From an uncultured Chloroflexia bacterium (lineage in GTDB: Bacteria; Chloroflexota; Limnocylindria; Limnocylindrales; CSP1-4): a stretch of 64,000 bases of DNA. The position numbers were made by a program, and so were the translations under genes. Below are positions 1 to 64,000 of the stretch, piece by piece. Within the stretch, counting starts at the first letter, position 1; the number at the start of each line of letters is the position of its first letter. The stretch is from assembly GCA_963718285.1 (NCBI GenBank), contig CAVQYU010000006.1, positions 94,059 to 158,058 on the forward strand. The letters run 5' to 3'. The notes under the pieces are model-generated. The model had not been told where the DNA came from and did not search any database. It saw only the letters and a list, made by a program, of their open reading frames with translations.

Positions 1-3
1 CTG

Positions 4-780
4 ATGCTCAGCCGTCGGGTCATCCCCTGCCTCGACGTGGCCAACGGCCGGGTGGTCAAAGGCACGCGCTTCGTTGACCTGGTCGACGCCGGCGACCCCG
101 TCGAGCTGGCCAGGCGCTACGCCGAGGAGGGTGCCGACGAGCTCGTCTACCTCGACATCTCGGCCGCGCCCGAGGGCCGGGGCACGCTCCTGGAGCTGGT
201 CGAGCGGACCGCCCGGACCGTGTTCATTCCGCTGACGGTCGGCGGCGGCGTTCGCTCGGTGGGCGAGATGCGGGATGTCCTCCGGGCCGGCGCGGACAAG
301 GTCTCGCTCAACAGCGCGGCCGTGGCCGAGCCAGACCTGATCCGGCGCTGCGCGACGCGCTTCGGCCGGCAGGCCGTGGTCGTGGCGATCGACGCGGCAC
401 GCACGGCCGACGGCTCCTGGCGGGCCTGGGTCAAGGGTGGCCGCGAATCGAGCGGGCTCGACGCCCTGGACTGGGCCGAGCGCGCGGTCGAGCTGGGGGC
501 CGGCGAGCTGCTGGTCACCTCGATCGACCGCGACGGGACGGGCGCTGGCTTTGACACCCAGCTGCTCCGGGAGATCGTCGAGCGGGTGCCCGTGCCGGTC
601 ATTGCGTCCGGAGGAGCGGCTGGGCCGGCGGACTTCGTGCGCGCCGTCCAGGACGGGCACGTGGACGCGGTTCTCGCCGCTTCCATCTTCCATCGCCGGA
701 CGTTCACGATCGGAGAGGTCAAGGCGGCAATGGCCGCGGCGGGCCTTGCAGTCCGGCTCGAGCCCGAGCGCGTGGCATGA
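4..780 (+). CDS. hisF: Imidazole glycerol phosphate synthase cyclase subunit HisF
   Basis: Intact 258-aa ORF. It has the MLSRRVIPCLDV..GRVVKG N-terminus and the GADELVYLDI and SIDRDGTGAGFD blocks typical of HisF. The stop overlaps the hisIE start (ATGA at 777-780). Confidence 0.95.
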   Translation: MLSRRVIPCLDVANGRVVKGTRFVDLVDAGDPVELARRYAEEGADELVYLDISAAPEGRGTLLELVERTARTVFIPLTVGGGVRSVGEMRDVLRAGADKVSLNSAAVAEPDLIRRCATRFGRQAVVVAIDAARTADGSWRAWVKGGRESSGLDALDWAERAVELGAGELLVTSIDRDGTGAGFDTQLLREIVERVPVPVIASGGAAGPADFVRAVQDGHVDAVLAASIFHRRTFTIGEVKAAMAAAGLAVRLEPERVA

Positions 781-1514
781 GCCTCGACCCGAGCCGGCTG
801 AATTGGCCACCCGACACGGGCCTGCTGCCAGCGATCGTCCAGGATCGGTCCGACGGCCGCGTCCTCATGCTGGGCTGGATGGACCGCGAGGCGCTCGCAG
901 CCACCCTTTCGACGGACCAGGTCCATTTCCATTCGCGCTCGCGCGACCGACTCTGGCGCAAGGGCGAGACGAGCGGTCACGTCCTCGACGTCGTCGAGAT
1001 CGAGCTCGATTGCGACGGCGATGCGCTCCTCATCCGGGCAGATCCGACCGGCCCGACCTGCCACCGGGAGACCCGGAGCTGCTTCGACGAAGAGGGCGCC
1101 GCCCGAGCCGAGGCCCAGGGCCAGCTCCAGGGACAGGGACAGCCCCAGGGTCCCGACCAGGGCTTCGCCTGGCTGGAGACACTCTGGACGACCATTGCCG
1201 ACCGGGCGGCTCAACGACCAGCCGGCTCGTACACCGCGAGCCTGCTCGAGGGCGGCGTCGACGCGGCCGGGCGTAAGGTCACCGAGGAGGCGACCGAGGT
1301 CCTCATCGCCGCCAAGGACGATGCCACTGCCCAGGCGGCCCGCGAACCGAGAAGGGACAGCGCGAACGCCCTGGCCGGCGAGGCGGCCGACCTCGTCTTC
1401 CACCTGTTGGTGCTGCTCGCCGAGCGCAACCTTGAGCCGGCTGCCGTGCTTGCCGTTCTCCGGGCCCGGCGCGGGCCGGCCGATCAGGAAACGGCGACCC
1501 GCGCGATCAGGTAG
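777..1514 (+). CDS. hisI: Bifunctional phosphoribosyl-AMP cyclohydrolase / phosphoribosyl-ATP pyrophosphatase HisIE
   Basis: Intact 245-aa ORF. The N-half (LPAIVQD..GRVLMLGWMDREA..RSRDRLWRKGETSGH..CDGDALL..TCHRETRSCF) is HisI. The C-half (EEATEVLIAAKDD..EAADLVFHLLVLL) is HisE. Confidence 0.9.
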   Translation: MSLDPSRLNWPPDTGLLPAIVQDRSDGRVLMLGWMDREALAATLSTDQVHFHSRSRDRLWRKGETSGHVLDVVEIELDCDGDALLIRADPTGPTCHRETRSCFDEEGAARAEAQGQLQGQGQPQGPDQGFAWLETLWTTIADRAAQRPAGSYTASLLEGGVDAAGRKVTEEATEVLIAAKDDATAQAAREPRRDSANALAGEAADLVFHLLVLLAERNLEPAAVLAVLRARRGPADQETATRAIR

Positions 1515-2795
1515 GCCTTCTTGCCGCTGCGCAGGACCAGATAGCCGCCGGGCAGGAGCGCCGGCAGTGCCTCGTCGGCCGACGCCACCCGCGCCTCATT
1601 GATCGACAAGCCGCCCTGGCTGATCGCCCGGCGCGCCTCGCCATTTGAGGCGAACAGGCCGGCCGCCACGCTCAGGCCGACCGGACCGCCGGCCAGCGCC
1701 TCGGCCGGGACCGTCGCGTTGGGCAACTGCTCGTAGGCAAACGCGAGCATCTCGGGACCCAGCTGGGGCAGGGTTCGCCCGAAGACTGCTTCGCTGACGG
1801 TCACGACCTGCTCGAGGACCGCTTGCCCGTGGACCATTCGGGTGAGGTCCTCGGCAAGCCGACGCTGGCCGAGGCGGGCCTCCGGGCGTCCGGCGCCATC
1901 CGCCAGGAGGGCCGCGATCTCGGCCTCGGGCAGCAACGTGAACATCCGGACCAGGCGGTCTATCTCCGCGTCGTCGCGGTCGAGCCAGAACTGGTAGAAG
2001 GCATAGGGCGAGGTCCGAGCCGGGTCGAGCCAGACCGAGGTTCCCGCAGCCGTCTTGCCGAACTTCTTGCCGGTTGGATCGAGGAGCAGGGGGTAGCTCA
2101 AGCCGTGGGCCAGGTCGCTCCCGTCGGCGGCCGGCGGCTGGGTCCGCCGGATCAGCTCGAGGCCGGCCGTGATGTTGCCCCACTGGTCGGCGCCGCCCAT
2201 CTGGAGCTCGACCCCCAGCGTCCGGTGGAGCTCGAGGAAGTCGGCCGACTGGAGGAGCATGTAGCTGAACTCGGTGTACGACAGGCCGGCCTCGAGACGC
2301 TCCCGGACCGCGTCCTTGGCCAGCATGTAGGGCACGGTGAAGTGCTTGCCCACGTCGCGCAGGAAGTCAAGCAGGCGCATCGAGCCCAGCCAGGCGTGGT
2401 TGTCGGCCATGAGCGCCCCGTTCGGGCCATCGAAGTCGAGAAAGTGCTCGAGCTGGCCCCGGATCGCCGCCGTGTTGCTGACGACCATCTCCCGGGTCAG
2501 CAGGTTGCGCTCGGCCGACGTGCCCGACGGGTCGCCGATCATGCCCGTGCCACCGCCGATCAGGGCCACCGGCCGGCCACCGTGGCGCTGCAGATGGAGC
2601 AGGCCGAAGATCGGCACGAGGTGGCCGACATGGAGCGACGGGCCGCTCGGATCGAAGCCGATGTAGCCGGCCACGGGACGCGGATCGGCCAAGCGCGTGG
2701 CCAGATTCGGGAGTCGCGCTATTGAACAGTCCTCGCCACCGGAGCTCGTCGATGAGCCCCTCGGCCGCGCCACCCGCCGCTCCGGGCGGCGTCAC
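1484..2795 (-). CDS. tyrS: Tyrosine--tRNA ligase (one apparent frameshift near 2715)
   Basis: Motifs GFDPSGPSLHVGHL (HIGH) and KFGKTAAG (KMSKS-type) are present, with an S4-like C-terminus. The conserved N-terminus GLIDELRWRGLF lies in a different frame upstream of the tracked ORF 1484..2773. GTG at 2795 is a candidate start. Confidence 0.88.
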
Positions 2796-2864
2796 AGGCC
2801 AGCCTGCCTGGCCGTCAAGACGCGAGGGATGGGGTAGACCTGTCCATGTCCGACCCATGCTATC

Positions 2865-5534
2865 GTGACTTACCGTATGCAGACCAGCCTCGCACGGCGT
2901 CAGCGCCGCCGCCGAAATGGCGGCAGTCGCGGCTCCGGTGGCGGAGGGGCAGCTTCCCGAGTTGCCATCGCCCTTCCGCTCTTCCTGTTCGGGACCCTCG
3001 CCCTCCTGGCCGTCGTTGGCCTGGGGTCGGCTCTGGCCGCCTTCAACTACTACAGCACGGGCCTGCCCGATCCCAAGGCCCTGCTTGACCACATCCAGCT
3101 GAGCCAGGAGACGGTCGTCTACGACCGGACCGGCACGATCGAGCTGGCCCGCTTCGGTGCGATCAAGCGGACCGTAGTGCAGTACAGCCAGATCCCGCCG
3201 GTCATGGTCGATGCGACCACCAGTGTCGAGGATCAGACCTTCTGGCAGAACGCCGGCTTCGACCCGATCGGGATCGTCTCGGCGGCGGTGGACACGGTCA
3301 CCGGCAAGCCCCGCGGCGCGTCCACGATCACCCAGCAGCTCGTCCGCAATGCCCTCCTGCCCCAGGACGCCCTGGGTGGCTCGACCTATGAGCGCAAGAT
3401 CCGCGAGATCATCCAGTCGATCCGGCTGACCCAGGAGCTGCCGCCGGGCGTGGCCGGCAAGCAGCAGATCATGGCCGCCTACCTCAACCAGAACTTCTAT
3501 GGCAATCAGAGCTACGGCATCGCGGCGGCGGCCGAAAGCTACTTCGGAATCTCCGACCTGTCCAAGCTGGACCTGGCCCAGGCCGCGATCCTGGCCGGCA
3601 TCCCCAAGTCGCCGACGGATTACGACCTGGTCCAGAACGCCCAGGAGACCTGCCTCGTGACGGTGGCCACAGGTTCGGCCTGTCCGGCCGGCAAGACGGT
3701 CCTCGAAGTGCCCCAGAACACGCTCATCTACCAGCGCCGCAATCACATCCTCGAGCTGATGAAGACGAACAGCACGCTCACCTCGTACAGCGCGTCCGAC
3801 TTCGCCGCAGCCGAGGCCGAGCCGGTCATCCTGACCCCGCCGCCGGCCCAGAACTGGCTGGCGCCCCAGTTCGTCTGGCAGGTCCGCCACCAGCTCGGCA
3901 CGATCCTCTGCCCGAGCACGCCGGATGCCTGCGAAAAGGTCGACACCGGTGGCTACAAGGTCATCACCACGCTCGACTACGGGCTCCAGACGAAGGCCGA
4001 GAAGTGGGTCAAGGCGGCCGGCATCGCGCCCAACCAGAAGGACACCGCCGCCTACCTGAAATCGATCAACGTGCCCTACCAGCAATGGATCCGGAACCTC
4101 AAGGGCCGGGGCATCTACAACGCCGCCCTCGGTGCGATCGACTACCGGACCGGGGACATCGTGGCCTACGTCGGCTCGGCCGACTACTATGCGTCGCCCC
4201 GCGGCGCGAAGTTCCAGCCCCAGTTCGACGTGCTCGCCAATGGCTGGCGCCAACCCGGTTCGTCGTTCAAGGCGATCGGCTACCTGGCCGGGATCGAGGA
4301 CCACGTCACGACGGCCGCCACGATGTTCATGGACGTCGTGACCAACTTCGGCGGCGGCTATACGCCGGCCGACGCCGACCTCGACGAACGCGGGCCGGTC
4401 CGGCTGCGCCAGGCGATCCAGCTCTCGCTCAACATCCCGGCGATCAAGGCGGCGATCATCGAAGGGCCCGACAAGGTCTTCAACTTCGCCAAGCAGATGG
4501 GCATCGTGTGGCAGTCCTCGAAGAACCCGGGCGGCGCCTCGATCGCCATCGGGACCGTCGAGGTCCACTTCATCGACGAGATCGGCGCATACGGCGCGAT
4601 TGCCAACGGCGGCAAGCTCCTGCCCCGGACCACGATCCTGTCGGTGACCGAGCCCAACGGCAAGGCCGATTGGCCGCCGGCCAGCGGCCTGCCGACCGGC
4701 CCGCCAGGCCGTCAGCCCTCAGGCCGCCTTCATCATGCAGGACATCCTGGCCTCGAACACCGACCCCAAGCAGAACCCGTTCTGGTCCGAGCGCGCGATC
4801 TACAACGGCAAGGTCCGCCGCCCGGCCGCCCTCAAGACCGGTACCTCGACCGACGAGATCGACCTGGCCGCGATGGGCTTCCTGGCCCCGCCCAAGGACC
4901 CCAAGGCCGAGGCCCTGGCTGTCGGGACCTGGATGGGCAACTCGGACAACAGCGCTCCGCCGAACGGCACGGTCGCCCTCGAGACGGCGGCCAGCCTGTG
5001 GCAGGCCTTCCTCGAGGACGCCAGCAAGGGCACCCCCGTGGCCGCCTTCGCCCCGCACCCGGCGGGCGTGGTCCAGGCCTCCGTCGACGCCAACAGTGGC
5101 CTGCTGCCCGGTCCGTTCACCGGCCGGACGGTCAAGGAATGGTTCATCGACGGCACTGTCCCCAACCAGACCGACAACACCAAGACCGGGGTCTCGATCG
5201 ACTCCGCCACCGGGCTGCTCTGGCAGGACGGCTGCCTCGGCCCGCAGGTGACCAAGGGCTTCCTTGACTTCTCGAACGTCGAACCGGGTCATCCCACCTG
5301 GGTCAAGTACACCCAGGGCTGGGTCTCCCGGGCCAGGCGCGGCCAGGGCGTCGGGGCGGTCCGCGCAACACGGCGACCCAGTACTTCCACTTCGGCAGCG
5401 TCTTCCCGTTCGGAGCCACCTGGGGCGCCCCGTTCGCGCCCGCGGCCGAAGTGCCCGATCGGCGGGTCCGTCGCCCAGCCCGTCGCCAAGCGGTTCGCCC
5501 GAGCCATCGGACAAGCCCAGCGCGGGCCCCGTAA
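2865..5534 (+). CDS. Class A penicillin-binding protein (glycosyltransferase GT51 + transpeptidase), frame broken near 4690 and again near 5300-5350
   Basis: An N-terminal TM helix is followed by GT51 motifs [12 protein letters not shown] and GASTITQQL. Transpeptidase motifs SSFK (SxxK) and KTGT are present. The protein continues in ORF 4735..5568 ([14 protein letters not shown]...). The 3' end is uncertain, with candidate stops from 5534 to 5568. Confidence 0.85.
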
Positions 5535-5557
5535 CGCGACCAGGCGCGGCGGGTCGG

Positions 5558-8030
5558 TCAGAGGCTGATCAGGGTCGCCCCGTCGCCGCCTTCGCCGCGC
5601 TCCCCCGCCCGGAACGAGGCGACCAGCGGGTGGCTGCCGGCGGCCGATCGAACGGCGTCGCGCAAGGCGCCCGTACCGACCCCGTGGATGATCGTGACCC
5701 GCTCGAGCCCGGCCAGGGACGCATCGTCGAGATAGCGTCCAAAGAGCTCGAGGGCCTCGTCGACCCGCGCTCCGCGCAGGTCGAGCGAGGAGGCCACCGT
5801 CCGGATCCGGTCGAGCCGCAGGCTTGAGCCGGGATGCCGATGCGATCGAGCCGGACGGACCTGAGGCGTTCGGCGCGCCCACGGGCTCGCGTCGCTTCCG
5901 ACGCCGGCTCTGCTCGACCGGATTGGCCCGCGAAGGGCCTGCCGGCCAGACGGCGGCGAGGGTCTCCTCGGGCGGGCTGACAGCGGGGGCCGGCTCGAGC
6001 AGCTCGAGGTCGTCCACGTCGGTCATCACCCGCATCTCGCCGACCTCGACCGTGGCCCGACGGCCATTCTTCTCGAGGGCCGCCACCCGGCCCTCCCAGC
6101 CGCCGGTCCGGCTCCGAGCCCGGTCACCCAGCCGCCAGTCATGGGGCGCGGCCGGGACGACCTCCACAAGGTCGGGCTCCTCGGCGGCGATCGGCAGCTC
6201 GGCCAGCCCGGCCTCGGCCCGGGCGAGGGCGGCATCGAGGCTCCGTCCGGTGACCGTATCGCGCTCGAGCGCCTGGCGGGTCGCCTGGACCTCCTCCTGG
6301 AGACCGGCCACGAGGCGCTCGCCCTCGATCCGGGCCGACCGAACCAGCTCGTCCCGTTCGCGACGGGCGGCGCGGCGTTCTTCCTGGGCGACCCGGAGGG
6401 CCTCCGCCGCCCGAGCCTCGGCCTGGCGCGCCTGCTCCAGCCGGTCGCTCGTCTCGCCCTCGGCCGCCCGGATCGAGCTCAGGGTGGCCTCGAACGAGCG
6501 CTCCGACTCGGACAGGCGCGAGCGGGCGTCGGCCACGATCTCGCCGGGCAGGCCCAGCCGTTCGGCGATCGCGAACGCCTGGCTGCCGCCGGGCAGGCCG
6601 ATCGTCAGGTGGTAGGTGGGACTGAGCGTCTCGAGGTCGAACTCGACCGAGGCATTGCGGGCGGCCGTCGGTCGTGTGGGCGTACGCCTTGAGCTCGGCA
6701 TAGTGGGTCGTGGCCGCGACCAGCGTCCCGGCCCGGATGAAGTGGTCGAGCAGGGCCTGGGCCAGCGCCGAGCCCTCGGTCGGGTCGGTGCCGGCGCCGA
6801 GCTCGTCGAGCAGGACCAGGGTGCCCGGCCCGGCCGCCTCGACGATCCGGATGATCGAGCGGAGGTGGCCCGAGAATGTCGACAGGCTCTGGGCCACGGA
6901 CTGCTCGTCGCCGATGTCGGCAAACACGTCGCGGAACACGGGCAGCTTGCCGCCGGCCTCGATCGGAAGGTGCAGGCCGGCCTGGTGCATCAGGGCGAGC
7001 AGGCCCAGGGTCCGCAGCGTGACCGTCTTGCCGCCGGTGTTCGGGCCGGTCACGACCAGGGCGACGTAGCCGTCGCCCAGCCGGATGTCGATCGGCACGA
7101 CTCGCCCGCTCAGGCCCGGGTGGCGCGCTCCGAGCAGGACCACCTCGGGCCGGCCGACCGTCTCGGGCCGGACGCCGTCCATCTCGGCCGCCAGGCGCGC
7201 CTTGGCCGACCACAGGTCGAACCGGGCCAGCGCGTCAAGCGTTTCCTGCAGCTCGAGCGCGTTGGCCCCGACGAAGGCCGACAGCTCGTCGAGGATCCGC
7301 TCCACCTCGGCCCGTTCGGCGACCTGGGCCTCGCGCCAGGCATTGCCCAGCTCAACGGCCACGAGCGGTTCCACGAACAAGGTCTGGCCGCTGCCCGAGG
7401 CGTCGTGGACGATGCCCTTGACCCGGCTGCGGGCCTCGGCCCGGACCGGCACCACGTAGCGCCCGTTGCGCAGGGTGATGATCGCCTCCTGCAGGGCGCC
7501 GCTGGCCGATTCGGCCTGGACGAGGGCGTCGAGCCGGCGGCGCAATCGGTCGTAGGCGATCCGGACCGCGCCGCGCAGGCCGCCCAGCCGGGGCGAGGCC
7601 GAGTCGAGCAGCTCGCCGACGGGATCGAAGCTGCGGGCCAGGCTCGACTTGAGGGCCGGCAGCGGGTGGAGCTCGCCGAGAGCTCGCGCAGCAGCGGCCG
7701 GCGTTCCTCGGCCAGGATCCCGGCCAGCCGGCTCGTCGCCTCGAGGGTCTCGGCGATCTCCAGGAAGTTGGCCGGATCCAGGCGGCCGCCCCGGGCTGCC
7801 CGCTCGATCCATGGCCCGATGTCGTGGGCCGAGCCGATCCCGGCGCTGGAGCGTTCGCCCAGCAGCCCCCGGGCTTCGTCGGTCTCGTCCAGGCCCCGGC
7901 TCACGATCGCGGGCTCGTTGGACGGCTCGAGGGCCTCGGCGAGGCGCCGGCCGGGAGCGAAGCTGGTGTGGTCGGCGAGGCGCGCCCGGATCGCCCCGAA
8001 CTCGAGCAGCTCGATCGACTTGGCGTCCAT
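5558..8030 (-). CDS. mutS2: Endonuclease MutS2 (Smr domain at C-terminus), split over 4 frames as sequenced
   Basis: The N-terminus [18 protein letters not shown] starts at 8030. Walker [11 protein letters not shown], the DELGAGTDP block and a coiled-coil middle follow. The Smr domain is in ORF 5558..5797 ([23 protein letters not shown]). Apparent frameshifts lie near 7680, 6680 and 5830. Confidence 0.9.
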
Positions 8031-8684
8031 CAGCCGGACACGCTGGGATCGCCGGCGATCGCGAAGCGCCACGGCTCGTCGGTCCAGGGCGGCCCGGCGA
8101 AGGCGATCCCGATTCGGGGCGTCGTCCGGACCTCGACCGGCGGCTCGCCGGCCGGACGCGGCTCGAGACGCAGGACGGCCGCCGGATCGAGCAGGTCCGT
8201 GCCGGTCAGGCTCAGCTCCACGTCGAACGCGGCCCCGACCAGGCCCGGGCCGCTGGCCAGCCGGTGCGGGGCGGTCTGTTCGAGGCGCCGGCGCACCCGC
8301 TCGCGGTCGGCCGGCCCGAAGGCCCGGTGGGTGCGGGCATCGGCCGTCGAGCCGGGCCGCCCGGATCAGCTCGACCCCGATGATCGGCTCGACCGCCCGG
8401 ATGAGGATCGCGTGGGGAATCCCGGCGGGCCCGGTGACCACGTTCAGACAGCGATACATGCCGTACACAAGATAGACGTAGGCACTGCCGGCCCGGCCGT
8501 ACATCGGCCGGCTGCGGGCGGTCTGGCCGAAGCGGCTATGGGCGGCCTGGTCATCCGGACCCAGGTAGGCCTCGACCTCCACGATCCGGCCGATCCGCTG
8601 GCCGTGCTCATCGGAGCGCACCAGGCGCGTACCGAGCAGGCCGCGGGCGACGGCCAGGGTGTCGTGCTCGAAGAGGGCGGCCAA
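8030..8684 (-). CDS. mpg: DNA-3-methyladenine glycosylase (Mpg/AAG family), one apparent frameshift near 8330
   Basis: The N-part contains VARGLLG..GRIVEVEAYLGPDDQAAHS..GRAGSAYVYLVYGMYRCLNVV. The C-part is in ORF 8030..8296 (GPGLVGAAFDV..PRIGIAFAG). The stop overlaps the mutS2 start (TGATG). Confidence 0.8.
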
Positions 8685-8704
8685 CCCGCCGCCGGACGGC
8701 CGAG

Positions 8705-9295
8705 CTAGAGGGCTGGGTAGATGCTCCGGATGTCATCCGAGAAGGCCCAGCCGAAGACCGCGAAGAACGCCGGGATCAGGGTGTCCCTGAGGATCGTGTA
8801 CGTGCCCGAGGAGGACAGGGCGTTCCAGAAGTCCCGCAGGAAGGGCAGCTCGGCCTCGCTCTTGGGCACGGGCGGCGAGGCGGCAAAGGTCGAGGACAGG
8901 ATGATCGTGATCGCCACCAGGATCAGCAGACCTTCCAGGACGCCCAGCAGGCCGCCCAGGACCTCGTCCAGGAACGAGGCGTTGGGGAACAGCGGGGACG
9001 GCTTGTAGAAGCCCTGGATGACCAGCGAGAACGCCACGCTGCCGACCACGAACACGGTCAGGTAGCCGACCATCGAGGCGTACTCGGGCGGGAACTGGTG
9101 CCAATGCGATGCCAGGAACGTGCCCAGCGGGTCGCGCACGGTTGAAGCCAGCAGGAACGAGAACAGGATCGCGATCAGCCCGAGCAGGCGCCGGATCGTG
9201 CCCTGGATAAATCCGAGCAGGAACATGAACGCGAGCCCGACCACGACCAGGAGGTCGAAGTAATTGAGGCTCTGGATAAAGTCGACCACGTTCAC
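8705..9295 (-). CDS. CvpA-family membrane protein
   Basis: Intact 196-aa ORF with about 4 TM helices. The N-terminus DLLVVVGLAFMFLLGFIQGTIRRLLGLIAILFSFLLA is typical of CvpA/colicin V production proteins. It sits in the cvpA-X-mutS2 position known from Bacillus. Confidence 0.75.
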   Translation of the reverse strand: MNVVDFIQSLNYFDLLVVVGLAFMFLLGFIQGTIRRLLGLIAILFSFLLASTVRDPLGTFLASHWHQFPPEYASMVGYLTVFVVGSVAFSLVIQGFYKPSPLFPNASFLDEVLGGLLGVLEGLLILVAITIILSSTFAASPPVPKSEAELPFLRDFWNALSSSGTYTILRDTLIPAFFAVFGWAFSDDIRSIYPAL

Positions 9296-9420
9296 TCCAC
9301 GGTGCTGACGCTGCGCAGAAGGGGCGCAAGGTTAGCAGCGGCCTACCCGCGCTTCAACCATCCAGACCACACCCAACCGCAACGGCCGCCAACCGCTCCA
9401 GCCCGGGCGACCCGGCGGTC

Positions 9421-11909
9421 CTAGCTGCGGATCCGGCCACCGACCTCGCTGGCCAGGCCGGTTGCCACTGCTGCCAGGCTGGTCTCGATCTCGCCGTCGG
9501 TCAGGGTCCGGTCGTCCGCCTGGAAGTGAGCCGCCAGGCCAGGCTCTGCTCGCTCGGCAGGAGCGGCGTTCCTCGGTAGATGTCGAAGAGCCGGACGTTT
9601 CGGAGCAGGGGCCCGGCGGCGGAACGGATCACCTGTTCGACCGCGGCCGCCGAGATCGTCCGGTCAACGACCACGGCCAGGTCACGCCCGACCGGCGGGA
9701 AGCGTGGGATCGGCTCGACCCGGACCTCCGGCGCCGGCCCGCCGTTCAGGCCCCGGATCGCGAACTCGGCAATGACCACCCGCTCGGCGCGCAGGTCCAG
9801 CTCGGCCCGGATCGCGGGATGGAGCTCGCCGGCGCGACCGGCGAGGGCGCCGTCGCTCAGGCCAATCGCGCTGCGGCCCGGGTGGTAGACCGGCTCGGCC
9901 GTGAGCGGCGTCCAAGCCGGTCGGGCCAGGCCCAGCCGCTCGGCCAGGAGCTCGATCAAGCCCTTGGCGTCGTCGAGCAGCCAATCCTCGCCGCCCGGTC
10001 CCAGGCCGCCGGCCGGCTGGCGCCGGTCAGGGCCAGGCCGAGCCGCCACCATTCGTGCACGGCGCTCGCCTGCTCGTCGTAGGCGTAGCCCTTGCCCAGC
10101 TCGAAGACCGCCACGTCCGGCCGGCCCTGGTCCAGGTTGGTGGCGACCACCTCGAGCAGGCTTCCCACGAGGCCCTGGCGCAGGACCGAGTGGTCGGCAG
10201 AGAGCGGATTGACCGCCCGGATGGGCGGCCCGTCGGCCGATCGTCGCCCGGCAGGACGCGGTCTCGGGAACGGCGGGCTGGAACAGCTCGACCAGGCGGG
10301 GCGAGACCAGGGCGCTCGTGATCACCTCGGTCAGGCCGGCTCCGGCCAGGGTCTGGCGGACCAGGTTGCGCACGCCCAGGGGCGACTCGATGAACGTCGG
10401 CATGGCGGTGTCGGGCAACATCGCCGGGATCGACTCGTAGCCGATCACCCGGGCGATCTCCTCGGCCAGGTCGTTCTCGATCTCAAGGTCCGCCCGCCAG
10501 GTTGGCACGACCGCCGAGCAGGCCTCCCCGGGACCGGCGTCGACCGTCAACGGCTGGGGCTGGCCGGAGACCCTGATCGGGCTGGCGCCGGCGATCTCAG
10601 CGCTGGCAATCCCGGCCCGGGCGAGGATGGCGCGCTGCTCGGCGGGCTCGAGCCGGGTGCCCAGGAGCCGGTTGATCCGGGCGGGCCGGAATGCCAGGCG
10701 GCCGGCTTCGGGCTCAATGCTGGCGGTATCGACCCGGCCTGGGGCAACGCTGGCACCCGCCCAGGCGGCGATCAGGCCGGCCACCCGGTCGGCGCCGATC
10801 CGGGCCAGCCGGAACTCCTGGCCCTTCTCGAAGCGCAGGCTGGCCTCGGAACGCAGGGCGTAGCGCTGGCCCGTCCGCCGGATCGCGACCGGGTCGAAGA
10901 TGGCCGACTCGACGATCACGTCCGTGGTCGTGGCGCTGACCTCGCTGGCGGCCCCGCCCATGATCCCGGCGATGCCCAGGGCCTCGACCGGATCGGCCAC
11001 GACCAGGTCGTCGGCGTCAGCCGGCGCTCGACGTGATCGAGCGTCTCGATCCGCTCGCCGGCCGTTGCCCGGCGCACGACGAACCGGTGGTCGTGCACGG
11101 CGGCGGCGTCGTAGGCGTGGGTCGGCTTGCCCAGCTCGAGCATCACGTAGTTCGAGGCGTCGACGACGTTGCTGATCGGACGCATGCCGGCGGCCTGCAG
11201 GCGGACCTGGACCGTGTCCGGCGAGGGACCGACCTGGATGTCACTCAGGCAGCGGGCCACGAACCGGCTGCACCAGGCCGGGTCATCGACCTCGATCGAG
11301 ACGAGCTCGGCGGCCGGCCGCCCGAATTCGACCAGGTTGGCCTCGGGCATGCGGACCGGTGCGCCGGTCACGATCGAGATCTCCCGAGCCAGGCCGATCA
11401 GGGACAGGGCATCGCCCCGGTTGGGCTTGACATCGATGTCGAGGATCGTGTCGCCGTAGAGGCTGGTCAGCTCGGTGCCCAGCGGCGTGCCCGGCGGCAG
11501 GATCAGGATCCCGTCCGCGTCGCTGGTCAGGTTGAGCTCATCGCCCGAACAGAGCATCCCGTTCGAGACGACGCCCATCTTCTCGGCCCGCTCGATCCGC
11601 CGGCCGCCGGGCAGGACGGCCCCGGGCAGGGCCACCGGGACGCGCTGGCCCGGCGCAATGTTCGTTGCCCCGCACACGATCTCGAGGACCTGGCCGCCGC
11701 CCACGTCCACGGTCGTGAGCGACAGGCGGTCGGCCCGGGGGTGCCTGGCCACGGTCAGCAGCTCGCCGACCACCACCGAGCGCCAGTCGGCGCCCCAGGC
11801 CTCGATCCCCTTGACCTCCATGCCCGAGCACCGTCAGGCGTTCGGCCAGCTGCTCGGGCGTGAGCTGGATGTCGATGTAGTCGCGTAGCCAGTTGAGCGG
11901 CGCCCTCAT
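9421..11909 (-). CDS. pheT: Phenylalanine--tRNA ligase beta subunit (at least 5 apparent frameshifts)
   Basis: The N-terminus [14 protein letters not shown] starts at 11909. The tRNA-binding domain VVGELLTVARHP.ADRL and the B3/4, B5 and C-terminal anticodon-binding-like blocks are present. Fragments are in ORFs 10916..11821, 9501..11000 and 9956..10168. The end ...GGRIRS is reached only after a 1-nt shift near 9520. Confidence 0.9.
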
Positions 11910-12957
11910 CGGAACTGCTCCAGGAAGCGCAGGTCGTTCTCGATGTACAGGCGCAGGTCGGCCACGCCGTGGCGCAGGTTGGCGATCCGCTCGACGCCCA
12001 TGCCGAAGGCGAAGCCCTGGAACCGCTCCGGATCGAGCCCGCCGTACTGGAGCACGACCGGGATGGACCATGCCCGGCCCCCAGGATCGTCATCCAGCCG
12101 GTTCGCGAGCAGGCCGGGCAGCCCGACGCCGCCGCAGACCAGGCACTCGACGTCGAAGGCCACCGACGGCTCGGTGAACGGGTAGTAGCCCGGCCGGAAG
12201 CGGGTCCGCTTGTCCCGCCCGAACATCGCCCGGGCGAACTGGTCGAGCAGGCCGCGCAGGTCGCCCATCGTCGTGCCCTCGTCGACCATCAGGCCCTCGA
12301 CCTGGAAGAACTCCGAGGCGTGGCTGGCGTCGACCGCCTCGTAGCGGAAGCAGCGGCCGGGCAGGAGGGCCCGGATCGGCGGCCGCTCGGCGTGCATGAC
12401 CCGGATCTGGCCGGGCGAGGTGTGGGTCCGCAGCAGGTAGCCCGGCGACGTCGACGTAGAGCGTGTCCCACAGGTCGCGGGCCGGATGATCGGGCGGGAT
12501 GTTGAGCATCTGGAAGTTGGTCAGGTCGTCCTCGATCTCGGGGCCCTCGTAGACGCACGAAGCCGAACTGGCCGAAGATCTCGGCGATCCGGCGCATCGT
12601 CTCGACGATCGGGTGGAGCGCGCCGCGGCGGACCGGCCGGCCGGGCGTCGGTGACGTCGACCGTCTCGGCGCGCCAGCCGGCCGGCAAGCGCCGAGGCTC
12701 GCAGGGTCGCGCCCCGCTCGGCGAGGGCCGTCTCGATCGGCCGTCCGGACCTCGTTGGCGATCGCGCCGACCCGGGGCCGATCCTCGGCCGGCAGGCCGC
12801 CGATCCCGCGCAGGACGCCGGTCAGCTCGCCCTTCTTGCCTAGGACGTCGATCTCGAGCGCGTCGAGGGCGGGGCTGTCGGGCGCAGCCGCGATCGCCGC
12901 CAGCGCGTCGCGTCGCGCAGCGCCTCGAGCTCGCGTGGTCAGGCTGGCCAGGTCCAC
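11906..12957 (-). CDS. pheS: Phenylalanine--tRNA ligase alpha subunit (several apparent frameshifts)
   Basis: The class II core [35 protein letters not shown] and [12 protein letters not shown] is in ORF 11906..12397. [14 protein letters not shown] is in a second frame. The N-terminal coiled coil is in ORF 12289..12957. The stop overlaps the pheT start (ATGA). Confidence 0.9.
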
Positions 12958-12990
12958 GTCGGTCCTCCATGGCTGGGCCTGGAAATCAGC

Positions 12991-13021
12991 GACCCTCGAC
13001 CGTCAGCGACGATCGAGGGTC
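12991..13021 (-). terminator. Hairpin between rplT and pheS (11-bp stem, one G-T pair, 9-nt loop)
   Basis: GACCCTCGACC gtcagcgac GATCGAGGGTC read directly from the sequence. It lies about 25 nt downstream of the reconstructed rplT stop and 35 nt upstream of the pheS start. There is no clear U-tract. Confidence 0.4.
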
Positions 13022-13044
13022 CGTGGCGGGTCGGATCGGCCAGA

Positions 13045-13396
13045 TCAGGCGCCCCGAGCGGCCTCGACGATCTGGCTAAAGGTCGCCGTCGTCGCGGACG
13101 GCGATGTCGGCCAGGATCTTGCGATCGAGCTCGACGTTGGCCTGCTTCAGGCCGGCGATGAAGGCGCCGTAGGTCATGCCGTGCTGGCGGGCGGCCGCGT
13201 TGATCCGGACGATCCACAGCTCGCGCATCTGGCGCTTGCGCTGCTTCCGGTCGCGGGTGGCGTAGGCCAGGGCGTGCAGGAGCGCTTCGCGGGCGGGCTT
13301 GATCAGGCGCGATCGCGTGCCCTTGCGGCCCTCGGCGTCGTCGAGGAGGCGCTTGTGGCGCGCGTGCGAGGTGACGCCGCGCTTGACTCGTGACAT
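13045..13396 (-). CDS. rplT: 50S ribosomal protein L20 (apparent 1-nt indel near 13080)
   Basis: [18 protein letters not shown]...[23 protein letters not shown] is unmistakably L20. The tracked ORF stops at 13076. Removing one base gives the usual tail ..[13 protein letters not shown] with a stop at 13045. Confidence 0.9.
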
Positions 13397-13408
13397 GGCT
13401 CAGCGCTC

Positions 13409-13608
13409 CTAGAGGTACGGCAGCAGGCGCCGCACCTGGCGGGCCTGTTCCTTGCCGATGACGGACTTGCCGGCATAGCGCCGGGTGCGCCGGGACGACT
13501 TGATCTCGAGGTGGTGGCCACGCCACGACCTTGACCCGCACGATCTTGCCACTCCCGGTGACGCCGATCCGCTTCTGCGGCGGCCTTGTGGGTCTTCATC
13601 TTCGGCAC
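13409..13608 (-). CDS. rpmI: 50S ribosomal protein L35 (one apparent frameshift near 13520)
   Basis: My own translation gives (V)[23 protein letters not shown]... and then, in another frame, ...[35 protein letters not shown]. The start is GTG with GGAG 11 nt upstream. Confidence 0.85.
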
Positions 13609-13615
13609 GCTGGTC

Positions 13616-14629
13616 CTACTCTCCTGTGGTCGCCGCGGACGCTGCCTCTGGCTTCGCGGTCGATTTGGCCGCGGCTGCTGGCTTGGCGTCGCCTTGACTG
13701 CGCTTCGGTGGTTCGAGCCGCTCGCGGAGCCCGTTTGGCTGCCGCCGGGGCGCGCTTGGTGTCTGGCGCTGTTCCGGCGCTCCGCCGGGGCTGGTGCGGC
13801 TTTCGGTTCTGCGGCCGGCTCGGGCGGTGCCTTGGCTCGGTTGTTGCCGGCCGGGCCGGTGTCTTTGGAGCGGCTTCGACGACGGGCGCCTCGGTCGCTG
13901 CTTCCTGCGGTTCGCTCTGCGCGCTCGACTCGGCTCCTGCTTCGGCTGGTTCGGACGCCTCGGCGACCGGCGCCACGGTGGCGACTGGTGCTGCCGGCTT
14001 CGACGTCGGCGGCCGCTGCCGCCGGCTTGGCATCGGCGGCCGCCCGGCCCTCGGTGGCGCCGGCCATCGGTGCCGGCGCTCCCCCGTCGTCGTGCCGGGT
14101 CGGCTCGTGCACCTTGGGCTTGTGGATCGATGCCACCGTGATGTGCATCGACTTGCCCTCCAGCAGCGGAGCCCGTTCCACGACGCCGTGGTCCTTGATC
14201 CGCTCCGTGAACCGGGCCAGCAGGTTGCGCCCGATCTCGGGGTGGGTCAGCTCGCGGCCCCGGAACTGGACGGAGACCTTGATCCGGTCTCCTTCCTCGA
14301 GGAACTGGATCGCCCGGCGAACCTTCGTGTCGAAGTCGCCCGATGCCGATCTTCGGCTTGAGCCGGACTTCCTTGAAGGTCACCGAGCGCTGCTTGCGCT
14401 TGGCTTCCTTCTCCCGCTTGGTCAGCTCGTACTTGTACTGACCGAAATCGAGGAACCGGACGACCGGCGGGGCAGCCATCGGGGCGACCTCAACGAGGTC
14501 GTAGCCGCGTTCCTGCGCTAGTGCGAGAGCCTCGGCCGTGGGCATGACCCCAAGCTGGCTCCCTTCCTCATCCACCACCCGGACCTGTGGGATCCGGATC
14601 ATCTGGTTGACGCGCAGGTCTCGACTGAT
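13616..14629 (-). CDS. infC: Translation initiation factor IF-3 with a long Ala/Pro/Glu/Lys-rich C-terminal extension (frameshifts near 14335 and within the tail)
   Basis: The sequence [57 protein letters not shown] continues, after a shift, as [46 protein letters not shown]. The proposed start is ATC at 14629-14627, 7 nt after GGAG. Confidence 0.85.
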
Positions 14630-14718
14630 GGCTTCACTCCTTCGAGCGTACGTTCATTCTGTCCACGATCGGCATGCCAATATGGCGCCCGGACCGGTCG
14701 CCGCCGGAGGATAGCACA

Positions 14719-14768
14719 GGGCCTTCCGGAGGGGCAATCGAGCACGGCCGCTGGCCTCCGAAGGGCCC
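14719..14768 (-). other. Long imperfect hairpin in the thrS-infC spacer
   Basis: GGGCCTTCCGGAGG (14719-14732) pairs with CCTCCGAAGGGCCC (14755-14768). That gives 12 Watson-Crick pairs, 1 G-T pair and 1 mismatch, with a 22-nt loop. Confidence 0.4.
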
Positions 14769-14820
14769 CATCCCGTCGTCCGGCCGCGCCGGATATGACG
14801 CGCGTGACCCGGGCCGAGCC

Positions 14821-16679
14821 CTACAGGCCGCGGGCGGCCGACTCAGACGCGAGGCGCTCGGCAAGGGCATCCCAATCCTGGGCCGGCTGCTGCTCCCCGG
14901 CTCGGGTCCGGGGCGCGGCCGTGCGGGCCTCGATCTCGCGGTCGCCCAGGACCAGCATGTACGGAACCTTCTGCTCCTGGGCCAGCCGGATCTTGTTCTG
15001 CATCCGGTTGTCGGAGGTATCCACCTCGACCCGCAGGCCGCGGGCGCGCAGGACGCCGGCCAGCTCCTCGGCGGCGGGCAGGTGCCGGTCGGCAATAGGC
15101 ACGATCACGGCCTGGACCGGGGCCAGCCACAGCGGGAACGCGCCGGCCAGGTGTTCGACCAGGATCCCGATGAAGCGCTCGAGCGAGCCGTAGATCGCGC
15201 GGTGGATGGCAATCGGTCGCTGAGCCTGGCCGTGCTCGTCGATGTAGGTCAGGTCGAACTGCTCGGGCAGCATCGTCAGGTCGGCCTGGATCGTGGCCAT
15301 CTGCCATTCGCGGCCAAGCGCGTCGTCGATGTAGATGTCGATCTTCGGCGCGTAGAACGTGCCGTCCTTGGGCTTGACGACGTACTGCGATCCCGGAGCG
15401 GTCCAGGGCCTGCTTGATCAGCCCCTCGGCCTTCTCCCAGAGCAGGGGGTCGCCCAGCGCCTTGTCGGGCTTGGTCGCAAAGGCGAAGCGAGGGGTCAGG
15501 CCGACCCACGAGTAGGCCTCGTGGACCTCTCCCAGGAGGGCCTCGATCTCGTCCGCGAGCTGGTCCGGCCGGACGTAGATGTGGGCGTCGTCCTGGATGA
15601 ACTGGCGCACCCGGGTCAGGCCCGGACAGGGTCCCCGAGCGCTCGTTCCGATGGAGCCGCCCGTACTCGTTGTAGCGCAGGGGCAGGTCGCGGTAGGAGC
15701 GCAGCCGGCTCTGGTAGATGAACGTGGACTCCGGGCAGTTCATCGGCTTGAGGCCGAACGTCTGGCCTTCGACCTGGAGCAGGAACATGTTGTCGGCGTA
15801 GAGGGGCAGGTGACCCGACTTGAGCCAGAGCTTCTCATTGACCAGGATCGGAGTGCTGATCTCCTGGTAGCCCCGTCGGAGCTGGAGCTCGCGCATCGCC
15901 CCCTCCAGCGTCCGCCAGATCAGCTGGCCCTTGGGGTGCCAGAAGGCCGAGCCGGGCGACACGTCGTGGAAGCTGTACAGGTCGAGCTGGACGCCCAGCC
16001 GGCGGTGGTCGCGCTTCTTCGCCTCCGCTCGCCGCCACAGGTATTGGTCGAGGTCGTCCTGGCTGGTCCAGACCGTGCCGTAGATCCGCTGGAGCATCGC
16101 CCGGTGCTCATCGCCGCGCCAGTAGGCGCCGGCGACGCTGAGCAGCTTGAACGGGCCGATCCGGCCGGTGGACGCGACATGGGGACCCTTGCACAGGTCG
16201 ATGAATGGGCCGTGCTCGTAGGTCGAGGTCACCGGGGTCGGCTCGCCGGCCGCCTTCGACTTCGCCTCGAGATCGTCGAGGATCTCGACCTTGTAGGGCT
16301 GGCCCCGCTCGGCGAAGAAGGCCCTCCCGTCGGCCGGCGACAGCTCGTGCCGGACGAACGGATGATCGGCGGCGATCGACTCCGCCATCCGGGCCTCGAT
16401 CGCGGCCAAATCGTCGGGGGTGACCGGCCGGGGCAGCTCGAAGTCGTAGTAGAAGCCGTCCTGGATCGCCGGCCCGATGCCTAGCTTGGCGCCCGGAAAG
16501 AGGTCGAGGACCGCCTCAGCCATCACGTGGGCCGCTGAATGGCGCATCGCGTCGAGCTCGCTGTGGGCGCCCGCATCGAGGAGCTCCTCGGCCGAGCCGC
16601 GCACGGGCGCATCGAACTCTTCCTCGAGGGCCTGCTCGTCCTTGTCGGGTGCCTCGGCCGCCGGCCGGTCCTGGGTCAT
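14821..16679 (-). CDS. thrS: Threonine--tRNA ligase (apparent frameshifts near 15620 and 15400)
   Basis: MRHSAAHVMAEAV, FYYDF, class II core blocks and the C-terminal anticodon-binding domain (PLWLAPVQAVIVPI) are present. Fragments are in ORFs 15276..16679, 14843..15610 and 14821..15300. Confidence 0.9.
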
Positions 16680-16746
16680 GTTCGTCTGCTCCTGCGAGCG
16701 GCGAACCCGGCCCGGCCGGGACGTCCCCTACTCGGCGTGATGAACG

Positions 16747-16823
16747 TGGTGGGCGACACTGGACTCGAACCAGTGACCTCTTGCATGTCAAGCAAGTGCT
16801 CTAACCAACTGAGCTAGCCGCCC
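16747..16823 (-). tRNA. tRNA-Val (anticodon GAC), CCA encoded
   Basis: The reverse complement folds as a cloverleaf. The acceptor stem is GGGCGGC/GTCGCCC (one G-T). The D-arm is GCTCAGTTGGTTAGAGC. The anticodon stem-loop is CTTGC-TTGACAT-GCAAG. The T-arm is ACTGGTTCGAGTCCAGT, and the 3' end is ACCA. Confidence 0.9.
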
Positions 16824-16858
16824 GGCAGCGCGGCGAATCCTATCACCCAGCGAGCGAA

Positions 16859-16898
16859 CCAAGAGCCCGCCGGGTCAGATGACGACCGGCGGGCTCTT
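16859..16898 (-). terminator. Perfect 14-bp inverted repeat (terminator-like hairpin)
   Basis: CAAGAGCCCGCCGG-12 nt-CCGGCGGGCTCTTG lies between the small-peptide ORF and tRNA-Val. There is no strong U-tract, which is common in high-GC genomes. Confidence 0.5.
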
Positions 16899-16926
16899 GA
16901 TCCTGGGGACGGTCTGGAGTCGGGCG

Positions 16927-17010
16927 TTATCCCCGCAGCCTCAAGCGACCGAGGACAAACAGCACGATCAGGACGATGACGACGACGATGAGGATCGTCT
17001 CGAGCGCCAT
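16927..17010 (-). CDS. Putative 27-aa hydrophobic peptide (MALETILIVVVIVLIVLFVLGRLRLRG)
   Basis: Hand-translated and not in the ORF track. The ATG overlaps the TAA of the upstream gene (TAATG). It has a single TM-like segment with a basic tail, and the 16859-16898 hairpin follows it. Confidence 0.35.
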   Translation of the reverse strand: MALETILIVVVIVLIVLFVLGRLRLRG

Positions 17011-17288
17011 TACCAGGTCTTCTCAGTCTTCGTGACGACGACCTTCTCGTCCTTGCGCTTGCTGTCGAGTGCGCCCGCGGTTGCTCCCGTTGCCGCGCCG
17101 GCCAGGCCGCCGACCACGGCACCGACCGGTCCGCCGACGACGGCCCCGACCACGGCCCCGCCGGCGGCCCCCAGGAACGTCCCACCGACTTCCTCGTCGC
17201 CATGCGGGACGCCCTTCTCGCGGGTCTCTGTTGTCTGTACAGGTGCGCCGTTCGTCTCGGTCGTCACCGTCTTGCGTTCCTCGGTCAT
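17010..17288 (-). CDS. Small glycine-zipper protein (92 aa)
   Basis: The ATG at 17288 is preceded by AAGGAG with an 8-nt spacer. The protein has a charged N-terminus and then GGTFLGAAGGAVVGAVVGGPVGAVVGGLAGAATGATAG. Confidence 0.55.
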   Translation of the reverse strand: MTEERKTVTTETNGAPVQTTETREKGVPHGDEEVGGTFLGAAGGAVVGAVVGGPVGAVVGGLAGAATGATAGALDSKRKDEKVVVTKTEKTW

Positions 17289-17435
17289 TGGATATCTCCT
17301 TAACAGTGGGCCGCGCGCACGGCCTTCTGGGCCGACAATGCCCCCGGCGGTGCGATGGCTGGCCATCATTTCGAGCGCTGGCATTGCAACGTCGCGCCAT
17401 TTGAGGCCGCCGACCCAGCGACGCCGACCGATCGC

Positions 17436-18266
17436 TACTCGATCGGCAGTCGACGGCAACTGCAGCTCGGTCAGGAAATCGGCAGAGTGGTCCACCACGA
17501 ACCCGGCGGGCAGGCCCAGTCGGGGATTGGCCCCGAACTGGAGGTACAGGACGCGCAGGTCCCCGGCGACCGCCAGGCCCGCCGCGTCGACCCAGCGCGC
17601 GCAGCCCGCGCGCGGCATCGGCCAGGTGGCGGTACGAGCCTCGCACCAGGACCGTAGCGGCTCGAACGCCGGCAGGATTCGATAGCCGAACTCCCCGTCG
17701 GCCTGGATCGGCCCCGTGAGCGGCACGAAGATCAGGTCCGAGGCGCTGCCGGCTCGGGCTCGGCCGGTGAGGATCGCACCCGGCGGGCGGTGCGCTCGCC
17801 GGCCGAGCCCGCGGACGTGGGTTTCCAGCCGGTCGAACGCGGCGGCGATGTCCTGGCCGGGGTCGGCCGCGAGGTCCAAGGTCGCGATCGGCTCCTCGGC
17901 CAGCCGGCGCACCACGACGTCGAGGAGCGGGCCACCGGCTGATGCCGCAGCCACGCTGATGTCGAGGGCGGCCAATCGGCGGGCCGCTTCGGTCTGTTCC
18001 CGTTCGAGCTCGAGGCGGCGGCGCCTCAGCGCAGCCTCGAGGTCCGCCCGTCCGTTCACCAGCCGGCCGATCTGCTCAAGCCCCAGGCCCAGGTCACGCA
18101 GGGCCAGGATCCGCCGAAGCTCCGGCAGCTGGGCCGGCGAGTAGTAGCGGTAAGCGGAGCCCGGGTCGACCCAGGCAGGGCGGAACAGGCCAAGCTCGTC
18201 GTACGCTCGGAGGGTCTTGGCCGAGACGCCCGACAAGCCGGCAAATTCGCCGATCCGGAACATCAT
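17436..18266 (-). CDS. MerR-family transcriptional regulator with GyrI-like effector-binding domain
   Basis: The HTH is MMFRIGEFAGLSGVSAKTLRAYDELGLFRP, followed by a coiled coil and a GyrI-like C-half ending ..FLTELQLP. As sequenced there is no in-frame stop before the next gene. TAG at 17438-17436 is reached after a 1-nt shift, so the end is uncertain. Confidence 0.7.
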
Positions 18267-18345
18267 CCGACGGTACCACTTGACCTTCCCCTGGCAGGAA
18301 GGCTGACGATCAGGGAACCATCGCCTCACCCGAAAGGCACGCCAG

Positions 18346-19153
18346 ATGCAGTCGATCCGGGTCGCCGCCCAGCTCCATCCCCAGCACGGACCGTATGCCG
18401 CCATCCGCCAGGCGGTCCAGACCGCCGATTCGATGGGCTTCGACATCTGTTACACGTGGGACCACTTCTTCCCGCTCTACGGCGAGCCCGACGGGCCCCA
18501 CTTCGAGTGCTGGAGCATGCTCGGCGGCCTGGGCGGAGGCGACCAAGCGGATCGAGATCGGGCCGTTGGTCACCTGCAACTCCTATCGCAATCCGGAGCT
18601 GCTGGCGGACATGGCCCGGACCGTCGACCAGATCAGCGACGGCCGGACCATCCTCGGGATCGGGGCAGGCTGGTTCCGGCGGGATACGACGAGTACGGCT
18701 ACCGCTTCGGGACCGTGGGCGACCGGCTGGCCGATCTCGAGGCGCCTGCCCGAATCCGCGCGCCGCCTCGAGCGGCTCAATCCGCCACCGGTCCGCCCGA
18801 TGCCGCTGCTCATCGCCGGCGTCGGCGAGCGGCGCACCCTCCGGCTGGTCGCCCGCTACGCCAATTCGTGGCATGCGGCCTTCCCGGAGCATCCAGAGGA
18901 CCTCGAACCCAAGATCGCAGCGCTCCGAGCCTGGTGCGAGGTTGAGGGCCGCGATCCGAGCGCGATCGAGTGGGGCCTGGGCGTCGAGGCCGAGGACCTT
19001 GACCGATTCCTGGCCGAGGATGCCTCGACCTACCTCGAGATGGGCTTCCGCCAGTTCACCCTGGGCTTCAACGGGCCGCACTGGGACGTGGCCGCAGGCC
19101 AGGCCTGGCTCGATTGGCGCGATCGGCTCAACGGCGCGGGCGGCAACCCGTAA
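18346..19153 (+). CDS. LLM-class (luciferase-like) F420-dependent oxidoreductase (apparent frameshifts near 18530 and 18690-18720)
   Basis: The blocks GFDICYTWDHFFPLYG, KRIEIGPLVTCNSYRNPELLA, ILGIGAGW and LLIAGVGERRTLRLVARYANSW are spread over three frames. It is a paralog of the gene at 58281..59189. Confidence 0.8.
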
Positions 19154-19512
19154 GAAAACGGTGGCCTGGCTCCATACTCGTTGAACCGACGAGCGCAACG
19201 TTCCTGTTTGCGTCGCCGGCGCGGGCACGGCGCCAAGCCGCCGGGGGCATGGTACGCCACAGAGCGTGGCAGCCCGATCCGGGCGCCATGGGAGGACGGG
19301 GAATCGGCAGCGCCGACGGATGGAGGAGGAGCGGGTCCGCCGGCGCTGCTTGGTTCCTGAGGCTGCTCCGCCGGGGGCCGAAGCCCGGATCGACGGAACG
19401 CAATGCGCACAATAGCGGCCCAGCCTGACGCCGGCCTGAAGATTCCGCGACGGGCCTTGCAGCCTCGTTGCGGGCCCTCGTGCGCGCTCCGGCGTGGCAA
19501 ACTTGGGCGACG

Positions 19513-19905
19513 ATGAAGTCGGTTGCCGAACGTCTCCTGATCAAGCCCGGAGCGGGGGTGCTCCTGATCAGCCCGGGCCTCGATGGAGCCACCCTGGTCG
19601 GTCCCCTGCCCCCGGGTGCTCGTTGGATCGAGCCGGGCGGGTCCGCCGACGTCGTCGTCCTGTTCGTGCGCAACGCGGCGGAGCTGCGTGACCGGCTGCC
19701 CGCGGCGGCTGCCGCTGCGAGTGGCGATCGGCTGCTCTGGCTGGCCTATCCGAAGCTGAGCTCGGGCATCGCCACCGACCTGGCCCGGGACGTGATCACG
19801 CCCCTGACCGATTCCCTGGCCGGCCTCACCGGGATGGCCCTGATCGCGATCGACTCGACCTGGAGTGCGATGCGCCTCCGGCCCTCGTCGCGCTACCAGC
19901 GCTGA
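19513..19905 (+). CDS. Conserved hypothetical protein (130 aa)
   Basis: The ORF starts at MKSVAERLLIKPG. The pattern LLWLAYPK..S.I.TDL.RD....IAIDSTWSAMR looks like a real conserved small protein, but I cannot name the family. Confidence 0.5.
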   Translation: MKSVAERLLIKPGAGVLLISPGLDGATLVGPLPPGARWIEPGGSADVVVLFVRNAAELRDRLPAAAAAASGDRLLWLAYPKLSSGIATDLARDVITPLTDSLAGLTGMALIAIDSTWSAMRLRPSSRYQR

Positions 19906-20141
19906 GGATCCGTGAGGTTACGGGGCGAACTGCCGGCTGCGGGCCGGGCCTCGCCGGGACCGACCGTTTCCGCCAAATAGGCCCTGCAGGGATCCTTATG
20001 GCGGTTCGTGGACGTAGCCCGGGCGGTGACGCGACGATCTGAGACATCGCCGAGCGTGGATTGGGAGGTCCGGGCCGGCGAGTGGAACGGAAACCCGGGC
20101 GGGACTCGCCATAACGCTCCCTGGAGCGATCATTTGGCAGA

Positions 20142-20181
20142 AACCAGGGTCGGGACGAGGCAACCAGGGTCGGGACGCGGC
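20142..20181. repeat. Tandem 20-nt direct repeat, 2 copies, 1 mismatch
   Basis: AACCAGGGTCGGGACGAGGC / AACCAGGGTCGGGACGCGGC read directly from the sequence. It lies in the convergent intergenic region 19906-20235. Confidence 0.85.
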
Positions 20182-20235
20182 AAGAGGCCGGCGACGCAGG
20201 CACCGGCACGACGACGGACCGTTGCCAGCCAGCCC

Positions 20236-20988
20236 TCAGCCGATCAGCAGCTTCAGGCCCACGATCGTGCCGATGACGATGATGGCCGTGCGCAGGACCG
20301 GGGCCGACAGGCGGCGGCCGACCTTCGCTCCGACCTGCCCGCCAATCGTTGCCCCTACGGCCAGGGTGATCGCCGGCGGCCAGGCGACCGGCGCGAGGAG
20401 GATGAACAGGATCGCGGCCACCCCGTTGATCAGGAGGGCGAGCACGTTCTTGAGGCCGTTCAGGCGCTGGATGTTGTCGGGCAGGAAGACCCCCAGGATC
20501 GCCATCATGATCACGCCCTGGCCGGCCCCGAAGTAGCCGCCGTAGATCCCGGTCAGATACAGGGTGATGACCAGGGGCACGGTGTGCTCCTCGCCCACCG
20601 CCCGCCGATCGCCCATGGCGGCCGATAGCCGGGGCTGGATCGCGATCAGGACCACCGAGCCCAGGATCAGGATCGGCACGATCCGGCCGAAGGCGGCCGG
20701 CGGCAGCGCCAGCAGGAGCAGGCCGCCGGTCAATCCACCGGCGGCCGCGGCGGCGCCCAGGCGGATGACCCGGCTGCGCTGGCCGACCAGCTCTGCCCGG
20801 TAGCCGATCGAGCCGCTCAGCGTGCCCGGGACGAGGCCCACCGTGTTCGTGACGTTGGCTACGACCGGCGAGTAGCCGAACGCGAGGAGCGTCGGGAAGG
20901 TGATCAGGGAGCCCGATCCGACGATCGTATTGATCGTCCCGGCAGCCAGGCCGGCCAGGAAGATGCCGGCAACCTCGAATGGGCTCAT
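20236..20988 (-). CDS. TauE/SafE-family anion exporter (sulfite exporter family membrane protein)
   Basis: The start is MSPFEVAGIFLAGLAAGTINTIVGSGSLITFP. There are about 7-8 TM helices and an internal repeat, YLTGIYGGYFGAGQGV. Confidence 0.85.
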   Translation of the reverse strand: MSPFEVAGIFLAGLAAGTINTIVGSGSLITFPTLLAFGYSPVVANVTNTVGLVPGTLSGSIGYRAELVGQRSRVIRLGAAAAAGGLTGGLLLLALPPAAFGRIVPILILGSVVLIAIQPRLSAAMGDRRAVGEEHTVPLVITLYLTGIYGGYFGAGQGVIMMAILGVFLPDNIQRLNGLKNVLALLINGVAAILFILLAPVAWPPAITLAVGATIGGQVGAKVGRRLSAPVLRTAIIVIGTIVGLKLLIG

Positions 20989-21059
20989 CAGGGGCCAGTT
21001 TGAGGCTTGCGTGCCGGGCGGTGTCCGGCGCCGGTCCGGATCGGGGCCGATGCCCCAAG

Positions 21060-21960
21060 ATGGAGGGCGTGTCCGTCCTGACCGCTGACTACGCCCTGCT
21101 CGATGTCGACGATGGCCGGCGCCTGGAACAATTCGGCGAGCTGATCCTCGATCGACCGGCGCCCGGTGCCGAAGGACACGTGGCCGGGGACCCGCGCGCA
21201 TGGGCCCGGGCCGACGCCCGTTTCGATCGAGCCGATCGGGGCGACGTCGCACACGAGGGCTGGACCACGATCAGCGGCGGCCCGATCGAGCCATGGTCGA
21301 TCAGCGAGGCCGACCTGCGGCTCGAGCTGCGCCTCGCCCCGAGCGGCCAGGTTGGCCTCTTTCCGGAGGGTGCCCCGAACCGAGCCTGGATCGGCCGCCA
21401 GGCGGCTCGGCTCGCCCAGGAGGGGGAGCGCGCAACCGGCCATCCTCAACCTCTTCGGCTATACCGGGGCGAGCACATTGGCCGGTGCCCGGCGTGGCGC
21501 GGCGATGACCCACGTCGACGCCTCGCGGCCGGCCGTCGCCTGGGCCCGCCGCAACGCCGAGCTGAACGACCTGGCCGACGCCCCGATCCGCTGGATCAGC
21601 GATGACGCGGCGACCTTCGCCGAGCGGGAGCTGCGCCGGGGTCGTCGATATGCGGGGGTGATCCTCGATCCGCCGTCCTACGGTCACGGCGCGAGCGGCC
21701 ATCCCTGGCGGCTGGCGGACGACCTGCCCGGCCTGCTGGCGACCTGTGCGGCCCTGTTGGCCGACGGCCCGGCGTTCATCCTGCTGACCGCCCACACCCC
21801 CGGCTTCGGGCCGGACCGCCTGGGCGAGGCCCTGCTCGAGGCGCTTGGACCCGAGATCGGCCCGGACGCCGGCGCCCGGATCGAGGTCGACGACCAGTCC
21901 CTCCTGTCGGACTCGGGCATCCGCCTCCATCTCGGCGCGATGGCCCGCTGGACCCAATGA
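21060..21960 (+). CDS. Class I SAM-dependent (RlmI-like) methyltransferase (apparent frameshift near 21430)
   Basis: ILNLFGYTGASTLAGA (motif I) and VILDPPSYG (motif IV) are present. The N-part is in ORF 20979..21605 and the C-part in ORF 21166..21960. Confidence 0.78.
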
Positions 21961-22763
21961 CCGAAGCCGAGATCAGCAGTCCGGCCAACCCCCGGATCAA
22001 GACGGCCGGCCGCTTGCGCGAGCGGCGGGAGCGCGAGGCGACGGGCCTGACGATCGTCGACGGCGCGCGCGAGGTCGGCCGGGCCCTGGCGGCCGGCGTC
22101 GAGGTCATCGAGCTGTTCGCCTGCTTCGATCAGGCCACATCCGACGATGCCCGGGCGGCGCTGGCCCGGGCGATCGAGACCGACGTCCCGGTGACCGCCG
22201 TGAGCCAGGCCGTGATCACCCGCCTGGCGTACGGCGATCGAGCGGATGGGCTGGTCGCCGTCCTGCGCACTCCATCGCTCGATCTTCGCCGCCTCAGCCT
22301 GCCGGCGGATCCCCTGATCGTGGTCGCCGAGGGCGTCGAGAAGCCGGGCAACCTGGGGGCGATCCTGCGCTCGGCCGACGGCGCTGGGGCGGATGCCCTG
22401 GTGGCCGCCGATCCCCGGACCGACGTGTTCAACCCGAACGCGATCCGGGCCAGCCTGGGCACGATCTTCGCCGTCCCGCTGGCCGTCGCCTCGACGGCCG
22501 CGACGATTGCCTGGCTCGAGGCCAGCGCGATCGCGGTCGTCGTGGCCCGAGTCGACGGCTCGGTGCCCTACGAGACGGCCGACCTCCGAGGGCCGCTCGC
22601 GATCGTCCTGGGCAGCGAGGCCGACGGCCTGGGTGCTGCCTGGTCCGGCCCCGCGATGCGTCCTGTCCGGCTGCCGATGCTGGGCATTGCCGACAGCCTC
22701 AACGTGTCGGCCGCAGCGGCCATCCTGCTGTACGAGGCCCGGCGCCAGCGCAGCCAGGGATAG
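21957..22763 (+). CDS. TrmH/SpoU-family RNA 2'-O-methyltransferase
   Basis: Intact 268-aa ORF with SpoU motifs KPGNLGAILRSADGAG, IVLGSEADGL and LPMLGIADSLNVSAAAAILLYE. The start overlaps the upstream stop (ATGA). Confidence 0.85.
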   Translation: MTEAEISSPANPRIKTAGRLRERREREATGLTIVDGAREVGRALAAGVEVIELFACFDQATSDDARAALARAIETDVPVTAVSQAVITRLAYGDRADGLVAVLRTPSLDLRRLSLPADPLIVVAEGVEKPGNLGAILRSADGAGADALVAADPRTDVFNPNAIRASLGTIFAVPLAVASTAATIAWLEASAIAVVVARVDGSVPYETADLRGPLAIVLGSEADGLGAAWSGPAMRPVRLPMLGIADSLNVSAAAAILLYEARRQRSQG

Positions 22764-22806
22764 GGCGAGGTGTCCGCAGGCCAGGCCTGATCCAGACCCG
22801 CGTCGA

Positions 22807-24482
22807 CTACGCCTCGTAGGCGACGACGCCGTCGATCAGCACGAGCCGCGGACGGGTCGTGGCCAGCGGCCCGCCGGCGATCGGGCGAGCGTCGAGCGAG
22901 GCGGCCGGGATGACGACCACGTCGGCCCGCTGGCCGGCGACCAGCCGGCCCCGGTCGGGGCTGCCCTCGGCCTGGGCCGGACCGAGGCAGGCTCCGCGCA
23001 GCGTCTCGGCCAGGCTGAGCGATTCGGCCGGCCCGAAGGCCGGGCTGCCCTCCGTCCAGGACGGCCAGCGTCGATCCATCGCCAGCGCCAGGCCCGGCCA
23101 CGGGTCGATCGGCTCGACCGGCGCATCGGTACCAAAGGCCAGGGTCGCGCCGTGGCGCAGCAACGATCGCCAGGCGTAGGCCGAGCGCTCTGCCCGGTCG
23201 CCCCAGCTCGCCCGAGCCTGGGCCGCGTCCGCTCGGAGGTGCACCGGCTGGATCGAGGCCACCACGCCCAGCCGGCCGAATCGCTCGAGGTCGGCCGGGT
23301 CGACCAGCTGGGCATGCTCGACCCGGGCTCGCAGGGCCAGCCGCCGGGTGGCTTCCGGTTCGAATGCGTCGAGGGCCGCTCGAACGGCGGCGTCGCCGAT
23401 GCCGTGGATCTGGGTCGCGATCCCGCCGGCCGCCGCCTGCGCCGCCCGCGCCGCCAGGATGGACGGCTGCGGTCACCCAGATGCCCCGATCTTCGGGGTC
23501 CGGCGGACCGCCGTCCGCCGCCTCGAACGGCTCGAGCATCGCCGCGGTGCGCGAGCCGAGGGACCCGTCGGCGAAGAGCTTCAGCCAGCCAAAGCGGGCC
23601 CGGCCGCCTGGATCGTCCGCCAGGGCAGCGCCACTGCGCAGGCCACGGTCCAGGGCAGCCTGAAGTCCTTCGGCTCGGATCGAAGCGTGGACCCGGACCG
23701 GCAGCCGACCGGCCCGGGCCAGATTGGCGTAGGCAACGAGCGGTCCCTCGAGCCACGGATCTCGGCCCAGGACGCCGGGGTCGTGGACGGCCACGATCCC
23801 GAGCGCGACCAGATCACGGCAGATGACGGGCAGGGCCGCCTCGTAGTCCGCCAGCGCGGGCACGGGAATCCTGCTCGTGACGAGGCCGGTGCCGCACTCT
23901 CGTGCAGGATCCCGCTCGGCCGGCCATCGGAGGCCCGCCGGATCCGGCCGCCGGCAGGGTCGCGCGGAGCCTGCGCCCAGCCCGGCGTCGGCGAGGGCAG
24001 CGCGACTGACCCACAGGGCGTGGTGGTCGTGGGCCCAGAGCGCCACGGATCGATCATGGGCGACCTCGGGCCAGGTCCTCAGCCGTGGGCCAGCCGCCCC
24101 AGCGCTCGGCGCTCCAGCCGTGGCCCGTGAGCCAGGCGTCCGCTGGCAGGCGGCGATGGGCCTCGCCCACCAGGTCCAGGCCGGCGGCCAGGGTCGGCGC
24201 GTCGGCCAGGTCCACCTCGTGGACGGTCAGCGCGGCGTCGGCCAGGTGGAGGTGGCTGTCGGTCAGGCCGGGCAGGGCCACCTCGTCCGGCCCGAGCTCG
24301 AGGCGCAACGTGGTCGGGCCAACGACCGCCTCGATCTCCGAGGCTGGGCCCGAGGCGACGACGCGTCCCGCCCGGACCGCGATCGCCTCGACCTCGGCCA
24401 GGCCGTGGCTTCCGGCCAGGGTCACGACGCGACCGAAGATCGCCAGCTCGGCCGGCCGTTCCGGACGCGTGACCCGGGGCAC
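22807..24482 (-). CDS. Amidohydrolase-family (YtcJ-like, amidohydrolase 3) metal hydrolase (at least 4 apparent frameshifts)
   Basis: The N-part has ALPGLTDSHLHL (ORF 24054..24791). The middle has WLKLFADGSLGSRTA. The C-part has IQPVHL..LAFGTDAPVEPIDPW (ORF 22807..23265). Confidence 0.72.
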
Positions 24483-24496
24483 GCCGAGCTGCCCGC

Positions 24497-25503
24497 TCAG
24501 GGCGTTTCGCCCGGCGGACCGGCCAGGAATGCCGCGAGATCGGCTCCCCGGAGACCGGCACCGAGGCCCAGGGACAACGCGATGCGGGCCTTGGGGCCGG
24601 TCAGGGTGCCGGCCAGGAGGGCGCCGGCCCGGACCCAGGTCGCGCCGCCACCCGGGAAGGCATAGCCCGCGCCCGCCCCGCCCGACGGGCTGCGGCTGGC
24701 CAGGACGATCGGGATCCCCGCGTCCAGCGCCGTCTGGGCCTCGGCCAGGAGGCTCGGCGAGGTGTTGCCGGCGCCCGGTCGCCTCGACCACGATCCCGGC
24801 CGGGCCGAGCAGCGCAGGCGCTCCGGATCAGGCCCTCGTCCTGGCCGATCGTGGCGACCACGATCGGGACCGGCTGGGCCGCGACCGTCGTGTCGAGGAT
24901 CGCCCGGCGGAGCCGGGGCGGACCGTCGATCACGATCTGGCCAGCCTCGAGTCGGCCGAGCCGCCCGCTGTTCAGGCTCTGGAAGGTGTCAAGACGGCTG
25001 GTGTGGGTCTTGGTCACGTCGGCGGCGGGTTCGATCGTACCGGCCAGGACGACCACCACCCCGTGGCCGGCCAGGCTGCCGGTCGCCGCACATCGGACCG
25101 CGTCGCGCAGGTTGTCCGGACCGTCGTAGCCGGGATCGGTGGCGTTGCGCATCGCGCCGGTCACCACGATCGGTTTGGCCGAGTCGACCAGCAGGTCGAA
25201 GGCAAAGCTCGACTCCTCGATCGTATCGGTGCCCTGGACCACGACCACGCCGTCGATGTCCGGGTCGGCGGCCAGCCGGCGCAGGTCGCCGACCAGGCCG
25301 AGCAGTCGCTCAAAGGTCCAATGGCTAGCCGGGATCATGCCTCGATCGAGCGGCACGACCTCGGCGATCTGGGCCAGCCCGGGCGTGCGGGCGAGGATCG
25401 CTGCGCCGTCGAGGGCGGGCACCGCTCCCCCGGCCTGCGGGTCGACCAGCATGCTGATCGTGCCGCCGGTGAAGACCACCGCGACCCGGGCCACCCGGCT
25501 CAT
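24497..25503 (-). CDS. L-asparaginase (type I-like), apparent frameshift(s) near 24780
   Basis: VAVVFTGGTISM (TGGTI motif), VVVVQGTDTIEE and IVVTGAMR are present. The C-part GAGNTSPSLL..IPIVLASR lies in another frame. The start overlaps the MFS stop (ATGA). Confidence 0.8.
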
Positions 25504-26894
25504 CCCCGGGCGACATCCCGGCGCAGGACCGCCGACAGGATCCCGGAGACGGTGATCGCCACGGCCACCACGAACACGACGGCCGTGGTCGAGATCCAGT
25601 CGGCGATCGGCCCGACCACGATGATCGGCAGGAAGCTGGCGGTCGAGATCAGCATGTTGAGCACGCCGAAGACCCGGCCCCGGACCTCCTGGGGCAGGTC
25701 CTCCTGGAGCTGGGTCTGAGCCGGGATGGCCACGCTGGCGTAGGCGATCCCGGCCAGGAAGGCCAGCACGATCACGACCGACAGCAGGCTGACCAGGGAC
25801 GACACGTCGACCGGCGAGACCGAGCTGACGTGCTGCAGGAAGCGGGTGATCGGGCCGGCCGCCGCCAGGAGGCCAAGGAAGATCCCGAGCAGGATGAGGC
25901 CGCCTTCGATCGAGCGCCGGCGCGGGATCATCTTGCCGTAGGCGTTCAGGAGCAGGATCCCGACCACCACCCCGATCCCGAGGGGCAGCACGATGACCAC
26001 GAAGTCCTTGGGCGAGAGGCCCAGGGCCTGGTTGGCGAACGCCGGCCCGACCACCCCCAGGACGCCGATCAGGGAGGCGGTGATCCCCAGGTAGATGAGC
26101 GACCAGGTGACGTTGTGGTTGGCCCGAATAAAAGCGATGCCTTCGCGCAGCTGGCCAAGGGTCGAGGCCGCCGCGGCGCTCGCTTCGTGGACTGCCAGGC
26201 CGTGGGGCTGGTCGGCGACCGTCGGCCGCACCGACGGCAAGGTGATCGTGAGGACCATCGCCAGCAGGTAGAAGGCGGCCACGACCAGGAGCAGGAATTG
26301 CGGGCTGGTCAGGTTGACGACCAGCGGACCGAGGAGGGCGAATCCGATTGCGAAGGCCGCGTTGAGGGTGACCGTGAAGATCCCGTTGGCGGCCAGCAGC
26401 TGGCTGCGCTTGACCAGGACCGGGATCATCGCCGCCTCGGCAGGCGCGAAGAACGTGGTCACCGTCGAGATCAGGGCATTCAGGACGAGGATGACGATCA
26501 GGTTGTCGCCCACGAAGAAGAGCAGGGCGAACATCGCGGCCCGGAGCAGGTTGGTCACGATCAGGATCAGGCGCCGGTCGAGCCGGTCGACATAGACCCC
26601 GGCCACGGCCGAGAACAGGACGGCCGGCACCAGGAAGGTCAGGACCAGCAGGCTGACCGCCGAGGTCGAGTTGGTCAGCGAGAAGACCAGCACGGTCAGC
26701 CCGTACAGGACCATGTTGCCGCCGATCTGGGTCGAGGCCTGGGCCAGCCAGAGGGCCAGGAACGGCTTGTTGCGGAGGACCTCGAGGGTCCGGTTCTGCT
26801 CGGGCGCAGCGCCGTCCTCGACGTCGGCGACGGCCCCGGCAGCCGCTTCGGCGGCGAGCTCCTCGGTGATGAGCGGGGGGCCTCCCGGGATCAT
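25500..26894 (-). CDS. MFS transporter
   Basis: Intact 464-aa ORF with about 12 TM helices and the MFS loop GVYVDRLDRRLIL. Confidence 0.85.
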   Translation of the reverse strand: MIPGGPPLITEELAAEAAAGAVADVEDGAAPEQNRTLEVLRNKPFLALWLAQASTQIGGNMVLYGLTVLVFSLTNSTSAVSLLVLTFLVPAVLFSAVAGVYVDRLDRRLILIVTNLLRAAMFALLFFVGDNLIVILVLNALISTVTTFFAPAEAAMIPVLVKRSQLLAANGIFTVTLNAAFAIGFALLGPLVVNLTSPQFLLLVVAAFYLLAMVLTITLPSVRPTVADQPHGLAVHEASAAAASTLGQLREGIAFIRANHNVTWSLIYLGITASLIGVLGVVGPAFANQALGLSPKDFVVIVLPLGIGVVVGILLLNAYGKMIPRRRSIEGGLILLGIFLGLLAAAGPITRFLQHVSSVSPVDVSSLVSLLSVVIVLAFLAGIAYASVAIPAQTQLQEDLPQEVRGRVFGVLNMLISTASFLPIIVVGPIADWISTTAVVFVVAVAITVSGILSAVLRRDVARG

Positions 26895-27229
26895 GGTGGT
26901 CCCCCGTCGCGCGGCCGGGGTGCCACTGCGGCGCTGATCGCCGGGTCACCCCGTTCGACGAACTCGACGATCCGGCCTTCGAGCTCCGGCCGGGCGATCA
27001 AGAGGTGCCGCCCGCAGGTCTGACAGCGCAGGCCAATGTCGGCACCCAGGCGATCCACCAGCCAGCGGTCACCCCCGCAGGGATGGCTGCGCCGGAGCCG
27101 GACGATGTCACCAAGGAGGAGCGCGAGGGGACGGCGATCAACCACGGAGGGCCGAAGCAGGCGCGGCTGGAGGCCGGGGTTCGAGGAGAGACATCCGGCC
27201 GGGAGGGTATCAGAGGCGCGGCGTGCCAT
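26891..27229 (-). CDS. DUF951-family small protein (start uncertain; GTG 27145 is an alternative)
   Basis: The core is LLLGDIVRLRRSHPCGGDRWLVDRLGADIGLRCQTCGRHLLIARPELEGRIV, matching the DUF951 CxG...CxxCG pattern. Confidence 0.6.
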   Translation of the reverse strand: MARRASDTLPAGCLSSNPGLQPRLLRPSVVDRRPLALLLGDIVRLRRSHPCGGDRWLVDRLGADIGLRCQTCGRHLLIARPELEGRIVEFVERGDPAISAAVAPRPRDGGPP

Positions 27230-27883
27230 GCACCGGTACGAGCGTCTGGGTGGTCGCCGGCAGCCGGAGCATGTCGACCGGAGTCACGATGAGCTGGACC
27301 GTGGGGTCGGTCGCTCCGAGCTGGGCCACGATCCCGCCGGCCCGGGTCAGGCTGCCGGTCAGGCCCGACGAGTTGCCGATCGCGCTGACCTCGAACGGAT
27401 CGGCCAGATGGGTGCTCTCGACGAGGAGGTTGCCCGCCGGCCCCTGGACGATGCTGTTCGGCTCGATCCGGACGCCGGCCACGGTGATCGCCTCGGCGCC
27501 CGCGTTGCGCAGCTCGTTGAGGAGGTCCTGGACCGAGCTGCCGTCGATGCCCCCGGTAATCGTGATTCGGATGCCCGGCCCAGCGACAGGATCGAGCCCG
27601 GACCAGGCCCGCAGCCGGGCAAGGTCGGCCTGGAGCTGGCCGACCGAGGTGTCGCCCCGGGAATCACTGGCCTGGAGGGCGCTCAGCTCGGCCTGCGTCG
27701 TAGCGACCTCGGTCCGGAGCTGGTCATTGCGGGTATTGAGATTGCCCACGAGCACGGTGAGCTCGCTCGTGGTCAGCGTATCGAGGCCGTTGCCGGCCTC
27801 CTGCGAGCGGAGCTGGACCACGACCAGGGCCCCCAGCAGGAAGGCCACGATCGCCAGCGACAGCTGGTTCCGACGCCGGCTCA
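27210..27883 (-). CDS. DUF881-domain membrane-anchored protein
   Basis: An N-terminal TM helix (LSLAIVAFLLGALVVVQL) and a coiled coil are followed by GPGIRITITG..VQDLLNELRNAGAEAITV.GVRI. The GTG start overlaps the upstream stop (GTGA). Confidence 0.75.
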
Positions 27884-28651
27884 CGGCTGGGCCGACGGGT
27901 CGGGCTGGGCGTAGCGCAGGTTGATCGTGCCGGCATAGGCCGGCAGGTCGACCTCGGCCGGCTCCGCGAAGTCGATCTGGATCCCGAAGGCCTGGGCCCG
28001 GGCCTGGACGAACGCCTGGAAGGCGACCGCGGCATTGAGCCGGTCGAACATGTCGGCGGGGCCGATCGCCGCCACCTGGTAGGGCGGGGCGAGGTAGGCC
28101 GAGTTCACGAGGATCGTCCCCCCGATGTCCAGGATGGCCGTGCCGGTGGTGATCCGCTCGCCGTTGACGGCCACCGCCTCGGCACCCGCCAGCCACAGCG
28201 ATTCGACCACCCGCCGGACGTCGTTGGCGCTGACCAGGTAGTCGTTGGGGTTGTCACCGGGCAGCACCGTCTGGCCGGAGTCGCGCAGCTGCAGGACCAG
28301 TCCGGGCCCTTTGAGCGCGATGAGGCCGGAGGCCAGCCGGGCATCCTGGAGCGACTGGCCCAGACTGCTGGCCGCCGCCGCGCTGCCCTCCCCTTTTGTC
28401 TCGAGCGTGCTGATCTGACCGCGCAGGTCGAGGATCTGGGCCTTGAGCGCGTCCTGCTGGCTCTGCAGCCCGATCGCCGTCTGGACCAGCGGACCGCGCT
28501 CGTCGCTGGCGTACTGGGAGCGCGGCCCGTCCGACTGGTATTGGGCCACGACGAGGAAGCCCAGGACGAGCAGGGCCAGGCCGAGGGCGACCTGCCAGGA
28601 CGGGATCCGGCGGATCCGGGTCAGGCGCGGGCTGGGCTGGCCGGCGGTCAC
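27881..28651 (-). CDS. DUF881-domain membrane-anchored protein
   Basis: Intact 256-aa ORF with a TM helix, a coiled coil, and then GPGLVLQLRD..DVRRVVESLWLAGAEAVAVNGERI. Confidence 0.8.
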   Translation of the reverse strand: MTAGQPSPRLTRIRRIPSWQVALGLALLVLGFLVVAQYQSDGPRSQYASDERGPLVQTAIGLQSQQDALKAQILDLRGQISTLETKGEGSAAAASSLGQSLQDARLASGLIALKGPGLVLQLRDSGQTVLPGDNPNDYLVSANDVRRVVESLWLAGAEAVAVNGERITTGTAILDIGGTILVNSAYLAPPYQVAAIGPADMFDRLNAAVAFQAFVQARAQAFGIQIDFAEPAEVDLPAYAGTINLRYAQPDPSAQP

Positions 28652-30030
28652 AGAGGCGTCCCGGGCGGCACCCGTCGCGAGCGCAGGTAAAGCGCAGCCA
28701 GGCCGCCGGCCGCGACGAGGATCACGATCAGGATGACGAGCCCGGTCGAGTCGCTCGAGCCAGCCCCGGTTCCCGTGGTCGGCGCTGCCGACGCTGGCGT
28801 TGGGGCCGATGAGCCGGTCGGGGCCGAGCTTGGCGCGGGTTCGCTGGATGCGGCCACCGCTGCCCCGGTCCAGTCCGACGGCAAGGGACCGGCCGGGGGC
28901 GGCTGCGGACCGTAGGCCCTGGGCGGCTGGACGCCGAGGTCGTTGAGCCAGGCACTGTTGAAGCCGGCCGTGTCGACGCCCAGGGCGGCCTTGAACGCCT
29001 CGTCGTCACTGACTCCGCCGGCGTACGAGCGGACGAGCTTCACCAGGGCCGGCTGACCGTATGTCCTGATCATGAAGTCGACCGCCGACACGCTTTCGCC
29101 GTAGGCCAGCGCGAACTGGTCGGCCGTGGTCGGGAACTGGCCGACCAGCCCGTCCAGGGGGATGACCCCGCCCGAGGAAACGGCCGAGGCGACGGTCGAT
29201 CGCCAGTCGGCCGTGTAGCCCTCGGACAGGTAGACCGCCAGGCCTTCGTTCAGCCAGCGGGGCGGGCTGTGGAACGGGTTCTCGGTGGCCGTGTTGAACA
29301 CGAGGTGGGTCAGCTCATGGGGGATCACCGTGCCCACCCACGAAGCATTGATCTCGTCCGGTGTGATCAGCGCAAACAGGGTCCGGATCTGGGCGTTGGC
29401 CAGGCCACCCACGTTCTCGCGGGTGCCCGGCCCCAGGGCGTCGTAGAACGGGGCGGTGCTGTCGTAGATGAAGAAGTCGACCGGCTCGGTCTCGGTCACC
29501 CCGAGCAGGGCCGCGGCGTTGGCAATGCCCTTCTCGCCGATCGTCAGGGCGCGGGCGCCGAACGCGTCGTCGCCGTCATACCAGTGGACCCGCACGATGG
29601 GACCCGCCTTCGTCTTCCAGGCGAACCGGGTGTCGGCGTAGGTCAGGCTCGTCGACGGGCCCAGCTCCTGGCTGCCGTCGCTGTCGGTGATCCGCCAGCG
29701 CGCCTGGAAGGTCGTGTTGGGATAGACGTGACCGTCCGAGATCTTGATCACGTTGGTGAGGGTCTGCGGGCCGCTGCCCGGGTTGGGCACCTCGATGACC
29801 GACGGACCGATCGCGCCCGGCTCGGTCAGGAGCAGCTCGGCCCGGAGGGGCTTGGCGGCCAGGATGACGTCCTCGCTGAACGTGATCGACGTGCCGAATA
29901 TGAACGAGCCGGTCGGGGGCTCAAACGTGGCGATGGGCGAGGCGGCCCGTACAGGCAGGCCCAGCGCGACCACGGCCAGGAGCCCAAACGCCACGGCCGC
30001 GCCTCGGCCGCGCCGGCTCAGTGCGCCCAC
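28648..30030 (-). CDS. Peptidase MA-family (gluzincin) metalloprotease, secreted with a C-terminal TM anchor
   Basis: It has a signal peptide, HELTH followed 20 residues later by NEGLAVY (HExxH...E), a Pro/Ser/Ala-rich linker and a terminal TM helix LVILIVILVAAGGLAAL. Confidence 0.8.
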   Translation of the reverse strand: MGALSRRGRGAAVAFGLLAVVALGLPVRAASPIATFEPPTGSFIFGTSITFSEDVILAAKPLRAELLLTEPGAIGPSVIEVPNPGSGPQTLTNVIKISDGHVYPNTTFQARWRITDSDGSQELGPSTSLTYADTRFAWKTKAGPIVRVHWYDGDDAFGARALTIGEKGIANAAALLGVTETEPVDFFIYDSTAPFYDALGPGTRENVGGLANAQIRTLFALITPDEINASWVGTVIPHELTHLVFNTATENPFHSPPRWLNEGLAVYLSEGYTADWRSTVASAVSSGGVIPLDGLVGQFPTTADQFALAYGESVSAVDFMIRTYGQPALVKLVRSYAGGVSDDEAFKAALGVDTAGFNSAWLNDLGVQPPRAYGPQPPPAGPLPSDWTGAAVAASSEPAPSSAPTGSSAPTPASAAPTTGTGAGSSDSTGLVILIVILVAAGGLAALYLRSRRVPPGTPL

Positions 30031-31655
30031 GCGAGACCCGCAAAGCGAACGATTCCGAGCCCGTTGTCGGACGCGCCAAGCAGCCCGGCCCGAGCCAGGG
30101 CGTCGCCCGTGCCATAGGCCACCGGAATCACCGGCACGTCGCGCTGGACGATGGCCTGGGCGGCATCGAAGGCCGTGGTCGCCGCCGCCGGATCGGTGGC
30201 GGCCGTGGCCCGGGCAATGGCCGCGTCAAAGTCGGGCGAGCTCCAGTGGCCGTAGTTGTTCGAGCTGCCCGTGCCCAGGAGCAGGCCCAGGAAGTCGTTC
30301 GCCCCGGGATAGTCCGCCACCCAGCTCAGGGTCCAGAAGGCGGGCGGATCCGTGGCCAGCCGGTTGAAATAGTCGTTGAAGCCCATCGACTCGAAGTTGA
30401 CCGTGATCCCCAGGTTCGTGTGGAGGTCGGCCAGGATCGCCCCGTCGAAGCCGGTATCGGTCGACACGAGGGTCACCGGGGGCAAGCCTGCTCCGCCCGG
30501 GTAACCAGCCGCGGCAAGCTCCTGGCGGGCGGCCGCAGGATCGTAGGTCGGCAGGAAGCTGGTGCTCGAGCGTCCCGGGATTCCGGGCGGGACCATGCTC
30601 GTGGCGGGCGCCAGCGAGCCGCTGTTGGCCAGATTCGCGATCCGGGTCCAGTCAACCGCCTGGGCGAAGGCCTGCCGGACCCGAACGTCGTCGAACGGCT
30701 TCTGGCGAACGTCGAACCCGTAGTAGGTGACGCTCAGCGAGGGCACGCTCCGGAGCTGTGGCCCGAGGCTCGAGTCGTAGCGCAGCCAGGATGCGTCCGA
30801 ATCGTCGATCCCGGTGTAGTCGATGGTGCCTGCCTCGAACGCCTCGACCGGGCTGTTGCCGGCCAGGGTGGTGAGCAGGTGGACGGTGCCGATCGGTGCC
30901 GGCCCGGCCCAGTACCTGGGATTGGCGGTCAGGGTCAGCTCGGTCGCCGTCCGGGCCGAAAGGACGTAGGCCCCGCTGCCCACGAAGGTGCCCGGGGCGA
31001 GGGTCGCAGGGTCACTGATCGAGGCCGGCACGATGCCGAAGGCCGGGCCGGACACGAGGGCCGGGAAATCGGTCGCCGGTTGATCGAAGGTCACCACCAC
31101 CGAGCTGCCTGCGGCCTTCAACCCGATCGTGCCTGGGTCGGTCGACTGGCCGCCCAGGTAGGTGCTCACGCCCTTGATCTCGCTCATCAGCGACGCCAGG
31201 GGTGACGGGTGGGCCGGGTCGAGCAGGCGTAACCAGCTCCGGACGACGTCGGCGGCGGTCAGCGGGCTGCCGTCCGAGAAGGTCAGGTTGGGCCGCAGGG
31301 TGAACGTGATCGAGCGTCCGCCATCGGCGCTCGTCCAGCCGCTGGCCAGGGCAGGCTCGACCACGAGGCTCGGATCGACGACCGTCAGGGTCTCGAACAG
31401 CTGGGCGGTGACCTGGGCACTGCCGAGGTCACCCTGGACCGCCGGGTCGAGCGTGACCGGCTCGCCGCCCAGGATGGTCACGGCGTGCTTGTCCAGGCTG
31501 GCCTGGGTCGTGCCCGCCGCAGGGGGCCCGCTCGGCAGCCGGCCCAGGGCGAGCCCCAGCATCGAGACCACGAGGACGACCGCGACGATCCGGGCGACGA
31601 CTCGCCCGCGGCCGGGGACAGGGGCAAGCTGGGTGGGATCAGACAGCAAGGACAC
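30018..31655 (-). CDS. ABC transporter substrate-binding protein, family 5 (peptide/nickel type)
   Basis: After an N-terminal anchor it reads LFETLTVVDPSLVVEPALASGWT..DGGRSITFTLRPNLTFSDGSPLTAADV. The GTG start at 31655 was chosen to avoid cysS. No cognate permease is adjacent. Confidence 0.8.
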   Translation of the reverse strand: MSLLSDPTQLAPVPGRGRVVARIVAVVLVVSMLGLALGRLPSGPPAAGTTQASLDKHAVTILGGEPVTLDPAVQGDLGSAQVTAQLFETLTVVDPSLVVEPALASGWTSADGGRSITFTLRPNLTFSDGSPLTAADVVRSWLRLLDPAHPSPLASLMSEIKGVSTYLGGQSTDPGTIGLKAAGSSVVVTFDQPATDFPALVSGPAFGIVPASISDPATLAPGTFVGSGAYVLSARTATELTLTANPRYWAGPAPIGTVHLLTTLAGNSPVEAFEAGTIDYTGIDDSDASWLRYDSSLGPQLRSVPSLSVTYYGFDVRQKPFDDVRVRQAFAQAVDWTRIANLANSGSLAPATSMVPPGIPGRSSTSFLPTYDPAAARQELAAAGYPGGAGLPPVTLVSTDTGFDGAILADLHTNLGITVNFESMGFNDYFNRLATDPPAFWTLSWVADYPGANDFLGLLLGTGSSNNYGHWSSPDFDAAIARATAATDPAAATTAFDAAQAIVQRDVPVIPVAYGTGDALARAGLLGASDNGLGIVRFAGLAWAH

Positions 31656-31695
31656 GCAAGCCGAGTGTACCCGGCAGCCCGTACGATGGCCCCTG

Positions 31696-33283
31696 ATGGC
31701 CCTCCAGCTGCGCAACACGCTGAGCCGTCGGATCGAGCCGATCGAGCCGCTCACGCCCGGCCTGATCGGGATGTACACCTGCGGTCCGACCGTCTATCGC
31801 TGGGCCCACGTGGGCAACCTGCGGACCTACCTGCTGGCCGACCTGGTCCGCCGCGCGCTGCTCTACCACGGCCTCGAGGTGCTCCACGTCAAGAACATCA
31901 CCGACGTGGGCCACCTGCGCGACGAGCGCTTCGACCGGGGCGAGGACCGGATGCTGGTGGCGGCCAGGCTCGAGTCGAAGTCGACCGCCGAGATCGCCGC
32001 CGCCTACGAGGCCGGCTTCCACGACGATGAGGCCCTCCTGAACATCCTGCCTGCCCACGTCTTTCCCCGGGCGACCGAGCACGTCGCCGAGATGATCGAG
32101 CTGGCCGAACGGCTCCAGGATGCTCGGCCACGCCTATGCCAGCCCGGCCGGCAACGTCTACTACGCCGTCGGCTCCTTCCCTGGCTATGGGCAGCTGTCG
32201 GGCAACACCCTCGACCAGTTGCGGGCCGGCCACCGGGTCGAGGTCGAGCCGGACAAGCGCGACCCCGCTGACTTCGCCCTGTGGAAGGCCGCCGGACCCG
32301 GGCGCGAGCTGAAGTGGCCCAGCCGTCGCTGGGGCGAGGGCTTCCCGGGCTGGCACCTCGAATGCTCGGCGATGGGCCTGCGCTACCTTGGGCCGCGCTT
32401 CGACATCCACACCGGCGGAATTGACAACGTCTTCCCCCACCACGAGGACGAGATCGCCCAGTCGGCCGGCCTGACCGGCCAGCCACCGGCCCGCACCTGG
32501 GTCCACGGTGAGCATCTCCTCGCCGACGGCCACAAGATGGCCAAGTCGGCCGGCAACTTCCAGCGGATCGGCGAGCTCGCCGGCGACGGCGATCCCCTCG
32601 CCTTCCGCTACCTGGCCATGACCGTTCACTACAGCCGCAAGCAGAACCTCTCGGATGCCTCGGTCGCCGGGGCGCAGGTCGGCCTCGAGTCGCTCCGGGC
32701 GCGCCTGCGTGCCCTCGGACCGGCCCCCGCCGAGGGACCCTGGGCCGCGCCCCAGGTCCTGAGCGCCGGTGCCGCCGGCGCCCGGCCCGTCGGGTTGGCC
32801 CAGGGCGTGGCCGGTCACGGCACCCGGCCCGACGCTCCGCCGTTCGAAATCTTCGATCGCACCGACCCTACGGGCTCCAACCGGACCGCCGTCCCGCTGT
32901 CACTTGCCGGGGCGGCCCTCCACCGGCGCTTCGTCGAGGCACTCGACTCCGATCTCGACATGCCCCGGGCCCTGGCCGTCATCCGCGAGGCGCTCAAGGC
33001 AGGCCTGGTCGCCGACGAGCTGCGCTGGCTGGTCCTGGATGCCGACGCCGTCCTGGGCCTGGGCCTGGATCGCACCTGGGACGTAGCCGGGGACGGGGCC
33101 CTGCTGCCGACCGATGCCGAGGGGCTCCCGGGAGGGGTCCAGGACCTGGTCGAGGCGCGCTCGGCGGCCCGGACGGCCCGTGACTTCGACCGGGCGGACG
33201 CGCTCCGGGCCGAGCTCCGGGCCCTCGGCTACGAGGTCGTCGACCAGCCCGGCGGCAGTCGCCTCCGGCGGCTCAGCGAGTGA
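31696..33283 (+). CDS. cysS: Cysteine--tRNA ligase (apparent frameshift near 32120)
   Basis: MYTCGPTVYRWAHVGNLR (HIGH), GWHLECSAM, FPHHEDEIAQS and KMAKSAGN (KMSKS) are present. The C-terminal helix-hairpin domain is ARDFDRADALRAELRALGYEVVD. Confidence 0.9.
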
Positions 33284-34269
33284 CCGGGGTCGACTCCTTG
33301 CGGCTCGAGACCAGCAGGTCCCGGCGCGAACCGAAACGGTCGATGATCCGGTAGAAGTTGCGCTTGCTCAGACGATCCCGCTCGGCCGGCGGGACGCTGG
33401 TGTAGCCCCGGTGCTCGTGGCGGGTCGCCGCCGGGTCGCCGATCCGGATGGCCCGGCGGGGCGGCTCGCCTTCGCCCTCGTCGCGCAAGACCAGGCTCCA
33501 CCAGATGTCGAGGTTGCGATAGAAGCGGAAGCGCTCGTCAAGCAGGCCGCGCCGGGCCAGGTCGGCCCGTCGAAAGGCCAGGGCGTAGCCCTCGATCGCG
33601 TCGACATCGCCAGCCGGCGCGTCCTCGAACCGGCGCAGGTCGTCGGACACGATGCCCCAGCCGCCGGCCACGGCCACGCTCGGATCGGCCAGGGCGGCCG
33701 ACGAGCTGGCCGATGAGGTCGCCGGTGAGCTCGACGCTCGTGTCCATCAGGACGACCATCCGGCCGGCAGCCCGGCGCAGGCCCGCGTTCGTCGCGGCGG
33801 CATAGCCCAGTGCCGCGCTCGTCCAGACGATCTCGACCGGGGTTCCCCCGATCGGGTCGGCGGCCGGCCCGTCCGGGCCGATCAGGCTGGCCGACTGCTC
33901 GGCACTTGGGTCGTCGGCCACGATGACCAGCTGGGTTCCGGCGGGCGCAAACGCGCGCAGGGCGGCCACGCTCCTGGCCAGGTCCTCGGGCTGGTCGGTC
34001 GCGATCAGGATCACACTCGCCATCGCCGTGTCCGGCTCATCCAGTCGCGACGGAACGGCAGTGCTGCTGCCGAAGCGGGTCCGGCCCTCCTCGACGATGT
34101 CATCTGGGTGGGCCGGCTCCAGGCTGAAGTCCGTTCCGCGATCGACGATCCGCCAGCCCGCCGCCTCGATCTCGCCTCGCAGCCGATCGGCCTCCGGCCA
34201 GTCCCGCCGGGCCCGGGCGTCGGAGCGGGCATGGGCCAGGGCGCGAACCGGTTCCGGGGCTGAGCTCAT
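33273..34269 (-). CDS. Family 2 glycosyltransferase with an N-terminal CysS/YqeB-C-terminal-like domain (apparent frameshift near 33680)
   Basis: The N-terminus is ARARRDWPEADRLRGEIEAAGWRIVDRGTDFSLE. The GT-A core follows: VILIATDQPEDLARSVAAL..LGYAAATNAGLR..VVLMDTS, continuing in ORF 33273..33677. Confidence 0.72.
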
Positions 34270-34403
34270 CGCCCGAGGATAGCCGAGCGTGGCGGAAGGG
34301 ACCCAATTCGGAGCGGTTGTCGGGAGAGCTAGGACGATCGGGTGAGTGCCTGCGCGGCCTCGTGCGCTCAGGCTCGGACCGATCACTCGCTACGGGGGGT
34401 TCG

Positions 34404-35204
34404 ATGGCGTCGGAAACGTGGATCTGCGGCGACTGCCGCTCGGCCAACGGAGCCAAGCAGACGCGCTGCTACAAGTGCCATGTGCCACGGGTGACGGCCG
34501 AGCTCACGGAGCAGGCCGCCTCGATCGCTGCCGTCCAACGTCATGAAGCACAGACGGTGCTGGCGAAAGCCGAGCGGATGGGAGTTCGCTACCGGCCCAG
34601 CTGGCCGGTCGCCCTGCTCGTCGTGCCCACGATCCTGGTCGCCACCGGGCTCACCGTGGCCTGGACGAACAGCATCGTCGATGCACTGGGACCCGGAGGC
34701 GAGTACATCAACGACTTCTTCATGACCCAGAGCCTGCGCACGCTGGGAATCGTGATGCTCATCTCACTCGTCGTTGGCTGGCTGGTGTGGTGCGCGTGGA
34801 GCGCCATCGTCGTGGCCAATGTGCCGGCATTGACCACCCGCTACCCGTCCTACACCCCGGCAGGAGCCTTCCTCGGCCACCTTCGAGGATGGCGAGGTGG
34901 GTACCGGATCATGCGCGGCGTCCTGGTTGTCCTGACTGACGGCCGCGCCGTGCCACTGCTGATCACCCGGCTGTGGTGGGCGGCGCTGCTCCTGGCCTAC
35001 CTGGCCCCACTACCCATCATCGTCCTGCGCGGAACCGCACCCGTGTACACGGCGATCGTGATCGCGATGCAGGTCCGCCTGGTGCTCATGGGGATCGCCG
35101 CGATCCTGGCGATCAGCCTGGTCCTGATCGTTGAGCGGGAACAGCGGGCTGCCCTTGCCCGACGCGCCCAGACGCTGGTGGCGGACCGGCACGTGCTCGC
35201 CTAG
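34404..35204 (+). CDS. Membrane protein with an N-terminal RanBP2-type zinc ribbon and about 4 TM helices
   Basis: WICGDCRSANGAKQTRCYKC fits W-x-C-x2-C-x3-N-x6-C-x2-C exactly. Hydrophobic segments follow. Confidence 0.65.
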   Translation: MASETWICGDCRSANGAKQTRCYKCHVPRVTAELTEQAASIAAVQRHEAQTVLAKAERMGVRYRPSWPVALLVVPTILVATGLTVAWTNSIVDALGPGGEYINDFFMTQSLRTLGIVMLISLVVGWLVWCAWSAIVVANVPALTTRYPSYTPAGAFLGHLRGWRGGYRIMRGVLVVLTDGRAVPLLITRLWWAALLLAYLAPLPIIVLRGTAPVYTAIVIAMQVRLVLMGIAAILAISLVLIVEREQRAALARRAQTLVADRHVLA

Positions 35205-36040
35205 GCCTCCGCGTCAGCCTGCGCCGGCTTGCTCGCCCGGAGCGAGAAGAACAGGGGCAGCTCACCCTTCGTGCCGGCCGGCAGCCGCCAGCGGCCATCG
35301 GCGCCCTCGACCAGGAACTCGACCGGCCAGTCGACGAAGTCGAACTCATGCAGGAAGTTGAGCTGGAGGCCCGCCTCGATCAGGGCGGTCACGATCTCGC
35401 CCAGGGAGTGGTCCCAGCCGTGCTCGACCAGGCCCTCCGTGGCTGCGGTCGGATCGGCGTACGAGCCATGGACGTCGAACCGGAGCGGCTCGCGATGGGA
35501 CCAGTAGGGATAGGCCAGCCGGAGCTCGCCGGGCTGGACGCCTTCGCTCTCGAAGGCCTGGGCGACCGGGTGGATCTCGGTCAGGTACAGGAAGCCGCCG
35601 GGCTTGACGAAGTGAGCTGCCACCCGCGCCCAGGCCGCGATATCAGGCAGCCAGCCGAGCACTCCCTTGGAGGTGTAGACGATGTCGAACGTGCCGCTCA
35701 GCGCATCGGGCAGGTCATAGATGTTGCTGGCTACGAAGGTCGCCGGGATCTCGATCTCAGCTGCCAGGGCCCGGGCGGCGTCGATCGCGTTCTGGCTGAA
35801 GTCGGCTCCGGTCACCGTGGCGCCGAGGCGGGCCCACGACAGCGTGTCCAGCCCGAAGTGGCATTGCAGGTGGAGCAGGCTTCGGCCGTCAACAGGCCCG
35901 ACCTCGGCCAGCTCGTAGTCGCTCAGCCGGATCCCCCGCTCGCCCGACCGAAACGAGGCGACGTCGTAGAAGGCCGAGTCGAGGTGGATCGTCGTCCAGG
36001 CGTCCCACAGCTCGCGATTCGATCGGAGCGCTTCGTCCAT
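35201..36040 (-). CDS. Class I SAM-dependent methyltransferase
   Basis: Intact 279-aa ORF. Motif I is LLHLQCHFGLDTLSWARLGATVTGADFS. Post-I and II blocks are present. Confidence 0.8.
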   Translation of the reverse strand: MDEALRSNRELWDAWTTIHLDSAFYDVASFRSGERGIRLSDYELAEVGPVDGRSLLHLQCHFGLDTLSWARLGATVTGADFSQNAIDAARALAAEIEIPATFVASNIYDLPDALSGTFDIVYTSKGVLGWLPDIAAWARVAAHFVKPGGFLYLTEIHPVAQAFESEGVQPGELRLAYPYWSHREPLRFDVHGSYADPTAATEGLVEHGWDHSLGEIVTALIEAGLQLNFLHEFDFVDWPVEFLVEGADGRWRLPAGTKGELPLFFSLRASKPAQADAEA

Positions 36041-36096
36041 GGGCCGAGTCTACGAGGGCGGCTCAGGCCCCGCTCCGTTGGAGCGCGCTCCGGGAC

Positions 36097-36375
36097 TCAG
36101 GCCGCTGGGCTCCTGAACTCGTAGGTCACGACCAGGGCGCCCGGCGGGCGGATGATGAGCATGTACAGGAGCAGGGCGAAGCCGATCGCGATCAGGCACA
36201 GGAGGAGGGACACGAGGACCACGGCACCGGTCCAGTTGCCCGGCTCGTACGACTGGGCGATCGGGAAATAGCCGCCCTGGGCCATGTGGTTGGCGTCCAG
36301 CTGGTAGGCCACCGAGGTCTGCTCGAAGTGGCCGGGGTAGGTCCGGACAATGATCGGAGGGTACTGGCTGGTCAT
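36097..36375 (-). CDS. Small C-terminally TM-anchored hypothetical protein (92 aa)
   Basis: MTSQYPPIIVRTYPGHFEQT... is followed by the TM helix AVVLVSLLLCLIAIGFALLLYMLII. The start overlaps the upstream lipoprotein stop (ATGA). Confidence 0.45.
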   Translation of the reverse strand: MTSQYPPIIVRTYPGHFEQTSVAYQLDANHMAQGGYFPIAQSYEPGNWTGAVVLVSLLLCLIAIGFALLLYMLIIRPPGALVVTYEFRSPAA

Positions 36376-36812
36376 GGCGGTCCCGAGAGCTGGGCCTGGA
36401 GCTTGGCCGTCCAGCCGGCCTTGCAGGCCAACGGGTCGGTTCGGCCAGCCTGGATGAAATAGCGCCCGGACGCAACCGAAAAGCTGGCCGAGCCGCTGGC
36501 CACCGCCTTGCCCGGCAGGACCGCCTGGCCCAGGTCGACCACGGGCGGGCCCCCAGCCGAGGCGGCCACGCTCAGGTGGAACGTGCAATCGGGCTTGTCC
36601 GGAGTGATGGTCCAGCGGATCTGGTAGCCGCCCTCGAGGGCCAGCGCCGGACTCGCCCCGCTTCGCGCATTCCCGGTGACCTGGAAGGGCGGACCGAAGC
36701 TGGCCGGCGGCAACGGGCCGGACGAGCTGGACGGGCCGGTGGCGGCCGCGCTGCAGCCGGCGCTGAGCAGGACAACGCCGCAGACCAGTCCCAGAGCCTT
36801 GGTACGCCTCAC
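36372..36812 (-). CDS. Putative lipoprotein (146 aa)
   Basis: It has a signal peptide with the lipobox LLSAGC. The mature part is beta-rich and I recognise no family. Confidence 0.6.
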   Translation of the reverse strand: MRRTKALGLVCGVVLLSAGCSAAATGPSSSSGPLPPASFGPPFQVTGNARSGASPALALEGGYQIRWTITPDKPDCTFHLSVAASAGGPPVVDLGQAVLPGKAVASGSASFSVASGRYFIQAGRTDPLACKAGWTAKLQAQLSGPP

Positions 36813-36881
36813 GACGGGAACCTAGCAGACTCGGCCAGTGGGGGGCCCGGGCTGGTCGGCCGCCGCGGCTCTCCAGCTCGT

Positions 36882-36926
36882 TTGACGCGCCCGCGAGCCC
36901 CGGCTAGTGTCAGGCAATCGGTTGCG
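36882..36926 (+). promoter_or_regulatory. Promoter-operator module a: TTGACG-17-TAGTGT followed by the LacI-type operator GGCAATCGGTTGCG
   Basis: -35 at 36882-36887, -10 at 36905-36910, operator at 36913-36926. It lies 34 nt upstream of the MFS start. Confidence 0.6.
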
Positions 36927-36959
36927 CACTCCATCGCGCCGGCTCGGGAGCTCTCGGCA

Positions 36960-38225
36960 GTGGATCCGTTCGACCTGAATCCTGGCACCCGGGCTGGCCA
37001 CGATATCGCGGCCTCGCTCCGGGTTGGGGCGTTCCGCTGGCTGTGGGTCTCGGTCTTCCTGAGCAGCTTCGGGATGTACGCCAGCCTGCTCATCCTCACC
37101 TGGCTCGCGCTCGAAATTGACGGGTCGGCCCTGGCCGTCGGCGTCGTGCTCGCGGCGCGGGTCCTGCCCCAGCTCATCCTGGGCATTCCCGCCGGCGCCC
37201 TGGCCGATGGCTTCCCACGAGCCCGGCTGGTCAAGGCAGCCAACCTCGGTTCGACGGTCGTCGTCGGGCTGCTCTGCCTGGCCTGGCAGGCTGGCGCCTC
37301 CGGGCTGGCCGTCCTCGTGGCAGCAACGTTCCTGATCGGTTCGTTCGACGCCATCCGGGGCACCGCCGGGAGTGCCATGGCGTTCGACCTGGTCGGCCGT
37401 CGCTCGGCTTCGGCGGCGATCGCCCTGAGCAACCTGGCGGCCCAGGTGTCGGGCATCTTCGCCGGGATCGTGGCGGGCTACGGCCTGTCCTCGGTCGGGC
37501 CGACGGCCACCCTCGTCGTGATCGGCCTGGCCTACGCCCTCGGCGCCCTGGCCATGGTCCCGATCCGGCCGGTCGCGCCGTCCGGGCCGATCGCCCAGCG
37601 GGGGCGGGTCAGCCTGCGCCGGGCGGCGACCCTCGTCACCAGGAACCACCAGGTGGCCCTGATCGCGGTGATCGTGACCGGCACCGAGGTGCTCGCCTTC
37701 TCCAACATGACCCTCCTGCCCAGCTTCGCCCGCGATGTCTTCGGCATCGGCGCCGTCGGACTGGGCTGGTTGCTCAGTGCCCGGGCCATCGGCGGGACGC
37801 TCGGCCTGGTGGCCGTTGCGACGAGCGCCAGCCGCTGGCGCACGATCGGCTCGTTTGCCTTCCTGGCGGCCGCCTTCGGGGTGGCCCTGATCGCGTTTGC
37901 GGTCACGTCGTTCCTGGCGGTCGCGCTGATCCTGGCGGGCGTGATCGGAGCCGTCGGCGCGGCCGTGGACACGGTCGGCCAGTCGCAGGTCCAGCACGCG
38001 GTCAACGAGACCGAACGCGGCTCGGCCATGGGTGTCTGGATGTTCTGTCTGGGCCTGGGCCTGGTAGGCCACATCGAGACGGGCCTGGTGGGCAGCGTCA
38101 TGGGCGCGCCGTTCGCCCAGATCGCCAACGGGCTCATGCTCGTGATCCTGGCCAGCGCCGTCTGGCTGGCCCTGCCCGCGGTTGATCCGGGCCGGGCCCG
38201 GAAGGCCGCTCCGGCCCCGGACTAG
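36960..38225 (+). CDS. MFS transporter
   Basis: About 12 TM helices follow RVGAFRWLWVSVFLSSFGMYASLLILTWLAL. The GTG 36960 start was chosen downstream of module a. Confidence 0.8.
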   Translation: MDPFDLNPGTRAGHDIAASLRVGAFRWLWVSVFLSSFGMYASLLILTWLALEIDGSALAVGVVLAARVLPQLILGIPAGALADGFPRARLVKAANLGSTVVVGLLCLAWQAGASGLAVLVAATFLIGSFDAIRGTAGSAMAFDLVGRRSASAAIALSNLAAQVSGIFAGIVAGYGLSSVGPTATLVVIGLAYALGALAMVPIRPVAPSGPIAQRGRVSLRRAATLVTRNHQVALIAVIVTGTEVLAFSNMTLLPSFARDVFGIGAVGLGWLLSARAIGGTLGLVAVATSASRWRTIGSFAFLAAAFGVALIAFAVTSFLAVALILAGVIGAVGAAVDTVGQSQVQHAVNETERGSAMGVWMFCLGLGLVGHIETGLVGSVMGAPFAQIANGLMLVILASAVWLALPAVDPGRARKAAPAPD

Positions 38226-38363
38226 GGACGAGCGCTAGGCCTTCGCCCCGAAGTCGACCTCGCCGGTCGCGACCGTGCCGGCCGTCCTGCCCGGGGCCTT
38301 GTGGTAGGTCCAGTACAGGTTCGTGTGGGTGCTGCTCGGAGACACGGTACCCCGCCCCGAGCT

Positions 38364-39568
38364 CAGACGGCCTGGAACTCCGCCGGCAGGTGCTTGAAGG
38401 CGCGGTCGGTCGGGGTGCTGATCCGCTCCGTCGGCCCGCTGATCGCATATTCGGGGATCCGGGCGAAGAGCTCCTCGAACGCGATCCGGCCCTCGAGCCG
38501 GGCAAGCGGCGCCCCGATGCAATGGTGAATGCCTTCGCCGAAGGTGAGGTGGCGGAGCGGCTCGCGGGTGATGTCGAGGCGATCCGGGTCGGTCCAGCGC
38601 CGGTCATCACGGCCGGCTGACAGCCCAGATCAGGCTGACGTGGGCGCCCTCCGGGATCGTCTGCCCGTCGACATCGACATCCTGGACCGTCGTCCGGAGC
38701 AGCGTCTGGATCGGCGGGTCGAAGCGCAGCAGCTCCTCGACGGCCGCGGGCAGGCGCTCCGGTTCGGTCCGCATCAGGGCGAGCTGATCGGGATTGCTGG
38801 CGAGATGGTAGAGCGAGTTGGAGATCAGGCCGGCGGTCGTGGTGATCCCGGCCACGAAGAGCAGGACGGAGCTGCCCAGGATCTCGTCGTTGCTGAGCAG
38901 GCCATCCTTCTCGGCCTGGACCATCGTGCTGAGGAGGTCCTCGCGTGGGTGGATCCGCCGCGCCGCTGCGGCCTCCCCGACGTACGCCTGGAGCTTGTCG
39001 CGGGCGTGGAGCGTGCTGGCGGGCATCGCCGCCTGCCCGGGCACGCGATGGAGCAGCTGGTCGAACCACTCGAGGAGCATCGCGTGGTCCTCGTCCGGGA
39101 AGCCCAGCCAGGTGCACACCATCTGGCCGGGCAGCGGACGGGCCAGGTCCTGGGCAAAGTCCGCCCGGCCTGACTCGGCGAACTGGTCGACGAGGGCGCG
39201 CGCCACGACCCGGACCGGCGGCTCGAAGCGCTCCCGGACGGCCGTCGGGTTGAACGCGTCCCTGAAGACCTTGCGCAGGCGGGTATGGATCGGCGGGTCC
39301 ACGCCGGCGAGGTCGCCGGCCGGCTGGAAGAGCTGGTACGTGTCGTCGTGGTCGTTGCCCTCGCGGCTCGAGTACGTCTGCCAGTCGCGGGCGACCCGCT
39401 GGACGTCCTCGAAGCGCGAGAAGCGCCCAGACGTCCCGTCCGAGGTGGTGGTAGAGGGGCGCCTCGTCGCGCAGCCGGCGATAACCGGGGTACGGGTCCT
39501 CCAGGGGCAGGAGCGGGATCCCACGGAATGGGTCCGGGCGGGGAGACCTGGGGCTCGGCGTCGATCAT
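38364..39568 (-). CDS. Cytochrome P450 (apparent frameshifts near 39440 and 38610)
   Basis: I-helix LLFVAGITTT, EELLRF (ExxR) and the heme loop FGEGIHHCIGAPLA (hand-translated C-part, stop at 38364) are present. The ATG at 39568 has GAGGTG 7 nt upstream. Confidence 0.8.
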
Positions 39569-39597
39569 CGTCGTTCACCTCGGCGTGGGACCGGGCG

Positions 39598-39611
39598 TGC
39601 AATCGTTCGCA
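39598..39611. promoter_or_regulatory. LacI-type operator b: TGCAATCGTTCGCA
   Basis: A 14-mer palindrome-like site centred on CG. It lies in the 99-nt divergent spacer between the P450 gene (-) and the TIM-barrel gene (+). It has one mismatch to the TGCAAnCGnTTGCA pattern. Confidence 0.5.
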
Positions 39612-39667
39612 CGTGCGATCATCCTACAACCCGGCGCCAGCCGGTCGCCGACCCTGAGGAGCTTCGA

Positions 39668-40595
39668 TTGGACATCGGCCTGTACACCGATTCGCTCACC
39701 GAGCACGCCTTCGAGGACGCCCTCGAGATCGCCGCGGCCAGCGGCGTCGGTTCGATCGAGATTGCCACCGGCGGCCAGTCGAGCGCGCCCCACCTGGACG
39801 TCGACCGGCTCCTCGCGAGCGCTCCGGCGCGCTCAGCATTCCAGGCCGCCTTTGCCAGCCGCGGGCTGCGCATCGCCGCCCTCAATTGTTCGGCCTGGCC
39901 GATGCATCCGGTCGTCGGGCCGGCTCACGCCGAGCTGATCAGCAAGACCCTCCGCCTCGCCCAGGAGCTGGGCGTCACGAAGATCGTGTCGATGTCGGGC
40001 TGCCCCGGCGACGGCCGCGGCGCGACCACGTTCAACTGGACCTGGTACCCGTGGCCGGCTGACGCCGTGAGCCTGGCCGGGCCCACTGGGCCGAGGCGGT
40101 CCGGTTCTGGTCGGCCAAGGCCGCGAGGCGGAGGACGCGGGCGTCCGCCAGATCGCGTTCGAGCTCCATCCCCTGCACGTCGTCTACAACGTGCCCACGC
40201 CCTCGCCTTCCGGGCCGAAGTCGGCGCGACGATCGGGGTGAACATGGACCCCAGCCACCTGTTCTGGCAGCAGATGGACCCGATCGCCGTTACCCGCGCG
40301 CTCGGGCCGGCGGTCCAGCACGTCCACATGAAGGACACCGAGATCGTAGCCAGCCAGGTCGCCCTGGCCGGCGTGCTCGACAACCGGCCCTTCGAGCGAC
40401 CGGCCGAGCGGGCCTGGGTCTTCCGGACGGTCGGCCGGGTCCATTCGCTGGAGTGGTGGACCGAGTTCGTCGGCTGCCCTCCGCCAGGCCGGCTACGACG
40501 ACGCCCTGTCGATCGAGCAGGAGGATCCGTTCACCGGGCAGGCGGAGGGCGTCCGGGAGGCCGCGGCCTACGGTCAGCCGGCTGCTTCGAGGTAG
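39668..40595 (+). CDS. Sugar phosphate isomerase/epimerase (xylose isomerase-like TIM barrel), apparent frameshifts near 40090-40200 and 40475
   Basis: The TTG start has GAGGAG 6 nt upstream. Blocks include DIGLYTDSL..SIEIATGG, LGVTKIVSMSG and VNMDPSHLFWQQMDP..HVHMKD. The C-terminal GYDDALSIEQED is in another frame. Confidence 0.72.
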
Positions 40596-41431
40596 CCCTG
40601 GATCTTCTCGAACATCAGGCGCGACGACTCGACCGCGCGCTCCTCCCAGGCGAAGACGCAGCTGGTCAGGATGCCGTCGAAGCCGATCGCCTTGAGGGCG
40701 CCGAAGCAGGCCTCGAAGTCGACCTCGCCCTGGCCGATATCGAGATGCTGGTGGACCCGGGCGGAGGACCCGGGCGGGTTGATGATGTAGCGCAGCCCCG
40801 AGCTGGCCCGGTGGTTGAGCACGTCGGCGATGTGGACCTGGGCCAGGACCGGGGCCGCGTGGGTGATCATCGCCGCGATGTCGTCGCCCAGGTAATAGGT
40901 GTGGGGCGCGCAGAAGACGTAGCGCACCCGGTCCGAGTCGATCGCCCGGACGAGGGCCACGGCCTCCTCGTTGCGCTCGATGAAATCGTCCGGGTGAGCC
41001 TCCAGGTTGAGCCGAATGCCCTCCCGCTCGAAGACCGGCAGGAGCTCCTCCATCGAGCGCCAGAACTGGGCCTCGCTCCGGGCGGCCTGCTCGGGCCGGC
41101 CGTTGAACTCCGAGTTCATCGTGCTGCAGCCGACGTCCACGGCCAGCTCGATCGCCCGCTTCCAGTAGCCCACCGCGGCCTGCCGCTCGTCCTCATCCGG
41201 GCTCGACCAGCGGTACAGGGGCAGGATCGAGGCGAGCTCCAGGCCCGTGTCGCGCAAGGCCGTCCGGAACTCGGTGACCCTGGCTCGATCGGCTCGGGGA
41301 TGGGTGAAGAACGGGATGAAGTCCGGCCGGGGCGACAGCTCGATCGAGTCGTAGCCGATGTCCGCCGCAATCCGGCAGACCTCCCCGAAGGGTCGCTCGC
41401 GGAGCATGTACGGATCGAGGGCAATCTTCAC
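40574..41431 (-). CDS. Sugar phosphate isomerase/epimerase (IolH-like TIM barrel)
   Basis: Blocks include VKIALDPYML..SIELSPRPDF..MNSEFNG..LNLEAHPDDFIE..HQHLDIGQGEVDF..FDG. The GTG start overlaps the stop of the upstream large hydrolase (GTGA). Confidence 0.82.
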   Translation of the reverse strand: MKIALDPYMLRERPFGEVCRIAADIGYDSIELSPRPDFIPFFTHPRADRARVTEFRTALRDTGLELASILPLYRWSSPDEDERQAAVGYWKRAIELAVDVGCSTMNSEFNGRPEQAARSEAQFWRSMEELLPVFEREGIRLNLEAHPDDFIERNEEAVALVRAIDSDRVRYVFCAPHTYYLGDDIAAMITHAAPVLAQVHIADVLNHRASSGLRYIINPPGSSARVHQHLDIGQGEVDFEACFGALKAIGFDGILTSCVFAWEERAVESSRLMFEKIQGYLEAAG

Positions 41432-44060
41432 GTCGGTGCGCCTCCCCGGGTCGATTGGGCCAAGCGGTCGCGGAGGGTGGCTCCGCTGGCCGCGATTCGG
41501 GCCACCATGCGCGAGCGCAGGGCAGGGTCGTCGATCGCCGCGATCGTGGCCAGCCAGCGGGCCGTCCCGTCGATCACCGCCAGGATCGCTTCGGCGTCGC
41601 CGGCGGCAATCAGGGGCCGGTCCAGGACCTCGACGTAGACCGGCGAGGTGTGGGCGGCCATGCTCGTGCCGAAGGCCGAGTGGATCTGGTAGTCGCTCCT
41701 GGAGCGAGCCGCGATCCAGGCCCCGGCGTCGACCGCCAGCGAGGTCTCCAGGCGGAGGTCGGTGGCCGCGGCCGCGAGCGTGCTCGGCGGCCACGACCCG
41801 GCCATTGACGACCAGCTCGACCGCATTGACCAGCGGCTGGGCGGCGCGCGCCCGGACCGTCACCGCGAGATGGCCGCCGCCGGCCGGCAGGCTGATCACG
41901 GCACCCGGCTCCTGGCCGTCCACGAGCAGCTCGAGGATCGGCCCCGAGGTCGCGAACGTCCGGCCGGCCCGGATCGCGGCGGCCCAGGCTCGAACGAGGG
42001 CGCCCGACAGCGTCCGGCCCGCGTCGAGCCCGTGGTCCAGGTGGGCGTACGTGCGCATCGCCCCGAGGGCAACCTCGGCCGACATCTTGTCGGTTCCGCC
42101 CACGACCGGCAGGCGGTAGCCGCAGTTGAGGAAGCGGTACCACTCGAGGATCGAGGGATTGTCCAGGCCGGGCGCGAAGACCTGCATCTCGACGGCGTCG
42201 ATCAGACCGGCCACGACAGCCGCCGCGATCTCGGCAAAGGGCAGCGGAAAGTGAGCGCCGACGACCAGCCCGCCGGCGGCGTGGCACCGATCGGCCCAGT
42301 CGGCCAGCAGCTCGCTCACCGGCTGGCCGATGCGTCCCTCTGGCGCGCCGCCCGAGGCGAGCGGCAGGACCGGCGGGCGGGCGCCGAGGAGGGCCAGATG
42401 GCCAAGCATGTTCTGCCGGTTCTCGGTACCGACCATCACCGTGTGGCGCCCGGCCGGATCCTGCTGCCCGCCCCAGGCCAGGTCCGGCACGTTGATGAAG
42501 TGATCGCCCAGCTGAGTCGCCAGGACGTGGACGATGTCGACGTCCTCGGCGGCTGCCTGCAGCAGCGCGGTCGACGGAGCCAGGAAGTGAACGTGCGAGT
42601 CCGAGCTGCGCCAGCCGGAAGGACGCAGGTCGATCGGGTGGTCGATCGTGAACGCCAGCTTGTTCGTGCCGGGCTCGACCTGGACCGTCGTGCCGGACCG
42701 GCCGGTGATCGAAGCCCTTGACCAGCTCGACCGCGATCGGCCCGACCGGCAGGTCGATCTGGAACTCGCCGGGAACATAGGCGTAGGTGTCCGTGCCCAG
42801 GATCAGGCCTGCCCCGCTGTCCTCGAAGATGCCCGGGTTGACCTCGTCCCGGTGGCCCAGCGGGGGCAGGTAGCGGCCGGCCTCGTCCAGGAAGCGGACC
42901 CGGGCCGGCGTCGTGGCGCCGCCGGCGGTGACCCGAACGTTGACCCGGACGTCCGGACGGGCCAGCTGCCGGATCGAAGCTCCAGCGGCCAGGGCCACCT
43001 CCGCGCCTGCGTCGAGCTCGGCCGCCGTCACGACTGATGAGCCGAACGTGATCCGGGCGTCGGGCGCGAGGCTGAGATCCAGGATCGAGTCACCCGTCGC
43101 AGCGTCCCCGGAAGCCGGCGGCTGGCCCCAGCCGATCGGGCTGGACCGCGGGGTGGCCGGCAGCCGGCCGGCCGGCTGCGACCGGATCGCGCTGCCGAGG
43201 TCGACCCCGGGCAACGCTCCGTTGGGCCCGCTCAGCAGGAACTGTCGCCGGCCTGCCGCGACAAGCGGGTTGGCCCGGCCGGCGAACAGGGTCAGCCCTG
43301 CGATCACCACGTCGGTGCCCGGGCGGCCCTCTCCCAGCGAGCCAATCCGCAGGGCCACGGGCGCCACGCCCGGCTCGAGGGCGATGGCGTGGAGCCACAG
43401 GGTCAGGTCATTGGTCGGGCTCGGGATGTAGTCGACCGCGCCCGACTGGCCCGCCGCCCACGCCCCGGGCAGGGTCGTGAGGGGTCCCGCCTGGCCGGCC
43501 GGGGCGGTGCGGCCGTAGCCCTGGTCCGGGAAGGGCCCGCGCCAGTCGAGGACCTGGTCGGCCTGGTGACCGATCGCCTCGAACGGCAGGAAGCCCCAGC
43601 CGATGATCCCATCGTCGATCTGGACCCGACGCTGGATCTCGATCGCCTGGCTGCGACCGTCGCCGAAGACGAGCTCGTAGCGGGCCAGCGCCTCGCCCGT
43701 GGGCAGGACCCAGCCCACGGGCATTCCGGCGGGCGCCCTCCCCCAGGCTCGCGCCAGCTGTCCGAGAAGTGGGCCACGACGAGGTGGCTCGCCGAGACGG
43801 CGCCCGCGCCGGCGCCGGCCAGGTCGAGCTCCAGGCTCTGGCCGGCCTCGGCCAGGACCCAGCGCCGCCCGGCCGACCGCCGGCCGAGTGAAAAGGGCAG
43901 CCCGCGCAGGATCACGTCGCCCTGGGGCAAGCGGGCGAAGGCCGGGGCATAGAGCGGATCGAACCGGCCGGCCAGGTCGGGGTCGGTGGCGTTCCAGCCG
44001 GCCGACGAGGTCGATCGGCCAGGCCAGCGGGCTCGCCGAGGCCAACCCGGGCTGGGTCAT
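41428..44060 (-). CDS. Large (~875 aa) PHP/CehA-McbA-like metallohydrolase with an uncharacterised N-terminal half, paralog 1 (at least 4 apparent frameshifts)
   Basis: It is collinear with the intact paralog at 51391..53988: GLPFSLG..HLVVAHFSD, YELVFGDG, IGWGFLPF, LDWRGPFP, LTLWLHAIALEPG, RYLPPLGHRDEVNPG, SDSHVHFLAPST, GTENRQNMLGHLALLG, GGTDKMSAEV and AAHTSPVYVEV. Fragments are spread over four frames. Confidence 0.7.
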
Positions 44061-44083
44061 GACGCCAAGTCCTCCGACCGATA

Positions 44084-44130
44084 TTGACGCGGCATGAGCG
44101 GCGATGATACCGTCGTTGCAATCGGTTGCG
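44084..44130 (+). promoter_or_regulatory. Promoter-operator module c: TTGACG-18-TACCGT followed by the operator TGCAATCGGTTGCG, shared with a divergent candidate promoter
   Basis: -35 at 44084-44089, -10 at 44108-44113, operator at 44117-44130. SD GGGAGGG and the iolD GTG follow directly. On the minus strand, TTGCGC (44133-44128)-18-TATCAT (44109-44104) faces paralog 1. Confidence 0.6.
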
Positions 44131-44144
44131 CAAGGGAGGGCACG

Positions 44145-46031
44145 GTGAACTCAGTACGGCTGACCGTGGGCCAGGCGGTCGTCCGGTTCTGCGCCGCCCA
44201 GGACGTCGAACGGGATGGTCGTGAGCACCGGTTCATCGCCGGCTTCTGGGGCATCTTCGGTCACGGTAACGTGGCCGGCCTGGGCCAGGCCCTCGAGGAG
44301 CTCGGTGACGAGCTGCGGATGCCGCTCTACCGGCCCCAGAACGAGCAGGCCCAGGTCCACATCGCGGCCGCCTTCGCCAAGCACCACAACCGGCTCCAGG
44401 CCTACGCCTGCACCTCATCGGTCGGCCCGGGCGCCCTGAACATGGTCACCGGGGCCGCCGGCGCAACGGTCAATCGAATCCCGGTCCTGCTCTTCCCCAG
44501 CGACTACTTCGCCAATCGAGCGCCCGATCCGGTCCTCCAGCAGATCGAGCATCCGGTCGAGCGCGACGTCAGCGTCAACGACGCGTTCCGGCCGGTGTCG
44601 CGTTTCTTCGACCGGATCTCCCGCCCCGAGCAGCTCCTGGCTTCCCTGCCTGCCGCCTTCCGGGTCCTGACCGACCCGGTCGAGACCGGTGCCGTGACCG
44701 TATCCCTGCCCGAGGACGTCCAGGCCGAGGCCTACGATTGGCCCCTGAGCTTCTTCGAGCGGCGGACCTGGCGGGTTCGTCGCCCCGTGCCCCAGGCCGC
44801 CGACCTGGCCGACGCGGTCCGCCTGATCAGCCAGGCCAAGGCGCCCCTGCTCGTGACCGGCGGCGGCACGATCTATGCCGAGGCCACGCCCGAGCTCGAT
44901 GCCTTCGCCAGCCAGTTCGGGATCCCGGTCGTGGAGACCCAGGCCGGCAAGGGCGCCCTGCCCTGGAGCCACCCGCTGAACGTGGGTCCCGGCGGCACGA
45001 ACGGCAGCCTGGCCGCGAACCGCCTGTCGCGCGAGGCCGACCTGGTCATCTGTGTCGGCACCCGGATGGGCGACTTCGTGACCGCCTCGCAGTCGGCCTT
45101 CCAGAATCCGGAGGTCGCCTTCGTCGGCCTGAACATCGCCCCGTTCGATGCCCACAAGCTGCGGGCCACGGCCATCACCGCGGACGCCCGGGAAGGGCTC
45201 CGGGCCCTCCGGGCCGAGCTCGCCGCCGCCGGCTATGCAGGGTCATCCGCGGCGTATCGCGAGCGCGCCGCCGGCCTCAAGCAGGAGTGGGACGGGATCG
45301 TCAGCGGCCTGCGCGCCGTCAATGGCGAGCCGGGCGACCTGGGCCAGGCAGAGGTGATCGGCCTGGTCAATGACGCCGTTGGTGGCCGGGCCACGGTCAT
45401 CTGTGCGGCGGGCAGCCTGCCCGGCGACCTGTTGCGCCTGTGGCGGGTCGACGACCCGAAGGCCTATCACGTCGAGTACGGCTTCTCGTGCATGGGCTAC
45501 GAGATCGCGGCCGGCCTGGGCGTGCGCCTGGCCGAGCCCGACCGGGACGTCGTGGTCATGGTCGGCGACGGGTCCTACCTGATGATGAACTCGGAGATCG
45601 TGACTGCCGTGGCCGAGGGCCTCAAGCTCACGATCGTGGTCCTCGACAACCACGGCTTCCAGTGCATCCTGGCCCTCCAGCGGATGGTCGGGGTGCCCGA
45701 CTTTGCCAACGAGCTGCGCTTCCGCGACCCGGCCACCAACCGGCTGACCGGGCCCTACGTACCGATCGACTTCCGCCAGCATGCCGAGGCGATGGGCGCC
45801 CTGGGCCTCCTGGCCCGGACGCCGGACGAGCTTCGGGCGGCCCTCGACCAGGCCCGTGCCAGCGACCGGATCACGGTCATCCTCGTGCCGACCGAGCCCG
45901 AGAAGCGGGTCACCGGCTTCGAGACGTGGTGGGACGTGCCGGTGGCCGAGGTGAGCGGACAGGCCGGCGTGCGCACGGCCCGGGCCGCCTACGAAGTCGC
46001 CCTCGGCCGGCAACGCACCGACCTTCGCTGA
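44145..46031 (+). CDS. iolD: 3D-(3,5/4)-trihydroxycyclohexane-1,2-dione acylhydrolase (IolD-type ThDP enzyme)
   Basis: The ORF is intact. VRLTVGQAVVRF..FIAGFWGIFGHGNVAGLGQALEE is typical of the IolD N-terminus. The ThDP motif is GDGSYLMMNSEIVTA...VLDNHGF. The GTG 44145 start sits behind GGGAGGG; the tracked ORF begins at 44094. Confidence 0.85.
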   Translation: MNSVRLTVGQAVVRFCAAQDVERDGREHRFIAGFWGIFGHGNVAGLGQALEELGDELRMPLYRPQNEQAQVHIAAAFAKHHNRLQAYACTSSVGPGALNMVTGAAGATVNRIPVLLFPSDYFANRAPDPVLQQIEHPVERDVSVNDAFRPVSRFFDRISRPEQLLASLPAAFRVLTDPVETGAVTVSLPEDVQAEAYDWPLSFFERRTWRVRRPVPQAADLADAVRLISQAKAPLLVTGGGTIYAEATPELDAFASQFGIPVVETQAGKGALPWSHPLNVGPGGTNGSLAANRLSREADLVICVGTRMGDFVTASQSAFQNPEVAFVGLNIAPFDAHKLRATAITADAREGLRALRAELAAAGYAGSSAAYRERAAGLKQEWDGIVSGLRAVNGEPGDLGQAEVIGLVNDAVGGRATVICAAGSLPGDLLRLWRVDDPKAYHVEYGFSCMGYEIAAGLGVRLAEPDRDVVVMVGDGSYLMMNSEIVTAVAEGLKLTIVVLDNHGFQCILALQRMVGVPDFANELRFRDPATNRLTGPYVPIDFRQHAEAMGALGLLARTPDELRAALDQARASDRITVILVPTEPEKRVTGFETWWDVPVAEVSGQAGVRTARAAYEVALGRQRTDLR

Positions 46032-46068
46032 CCAGCAAAGCCAACTACAGACACACGAGGAGAGATCG

Positions 46069-47307
46069 ATGGCAGGACCTGGGGTCGAGCTGATTGGGGC
46101 CGAAGAGACCGCCCACGTGCTGGAGGTCATGTCCAGCGGCTTCCTGAGCCGCTACGGCCCGTCCGACAATCCGGCCTTCGGCGCCAAGGTCCACAAGGTC
46201 GAGCTCGCGGTGGCCAAGCTGGCCGGCGTGCGCTACGGCCTGGGCTTGCACGGCGGTGGCTCGGCCGGGCTGTGGGTCACCCTGCTCGGCCTGGGCATCG
46301 GCGCCGGCGACGAGGTGATCGTGCCCGGCTTCACCTTCGTGGCCTCGATCTCGGCGATTGTCTACACCGGGGCGACACCCGTCCTGGCCGAGGTCGACCA
46401 GTCGTTCGACCTGGACCCGGTCGACGTCGAGGCCCGGATCACCCCCCGCACGGCGGCCATCCTCGTCGTCCACATGCTGGGCGGACCAGCCCGCATGACG
46501 GAGCTCAAGGCGATTGCCGACAAGCACGGGATCCCGCTCGTCGAGGACTGTGCCCAGGCGTTCGGCGCGACCTACCAGGGCATCGGGGTGGGCGGCATCG
46601 GCGCCGCCGGCGTGTACAGCTTCAACGAGTACAAGACGATCACCTGCGGCGATGGCGGCATGATCGTGACCGATGACGAGGCGCTGTACGAGCGCTGCTT
46701 CGCGATGCATGACCAGGGCCATGCTCCGGACCGGCTCGAGTCGAAGTACGCCCCGCGCCCGTTCCTGGGCATGAACTTCCGGATGACCGAGCTGTCCGGG
46801 GCGGTCCTGCTCGGGCAGCTGGGCAAGCTCGACCAGATCACCTCGCATCTGCGGGCCAACAAGGCGATCGTCCAGGAGTTCCTCGAGGAAGCGCCCGAGA
46901 TCGACTTCCGGACCCTGCCCGATCCGGCCGGCGACCTGGCCACCCACCTGGTCGTGGTCCTGCCTTCGGCCGAGATCGCCGGCAAGGTGGCCGACGAGGT
47001 CGGCTCGATCACCCTGTCCGAGTCGGGCTGGCACGTCTACAGCAAGATGAACCACCTGCTCGAGCGGCGGACGGTCAACGGCAAGGGCTGCCCCTTCGAC
47101 TGCCAGACGCCGGGCCACTCGCACGGCGACTACCGGATCGGGATGCTGCCCCAGACGGACGCGTTGCTCGAGCGCTCGATCAGCATCGGGATCGGAGTCC
47201 GCGACGCCAACCTGGCGCCGTTCGGATTGCGGATGCGGGACGGGGCCGACGAGGCCCGCTCGGTGGCCCTGACCTTTCGCGACGCCGTCAACAAGCACCT
47301 GGCCTGA
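46069..47307 (+). CDS. DegT/DnrJ/EryC1/StrS-family PLP aminotransferase
   Basis: Intact 412-aa ORF. Blocks are DEVIVPGFTFVAS, LVEDCAQAFG and the PLP-lysine block YSFNEYKTITCGDGG. Confidence 0.85.
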   Translation: MAGPGVELIGAEETAHVLEVMSSGFLSRYGPSDNPAFGAKVHKVELAVAKLAGVRYGLGLHGGGSAGLWVTLLGLGIGAGDEVIVPGFTFVASISAIVYTGATPVLAEVDQSFDLDPVDVEARITPRTAAILVVHMLGGPARMTELKAIADKHGIPLVEDCAQAFGATYQGIGVGGIGAAGVYSFNEYKTITCGDGGMIVTDDEALYERCFAMHDQGHAPDRLESKYAPRPFLGMNFRMTELSGAVLLGQLGKLDQITSHLRANKAIVQEFLEEAPEIDFRTLPDPAGDLATHLVVVLPSAEIAGKVADEVGSITLSESGWHVYSKMNHLLERRTVNGKGCPFDCQTPGHSHGDYRIGMLPQTDALLERSISIGIGVRDANLAPFGLRMRDGADEARSVALTFRDAVNKHLA

Positions 47308-47384
47308 TCTTCGGGCGCGCCCGGTGATCGAGGCCGCGCACGGCGCCGGCGATCGCGCCGGCTCGCCCGATCCTCCCAGCCTGC

Positions 47385-48257
47385 ATGTCACCGATCCTGG
47401 CCGGCTCCGTCACCGCGGTCGCCTATGCCATCTCGACCCTGACCTCGGCCCGCAGCGCCCGGCTGGCTGGACCGGGCCCGACCGTGGCCGGGGTGATGAT
47501 CGTGGGCACGATCCTGCTCGTTCCGATTGCCCTCATCCTGAGCCCGATCCGGACCAGCCCGGAGGTCCCGGCCTCGACCCTGCTGCTGGCCGCGGTGGCC
47601 GGGCTGGCCAACGTCGGCGGCCTGCTCCTGGCCTACGCCGCCTATCGAATCGGGACCGTCGGGGTGGTCTCCACGATCGGCTCGACCGAGGGCGCGATCG
47701 CGGCAGTCATCTCGATCGCGGCCGGCCAGGTCCTGGCTCCGGGCTCCGGGCCGGCCCTGGTCGTGGTCGCGATCGGGGTGATCCTGGCGGCGACGGGCGG
47801 CGGCCACGAGCTCGAGGAGGGCGTCGCGATCAGCCGGGCCCGCTCCCTGCGAGCCGCCGGCCTGGCCATGTGCGCGGCGTTGCTGCTGGGCACGGGCCTG
47901 TTCATCGCCGGCCAGGTCAGCACCTCGTTGCCACCGGCCTGGGTGGTCCTGCCGGGCAGGATCGTGGGCATCGCCGTGGTAACGGTCCCGATCGTGCTCA
48001 GCGGGCGTGGCCGAGTCCCGCGCCGTTCGCTCAAGTTCATCGGCATGACCGGGATCGTGGAGGTGGTCGGGCTCCTGTCGTTCTCGGTCGGAGCGGCCCA
48101 GGACATCGCGATCACGTCGGTCCTCGGCTCGATGTTCGCGCCGCTCGGCGTCATCGCGGCCTTCGTCCTGTTCCGGGAGCGGCTGGCCCCCCGCCAGATC
48201 GCGGGCATCGTCCTGGTCGTGATCGGCATCGCCGTGCTGGGCAGCCTGGCCAGCTAG
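47385..48257 (+). CDS. EamA/DMT-family transporter
   Basis: Intact 290-aa ORF with 10 TM-like segments in two halves. Confidence 0.8.
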   Translation: MSPILAGSVTAVAYAISTLTSARSARLAGPGPTVAGVMIVGTILLVPIALILSPIRTSPEVPASTLLLAAVAGLANVGGLLLAYAAYRIGTVGVVSTIGSTEGAIAAVISIAAGQVLAPGSGPALVVVAIGVILAATGGGHELEEGVAISRARSLRAAGLAMCAALLLGTGLFIAGQVSTSLPPAWVVLPGRIVGIAVVTVPIVLSGRGRVPRRSLKFIGMTGIVEVVGLLSFSVGAAQDIAITSVLGSMFAPLGVIAAFVLFRERLAPRQIAGIVLVVIGIAVLGSLAS

Positions 48258-48289
48258 CTCGATGAATCCGCTCGCCCAAGGTTGACCTG

Positions 48290-49147
48290 ATGCGCCTCGT
48301 CTACAACTCCAACTCGACCATGCACCTGCCGGTCCTGATGCAGATCCGGGTGGCCCACGAGACGGGCTGGGACGGCGTGTTCCTGCGCGAGGAGCACATC
48401 CGGCGCTACCTCGAGCAGGGCTATAGCGTGGCCAGCCTCCGCCAGGGCCTGGCCGGACTCGAGCCGGTCAACATCGGGGCGCTGGCCGACGTGGAGCGCT
48501 GGCTGCCGGCGGACCACCGGGCGATGCTGGCCGAGGCGAGCGCCCTGACGGAGCTCGCGGCGACCGTCGGCGCCAGCTTCATCCAGCTCCTGACCGGCCC
48601 GGTCCAGCCGGGCGGGCCCTACCCCGGTCCAGGCGGGCTGAGCCGGGCCGAGCGCCGGACCGTCACGGCCCAGGCCCTCCGGTCGGTCGCCGCCCTCGGT
48701 GCCGGCCGTGGGATCCGCTACTACCTGGAACCGATCGCCTGGACGCCCCTGGCCAGCCTGGCGGAGGCGGTCGAGGCGATCGACGCCGCGGAGTCCGACA
48801 ACCTCGGCCTGGTCCTCGACTTCTGGCACCTGTGGCAGGCCGGTACCAGCCCCGACGAGATCGCCCGGCTCGACCCGCGACTCATCGCCGGGGTGGACTT
48901 CGCCGATTCGCTCGGCCCGCCCGGTGCGCCCTCGCCCGACCAGGCCAGCCGGCGGGTGTGGCCCGGCGAGGGTGCGATTCCCCTGCGCGAGTGGGTCGCC
49001 GCGGTCCGCTCGACCGGCTTCGACGGCTGGTGGGACAACGAGCTGTACAGCCCGCTCCACTGGGAGCTGGCCGATCCGTTCGCCGTCGGGCGGGGGCTCC
49101 GGGAGGTCCTGCGCGAACTCCTCGGGACCGATCCGCCGATTGGTTGA
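48290..49147 (+). CDS. Sugar phosphate isomerase/epimerase (TIM barrel)
   Basis: Intact 285-aa ORF with blocks YYLEPIAW, LGLVLDFWHLW and FDGWWDNELYSP. Confidence 0.8.
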   Translation: MRLVYNSNSTMHLPVLMQIRVAHETGWDGVFLREEHIRRYLEQGYSVASLRQGLAGLEPVNIGALADVERWLPADHRAMLAEASALTELAATVGASFIQLLTGPVQPGGPYPGPGGLSRAERRTVTAQALRSVAALGAGRGIRYYLEPIAWTPLASLAEAVEAIDAAESDNLGLVLDFWHLWQAGTSPDEIARLDPRLIAGVDFADSLGPPGAPSPDQASRRVWPGEGAIPLREWVAAVRSTGFDGWWDNELYSPLHWELADPFAVGRGLREVLRELLGTDPPIG

Positions 49148-49190
49148 CGCGGGCGAGGGCCCCTGCTACGGTCGAATGCAATCGGTTGCC
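49144..49190 (+). promoter_or_regulatory. Promoter-operator module d: TTGACG-17-TACGGT followed by the operator TGCAATCGGTTGCC, upstream of the LacI gene
   Basis: -35 at 49144-49149 (overlapping the stop of the preceding gene), -10 at 49167-49172, operator at 49177-49190. Confidence 0.6.
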
Positions 49191-49224
49191 CCATCTGGAG
49201 TGGACCACAGGTGAGACCGGGCGC

Positions 49225-50302
49225 TTGGTAGCCAGCGGATACGTCCCCACGCCGCGCCGCCGAGTCCTGCTCAAGGACGTCGCCCAGGCGGCCAGCGTCT
49301 CCGGCTCGACCGCATCACGGGCCCTGGCCGACGATCCCCGGATCAGCCTGGCCACCCGGCTCAGCGTCAAGGCGGCTGCCGCCGAGCTCAACTACGTGCC
49401 CAACGCGGCCGCCCGCAGCCTGCGCATGAAGCACACCCGGACCCTGGGCCTGCTCGATCCCCGATTTGCGCGACCCGGTCCACGGCCAGGTCGCCTCGGG
49501 CTTCGAGGAAGAGGCGCGCCGGAGTGGCTATTGCGTGATCATGGTCGCCGGTGAGAACGAGCCGGTGCGCGAGCGCCTCGGCCTCAAGATCTTCGCCGAG
49601 CACGGCGCCGACGGGGTGGCGATCGTGTCCAGCGCGATCTCGCCGCGGGAGGCGCGCGAGCGCGTCGATCCCGACCGGTTGATCCTGGTCCAGCCGGATC
49701 ATCCCAGCCTGCCCCGGCGCGAGGGCAGCCTCCCGCCCGGGGTCATCCTGACCGACGACGCCGCCGGCCTGCGCGCTGCGGTCAACCACCTGGTCGACAA
49801 CGGCTACCGCCGGATCGCGTATGTCGAGGGCGGCGGTGGCGCGTCGAACACAGTTCGGTCCGAGGCCGTGGCGTCGACCTTGCGCAGCCGGGGGGTCAAG
49901 ATCGCCGTGCGCACCTTTGCCGCCACGGGCGACACCTGGCGCGACCCGGGGGAGCTGGCGGCCGCGATCGCGGCCGACCTGCCCGAGGCGCTCGTGTGCT
50001 ACGACGACAAGCTGGCCCTGGCCCTGATGGACGAGCTGCGCAAGCTCCGGGTGCGGGTGCCCGAGGACATCGGGATCGTGGGCTTCGATGGGATCCCCTT
50101 CGCCGCCCTGGCCAACCCGCGCCTGACCACCGTGGCCACCCCGGCCGGGGAGATGGGCCGCCTGGCGGCCGCCTCGCTGATCCGGACGATCCAGGTCGGC
50201 GCCCGCTCGGAGGCGATCCTCCTGGCGCCCGAGCTGATCGTGCGCGAAAGCACCCGGACCCTGCCCTCGCCGGCGGGCCGTCGCGGCGGCACCGCTGGAT
50301 GA
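49225..50302 (+). CDS. LacI-family transcriptional regulator (apparent frameshift near 49460; start uncertain)
   Basis: The HTH is LLKDVAQAASVSGSTASRALADDPRIS..NYVPNAAARSLR. The periplasmic-binding-like core in ORF 49466..50302 has GADGVAIVS, VCYDDKLALALMDELR, VPEDIGIVGFDGIP and LTTV. Confidence 0.8.
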
Positions 50303-51360
50303 CTGGAGCGGAACGCGTGACGGCCTTCAAGGTCAAGGATCCGAACAACATCGGGGTCGCCTTCCTGGGGGTCGGCCGGATGGGCAAGACCCATATCCAG
50401 ACCCTGGCCGGCATCGGTAACGCCCGGCTGGTCGTGGTCGCCGACCAGGACCCGGCTGCGGCCGAGCGCGGCCGCGAGATCGGCCGGGCGGCTCGATCCA
50501 CGAGCGACCCCCTCGACGCGATCAACGACCCGGCCGTGGAGGCGGTCGTGATCTCGACCCCGACCAGCACCCACGCCAGCCTGGTCGAGGCCGCCCTGCG
50601 GGCGGGCAAGGCGGTCTGGACCGAGAAGCCGATCGCGCTCGACCTGGTCGAGACAAACCGGGTCGTGGACCTCTGGCGCGAGACCGGACTACCCGTCCAG
50701 CTCGGCTTCATGCGCCGCTTCGACCCGGGCTACGTCCGGGCCAAGGAGCTGATCGACGCAGGCGAGCTCGGTCGGATCGAGCAGTTCCGGGCCTACTCGC
50801 GGGACACCTATGTGCCCTCGCCCGAGTTCATCCGGAGCAGCGGCGGCTCGTTCCTGGACATGAGCGTCCATGACTTCGACCTGGCCCGCTTCCTCGTCGG
50901 CGAGGTCGACGAGGTCTCCTCGTGGGGCAGCGTCCTGATCGACCAGCGCTTCGCCGATGGCGACGACATCGACACGGCGGTGACGATGCTGCGCTTCCAC
51001 GACGGCGCGTTGGGCGTGGTCGAGATGTCGCGCCGCTCGGCCTGGGGCTATGACATCCGGACCGAGGTGGCCGGCTCGGCCGGCAAGGTCGTGGTCGACG
51101 CGCCCCACAAGACGCCCCTTACCTTCTCGCGCCGGTTCGGCTACGAGGGCGACCATTTCGAGAGCTTCCCCGATCGCTTCGAGGACGGCTACCGGATCGA
51201 GCTCGAGGTGTTCTTCGAAACGCTGGCCCGGGGCGGCACGCCGGCGCCGGGACCAGAGGAAGCCCTCGAGACGCTCCGCCTGGCGATCGCCGCCCGGCGC
51301 AGCTGGCGCGAAAACCGGCCGGTTGCGGTGGCCGAGGTCAGCGCGGCGAACCCGGCCTGA
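50299..51360 (+). CDS. Gfo/Idh/MocA-family NAD(P)-dependent oxidoreductase (inositol 2-dehydrogenase-like)
   Basis: The Rossmann fold is IGVAFLGVGRMGKTH and the EKP motif is WTEKPIAL. The C-terminal alpha/beta domain is present. The ATG overlaps the LacI stop (ATGA). Confidence 0.85.
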   Translation: MTGAERVTAFKVKDPNNIGVAFLGVGRMGKTHIQTLAGIGNARLVVVADQDPAAAERGREIGRAARSTSDPLDAINDPAVEAVVISTPTSTHASLVEAALRAGKAVWTEKPIALDLVETNRVVDLWRETGLPVQLGFMRRFDPGYVRAKELIDAGELGRIEQFRAYSRDTYVPSPEFIRSSGGSFLDMSVHDFDLARFLVGEVDEVSSWGSVLIDQRFADGDDIDTAVTMLRFHDGALGVVEMSRRSAWGYDIRTEVAGSAGKVVVDAPHKTPLTFSRRFGYEGDHFESFPDRFEDGYRIELEVFFETLARGGTPAPGPEEALETLRLAIAARRSWRENRPVAVAEVSAANPA

Positions 51361-51390
51361 TCCGGGCCAGAACTGGTCAGGCGAGTCTGG

Positions 51391-53988
51391 TCACGGCCTT
51401 CCGCTCATCCGGCGCTCGAGGGCGGCCAGGCTGGCATCGAAGAACGCCAGCATCCGCTCCCGCTCGGCCGGCTCGGCGATCGCCGCCAGCTCGGCCACCC
51501 AGGTCCGGGCGCCCACGATGATCTGCTCGACGGCCGCCCCGTCGCCGGGGGGCGGGATCAGGGGCGCATCCTGGACTTCGACGTAGACCGCCGACGTATG
51601 GGCGGCCATCGCCGTCGTGAATGCGGACTGCAGGTCGACCCGGCTGCGAACCCGGCCGGCGATCCAGCTGCCGGCCCGGACGTCGATCGACTCGTCCAGA
51701 CCAAGCTCGGTCGCTCCCAGCGCGCCGCCCGTGGACGCCACGACCCGGCCGTTCACGACCAGCTCGAGCTCATTGAGCACGGCCTGGGCGGACCGTGCCC
51801 GGAGGCTGACCTCGAGGCGGCCCGCCGACGGCAGCTGGATGACCGCGCCCGGTTCGCGCCCTTCGACCGAGAGCTCGAGCAGGGGGCCGGAGCTGACGAA
51901 CGTCCGGCCGGCCCGTACGGAGGCCGCCCAGCCGGCGAACGTCAACGGCTCGTCGGATAGCAGGTGGGTGTAGGCCCGCACCGCGCCGATCGGTACCTCA
52001 GCCGTCATCTTGTCCGTGCCGCCAACGAGCGGCAGCCGATAGCCGAGGTTGAGGAAGCGGTACCACTCCAGGACCGACGGGTCGTCCAGCCCCGGCGACA
52101 AGGCCTGGGTCTCGACGGCGTCGATCCGGCCACTCACGATGTCGGCTGCGATCTCGGCGTAGGGCAGCGGAAAGTGGGCCGCGACCACGAGCCCGCCGGC
52201 GGCCCGGCAGCAGTCGGCCCAATCGGCCAGGAGGACCTCCAGGGCACCGGCCAGCCGGCCCTCGGGCGGCCCGCCGCTGGCCAGCGGGTTCGTCGGGCGG
52301 CCGGCGCCCAGGAGAGCCAGATGGCCCAGCTGGTTCTGTCGATTCTCGGTCCCGACCACGATGATCCGGCGGCCTTCCGGGTCGGCCATCGAGCCCCATG
52401 GCAGGTCGGTCACGTTGGTGAACAGGTCGCCCCACTGGGCCGCGAGCAGGTTGACCAGGTCGACGTCCTCCGCGGCCGCCTGGAGGAGGGCCGTCGAGGG
52501 GGCGAGGAAGTGGACGTGGCTGTCGGCGCTGATCCAGCGCCCAGCGCCGGCCAGTCCCAGCCTGGGTGCGAGCGGCAGCTCGAGGCGGCGGGTCGAGGGC
52601 TCCACCCGGATCGTGGTGGCGATGGGTGGCCGATCGAAGCCGGTCACGACCTCGACCTCGACCTCCCCCAGCGGCAGGTCGATCTCGAACCGGCCCGGGA
52701 CGTAGGCATAGGTCGAACCGCCCAGGATCAGGTCGCCGCCGGTGTCCTCGAAGAAGCCCGGATTGACCTCGTCCCGGTGGCCCCGGGGCGGCAGGTAGCG
52801 GCCGTCGGGGGTGGCGAACTGGACCCGGGCGGGCAGGTGCTCGCCGGTCAGCCGGTCGACGAGCTCGACCTCGACCGGAATGCGGGCGGCGGGCAGGAGC
52901 TCGATCGACCTGTGCCCGCCACGTTCCGCGATCGGCCGTCCCTCGACCAGATCCCGGGCGGCCACCGGCCAATCGCCGAGGCTGACCGTGGCGTCGGGCG
53001 CGAAGGCGAGGTCGACGATCACGCCCTCGCCCGCTCCCCCGCCTGGCTCGATCTCCGGATCGAGCCAGGGCGTGCCCCAGCCGATGATTCGCGAGGCGCT
53101 CGCCGACGGCCCGAGCCTGGCCGGGCGGCGGACCGGCCGGCTGCGAATGACCGTGCCCAGGTCGATCCCGGGTGGCTCACCCGCCGTCCCTTCCAGCCGG
53201 ACCTGCCCGCGTGGCGACCGGACGAGCGGGCTCGCCGAACCGTTGAACACGGTCACCGCGGCCACGATCAGGTCGCTGCCCGGCCGGCCGCCGGAGCGTG
53301 GCTCGAGCTGCAGCTCGACCGGCTCGGCTCCGTCCTCCAGCGCGATGGCATGGAGCCACAGCAGGAGGTCGTCGGTGCCGCTCGGCACGAAGTCGGAGAC
53401 GCCGGTCAGGTCAGTTCCGTAGCTGCCCGGGATGATCGTGAGGGTGCCCGACTGGCCGGTTGGCGCGTAGCGGCCCGGGAACTGGGCCGGGTGCGGCCCG
53501 CGCCAATCGAGGACCTCCGTCTCGCGATGGCTGATCGCTGCGAACGCTCCCGAGCCCCAGCCGAGCAGGCCGTCGTTGACCTCGAATCGGCGCCGGATCG
53601 GGCGGGTCGTCCGGCGGCCGCTCCGCTCGACCACGGTGTACTCGGCCAGGACCTCGCCGACCGGCACGACGTGGCCCAGGGCCAGGCCCGCCGGCCGCCG
53701 GCCGTCATCGTCGCGCCAGGCATCGGCCAGGTGGGCGATCACGACATGGCTGACCCGGCCACCCCCATCGAGCTTGACCGAGACCGGCCGGTCGACCAGG
53801 ATCCAGCGCCGGCCGTCGCTGGGCCCCAGCTCGAACGGCAGGCCATGGAACACCTGCCGCCCGGCGGGCAGCCGGGCCAGGCCCCCGGCATAGCCCGGAT
53901 GGAACCGGGCGACGAGCTCCAGCTCGGTCGCGTTGCGGGTCGATTCGAGGTCGACCGGCCGGCCCAGGCGGCTCGCCCGAAGGGTCAC
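51391..53988 (-). CDS. Large (865 aa) PHP/CehA-McbA-like metallohydrolase with an uncharacterised N-terminal half, paralog 2 (intact)
   Basis: Single intact ORF with no signal peptide. Residues ~1-470 have no motif I recognise. The C-half has ADSHVHFLAPST, GTENRQNQLGHLALLG, VVAAHFPLP, GGTDKMTAEV and a tail with AAHTSAVYVEV, typical of CehA/McbA-type PHP-fold hydrolases. Confidence 0.8.
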   Translation of the reverse strand: MTLRASRLGRPVDLESTRNATELELVARFHPGYAGGLARLPAGRQVFHGLPFELGPSDGRRWILVDRPVSVKLDGGGRVSHVVIAHLADAWRDDDGRRPAGLALGHVVPVGEVLAEYTVVERSGRRTTRPIRRRFEVNDGLLGWGSGAFAAISHRETEVLDWRGPHPAQFPGRYAPTGQSGTLTIIPGSYGTDLTGVSDFVPSGTDDLLLWLHAIALEDGAEPVELQLEPRSGGRPGSDLIVAAVTVFNGSASPLVRSPRGQVRLEGTAGEPPGIDLGTVIRSRPVRRPARLGPSASASRIIGWGTPWLDPEIEPGGGAGEGVIVDLAFAPDATVSLGDWPVAARDLVEGRPIAERGGHRSIELLPAARIPVEVELVDRLTGEHLPARVQFATPDGRYLPPRGHRDEVNPGFFEDTGGDLILGGSTYAYVPGRFEIDLPLGEVEVEVVTGFDRPPIATTIRVEPSTRRLELPLAPRLGLAGAGRWISADSHVHFLAPSTALLQAAAEDVDLVNLLAAQWGDLFTNVTDLPWGSMADPEGRRIIVVGTENRQNQLGHLALLGAGRPTNPLASGGPPEGRLAGALEVLLADWADCCRAAGGLVVAAHFPLPYAEIAADIVSGRIDAVETQALSPGLDDPSVLEWYRFLNLGYRLPLVGGTDKMTAEVPIGAVRAYTHLLSDEPLTFAGWAASVRAGRTFVSSGPLLELSVEGREPGAVIQLPSAGRLEVSLRARSAQAVLNELELVVNGRVVASTGGALGATELGLDESIDVRAGSWIAGRVRSRVDLQSAFTTAMAAHTSAVYVEVQDAPLIPPPGDGAAVEQIIVGARTWVAELAAIAEPAERERMLAFFDASLAALERRMSGRP

Positions 53989-54002
53989 GAATGGGCGACG
54001 TA

Positions 54003-54047
54003 TTGACGGGTCATGGGCCGGACGCTAGCATCGTACAAACGGTTGCA
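54003..54047 (+). promoter_or_regulatory. Promoter-operator module e: TTGACG-17-TAGCAT followed by the operator TACAAACGGTTGCA, shared with a divergent candidate promoter
   Basis: -35 at 54003-54008, -10 at 54026-54031, operator at 54034-54047. On the minus strand, TTGTGC (54050-54045)-17-TAGCGT (54027-54022) faces paralog 2. Confidence 0.6.
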
Positions 54048-54092
54048 CAAGAGGGAGCTTGATGTCCGGACAAGGTCCAGATCGTCCCTGCC

Positions 54093-55184
54093 TTGAACTC
54101 CTTGCCTGACTCAACGCCTGCCATAGAATTGCGCCATGCCACGAAGCGGTACGGCGACGCTACCGCCCTCGATGACGTCTCGATGGTCATCCAGCCGGGC
54201 GAGTTCTTCTGCCTGCTGGGCCCGTCCGGCTGCGGCAAGACCACGACCCTCAACCTGATCGGTGGCTTCCTGCCGCTGACGTCGGGTGACCTGCTGATCG
54301 AGGGCCGCACGGTCAACGACCTGCCGCCTCACAAGCGCAATGTGAACACGGTCTTCCAGAACTACGCCCTCTTCCCGCACATGACCGTGGCCCAGAATGT
54401 CGCGTTCGGCCTGCGCATGGAGAAGCTGTCCAAGGCCGACATCAGCCAGCGCACCGGCGAGTACCTGGAGCTGGTCGGGCTGAGCGGCCTGACCGGTCGC
54501 CTGCCGTCCCAGATGTCCGGTGGACAGCAGCAGCGGGTCGCCCTGGCTCGTGCGCTGGCCAAGCGGCCGGCGGTGCTCCTCCTCGATGAGCCCCTGGGGG
54601 CCCTCGACCTGAAGCTGCGCAAGCAGATGCAGACCGAGCTGGCCCGGATCCACCGCCAGGTCGGCACGACCTTCGTCTTCGTCACCCACGATCAGGAAGA
54701 AGCGCTGTCGATGGCGACCCGGATCGCCATCATGTCCAACGGCACCGTCCTCCAACAGGGCTCGCCCCGGGAGGTCTACGATCGGCCCGCCAATCGGTTC
54801 GTGGCCGATTTCGTGGGCGACACGAACTTCGTGGTGGGTACCGTCCGTCGCGACGGCGACTCGGCCGTCTTCGATGTCGGCAGCTCGACGGTGGAGGTGC
54901 AGAGGGACGCCGAGGCGGGGCCGGCCACATTGATGATCCGGCCCGAGTTCCTGGGCCTCCGGCAACGGGACTCGGTCGATGCCGCGCCGGGCCTGCCGGG
55001 GCGGGTTGTCAACGTCGCCTTTCTGGGCAATCACACAAGGATCACGGTCGCCACGGCGGCGGGAGACATGGTCGTCGTGAGGCCGCATGGGACAAGAGAT
55101 TCGACCGCAGACACGCAGCGTGAGTTGGGTGAGGAGGTTTGCGTATGGTGGCGGATCGAAAACGCCGCACTGATCCGGGAGTAG
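54093..55184 (+). CDS. ABC transporter ATP-binding protein (PotA/spermidine-putrescine import type)
   Basis: Walker A is GPSGCGKTT, the signature is MSGGQQQRVALARAL and Walker B is LLLDEPLGALD. A TOBE-like C-terminus is present. The true start may be ATG 54062 (see findings). Confidence 0.9.
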   Translation: MNSLPDSTPAIELRHATKRYGDATALDDVSMVIQPGEFFCLLGPSGCGKTTTLNLIGGFLPLTSGDLLIEGRTVNDLPPHKRNVNTVFQNYALFPHMTVAQNVAFGLRMEKLSKADISQRTGEYLELVGLSGLTGRLPSQMSGGQQQRVALARALAKRPAVLLLDEPLGALDLKLRKQMQTELARIHRQVGTTFVFVTHDQEEALSMATRIAIMSNGTVLQQGSPREVYDRPANRFVADFVGDTNFVVGTVRRDGDSAVFDVGSSTVEVQRDAEAGPATLMIRPEFLGLRQRDSVDAAPGLPGRVVNVAFLGNHTRITVATAAGDMVVVRPHGTRDSTADTQRELGEEVCVWWRIENAALIRE

Positions 55185-55208
55185 CCACACCAACTGGAGG
55201 AGCACGGA

Positions 55209-56393
55209 ATGGCTGATTTCAACCAGCAGCTCGGTCGGCGAGAGTTCCTGAGACTCGCCGCGGCGACCGGAGGCACCGTCGGACTGGCGGCCTTCCTGGC
55301 CGCCTGCGGCGCAACCGCCGCGACAGCGCCCCCGGCGACCGCCGGACCCACCGCCGCCCCGGCCAGCGCCGGCGCGGCACCTTCGGCGGCGGCCACGCCC
55401 GGGCCGACCGGCACCTTCAACTGGCTGACCTGGGGCGACCACTGGTACCAGGCCGAGATGGACAAGATCGCGGCCGATATCGGGATCAAGGCCAACATCA
55501 CCAGCTTCAGCGACAACATCGACGCCTACACCAAGATCCAGCAGGTCGGCGGCCAGGTTGATCTGGTCTCCGGCGACGCCCTGTGGGTGCCCCACTACTA
55601 CCAGAGCCAGCTGGTCGACGCGTTCGACATCAACTCGCTGAAGGTCGCGAGCCAGCTGTACTCGGTGGCCCGCGCCTTCGACATCTGGACCAGCCCGGCG
55701 GGCTATCTGGGTTATCCGAACGGCTGGGCGCCGATCCAGATCACCTACGACGCGGCCCACGTGACCTCGGGCGCCGATTCCTGGCAGCTCCTCTTGGACC
55801 CCAAGTACAAGAAGCGGGTCGTGGTCGAGGACCAGCCGGTCGAGGTCATGGCCTACATGGGCAAGGCCGCCGGCGTCAAGGATCCGTACAACATGACCGA
55901 CGCCGAGATCGCCTCGGCAAAGGCGCTCCTCGTCCAGCTCAAGCCGAACATCCTGCGGCTCGCCCCGCAGGCCACCGACACCGTTGCGGCGCTCAAGAAC
56001 GGCGAGGCCTGGATCGCCACGATCAACCTCGGCGCCGACACCGCGGTCATGGACCAGGGCGGCCCGAAGCTGACCACGTTCACCCCCAAGGAAGGCTCCA
56101 TCGGCTGGATGGACAGCGAGATGCTCGTCCACGGCGGGGCCAATCAGAACCTGCTCATGCCCTTCCTCGAGGTCCACGAGCAGGCCGAATATGTCGCGGC
56201 CAACTTCATGATCAACCGGCGGCCCCTGTTCAATGAGGCGGCCTACAAGCTGCTCATCAACCAGGGCCAGCAGGAGCTTGCCGATCACCTGCTCTACAAC
56301 AAGCCCGAGACGGTCAACACGATGACCCTCAAGGGCCCCGGTAGCTCGACCCAGGCCGTCATCGCCGCGTTCAACGACGTCTTCGGCTCGTAG
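55209..56393 (+). CDS. PotD/PotF-like extracellular solute-binding protein, Tat signal plus lipobox
   Basis: The N-terminus is RREFLRLAAATGGTVGLAAFLAACG, followed by an Ala/Pro linker and a type 2 periplasmic-binding fold (family 1 SBP). Confidence 0.85.
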   Translation: MADFNQQLGRREFLRLAAATGGTVGLAAFLAACGATAATAPPATAGPTAAPASAGAAPSAAATPGPTGTFNWLTWGDHWYQAEMDKIAADIGIKANITSFSDNIDAYTKIQQVGGQVDLVSGDALWVPHYYQSQLVDAFDINSLKVASQLYSVARAFDIWTSPAGYLGYPNGWAPIQITYDAAHVTSGADSWQLLLDPKYKKRVVVEDQPVEVMAYMGKAAGVKDPYNMTDAEIASAKALLVQLKPNILRLAPQATDTVAALKNGEAWIATINLGADTAVMDQGGPKLTTFTPKEGSIGWMDSEMLVHGGANQNLLMPFLEVHEQAEYVAANFMINRRPLFNEAAYKLLINQGQQELADHLLYNKPETVNTMTLKGPGSSTQAVIAAFNDVFGS

Positions 56394-56417
56394 GATCGGC
56401 GTAACCCATTCCCTGAC

Positions 56418-57335
56418 ATGACCGTAGCTTCCGACGGCGGGGCCCCCCTGGCCCCGTCCGCCGGGTCCTCATCGGGACTCGCCCGACGATTCGGCCGGGC
56501 TCTGCCAGCCCTGCCGGGTCTGGGCGTGCTCCTGTTCCTGTTCCTGGTCCCAATGGCGATCATGTTCGTGTTCAGCTTCTGGCGCACGAACAACGACTTC
56601 CGGGTCGTGCCGGACTGGAACCTCGGGAACTACGCCCGGTTCTTCGTCGAGGGGACGTACCTCCGGACGTTTCTCAAGACGCTGATCATGGGCGGCCTCG
56701 TCACCGTCACGGCACTCGCGATCGGACTGCCGTTCGCCTACTTCCTCGTGCGCTACACGGGCAAGGTGACCCAGCGAGTGATCCTCCTGTTGGTGATCGT
56801 TCCGTTCTGGACCAGCTACCTGGTCCGGGTCTACGCCTGGCAGGCGATCCTCGGCGAACACGGCGCGCTCAACCAGGTCCTCATGGGGATCGGGCTGATC
56901 AAGGTGCCCTCGGACCTGTTCAACTACGACGACCCGGGCGTGTATGTCGTCCTGACCTACATCTACTTCCCGTTCGCCCTGCTGGCCCTGTATGCCTCGC
57001 TGGAGAAGTTCGACTTCACCCAGCTGAACGCGGCCCAGGACCTCGGGGCCCGGCCGAGCCAGGCCTTCCGGCACATCCTCCTGCCCCAGATCCGGGCGGG
57101 GATCATCACCGCCTGCATCTTCGTGTTCATCCCGATCCTCGGTGAGTTCCTCACCCCGACCCTGATCGGCGGCGCCCAGAGCAGCCTGATCGCGAACCTT
57201 GTCGTGAACTACCTGCGCCAGGCCCAGTTCGCGGAAGGCGCCGCCCTGGCGATCATCATTGCGGTCTTCGTGACCGTGGTCATGATCGTGTTCCGCAAGT
57301 CATTCCGGGTCGAGGACGTGGTGACCAGTGGCTAG
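56418..57335 (+). CDS. ABC transporter permease (PotB-like)
   Basis: Intact 305-aa ORF with 6 TM helices and the EAA-type loop LNAAQDLGARPSQAFRHILLPQ. Confidence 0.85.
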   Translation: MTVASDGGAPLAPSAGSSSGLARRFGRALPALPGLGVLLFLFLVPMAIMFVFSFWRTNNDFRVVPDWNLGNYARFFVEGTYLRTFLKTLIMGGLVTVTALAIGLPFAYFLVRYTGKVTQRVILLLVIVPFWTSYLVRVYAWQAILGEHGALNQVLMGIGLIKVPSDLFNYDDPGVYVVLTYIYFPFALLALYASLEKFDFTQLNAAQDLGARPSQAFRHILLPQIRAGIITACIFVFIPILGEFLTPTLIGGAQSSLIANLVVNYLRQAQFAEGAALAIIIAVFVTVVMIVFRKSFRVEDVVTSG

Positions 57336-58176
57336 AGGAACCAGCCCGCTCGAGACCATGCCGGTCAGCCGCTACGCCCGGCAGACTCGCTGGTCCCTGA
57401 TGATCCTGGCCGGGGCCGTGCTGGCCTTCCTGTACCTGCCGATCGCGATGCTCATCCTGTTCTCGTTCGAGGAGGCCGCGACGCCGGGCCTGCCGATCAC
57501 CGGGCTGACACTGCACTGGTACCAGGTGCTCGCGGCTGACACCTCGATCCAGTCGGCCCTCCTGACCTCGATTGAGGTCGCGATCGCCGTGACGATCGTG
57601 GCCTCGATCGTGGGCACGATGGTCGCCTTCCCGCTCGTCCGCGGCGGCGTGCGCGCCCCCGGGTCGCTCCGGCTCCTGTTCACCCTGCCGATCATGATCC
57701 CCGGGTTCCTGATCGGGATCGGACTGCTGATCTTCTTCCGCCAGGCGCTCCACCTCCAGCTCGGCCTGTACACGGTGGTCGCCGGCCACCTCGTCTTCAC
57801 CATCCCATTCGTGGTCCTGATCGTGGCTGCCCGGCTCCAGGGCTTCGATCGCCGCCTCGAATGGGCCGCCGCCGATCTCGGAGCGAGTCCGTGGCGCACA
57901 TTGCGCTACATCGTGCTGCCGCTGATCGCGCCGGCGATCCTGGCGGGTGCGCTCCTGTGCGTCACCCTGTCGATCGACGAGTTCGTGATCACGTTCTTCC
58001 TGATCGGCCCGCAGCAGACCCTGCCGCTGTACATCTACACCCAGATCAAGTTCGGGGTGACGCCCGAGGTCAACGCGATCGCCACCGTGATCCTGGTCGT
58101 GTCGTTGTCTACGGTCTTGATCGGCTCACTGCTGCTGACGGGCAGCCGCCGGCTGCGCCGACCCCGGCCGCAATGA
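57328..58176 (+). CDS. ABC transporter permease (PotC-like)
   Basis: Intact 282-aa ORF with 6 TM helices and the EAA-type loop EWAAADLGASPWRTLRYIVLPL. It overlaps the upstream gene by 8 nt. Confidence 0.85.
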   Translation: MARGTSPLETMPVSRYARQTRWSLMILAGAVLAFLYLPIAMLILFSFEEAATPGLPITGLTLHWYQVLAADTSIQSALLTSIEVAIAVTIVASIVGTMVAFPLVRGGVRAPGSLRLLFTLPIMIPGFLIGIGLLIFFRQALHLQLGLYTVVAGHLVFTIPFVVLIVAARLQGFDRRLEWAAADLGASPWRTLRYIVLPLIAPAILAGALLCVTLSIDEFVITFFLIGPQQTLPLYIYTQIKFGVTPEVNAIATVILVVSLSTVLIGSLLLTGSRRLRRPRPQ

Positions 58177-58280
58177 ACGGGCCCGATTGAGCGGTCTCCT
58201 CGGCTCGCGTCCCGGCCCGGAGGCCCCGCATCCGGCTGGGCTTCCAGGTCTGGGGCCAGGCAGCATCCTGGACCGAGCTG

Positions 58281-59189
58281 ATGTCGGCCGCGGACCGGAT
58301 CGAGGCGCTGGGCTTCGCCAGCCTGTTCGCCAACGACCACCTCATGCCGATCCTGGGCGATGCCGACGGACCTGTCCTTGGCGCCGAGGGCCCCGTCTTC
58401 GAAGGCTGGATGACCCTCGCCGCGTGGGCCGCCCGGACGAACCGACTGCCCCTGGGCGTGCTCGTGTGCGGGGTCGGCTATCGCAACGTGGGCCTGACCG
58501 TGAAGATGGCCACCGCCCTCGACCATGCCAGCGGCGGCCGGGCAATCCTGGGCATCGGGGCCGGCTGGCACGAGCCCGAGCATCGTGCCTTCGGTTACGA
58601 GATGCTCCCCCTCGGGGACCGGATCAGCCGCCTGGACGAGGCCAGCCAGGTCGCCCGCGGGATGCTCGACGGCGAAGCGGTCACGTTCGAAGGGCGCTGG
58701 CTGAGCAGTGTCCGAATGCGCAACGATCCGGCGCCGGTCCAGGCTCGCCTGCCCCTCCTGATCGGGGGCAGCGGCGAGAAGCGCACCCTTCGGATCGTTG
58801 CCCGCGATGCCGACATCTGGAACGGCGAGGGCGATCCAGCCACCTACGCCCGCCGGAACCAGATCCTGGACGAGCATTGCGCCGCGGTCGGCCGAGATCC
58901 AGCGGAGATCCGGCGGACGGTCGGCATCCCGCCGATCTGCATTCGGGCCAGCCGGGACGCCGCCGTCGAGGCCCTCGGCGCGATCCTGGCCCGGCAGGGC
59001 GGCGAACCCGCGACCGCCCGGGCCTGGGCCGCCAGCTCGCCCCTCGCCAACACGGAGGCGGAGGTCCTCCGGCTCCTGCGCGCCTGGCATACGGCCGGCG
59101 CCGAGGAAGCCGTCGCCGACCTGCCGACGCCGATCGATGACACGACATTCGAACGCCTGGCCGGGCCCATCCGCCAGCAGCTCGCTTGA
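58281..59189 (+). CDS. LLM-class F420-dependent oxidoreductase (true start probably upstream, about 58187-58230)
   Basis: Blocks are ILGIGAGWHEPEH and LLIGGSGEKRTLRIVARDADIWN. The frame is open upstream (..RIRLGFQVWGQAASWTEL) with no canonical start there, and TTG 58187 is in another frame. A 5' indel is therefore possible. Confidence 0.8.
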   Translation: MSAADRIEALGFASLFANDHLMPILGDADGPVLGAEGPVFEGWMTLAAWAARTNRLPLGVLVCGVGYRNVGLTVKMATALDHASGGRAILGIGAGWHEPEHRAFGYEMLPLGDRISRLDEASQVARGMLDGEAVTFEGRWLSSVRMRNDPAPVQARLPLLIGGSGEKRTLRIVARDADIWNGEGDPATYARRNQILDEHCAAVGRDPAEIRRTVGIPPICIRASRDAAVEALGAILARQGGEPATARAWAASSPLANTEAEVLRLLRAWHTAGAEEAVADLPTPIDDTTFERLAGPIRQQLA

Positions 59190-59232
59190 ACCGGGGCGGA
59201 TTCCGCCGCCCGAATCACTGGAGGTAGATTTG

Positions 59233-60234
59233 ATGCGCGCAGCCGTCTATGAAGGCGCAGGTCGCCTCGTGGTCCGCGATGTGCCCGACCCGGTGCCGGG
59301 TCCCGATGAGGTCCTGATCGAGGTCGAGGCGTGTGGGGTGTGCGGCTCGGACGTCCAGATCATCAACGTCCCGCCGGGTCACCCGTCCACGCCGCCGGTC
59401 ATCATCGGCCACGAGTTCGTGGGCTGGATCCGGGCCGCCGGCGCGGCCGTGCGCAACCCGGCGATCGGGGCCCGGGTCGTGGTCGACCCCGACCCGAAGT
59501 GCGGCGAGTGCCTGCCCTGCCGCTCCGGCCGGCCGGCCAACTGCATCAACATCGTGGCCCTGGGGGTGTACCGCGACGGCGCCCTGGCCCGCTTCGTCAC
59601 GACCCCGGCCAATACCGTCTATCCGATTGCGGCCAGCGTGCCGGCCGAGCTGGCCGCGCTCGTCGAGCCCCTGGCTTGCGTCGTGAACGGCACGAACAGG
59701 GCCGGCCTGCGGCCGGGCGAGACCGTAGTCGTGTTCGGCGCCGGGGCGATCGGCTGCCTGTTCATCGCCGTCCTGCGGGCCTCCGGAGCCAGCCGGATCG
59801 TGGCCATTGAGCCCAGCGCCCAGCGGGCCCCGGTCGCCTTGGCTGTCGGAGCCGACGTCGTGGTCACGCCTGACGAGTGGCTGGCCCAGCGGGCCGAGCT
59901 GATGCCGGCCGGGGCGGACGTCGTGGTCGATGCGGTCGGCAGCGTCCTGGCCCAGGCGATCGATGCGGCGGCCGTCGGCGCCCGGGTGATCATCTTCGGC
60001 ATGAACCAGAATGCCCACCCGGCCGTCCACCAGGTCGAGATCGTCGAGAAGGGCCTCTCGATCCTGGGCTCGTACATCTCGAACTTCACCTTCCCGGCCG
60101 CGATCAGGCTGGTCGAGAGCGGCCAGCTCAACCTGGCGCCCATGATCACGGCCTCGATCCCGCTCGACGACACGGCGGCCGGGATCGCCCGGATCCGCTC
60201 GGGCGAGGCCGTCAAGATCGTGATCAGGCCCTGA
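59233..60234 (+). CDS. Zinc-dependent medium-chain dehydrogenase/reductase (sorbitol/threonine dehydrogenase-like)
   Basis: The catalytic Zn ligands are in CGVCGSDV and GHEFVG. The structural Zn site is CGECLPCRSGRPANC. The Rossmann fold is VVFGAGAIG. SD GGAGG lies upstream of ATG 59233. Confidence 0.85.
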   Translation: MRAAVYEGAGRLVVRDVPDPVPGPDEVLIEVEACGVCGSDVQIINVPPGHPSTPPVIIGHEFVGWIRAAGAAVRNPAIGARVVVDPDPKCGECLPCRSGRPANCINIVALGVYRDGALARFVTTPANTVYPIAASVPAELAALVEPLACVVNGTNRAGLRPGETVVVFGAGAIGCLFIAVLRASGASRIVAIEPSAQRAPVALAVGADVVVTPDEWLAQRAELMPAGADVVVDAVGSVLAQAIDAAAVGARVIIFGMNQNAHPAVHQVEIVEKGLSILGSYISNFTFPAAIRLVESGQLNLAPMITASIPLDDTAAGIARIRSGEAVKIVIRP

Positions 60235-60261
60235 GCCAGCGCGCCCAGACGGAGGAACCGA

Positions 60262-61191
60262 ATGCCCACCAGCTCCTTTCGGGTCGCCAGTGCCCCGGTC
60301 TCGTTCGGCGTCGACGAGATCCTCGTCGACGATGCCTGGATGCCCGCCCCGGATGACATGCTCGACTGGATGGTCGACATCGGTTTCGAAGGGACCGAGC
60401 TCGGCTCGCCGGGCTACATGGGCGATGCCGGCCAGGTCCACCAGCGCCTGAGCAGTCGGGACCTCGAGCTTGTCGGAGCGTTCATCCCGCAGCACTTCAG
60501 CCGGGCCGAGAAAGCCGCTGAGGACCGGGCCAGCCTGGCCGACAGCCTGGCCGTGCTGGCCGGCGGCTCGCCGGCCGGATCCCATCCCTTCGCCGTCCTA
60601 TCGGATCACTTCGACGAGCCCGACCGGCGGGCCTTCTCGGGCCGGATCCAGGACCATCCCGAGACGTGGCTGTCGCCCGCTCGCTTCGACACCCTGATCG
60701 ATAATCTCCATCGGGCCGCCGAGGTCTGCCGGACGGCCGGCTTCGAGCCGGTCCTGCACCCCCATGCCGGGACGTACATCGAGACCTCCGACGAGATTGC
60801 CCGGGTGATGGACCGGATCGACCCGGCCATCCTCGGCCTGTGCCTCGACACCGGCCATTTCCGCTTCGGCGGGGCCGATCCGACCCAGTCCGTGCACGAC
60901 TACCACGAGCTCATCCGGCATGTCCACATCAAGGATTGCCGGACGGCCGTGATGGACGAGGTCAAGGCGGAGGGCAAGGGTCTCGATGAGGCTCTCGGCC
61001 GGGGAGTCTTCTGCCAGCTCGGCCTGGGCGACTCGCGGATCGATGACGTGATCGCTGCCCTGCGCTCGTACGACTACAGTGGCTGGCTGGTGATCGAGCA
61101 GGACCAGGCGTTGCGTTCGTCGGACACGCCCGAATCCGTGGCCGCCGGCCAGCGTGCCAATCGGGAATACCTGCGCCGGCTCGGGATCTGA
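60262..61191 (+). CDS. Sugar phosphate isomerase/epimerase, IolE (inosose dehydratase)-like TIM barrel
   Basis: Intact 309-aa ORF with blocks SAPVSFGVDE, LHPHAGTYIET, LCLDTGHF, HVHIKD and SGWLVIEQD. Confidence 0.78.
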   Translation: MPTSSFRVASAPVSFGVDEILVDDAWMPAPDDMLDWMVDIGFEGTELGSPGYMGDAGQVHQRLSSRDLELVGAFIPQHFSRAEKAAEDRASLADSLAVLAGGSPAGSHPFAVLSDHFDEPDRRAFSGRIQDHPETWLSPARFDTLIDNLHRAAEVCRTAGFEPVLHPHAGTYIETSDEIARVMDRIDPAILGLCLDTGHFRFGGADPTQSVHDYHELIRHVHIKDCRTAVMDEVKAEGKGLDEALGRGVFCQLGLGDSRIDDVIAALRSYDYSGWLVIEQDQALRSSDTPESVAAGQRANREYLRRLGI

Positions 61192-62257
61192 ATGGAGACG
61201 CCGCTCGGGCTGATGGCCCGGACCACGCCCACCGAGTACTGGAACGATTCCTGCTCGATCGCCGAGCTTGAATACGCCGTCGCCAACGGCGCCGTCGGGG
61301 CAACCTCCAACCCGACGATCGTGGGCGAGGTGCTCAAGAAGGAATACGAGGCCTGGCTGCCGCGCATCCGCCAGATCGCGGCCGAGCGGCCGAGCGCGTC
61401 CGACGTGGAGGTCACCTGGCAGCTGATCGAGGAGATGGCGGTCAAGGGCGCGGCGATCCTCGCCCCCATCTTCGAGCAGGCGGGCGGGCGGCGCGGGCGG
61501 CTGTCGATCCAGACCAACCCGACCCACTACCGGGACGCCCAGCGGATGCTCGAGCAGGGCCGCCAGTTCGACGGCCTGGCCCCCAACATGCAGGTCAAGT
61601 TCCCAGCCACGGCCGCCGGCCTGATCGCGATCGAGGAGGCCACGGCGCTGGGCATCTCGATCAACGCTACGGTCTCGTTCACCCTGCCCCAGGCCCTGGC
61701 CGTGGGGGCGGCCGTCGAACGCGGCCTCGACCGGCGCACGGCGGCCGGCCTGGACAACGCGACGATGAGCCCGGTCTGCACCCTGATGATCGGTCGCCTC
61801 GACGACTGGGTGAAGGCCGTCTGCGAGCGGGACCTGATCACGCTCGATCCGGGCGCCCCGAACTGGGCCGGCATCGCCGTGTTCAAGCGGACGGCCGCGC
61901 TGTACCGCGAGCGCGGCTACCGGACCCGTCCCCTGGCCGCCGCCTATCGCCATCACCTGCACTGGTCCGAGCTGATCGGCGGCGATGTCAGCCTGACGAT
62001 CCCGTATGCCTGGCAGCGCCGGTTCAACGCCTCGGCCGTCGAGGTTCGGCCACGCTTCGATGATCCGGTCCCGGCGGCCTACCTCGAGGAGCTCGTCACC
62101 CGGGTGCCCGATTTCGTGCAGGCCTACGAACCCGACGGGCTGGCCGTCGAGCAGTTCGACACCTACGGGGCGACGGTCCGTACCTTGCGCGGGTTCATCG
62201 GCTCGTACTGGGAGCTGGTCGGCACGATCGACGGGATCCTGCTGCCCAACCCGGACT

Positions 62258-62268
<11 letters not shown>
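61192..62268 (+). CDS. Transaldolase-family protein
   Basis: Intact 358-aa ORF. It has GATSNPTIV, the Schiff-base lysine block MQVKFPATAAG and INATVSF. Confidence 0.85.
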
Positions 62269-63618
<1,350 letters not shown>

Positions 63619-63622
<4 letters not shown>

Positions 63623-63966
63623 GCGCCGACGCAGGCGTAGAGGTAGCGCGTGCCCACCCCTGGCGAATCGATCTGGAAGCGGTACGAGCCACGCGGCAAG
63701 GCGGTCCCGCGGGGCAGGGCAAAGAGGACGACGGCCCCCGGCCCGGTCGACGGCAGGCGGTAGCTCGCGTCGACCGGCTTGCCGCTCAGGGAGGCGACCA
63801 GCGACGGCACCCGGGCAAAATCCTGGCGGGCCCCGTCGAGGTCCACCGCGCTGACCTTTGCCGCCGGGTTGATGTCGGGAAAGGTGACCCCGAGGTAGAG
63901 GACCCGGTCGGCCGGGAGCGGCACGGCGAAGCGGAGGCGAGGGGTTGCCTTGGCCGCGCACGCCAC
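63619..63966 (-). CDS. Hypothetical protein, possibly 5'-truncated by the window edge
   Basis: The tracked ORF is 115 aa and translationally coupled to the aminotransferase. The frame stays open up to position 64000. I recognise no motif. Confidence 0.35.
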
Positions 63967-64000
63967 GTCCGGATGGCCCGGCCGCTCGATCGGTCGGGTG

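Follow-up and report, generated by a model that had tools for sequence, protein, structure and literature searches.

Genes and probable operator sites of the cluster

Five copies of a short palindromic site lie on promoters in a 25-kb cluster of genes for inositol-type sugar breakdown, within a 64-kb window (the whole stretch of DNA analysed) from an uncultured soil lineage of the Chloroflexota. They are very probably operators for the LacI/GalR-family repressor that the cluster itself encodes, which resembles the 'IolR' type of inositol regulator. Such an ordinary local regulon of LacI/IolR type is a textbook kind of gene switch. The cluster contains the following genes.

36960..38225, + strand: MFS transporter (Pfam MFS_1, E 1.8e-32; GTG start 36960, SD GGGAG 36946-36950)
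38375..39568, - strand: cytochrome P450, in three frames (Pfam p450; frameshifts near 39421 and 38621)
39668..40592, + strand: TIM barrel 1, xylose-isomerase-like (Pfam AP_endonuc_2; frameshift near 40475)
40574..41440, - strand: IolH-like TIM-barrel gene, downstream of paralog 1 (Pfam AP_endonuc_2, E 2e-52)
41431..44060, - strand: hydrolase paralog 1, CehA/McbA-type (frameshifting 1-nt indels at 41778, 42692, 43729 and 44006)
44145..49147, + strand: operon of iolD, DegT aminotransferase, EamA transporter and TIM barrel (Pfam; NCBIfam IolD)
49225..50302, + strand: lacI-family repressor gene, interrupted (HTH frame to ~49455; 1-nt G insertion at 49456; ligand-binding domain in the frame of 49457-50302)
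50299..51360, + strand: inositol-dehydrogenase-like gene, Gfo/Idh/MocA (Pfam; start overlaps the lacI stop)
51391..53988, - strand: hydrolase paralog 2, 865 aa, intact (CehA/McbA metallohydrolase domain, residues 484-804)
54102..62268, + strand: operon of potA, solute-binding protein, potB, potC, luciferase-like monooxygenase, Zn-ADH, IolE-like and transaldolase genes (Pfam, NCBIfam)

IolD scores 890 bits with its NCBIfam equivalog (cutoff 715), the Gfo/Idh/MocA protein scores 331 bits with IolG, below the cutoff of 355, and paralog 2 reaches 131 bits with NF038032 (cutoff 80) and had no match in a Pfam search; no iolB, iolC or iolJ was found in the window. The iolD gene starts with GTG at 44145 (SD 44134-44140) and paralog 1 with ATG at 44060 (SD the reverse complement of 44071-44075), and IolH-like orthologs come after the hydrolase in 29 loci. 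All four genes of the iolD operon are intact relative to the related locus L001, as are all genes from potA to transaldolase, which are syntenic with L001 and separated by at most 45 nt.

A preliminary description of this DNA had reported four promoter-operator modules and a fifth, separate operator. Direct checking found all five 14-mers and all four modules in place, as follows.

36882..36926, + strand: module a; -35 TTGACG 36882-36887, 17 nt, -10 TAGTGT 36905-36910, 2 nt, operator GGCAATCGGTTGCG 36913-36926
39598..39611, unstranded: operator b, TGCAATCGTTCGCA, in the divergent P450/TIM barrel 1 spacer
44084..44130, + strand: module c, plus side; -35 44084-44089, 18 nt, TG-extended -10 TACCGT 44108-44113, 3 nt, operator 44117-44130
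44104..44133, - strand: module c, minus side; -35 TTGCGC (reverse complement of 44128-44133), 18 nt, -10 TATCAT (reverse complement of 44104-44109), facing paralog 1
49144..49190, + strand: module d; -35 49144-49149, 17 nt, TG-extended -10 TACGGT 49167-49172, 4 nt, operator TGCAATCGGTTGCC 49177-49190
54003..54047, + strand: module e, plus side; -35 54003-54008, 17 nt, -10 TAGCAT 54026-54031, 2 nt, operator TACAAACGGTTGCA 54034-54047
54022..54050, - strand: module e, minus side; -35 TTGTGC (reverse complement of 54045-54050), 17 nt, -10 TAGCGT (reverse complement of 54022-54027)

A search with TGCAANCGNTTGCA, allowing at most 2 mismatches, returned 5 matches in the window, exactly sites a-e, against 0.93 expected, a count reached in only 1 of 100 shuffles. 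We also built a 20-nt-wide weight matrix from 58 unique sites of other genomes, leaving out the closest relative; its best five matches in the 64-kb window are again sites a-e (c 25.4, e 24.2, a 20.7, d 19.5 and b 12.7 bits), and the sixth-best, at 11.9 bits, lies within coding sequence. Sites a, c, d and e are individually significant, since their scores of 19.5-25.4 bits exceed the shuffle maximum of 15.6. Operator b is present at the position first described, but it is weak, scoring below that maximum and degenerate at a high-information position of the motif; its significance comes solely from where it lies and from being conserved in L058 and L044. Non-coding DNA makes up 4.3% of the 36.8-62.3 kb interval and holds 5/5 sites. 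The operator is an even palindrome of 14-16 bp with a central CG, tGCAAnCGnTTGCa, which upholds its assignment to the LacI-family operator shape (cf. Ravcheev 2014, PMC4052901). Its inner bases are consistently asymmetric (AATCGGTT), which a symmetric dimer does not account for.

Promoter architecture and its conservation

Modules c and e are bidirectional promoter regions, and the -35 box of module d overlaps the TGA stop of the preceding gene. A minus-strand TAGGAT box (reverse complement of 39621-39626), common to L058, lies 9 nt upstream of operator b, and no promoter for TIM barrel 1 was recognisable in the window. A generic sigma-70 scan flags module e alone, because in modules a, c and d the -10 box agrees with TATAAT at just 3/6 positions. 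The case for the predicted promoter boxes is their conservation, not their likeness to the E. coli consensus.

Each main element of the preliminary interpretation holds up under phylogenetic footprinting. Among about 60 related genomes, 1.36 Mb of related loci hold 117 unique strong sites, and 106 of these have the shared architecture first noticed in the window, TTGAC-17/18-TAnnnT-2..5-operator, with a TG extension in 77 of the 106 full modules. Recurrent sites precede iolD, lacI, potA, both hydrolase paralogs, MFS, P450 and TIM barrel 1, and a site lies upstream of 58/62 Chloroflexota hydrolase genes. The module a arrangement, TTGACG-17-TAGTGT-2-operator, recurs upstream of MFS orthologs (65% identical) in L075 and L076 (27.9 and 26.0 bits, respectively). 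Site b has equivalents in the P450/TIM barrel 1 spacers of L058 (14476) and L044 (14603, 21.4 bits), and in four genomes (L031, L032, L046 and L069) the TIM barrel 1 ortholog has a full module of its own. The ACGCTAGCAT of module e is invariant across 24 related genomes. The minus-strand promoters had been put forward as plausible. The comparison argues strongly for the one at e, whose TAGCGT box never varies and is followed, after 7 nt, by a conserved ATG, and moderately for the one at c, where ATGATA occupies the matching place in 27/31 iolD modules of the related loci while one-directional modules have ATGCTA there.

We infer that the LacI protein binds, that it represses, where transcription starts and what kind of compound induces. 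The promoters are of sigma-70 type and highly uniform (TTGACG, 17-18 nt, often TGn, TAnnnT), and the operator lies 2-4 nt downstream of their -10 box, so that a dimer bound there would occupy about -5 to +10, transcription start included, and obstruct RNA polymerase. In modules c and e the operator also spans both the -35 box and the spacer of a second, predicted promoter facing the large hydrolase genes, so one bound dimer should silence both directions. Site d would make the repressor autoregulated. The repressor is presumably released when an inositol-pathway metabolite occupies its sugar-binding domain, which would turn on ~20 genes: the MFS and EamA transporters, the ABC importer, IolD, the IolG-like and IolE-like enzymes, the DegT aminotransferase, two CehA/McbA-type hydrolases, the P450 and others.

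Because the palindrome comes after the -10 box and before the Shine-Dalgarno sequence, it is partly transcribed and could in principle work as RNA, a 5' stem-loop affecting mRNA stability or translation instead of a protein-binding DNA site. We hold this to be extremely improbable. The 14-mer folds at merely -2.4 to -2.5 kcal/mol (0 for site e), predicted folding of the 5' UTRs is no better than that of shuffles (z -1.3 to +0.45), a start 7 nt past the -10 box would remove the outer stem, and an Rfam search gave no match. Moreover, in more than 16 genomes the class-e variant TACAA...TTGCA retains a mismatch with no compensating change, TIM barrel 1-class sites are inverted relative to transcription, and at c and e the site is upstream of the minus-strand starts.

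The regulator and its gene

The sites could instead be bound by a different regulator encoded elsewhere, e.g. a global CcpA-like LacI-family protein, with the local lacI as one target among many. The motif fits the cre pattern WGNAANCGNTTNCW and resembles both cre and PurR-type boxes (cre consensus quoted in PMC5504672), sites occur in three long loci that lack a lacI within 22 kb, and the scan outside the cluster was confined to ~37 kb of the source genome and the flanks of related loci. Against this, those 37 kb of the window contain no strong site, and the motif is much more specific than cre for the G and C of positions 2-3 and 12-13. Across genomes the sites track the cluster and its lacI gene: both are present in 38/44 loci of at least 20 kb, and a strong site occurs in 28/46 unique upstream regions of LacI homologs, including nearly all of those at least 64% identical. 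Where the local LacI is divergent the motif is altered as well, as in L050-L052, whose LacI homolog is merely 41% identical and whose motif is different (TGCAAGCGCTTGCG). A regulator from elsewhere is thus very unlikely, and the local repressor is the preferred candidate.

The lacI gene is the sole LacI gene in the window and has site d ahead of it, as the preliminary description stated, but the 1078 nt given for it are not a multiple of 3. The Pfam LacI HTH and Peripla_BP_3 domains match in separate frames, and the indel was located by comparison with the intact 368-aa ortholog of L001. No NCBIfam equivalog cutoff was reached by the repressor; the intact ortholog aligns full-length to RbsR, CcpA and PurR structures. 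The repressor has the hinge motif ARSL, its leucine apparently corresponding to the one that in PurR inserts at the central CpG.

Frameshifts in the P450, TIM barrel 1 and paralog 1, where matches to orthologs are split over frames, had escaped the earlier reading. With the 397-aa P450 ortholog of L058, tblastn matched the window in three different frames, and orthologs of TIM barrel 1 (313 aa) match in two, with ~40 C-terminal residues in the other frame. One could read from this that the operators are real but the switch is dead in the source organism, the lacI frameshift being genuine, the regulon constitutive and the left arm (P450, TIM barrel 1, paralog 1) decaying: the 1-nt insertion at 49456 is not within a homopolymer, at least 7 frameshifts fall in 38.3-44.1 kb vs a single one across 19.5 kb on the right-hand side, and site b is degenerate. 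However, thrS and cysS, which are essential, are frameshifted as well, which a living cell could not tolerate, so the indels are most likely assembly errors. Frame-corrected dN/dS is 0.12 for lacI, similar to its intact neighbours, and 0.22 for paralog 1 vs L001, equal to that of intact paralog 2; similar split genes are also seen in long-read MAGs of relatives. Loss of the switch is accordingly unlikely, and the break in lacI most likely reflects an indel of the assembly and no true loss of the repressor.

Relation to known LacI-family systems

Comparative genomics has delineated LacI-family sugar-catabolism regulons (Ravcheev et al. 2014, PMC4052901), among them those of seven inositol-utilisation groups of LacI-family regulators named 'IolR'. 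Our predicted regulon shares with them an operator that is an even palindrome centred on CG, sites located some tens of bp ahead of the start codons, an autoregulated repressor within the catabolic cluster, several operators per locus and, with the IolR groups, inositol-type targets (IolD, IolG-like, IolE-like, transporters). The likeness to IolR is one of type, and the 'Ca. Limnocylindrales' (uncultured Chloroflexota) lineage is outside the coverage of that survey. Unusual contents relative to those regulons are the DegT aminotransferase, two 865-aa CehA/McbA-type hydrolases, the P450 and the luciferase-like monooxygenase.

Bacillus subtilis IolQ (DegA), the LacI-family repressor of iolX, binds AGAAARCGCTTKCK at +4 to +30 (PMC5504672), and so provides another LacI-family repressor with an inositol dehydrogenase gene as target and a central-CG operator just past the start site. 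IolQ controls one gene through two tandem sites and does not bind its own promoter, whereas here one site per promoter is predicted at no fewer than five promoters, the regulator's own included, and the half-site is GCAA rather than GAAA. The repressor also shows full-length homology to E. coli PurR and LacI (PDB 1pnr, 1efa and others), which serve as models of structure and mechanism for the family, the HTH aligning without gaps, and the half-site GCAAnCG resembles the PurR box. PurR requires a corepressor for DNA binding and LacI forms loops as a tetramer; neither property is inferable for the cluster repressor.

Short upstream ORFs at module e

Two short ORFs accompany module e.

53985..54014, - strand: leaderless uORF MTRQYVAHS*, its ATG (reverse complement of 54012-54014) 7 nt past the minus-strand -10 box
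54062..54109, + strand: 15-codon uORF preceded by an SD, on the potA side; TGA within potA codons 2-3 (potA TTG 54102; TTGCCTGA)

The TGA of the first and the GTG that starts paralog 2 overlap in the sequence GTGA. In 25/30 unique class-e regions TAGCGT is followed by 7 nt (8 in one region) and then ATG, and the class-e uORFs, of 9-25 codons, all end in a TGA overlapping an ATG, GTG or TTG start. The minus-strand promoter at e appears to drive a conserved leaderless uORF whose stop overlaps the hydrolase start. The -35 box of the promoter on the other strand dictates codons 1-5 (M-x-R-Q-Y), and the leaderless uORF shows no sign of amino-acid-sensing codon runs. Mycobacterial leaderless short ORFs, first cistrons of polycistronic mRNAs (bioRxiv 10.1101/834739), offer a parallel in that the e minus-strand transcript apparently starts at the ATG of a 9-25-codon ORF and the stop of the short ORF overlaps the main gene's start; unlike them, the class-e uORF comes from a different phylum. 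On the potA side, the overlap TTGNNTGA occurs in 10 loci, the window included.

Predicted operators and their conservation

The preliminary description, which had proposed a LacI-type regulon marked by a repeated promoter-operator module, is correct in its observation: all the strings it quoted lie where it had placed them, and the coordinates of every box were confirmed. We interpret the arrangement as probably a standard LacI-type local regulon, a reading with all the support that a study of sequence can give. 'Ca. Limnocylindrales' are uncultured bacteria, abundant in soil and freshwater; to our knowledge, essentially nothing is known about their gene regulation and no such regulon has been described before in this lineage, for which the present prediction is clean and has multi-genome support. 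Knowledge of LacI-type regulation is left unchanged by it; the most interesting by-products are a leaderless overlapping upstream ORF (uORF) in a bidirectional promoter and a set of uncharacterised hydrolases.

Predicted 14-nt operators in the window, with weight-matrix scores
36913, site a, upstream of an MFS gene, 20.7 bits
39598, site b, between a P450 gene (38375-39568, minus strand) and TIM barrel 1 (39668-40592, plus strand, xylose-isomerase-like), 12.7 bits
44117, site c, between hydrolase paralog 1 (41431-44060, minus strand) and iolD, 25.4 bits
49177, site d, before lacI, 19.5 bits
54034, site e, between hydrolase paralog 2 (51391-53988, minus strand) and potA, 24.2 bits

Allowing up to two mismatches, the pattern TGCAANCGNTTGCA has five matches in the window (71% G+C), exactly the claimed sites, where 0.93 would be expected; one of 100 shuffles gave five matches. 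A symmetrised 20-nt weight matrix was trained on 58 unique sites of other genomes, with the closest relative excluded; it holds 23 bits in total, mostly at positions 4-17 of the 20-mer. Scanned over the window, this matrix ranks the claimed sites as the top five, followed by an intragenic match of 11.9 bits, and finds no strong site in the window outside the cluster. Four of the five (a, c, d and e) are each significant alone, because their scores exceed the highest found in shuffled sequence (15.6 bits). Site b does not reach stand-alone significance; as a candidate operator it rests on position and conservation, with counterparts in the P450/TIM barrel 1 spacers of two related loci (L058 and L044). 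All five sites fall within the 4.3% of the 36.8-62.3 kb segment that is non-coding, 15-68 nt before downstream start codons.

The operator is an even palindrome with a central CG, tGCAAnCGnTTGCa, which falls within the 14-22 bp criterion for LacI-family sites (PMC4052901). Its proposed LacI/GalR-family shape is borne out, in both site form and layout, by the family description of Ravcheev 2014 (PMC4052901), where 1173 of 1303 LacI-family regulators have central-CG even palindromes. The inner two 'N' positions are asymmetric throughout the operator sites, e.g. at 44117-44130 (AATCGGTT), the symmetric AACCGGTT being rare, and the right half, CGGTTGC, is better conserved than the left; a symmetric dimer gives no explanation for this asymmetry. 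That the palindrome might instead be an RNA hairpin element is unlikely: it folds weakly, with unremarkable folding energies, the differences between its arms are conserved without compensation, the sites of the TIM barrel 1 class are inverted, and Rfam recognizes no family in the window apart from one tRNA.

For footprinting we used 76 related loci (1.36 Mb total), in which 117 unique strong sites (matrix score at least 14 bits) were found. The module architecture claimed for the window, i.e. TTGAC, 17 or 18 nt, TAnnnT, 2-5 nt and the operator, recurs at 106 of these 117 sites; the spacer is 17 nt in 50 modules and 18 nt in 56, and 77 of the 106 have the TG dinucleotide of an 'extended -10' box. 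The remaining 11 strong sites mostly share the layout with a degenerate -35 box. Spacers vary between genomes while boxes are fixed, the hallmark of promoter and operator elements that are functional. The set also provides some 100 aligned examples of the lineage's housekeeping promoters: TTGACG, 17-18 nt, then TGnTAnnnT. Several site classes recur at orthologous positions in the relatives: that between iolD and paralog 1 (...GATGATACCnTC..TGCAATCGGTTGCGcaaGGAG, then the IolD start), that between potA and paralog 2 (ACGCTAGCATCG-TACAAACGGTTGCA-caagaGGG), that preceding lacI, that preceding TIM barrel 1, in four genomes, and one preceding the DegT aminotransferase gene in relatives where that gene stands separate. 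Among Chloroflexota, 58 of 62 hydrolase genes have a strong site no more than 260 nt upstream, as does none of the five Acidobacteriota homologs. Module a lies outside the reach of hydrolase-centred loci and was checked instead upstream of MFS orthologs: its layout, TTGACG-17-TAGTGT-2-operator, is identical before two of them (65% identity, on metagenome contigs), with matrix scores of 27.9 and 26.0 bits.

The probable regulator

The window holds a single LacI-family gene, as had been noted. Its helix-turn-helix is recognized in the translation of 49192-49440 (PF00356, E 1.4e-15) and its periplasmic-binding-protein-like effector domain in that of 49430-50302 (PF13377 / PF00532, E 1.7e-33), and the crystal structures of RbsR, CcpA and PurR can be aligned with the intact ortholog over its entire length. 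All 17 matches to NCBIfam LacI equivalogs (RbsR, CytR, GntR, CcpA, PurR, GalR and others) score below cutoff, the best being RbsR (165 bits against a cutoff of 382). With no curated equivalog reached, the protein is therefore a generic family member without named orthology.

The suggestion of autoregulation, made from the site before lacI, is favored by the relatives: of their 46 unique LacI homologs, 28 have a strong site in the 250 nt upstream, among them nearly all with 64% identity or more. Several of the others have lacI in second place, following a regulated promoter and its first gene. In the survey of Ravcheev 2014 (PMC4052901), over three quarters of the local LacI-family regulators are autoregulated. 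Among the 44 loci of at least 20 kb, 38 have both sites and lacI, three sites only, one lacI only, and two neither. Three loci (L050-L052) carry a LacI homolog of only 41% identity, and their site before the hydrolase gene (about 9904-9917) differs at its inner bases, TGCAAGCGCTTGCG, which looks like co-variation of regulator and operator; the inner bases there are G/C instead of T/G in all three genomes. Control by a CcpA-type global regulator encoded elsewhere is possible but disfavored, because in the window and the related loci scanned the predicted sites keep to the cluster and vary together with its own lacI. The local LacI is the likely regulator of the predicted sites.

Frameshifts and sequence quality

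The span 49225-50302, proposed as the lacI gene, does not hold as a single ORF: its 1078 nt are not a multiple of three. Compared with the corresponding locus (L001) of the closest genome, GCA_038239115.1 (L001/L006), lacI has one additional G at 49456, which leaves the helix-turn-helix and the ligand-binding domain in different frames; the L001 LacI is uninterrupted, at 368 aa. Protein identity between that genome and the window is 86-98%, and synteny is complete from the aminotransferase beyond the transaldolase to paralog 1. Four frameshifting 1-nt indels affect paralog 1 (41778, 42692, 43729 and 44006), two frameshifts the P450 gene (about 39421 and 38621) and at least one TIM barrel 1 (about 40475), while the other 16 genes syntenic with L001 are intact.

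Two genes outside the cluster are also divided between reading frames: cysS (31162-33283, plus strand), where Pfam profile positions 3-117 and 119-298 lie in different frames that join near 32124, and thrS (14821-16727, minus strand). A tRNA gene (16750-16823, minus strand), the sole Rfam match in the window, lies just upstream of thrS. Because cysS and thrS are essential, their both being split points to assembly indel errors rather than pseudogenes. Split genes of the same kind occur in relatives assembled as long single contigs. With frames corrected, lacI has a dN/dS of 0.12 against L001 and paralog 1 one of 0.22, compared with 0.21 for the intact paralog 2; both corrected genes show purifying selection.

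A repressor truly inactivated in this strain is possible but disfavored. The uneven indel density, at least seven frameshifts in 38.3-44.1 kb versus one in the 19.5 kb to the right, speaks for it; the split cysS and thrS, the low dN/dS of lacI and the similarly split genes of relatives speak against. Assembly error is the most economical reading of the indels in the window, and probably accounts for the break in lacI. Look-ups of three window proteins by exact match gave no second record of this genome for comparison. No long homopolymers are found at the window indels; the dense frameshifts at 38375-44060 might stem from local coverage, from a mixture of strains or from real decay.

Predicted promoter geometry and bidirectional control

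Sigma-70 promoters start transcription about 7 nt after the -10 box. The gap from the -10 box to the operator start is 2-4 nt, and transcription would begin inside the left palindrome arm, the classical position for repression by occlusion. The experimentally studied IolQ of B. subtilis has a comparable site, immediately past the point where transcription starts (PMC5504672).

Minus-strand promoters had been proposed at modules c and e, facing the two hydrolase genes. The one at e (TTGTGC-17-TAGCGT) is strongly supported: the ACGC that completes TAGCGT is dispensable for the plus-strand promoter, yet invariant in 24 genomes, and a conserved ATG and ORF follow 7 nt on. Operator e lies across this promoter's -35 box and spacer, and a single dimer bound there should therefore shut off transcription both ways. 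Both sides of module e have a uORF:

53985-54014, minus strand, leaderless uORF MTRQYVAHS*, 7 nt after TAGCGT, its TGA overlapping the GTG start of paralog 2
54062-54109, plus strand, uORF of 15 codons led by an SD sequence, its TGA within potA codons 2-3 (TTGCCTGA; potA TTG at 54102)

An ATG-led ORF of 9-25 codons is present in 25 of 30 unique regions of the potA/paralog 2 class, always ending in a TGA over the in-frame ATG, GTG or TTG start of the hydrolase (ATGA, GTGA, TTGA or TGATG). This indicates a leaderless uORF that is probably translationally coupled to paralog 2. Its R-Q codons, read on the other strand, form the -35 box TTGACG of the opposite promoter. On the potA side, the TTGNNTGA overlap of uORF and potA occurs in 10 loci including the window, and in other loci the uORF has a different length or is fused to potA. 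A second promoter-like match, TTGCCT-16-TAGAAT (54102-54129, plus strand), is located right where potA begins, in a stretch of higher A+T content.

The minus-strand promoter at c (TTGCGC-18-TATCAT) is also favored, but more weakly than that at e, through one base: the base that turns TAGCAT into TATCAT, which the plus-strand promoter leaves unconstrained, is A in 27 of 31 iolD modules and C in one-directional modules. For paralog 1, too, a conserved leaderless uORF was considered, and it was rejected, its ATG missing from most other modules of this class; in the window and L001 an ATG does lie 8 nt after TATCAT and opens a 12-codon ORF whose TGA, judged by eye, overlaps the paralog 1 ATG (ATGA).

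The transcription units proposed for the cluster fit the gene geometry, with the exception of TIM barrel 1: a search around site b in the window found no plus-strand promoter for this gene.

Gene content of the cluster

The predicted regulon joins about 20 genes, including the two large hydrolases, as one unit linked to inositol catabolism, which gives a handle for finding the substrate. IolD (THcHDO hydrolase) matches its equivalog profile TIGR04377 at 890 bits (cutoff 715), and the IolG-like (331 bits, cutoff 355) and IolE-like (148 bits, cutoff 290) proteins remain below the NCBIfam equivalog level. Searching the window by tblastn with the proteins of a related locus (L003) gave no match for iolB, iolC or iolJ; these are present in the same cluster of L003 and L005 and lacking from L001. 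The transaldolase is encoded in the window, L001 and L005, with none seen in the stretch of L003 that was fetched, and the predicted pathway varies between close lineages. Seven LacI-family groups control inositol use (Ravcheev 2014, PMC4052901).

The DegT enzyme is nearest to a free-sugar Kdo8N transaminase (5k8b, E 1e-75). Paralog 2 has hundreds of homologs, and the named ones are 'CehA/McbA family metallohydrolase' from Chloroflexota or 'Candidatus Limnocylindrales' MAGs. In these 865-aa hydrolases the CehA/McbA domain is confined to residues 484-804. The beta-rich N-terminal part, some 480 residues, has no match in Pfam or, in a profile search, among PDB sequences; for an AlphaFold2 model (mean pLDDT 77), Foldseek against the PDB gave only generic, uninformative Ig-like beta-sandwich matches at TM 0.12 or less.

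Since IolD is a bona fide equivalog, the IolG- and IolE-like proteins fall below cutoff, iolB, iolC and iolJ are absent and the hydrolases are unassigned, we therefore read the substrate of the regulon as some inositol-related compound. A tentative reading, rather doubtful when its two parts are taken jointly, is that the cluster encodes an undescribed pathway for an inositol derivative, possibly an amino- or otherwise substituted cyclitol, instead of a plain myo-inositol operon, and that hydrolase expression depends on the uORF. The compound would be taken up by the polyamine-type ABC importer and the first steps would fall to the Chloroflexota-specific 865-aa CehA/McbA-domain hydrolases; the free-sugar-type DegT aminotransferase would be a third pointer. 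For expression, the hydrolase would rely on an unusual layout in which the leaderless uORF sits within the opposite promoter's -35 box and spacer and is coupled in translation to the start of the hydrolase gene. Members of the hydrolase family occur widely across Limnocylindrales, in almost every case next to this cluster.

Follow-up and report, generated by a model that had tools for sequence, protein, structure and literature searches.

CehA and McbA, the only characterised relatives of the protein described here, are hydrolases of the N-methylcarbamate carbaryl, and the carbaryl hydrolase genes that we found lie on plasmids, where they adjoin IS6100 and Tn3 transposases. More distantly comparable are the enzymes of the PHP fold, which are mostly phosphoesterases, as are the characterised members HisJ, YcdX and TrpH. 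Among catabolic gene clusters, the iol loci serve the degradation of myo-inositol and the moc loci that of rhizopine and scyllo-inosamine; we know of no described iol or moc locus that contains a CehA/McbA-type hydrolase. Such a hydrolase is encoded in an inositol-type cluster of Limnocylindrales, abundant soil and freshwater Chloroflexota that are largely uncultured. The analysed stretch of 64,000 nucleotides is referred to as the window throughout.

The target (51391..53988, minus strand) is a real and intact gene for a cytoplasmic enzyme. It reads as a single frame of 865 aa from a GTG start codon, delimited by the ORF list, codon composition and homologs, and with GC3 at 0.91 and GC2 at 0.53 its composition is that of a real gene for a window of 71% GC. 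Full-length homologs share 54-87% identity with it and their alignments begin at target residues 1-5, which makes the GTG start plausible, and the first 40 residues, as read from the translation, display no hydrophobic signal-like stretch. The earlier note had described an intact single ORF without a signal peptide, and both the codon-biased frame and the N-terminus bear this out. All the motifs picked out there are found in the translation, those of the C-terminal half (ADSHVHF, GTENRQNQLGHLALLG, AAHFPLP, GGTDKM and AAHTSAVYVEV) as well as those of the N-terminal half (GLPFELG, VVIAHLADAW, GWGSGAFAAISH, LDWRGPHP, LLLWLHAIALEDG and RYLPPRGHRDEVNPGFFED). AAHTSAVYVEV is not terminal, as had been stated, since it occupies aa 795-805 and is followed by a helical hairpin of about 60 aa (aa 805-865 plus the stop codon; 51391..51576, minus strand; helices predicted at aa 814-833 and 840-862). 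The gene is indeed the first and only one of a minus-strand unit, i.e., monocistronic: it stands alone on its strand, with a Gfo/Idh/MocA gene converging on it 30 bp from its stop codon and an ABC ATPase gene diverging from it 104 bp from its start. A scan for terminator-like sites around the target gene found none.

As judged from the sequence, the target is a CehA/McbA-type metal-dependent hydrolase domain joined to an N-terminal module. The PHP-like catalytic domain (aa 484-804; 51577..52539, minus strand) is delimited by NCBIfam, the McbA alignment and Foldseek. It matches NCBIfam NF038032 (CehA_McbA_metalo) over model positions 1-315 of 315 with E 4.8e-38 and 131.3 bits, against a curated cut-off of 80 bits. 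No other NCBIfam model matches the target, so it is covered by no Iol equivalog model (IolA-J, IolM/N/O). As the match begins at aa 484, the boundary of about 470 aa formerly given for the N-terminal module was right. Nine candidate metal ligands (D489, H491, H493, E548, H556, H605, E626, D659 and H797) are invariant across 40 homologs (alignment A1) and nearly invariant in relatives down to 23% identity, and sequence and profile alignments place identical McbA residues opposite all nine. The assignment of the C-terminal half to the CehA/McbA type is thereby upheld, and the candidate metal-binding residues are present in a proper alignment. A beta-sandwich is inserted in the catalytic domain at aa 703-790. 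The assignment to the PHP fold stands in part only: a structural match to EndoQ and the HxH motif speak for it, while the Pfam PHP model (PF02811) matched neither the target (E up to 1) nor 47 family members (E up to 0.1). In Foldseek, the catalytic part matched EndoQ 7k30 weakly (E 4.5e-4, probability 1.0, target-normalised TM 0.33, from a full-length model of mean pLDDT 77), and no other solved structure matched that part significantly; apart from EndoQ, the search with the full-length model yielded nothing but generic Ig-like sandwiches.

The N-terminal 480 or so residues form a conserved three-part beta module that is specific to this subfamily and is found in all 33 of 33 cluster representatives of at least 800 aa. 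Its first part, the beta-rich D1 (aa 1-290; 53119..53988, minus strand), is defined by the N-terminal model (pLDDT 87, pTM 0.86), Foldseek and invariant residues, and contains the invariant motifs IRRRFE (R132-E136), GWG (143-145) and DWRGP (161-165). D2 (aa 291-369; 52882..53118, minus strand), a variable linker and small beta domain recognised by predicted secondary structure, is the least conserved segment of the target with 39% mean identity, compared to 58% in D1 and 61% in D3. The latter (aa 370-483; 52540..52881, minus strand) is a carboxypeptidase-regulatory/transthyretin-like beta-sandwich, which in Foldseek matches 3mn8, 1qmu and 2nsm with probability 1.0 and rmsd of about 4 Å. It carries a conserved loop, PPxGHRxEVNPGxFED (aa 400-415), in which H404, N409, E414 and D415 hardly vary, down to relatives of 23-36% identity. 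In the full-length model, the conserved loops of both D1 and D3 are predicted with low confidence.

At domain size, D1 is best matched in structure by 7wuw, AziU3/U2, the aziridine-forming enzyme of azinomycin biosynthesis (E 1.2e-5, probability 1.0, target-normalised TM 0.61-0.63, rmsd 7.6 Å, 15% identity). This likeness appears to be one of fold, with homology no more than possible; searching every PDB sequence with a profile (E up to 10) did not retrieve 7wuw, and AziU3/U2 is a free heterodimer with two subunits of about 200 aa, D1 a single domain in a longer hydrolase chain. The N-terminal half had been called unassignable, and with regard to Pfam, NCBIfam and PDB sequences this remains true, while the folds of D3 and D1 can now be partly assigned. 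No Pfam family matched the target or 47 family members, and no well-characterised domain with a known substrate was matched by the N-terminal half. Matches of the N-terminal model to pilins and CnaB had rmsd above 16 Å and were taken as generic beta-sandwich noise, and the matches to viral structures, generic beta-sandwich and tail-fibre ones only, were likewise dismissed.

The regulatory signals flanking the target place it, on sequence grounds, in a LacI-type regulon with predicted repressor binding. Within the 104 bp that separate the target from the ABC ATPase gene lies a LacI-type operator, TACAAACGGTTGCA (minus strand TGCAACCGTTTGTA; 54034..54047, given like the other operator copies without strand), a palindrome with a central CG, further copies of which accompany other units of the cluster. 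The motif occurs at five sites in the window, compared to 0.93 expected. It is conserved at no more than two mismatches of the 14-mer in 19 of 19 orthologous Limnocylindrales spacers, so that the sharing of an operator by the target and the importer operon, as formerly claimed, is corroborated. Matches were likewise obtained in 13 of 14 further loci (the exception being locus L012), there exclusively at intergenic positions of the regulon. Further copies whose positions are conserved in relatives lie about 40 bp upstream of lacI (49177..49190) and between iolD and a paralog of the target (44117..44130). A sigma-70-like promoter of the importer operon (54003..54031, plus strand; TTGACG, 17-nt spacer, TAGCAT), recognised by consensus match only, ends 2 bp before the operator; a simple scan of the target strand gave no comparable promoter. 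The gene for the LacI-family regulator (49228..50302, plus strand) is split by a 1-nt insertion near 49456, with the HTH part and the ligand-binding part in different frames, and co-induction in the source genome is therefore uncertain.

The paralog (paralog B; 41458..44060, minus strand) shares about 50-64% aa identity with the target (paralog A) and is recovered by tblastn as pieces in three frames owing to three isolated 1-nt indels (41778, 42692 and about 43729, with locus L001 as the reference). In relatives it is intact, about 14-15 kb from paralog A. Frameshifted genes in the window are lacI, paralog B and a P450 gene.

Divergent from the target lies a PotABCD-like ABC importer (54093..58176, plus strand) that comprises an ATPase, an SBP_bac_6 binding protein (55209-56393) and two permeases; the nearest PDB entries to the binding protein are of PotD/PotF type. 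The steadiest genomic partner is a DegT-family aminotransferase (46069..47307, plus strand), present at 44 of 49 loci, followed by LacI (41), the binding protein (33) and iolD (27). The iolD gene of the window (44094..46031, plus strand; true start possibly near 44157) matches TIGR04377 with 889.6 bits, above the cut-off of 715. Among orthologous loci the target thus stays linked to the PotABCD-like importer, DegT and iolD, as the earlier interpretation required, and importer, LacI, DegT and hydrolase are retained in compact clusters. In relatives the cluster further includes iolC, iolB and iolJ; in the window, genes for iolB, iolC, iolJ and transketolase were sought and none is present. The target lies on the chromosome and not on mobile elements, and Limnocylindrales have retained it by vertical descent in a fixed gene order. 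A sister subfamily of 31-34% identity over the full length likewise occurs beside transporters, where three of eight contexts have a PLP aminotransferase adjacent or no more than about 10 kb away, and rhizobial plasmids also carry family members of about 870 aa next to transporters.

We consider it about an even chance that the target acts in the cytoplasm as a metal-dependent hydrolase, within a LacI-controlled regulon that serves the catabolism of an imported amine-bearing compound of cyclitol or sugar type, and that it unmasks this compound; the unmasking is a role that we infer. When the substrate or a derivative appears, the repressor would release all operator-bearing units, and the importer would take up the conjugated (masked) compound. 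The 865-aa enzyme, together with its paralog in relatives, would then cleave a hydrolysable bond, most likely of acyl type (amide, carbamate or ester) by analogy with CehA and McbA, to yield a free amine or a carbonyl-bearing core. The exposed core would subsequently be processed by the DegT aminotransferase, IolG/IolM-like dehydrogenases, TIM-barrel enzymes and IolD, such that unmasking of an amine-bearing cyclitol or sugar conjugate would precede transamination. Specificity may be set by the D3 loop (H404, N409, E414, D415) and the arginine motif of D1 (R132-R134, E136), which could close over the metal site. The nature of the amine is constrained by the DegT neighbour, whose best PDB match is KdnA (5k8b, 258 bits), an aminotransferase that acts on the terminal aldehyde of a free sugar acid. 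As it is much closer to KdnA than to the inosose aminotransferases, the aminocyclitol reading is not secure, and the amine may sit elsewhere than on a cyclitol ring.

A bolder reading, which we regard as rather improbable, is that the long CehA/McbA proteins constitute a new enzyme class, in which an AziU-like domain, the conserved beta-sandwich loop and a PHP-type metal centre, possibly Ni- or Co-loaded, jointly carry out an undescribed unmasking reaction. If true, an abundant conjugate of an aminated cyclitol or sugar would be degraded in soil by a hitherto unknown route, used by the widespread Limnocylindrales and, in variant forms, by rhizobia on plasmids.

Among the alternatives, we think it unlikely that the target is a phosphoesterase or sulfoesterase, the PHP-like centre of which strips a phosphate or sulfate ester from an imported cyclitol or sugar (e.g., from inositol or inosamine phosphate) ahead of the Iol-type steps. 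Given the predominance of phosphoesterases among PHP-fold enzymes, including HisJ, YcdX and TrpH, the bond cut by the target may be of another type than acyl, and EndoQ, its sole significant solved-structure match in the catalytic part, is a PHP nuclease; on the other hand, CehA and McbA, to which it is closest among characterised sequences, are carbamate hydrolases. D1 contributes an invariant Arg-Arg-Arg-x-Glu and a fold that matches AziU3/U2, which in 2022 was reportedly found to bind a sulfate ester. The SBP_bac_6 family includes AfuA and PhnS, which bind phosphorylated ligands, but the best matches of the binding protein here are polyamine binders of PotD/PotF type, and the regular presence of DegT suggests that the compound is defined by an amine and not by a phosphate.

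A later step of the pathway, with an intermediate instead of the imported compound as substrate, such as lactam or lactone opening or C-C/C-N cleavage of a product of the dehydrogenases, IolD or DegT, is a doubtful assignment in our view. The position of paralog B fits such a role, as it invariably lies ahead of a gene for a xylose-isomerase-like TIM barrel and is divergent from iolD-degT, but the target itself is paired with the importer promoter and with no pathway enzyme. Open-chain aldehyde and amine intermediates able to cyclise are suggested by the KdnA-like DegT, and the sister subfamily adjoins sugar-acid enzymes (MR_MLE, DHDPS-like proteins and GH88); nevertheless, classical Iol chemistry needs no such step, and no relative with such an activity is known.

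Despite the NF038032 domain and ligands held in common, a carbamate-pesticide hydrolase functionally like CehA and McbA is highly improbable, and we discard the xenobiotic reading on account of the low identity, the different architecture with an N-terminal module unrelated to that of McbA, and the vertically conserved chromosomal synteny in Limnocylindrales, which is at odds with the plasmid-borne carbaryl hydrolase genes and their adjoining transposases.

Every sampled genome with the gene keeps it, often as two paralogs, within a compactly arranged, repressor-controlled cluster for uptake and inositol-type catabolism, of which the hydrolase is the sole component without a known role in inositol or inosamine catabolism. 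Its substrate, once identified, would name the nutrient that the regulon targets. We found no paper on the long CehA/McbA subfamily and no biochemical data for any member; characterisation would give a first function and structure to several hundred proteins of about 870 aa labelled only "CehA/McbA family metallohydrolase", and would reveal the natural chemistry from which the pesticide-degrading CehA and McbA were recruited.

Compared to the known systems, the target shares with CehA and McbA a beta-sandwich ahead of the catalytic domain and a catalytic domain of about 320 aa, including the inserted sandwich, that scores above the family cut-off. Similarity to McbA begins inside D3 and amounts to 26-27% identity limited to aa 428-809, a segment that hhalign pairs only with McbA 334-701. 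Profile comparison detects no relation, not even a distant kinship, between McbA residues 1-333 and the N-terminal 430 or so residues of the target, so that the full-length architecture is not common to both. The target furthermore differs from CehA/McbA in lacking a signal-like N-terminus and in its chromosomal position within a conserved inositol-type regulon. With the PHP superfamily, as represented by EndoQ, it has in common an HxH on strand 1 and, further along the chain, the ligands Glu, His, His, Asp and His, but it differs by the large beta-sandwich inserted before the last His, by nearest characterised relatives that hydrolyse carbamates instead of phosphoesters, and by the lack of a meaningful match when PDB sequences were searched with its sequence (phmmer) and with a profile (hmmsearch). 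The cluster as a whole resembles iol and moc loci in its IolD (equivalog), its IolG-, IolE- and IolM-like genes, its repressor and its binding-protein-dependent importer, and its aminotransferase suggests an aminated substrate as with rhizopine. It departs from both in that the importer is of PotD type and not of ribose-binding-protein type, the aminotransferase is KdnA-like, and F420-type LLM and transaldolase-like genes are also part of the cluster.

The hydrolase ORF under study (the target, 51391..53988 on the minus strand) is, as the earlier note had claimed, an intact single reading frame of 865 aa; it starts with GTG. Its GC3 is 0.91 and its codon-position GC pattern matches the real genes of the window, which has a GC content of ~71% and shares 89.9% nucleotide identity over 41386-63975 with a Candidatus Limnocylindrales MAG (locus L001), and hence stems from a relative of that genome within the Chloroflexota. 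A hydrophobic signal-like segment is absent from aa 1-40, in agreement with the claimed lack of a signal peptide, and every motif string quoted in the earlier note was found in the ORF; the AAHTSAVYVEV motif, however, is not terminal but lies at aa 795-805, with a helical hairpin of ~60 aa after it. The CehA/McbA-type C-terminal half is likewise recovered, as NCBIfam NF038032 (CehA/McbA family metallohydrolase) covers aa 484-804 end to end with 131 bits (cut-off 80). Judged by this profile, the C-terminal domain belongs to that family. A Pfam search gave zero matches, and neither sequence nor family-profile searches recovered similar PDB chains. The sole informative Foldseek match of the catalytic part in the PDB is the PHP-fold nuclease EndoQ (E 4.5e-4, probability 1.0), and the predicted structure weakly supports PHP membership.

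Domain boundaries were drawn by combining two structure predictions, the full-length model (pLDDT 77, pTM 0.69) and a model of aa 1-480 from a more diverse alignment (pLDDT 87, pTM 0.86). The N-terminal module comprises a beta-rich domain (D1, aa 1-290), a linker with a small beta domain of low conservation (D2, aa 291-369) and a beta-sandwich (D3, aa 370-483). It is followed by the CehA/McbA-type, PHP-like catalytic barrel (aa 484-702), an inserted beta-sandwich (aa 703-790), a return strand bearing H797 (aa ~795-805) and a C-terminal hairpin of two helices (aa 814-862). D3 matches carboxypeptidase regulatory/transthyretin-like domains (Foldseek against the PDB, probability 1.0, rmsd ~4 Å), while D1 matches AziU3/U2 (7wuw; E 1.2e-5, target-normalised TM 0.63, 15% identity, rmsd 7.6 Å), a modelled resemblance that we treat as a lead at the fold level, short of demonstrated homology.

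The candidate metal ligands D489, H491, H493, E548, H556, H605, E626, D659 and H797 are invariant in 40 homologs and nearly so down to 23% identity. Mean identity amounts to 58% in D1, 61% in D3 and 79% in the barrel, and conserved features of the N-terminal module include IRRRFE (132-136), GWG, DWRGP and the D3 loop PPxGHRxEVNPGxFED. As far as the alignments tell, this module is under constraint. When aa 1-480 were searched against 1.84 billion cluster representatives, 485 relatives emerged; among the matches listed, all 33 of at least 800 aa combine D1, D3 and the hydrolase domain. The majority of those below 800 aa resemble contig-end fragments, and the few of at least 500 aa without a hydrolase domain could represent other architectures.

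The target gene is monocistronic. It is convergent with an IolG-like Gfo/Idh/MocA gene (stop codons 30 bp apart) and divergent from a PotABCD-like importer operon, which encodes an ATPase, an SBP_bac_6 binding protein, two permeases and an F420-type LLM protein, followed by an IolM-like Zn-dependent alcohol dehydrogenase, an IolE-like TIM barrel and a transaldolase-like gene. The other flank carries iolD, a true equivalog (889.6 bits, cut-off 715), a DegT aminotransferase, EamA, a TIM-barrel gene and lacI, and farther out a second hydrolase copy (paralog B) and another TIM-barrel gene. This gene order is kept in 65 loci. Partners within 10 kb were counted in the 49 loci whose upstream sequence reaches at least 8 kb, and the linkage that the earlier note had proposed to check is conserved. 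DegT, the steadiest partner, occurs in 44, LacI in 41, the binding protein in 33 and IolD in 27. Compact single-copy clusters retain importer, LacI, DegT and hydrolase, in some with the TIM-barrel gene next. Most relatives place iolJ-like, iolB and iolC genes between degT and eamA (L002 16552-19444; L004 13657-15535), and some a split transketolase between the IolG-like gene and lacI; all four are missing at the cluster position in the window and in L001, its closest relative, and have no copy elsewhere in the 64 kb. DegT (46069-47307, plus strand) scores 258 bits against KdnA (5k8b, 8-amino-3,8-dideoxy-octulosonate transaminase) and only ~142-148 bits against scyllo-inosose and 2-deoxy-scyllo-inosose aminotransferases, so that the carbon that is aminated may sit at the end of an open-chain sugar acid and not in a ring.

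At 54034-54047, within the 104-bp spacer between target and importer ATPase, lies the LacI-type palindrome TGCAACCGTTTGTA. Five occurrences of the motif TGCAAnCGnTTGCA were counted in the window (0.93 expected by chance), the others being at 49177 (upstream of lacI), at 44117 (between paralog B and iolD), at 39598-39611 (operator-like, at the start of a cytochrome P450 gene) and, weaker, at 36913. The copy at 44117-44130 falls within the first codons (44094-44160) of iolD as called from 44094, and the IolD model alignment begins at residue 22; the real start is probably near 44157. The spacer site was found in 19 of 19 orthologous loci, and 13 of 14 further loci (the exception being L012) match the motif solely at equivalent intergenic positions, a distribution that, compared across loci, argues strongly for a regulon. 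A sigma-70-like promoter of the importer operon ends 2 bp ahead of the operator. A simple promoter scan called none on the target strand; the claimed sharing of the operator by the target's own promoter is therefore likely but inferred.

A 1-nt insertion at 49456 parts the HTH of lacI (49228-50302, plus strand) from its ligand-binding part, which means either that the source organism has a derepressed regulon or that the sequence is in error; if real, it would imply constitutive expression of the regulon. Isolated 1-nt indels (41778, 42692 and ~43729, relative to L001) spread paralog B (41458-44060, minus strand; ~50-64% amino acid identity to the target) over three frames; pseudogenisation or an assembly error could account for this. 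Relatives have two intact paralogs, ~14-15 kb apart. The P450 gene (~38300-39602, minus strand) is frameshifted too, its heme-binding motif FGEGIHHCIG being out of frame with the N-terminal 331-aa ORF. At least five frameshifts lie between 38.3 and 49.5 kb; the 12 genes of 49.5-62.3 kb showed none.

Hundreds of full-length homologs (54-87% identity), annotated as 'CehA/McbA family metallohydrolase' or hypothetical, occur almost exclusively in MAGs of Limnocylindrales and other Chloroflexota. A sister subfamily, 31-34% identical across the whole length, is found in Bradyrhizobium, Mesorhizobium, Ensifer, Variovorax, Paraburkholderia, Thermomicrobiales and Trueperaceae; our literature search found no paper on either. 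Such full-length relatives adjoin transporters on the rhizobial plasmids p4_1 (Bradyrhizobium, L066) and pMspAR10a (Mesorhizobium, L067). In one context the neighbours are MFS, LacI, a DHDPS-like gene and GH88; in the other they are a PotA-type ABC importer together with genes for a serine hydrolase and a glutamine-synthetase-like protein. The two settings are reminiscent of opine-type catabolic islands. Ni/Co transporter genes adjoin or neighbour the sister hydrolase (NicO in Paraburkholderia, HupE/UreJ in Ensifer; L068 10747-11874, L072 5986-6579), a faint pointer to Ni or Co as the cofactor.

We give an even chance to the target being co-regulated and acting in the cytoplasm as a hydrolase that unmasks either the compound taken up or an intermediate formed very early, by which DegT and the Iol-type enzymes would gain access to it. 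Cleavage of an acyl-type bond (amide, carbamate or ester) is favoured, because carbamates are the substrates of CehA and McbA, the sole relatives that have been characterised, and because both subfamilies repeatedly accompany amine-type importers and PLP aminotransferases. A phosphoesterase or sulfoesterase, with which the PHP-like fold, the AziU-like domain and a cluster of invariant Arg residues would agree, appears unlikely. Slightly less probable still is action at a later step, e.g., lactam or lactone opening, although it fits the operon of paralog B and a TIM-barrel gene as well as the KdnA-like DegT. That the target is a pesticide hydrolase is hardly credible.

In its architecture the target is a variant, so far uncharacterised, of a known hydrolase family, and it is placed within a conserved, unusual inositol-type regulon. 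The characterised carbaryl hydrolase McbA is identical to the target at all nine candidate ligand positions, but can be aligned only from aa 428 on (hhalign probability 98.8), which makes the N-terminal ~430 aa a specific feature of the long subfamily. By this comparison, the full-length architecture of the target is not that of CehA or McbA.
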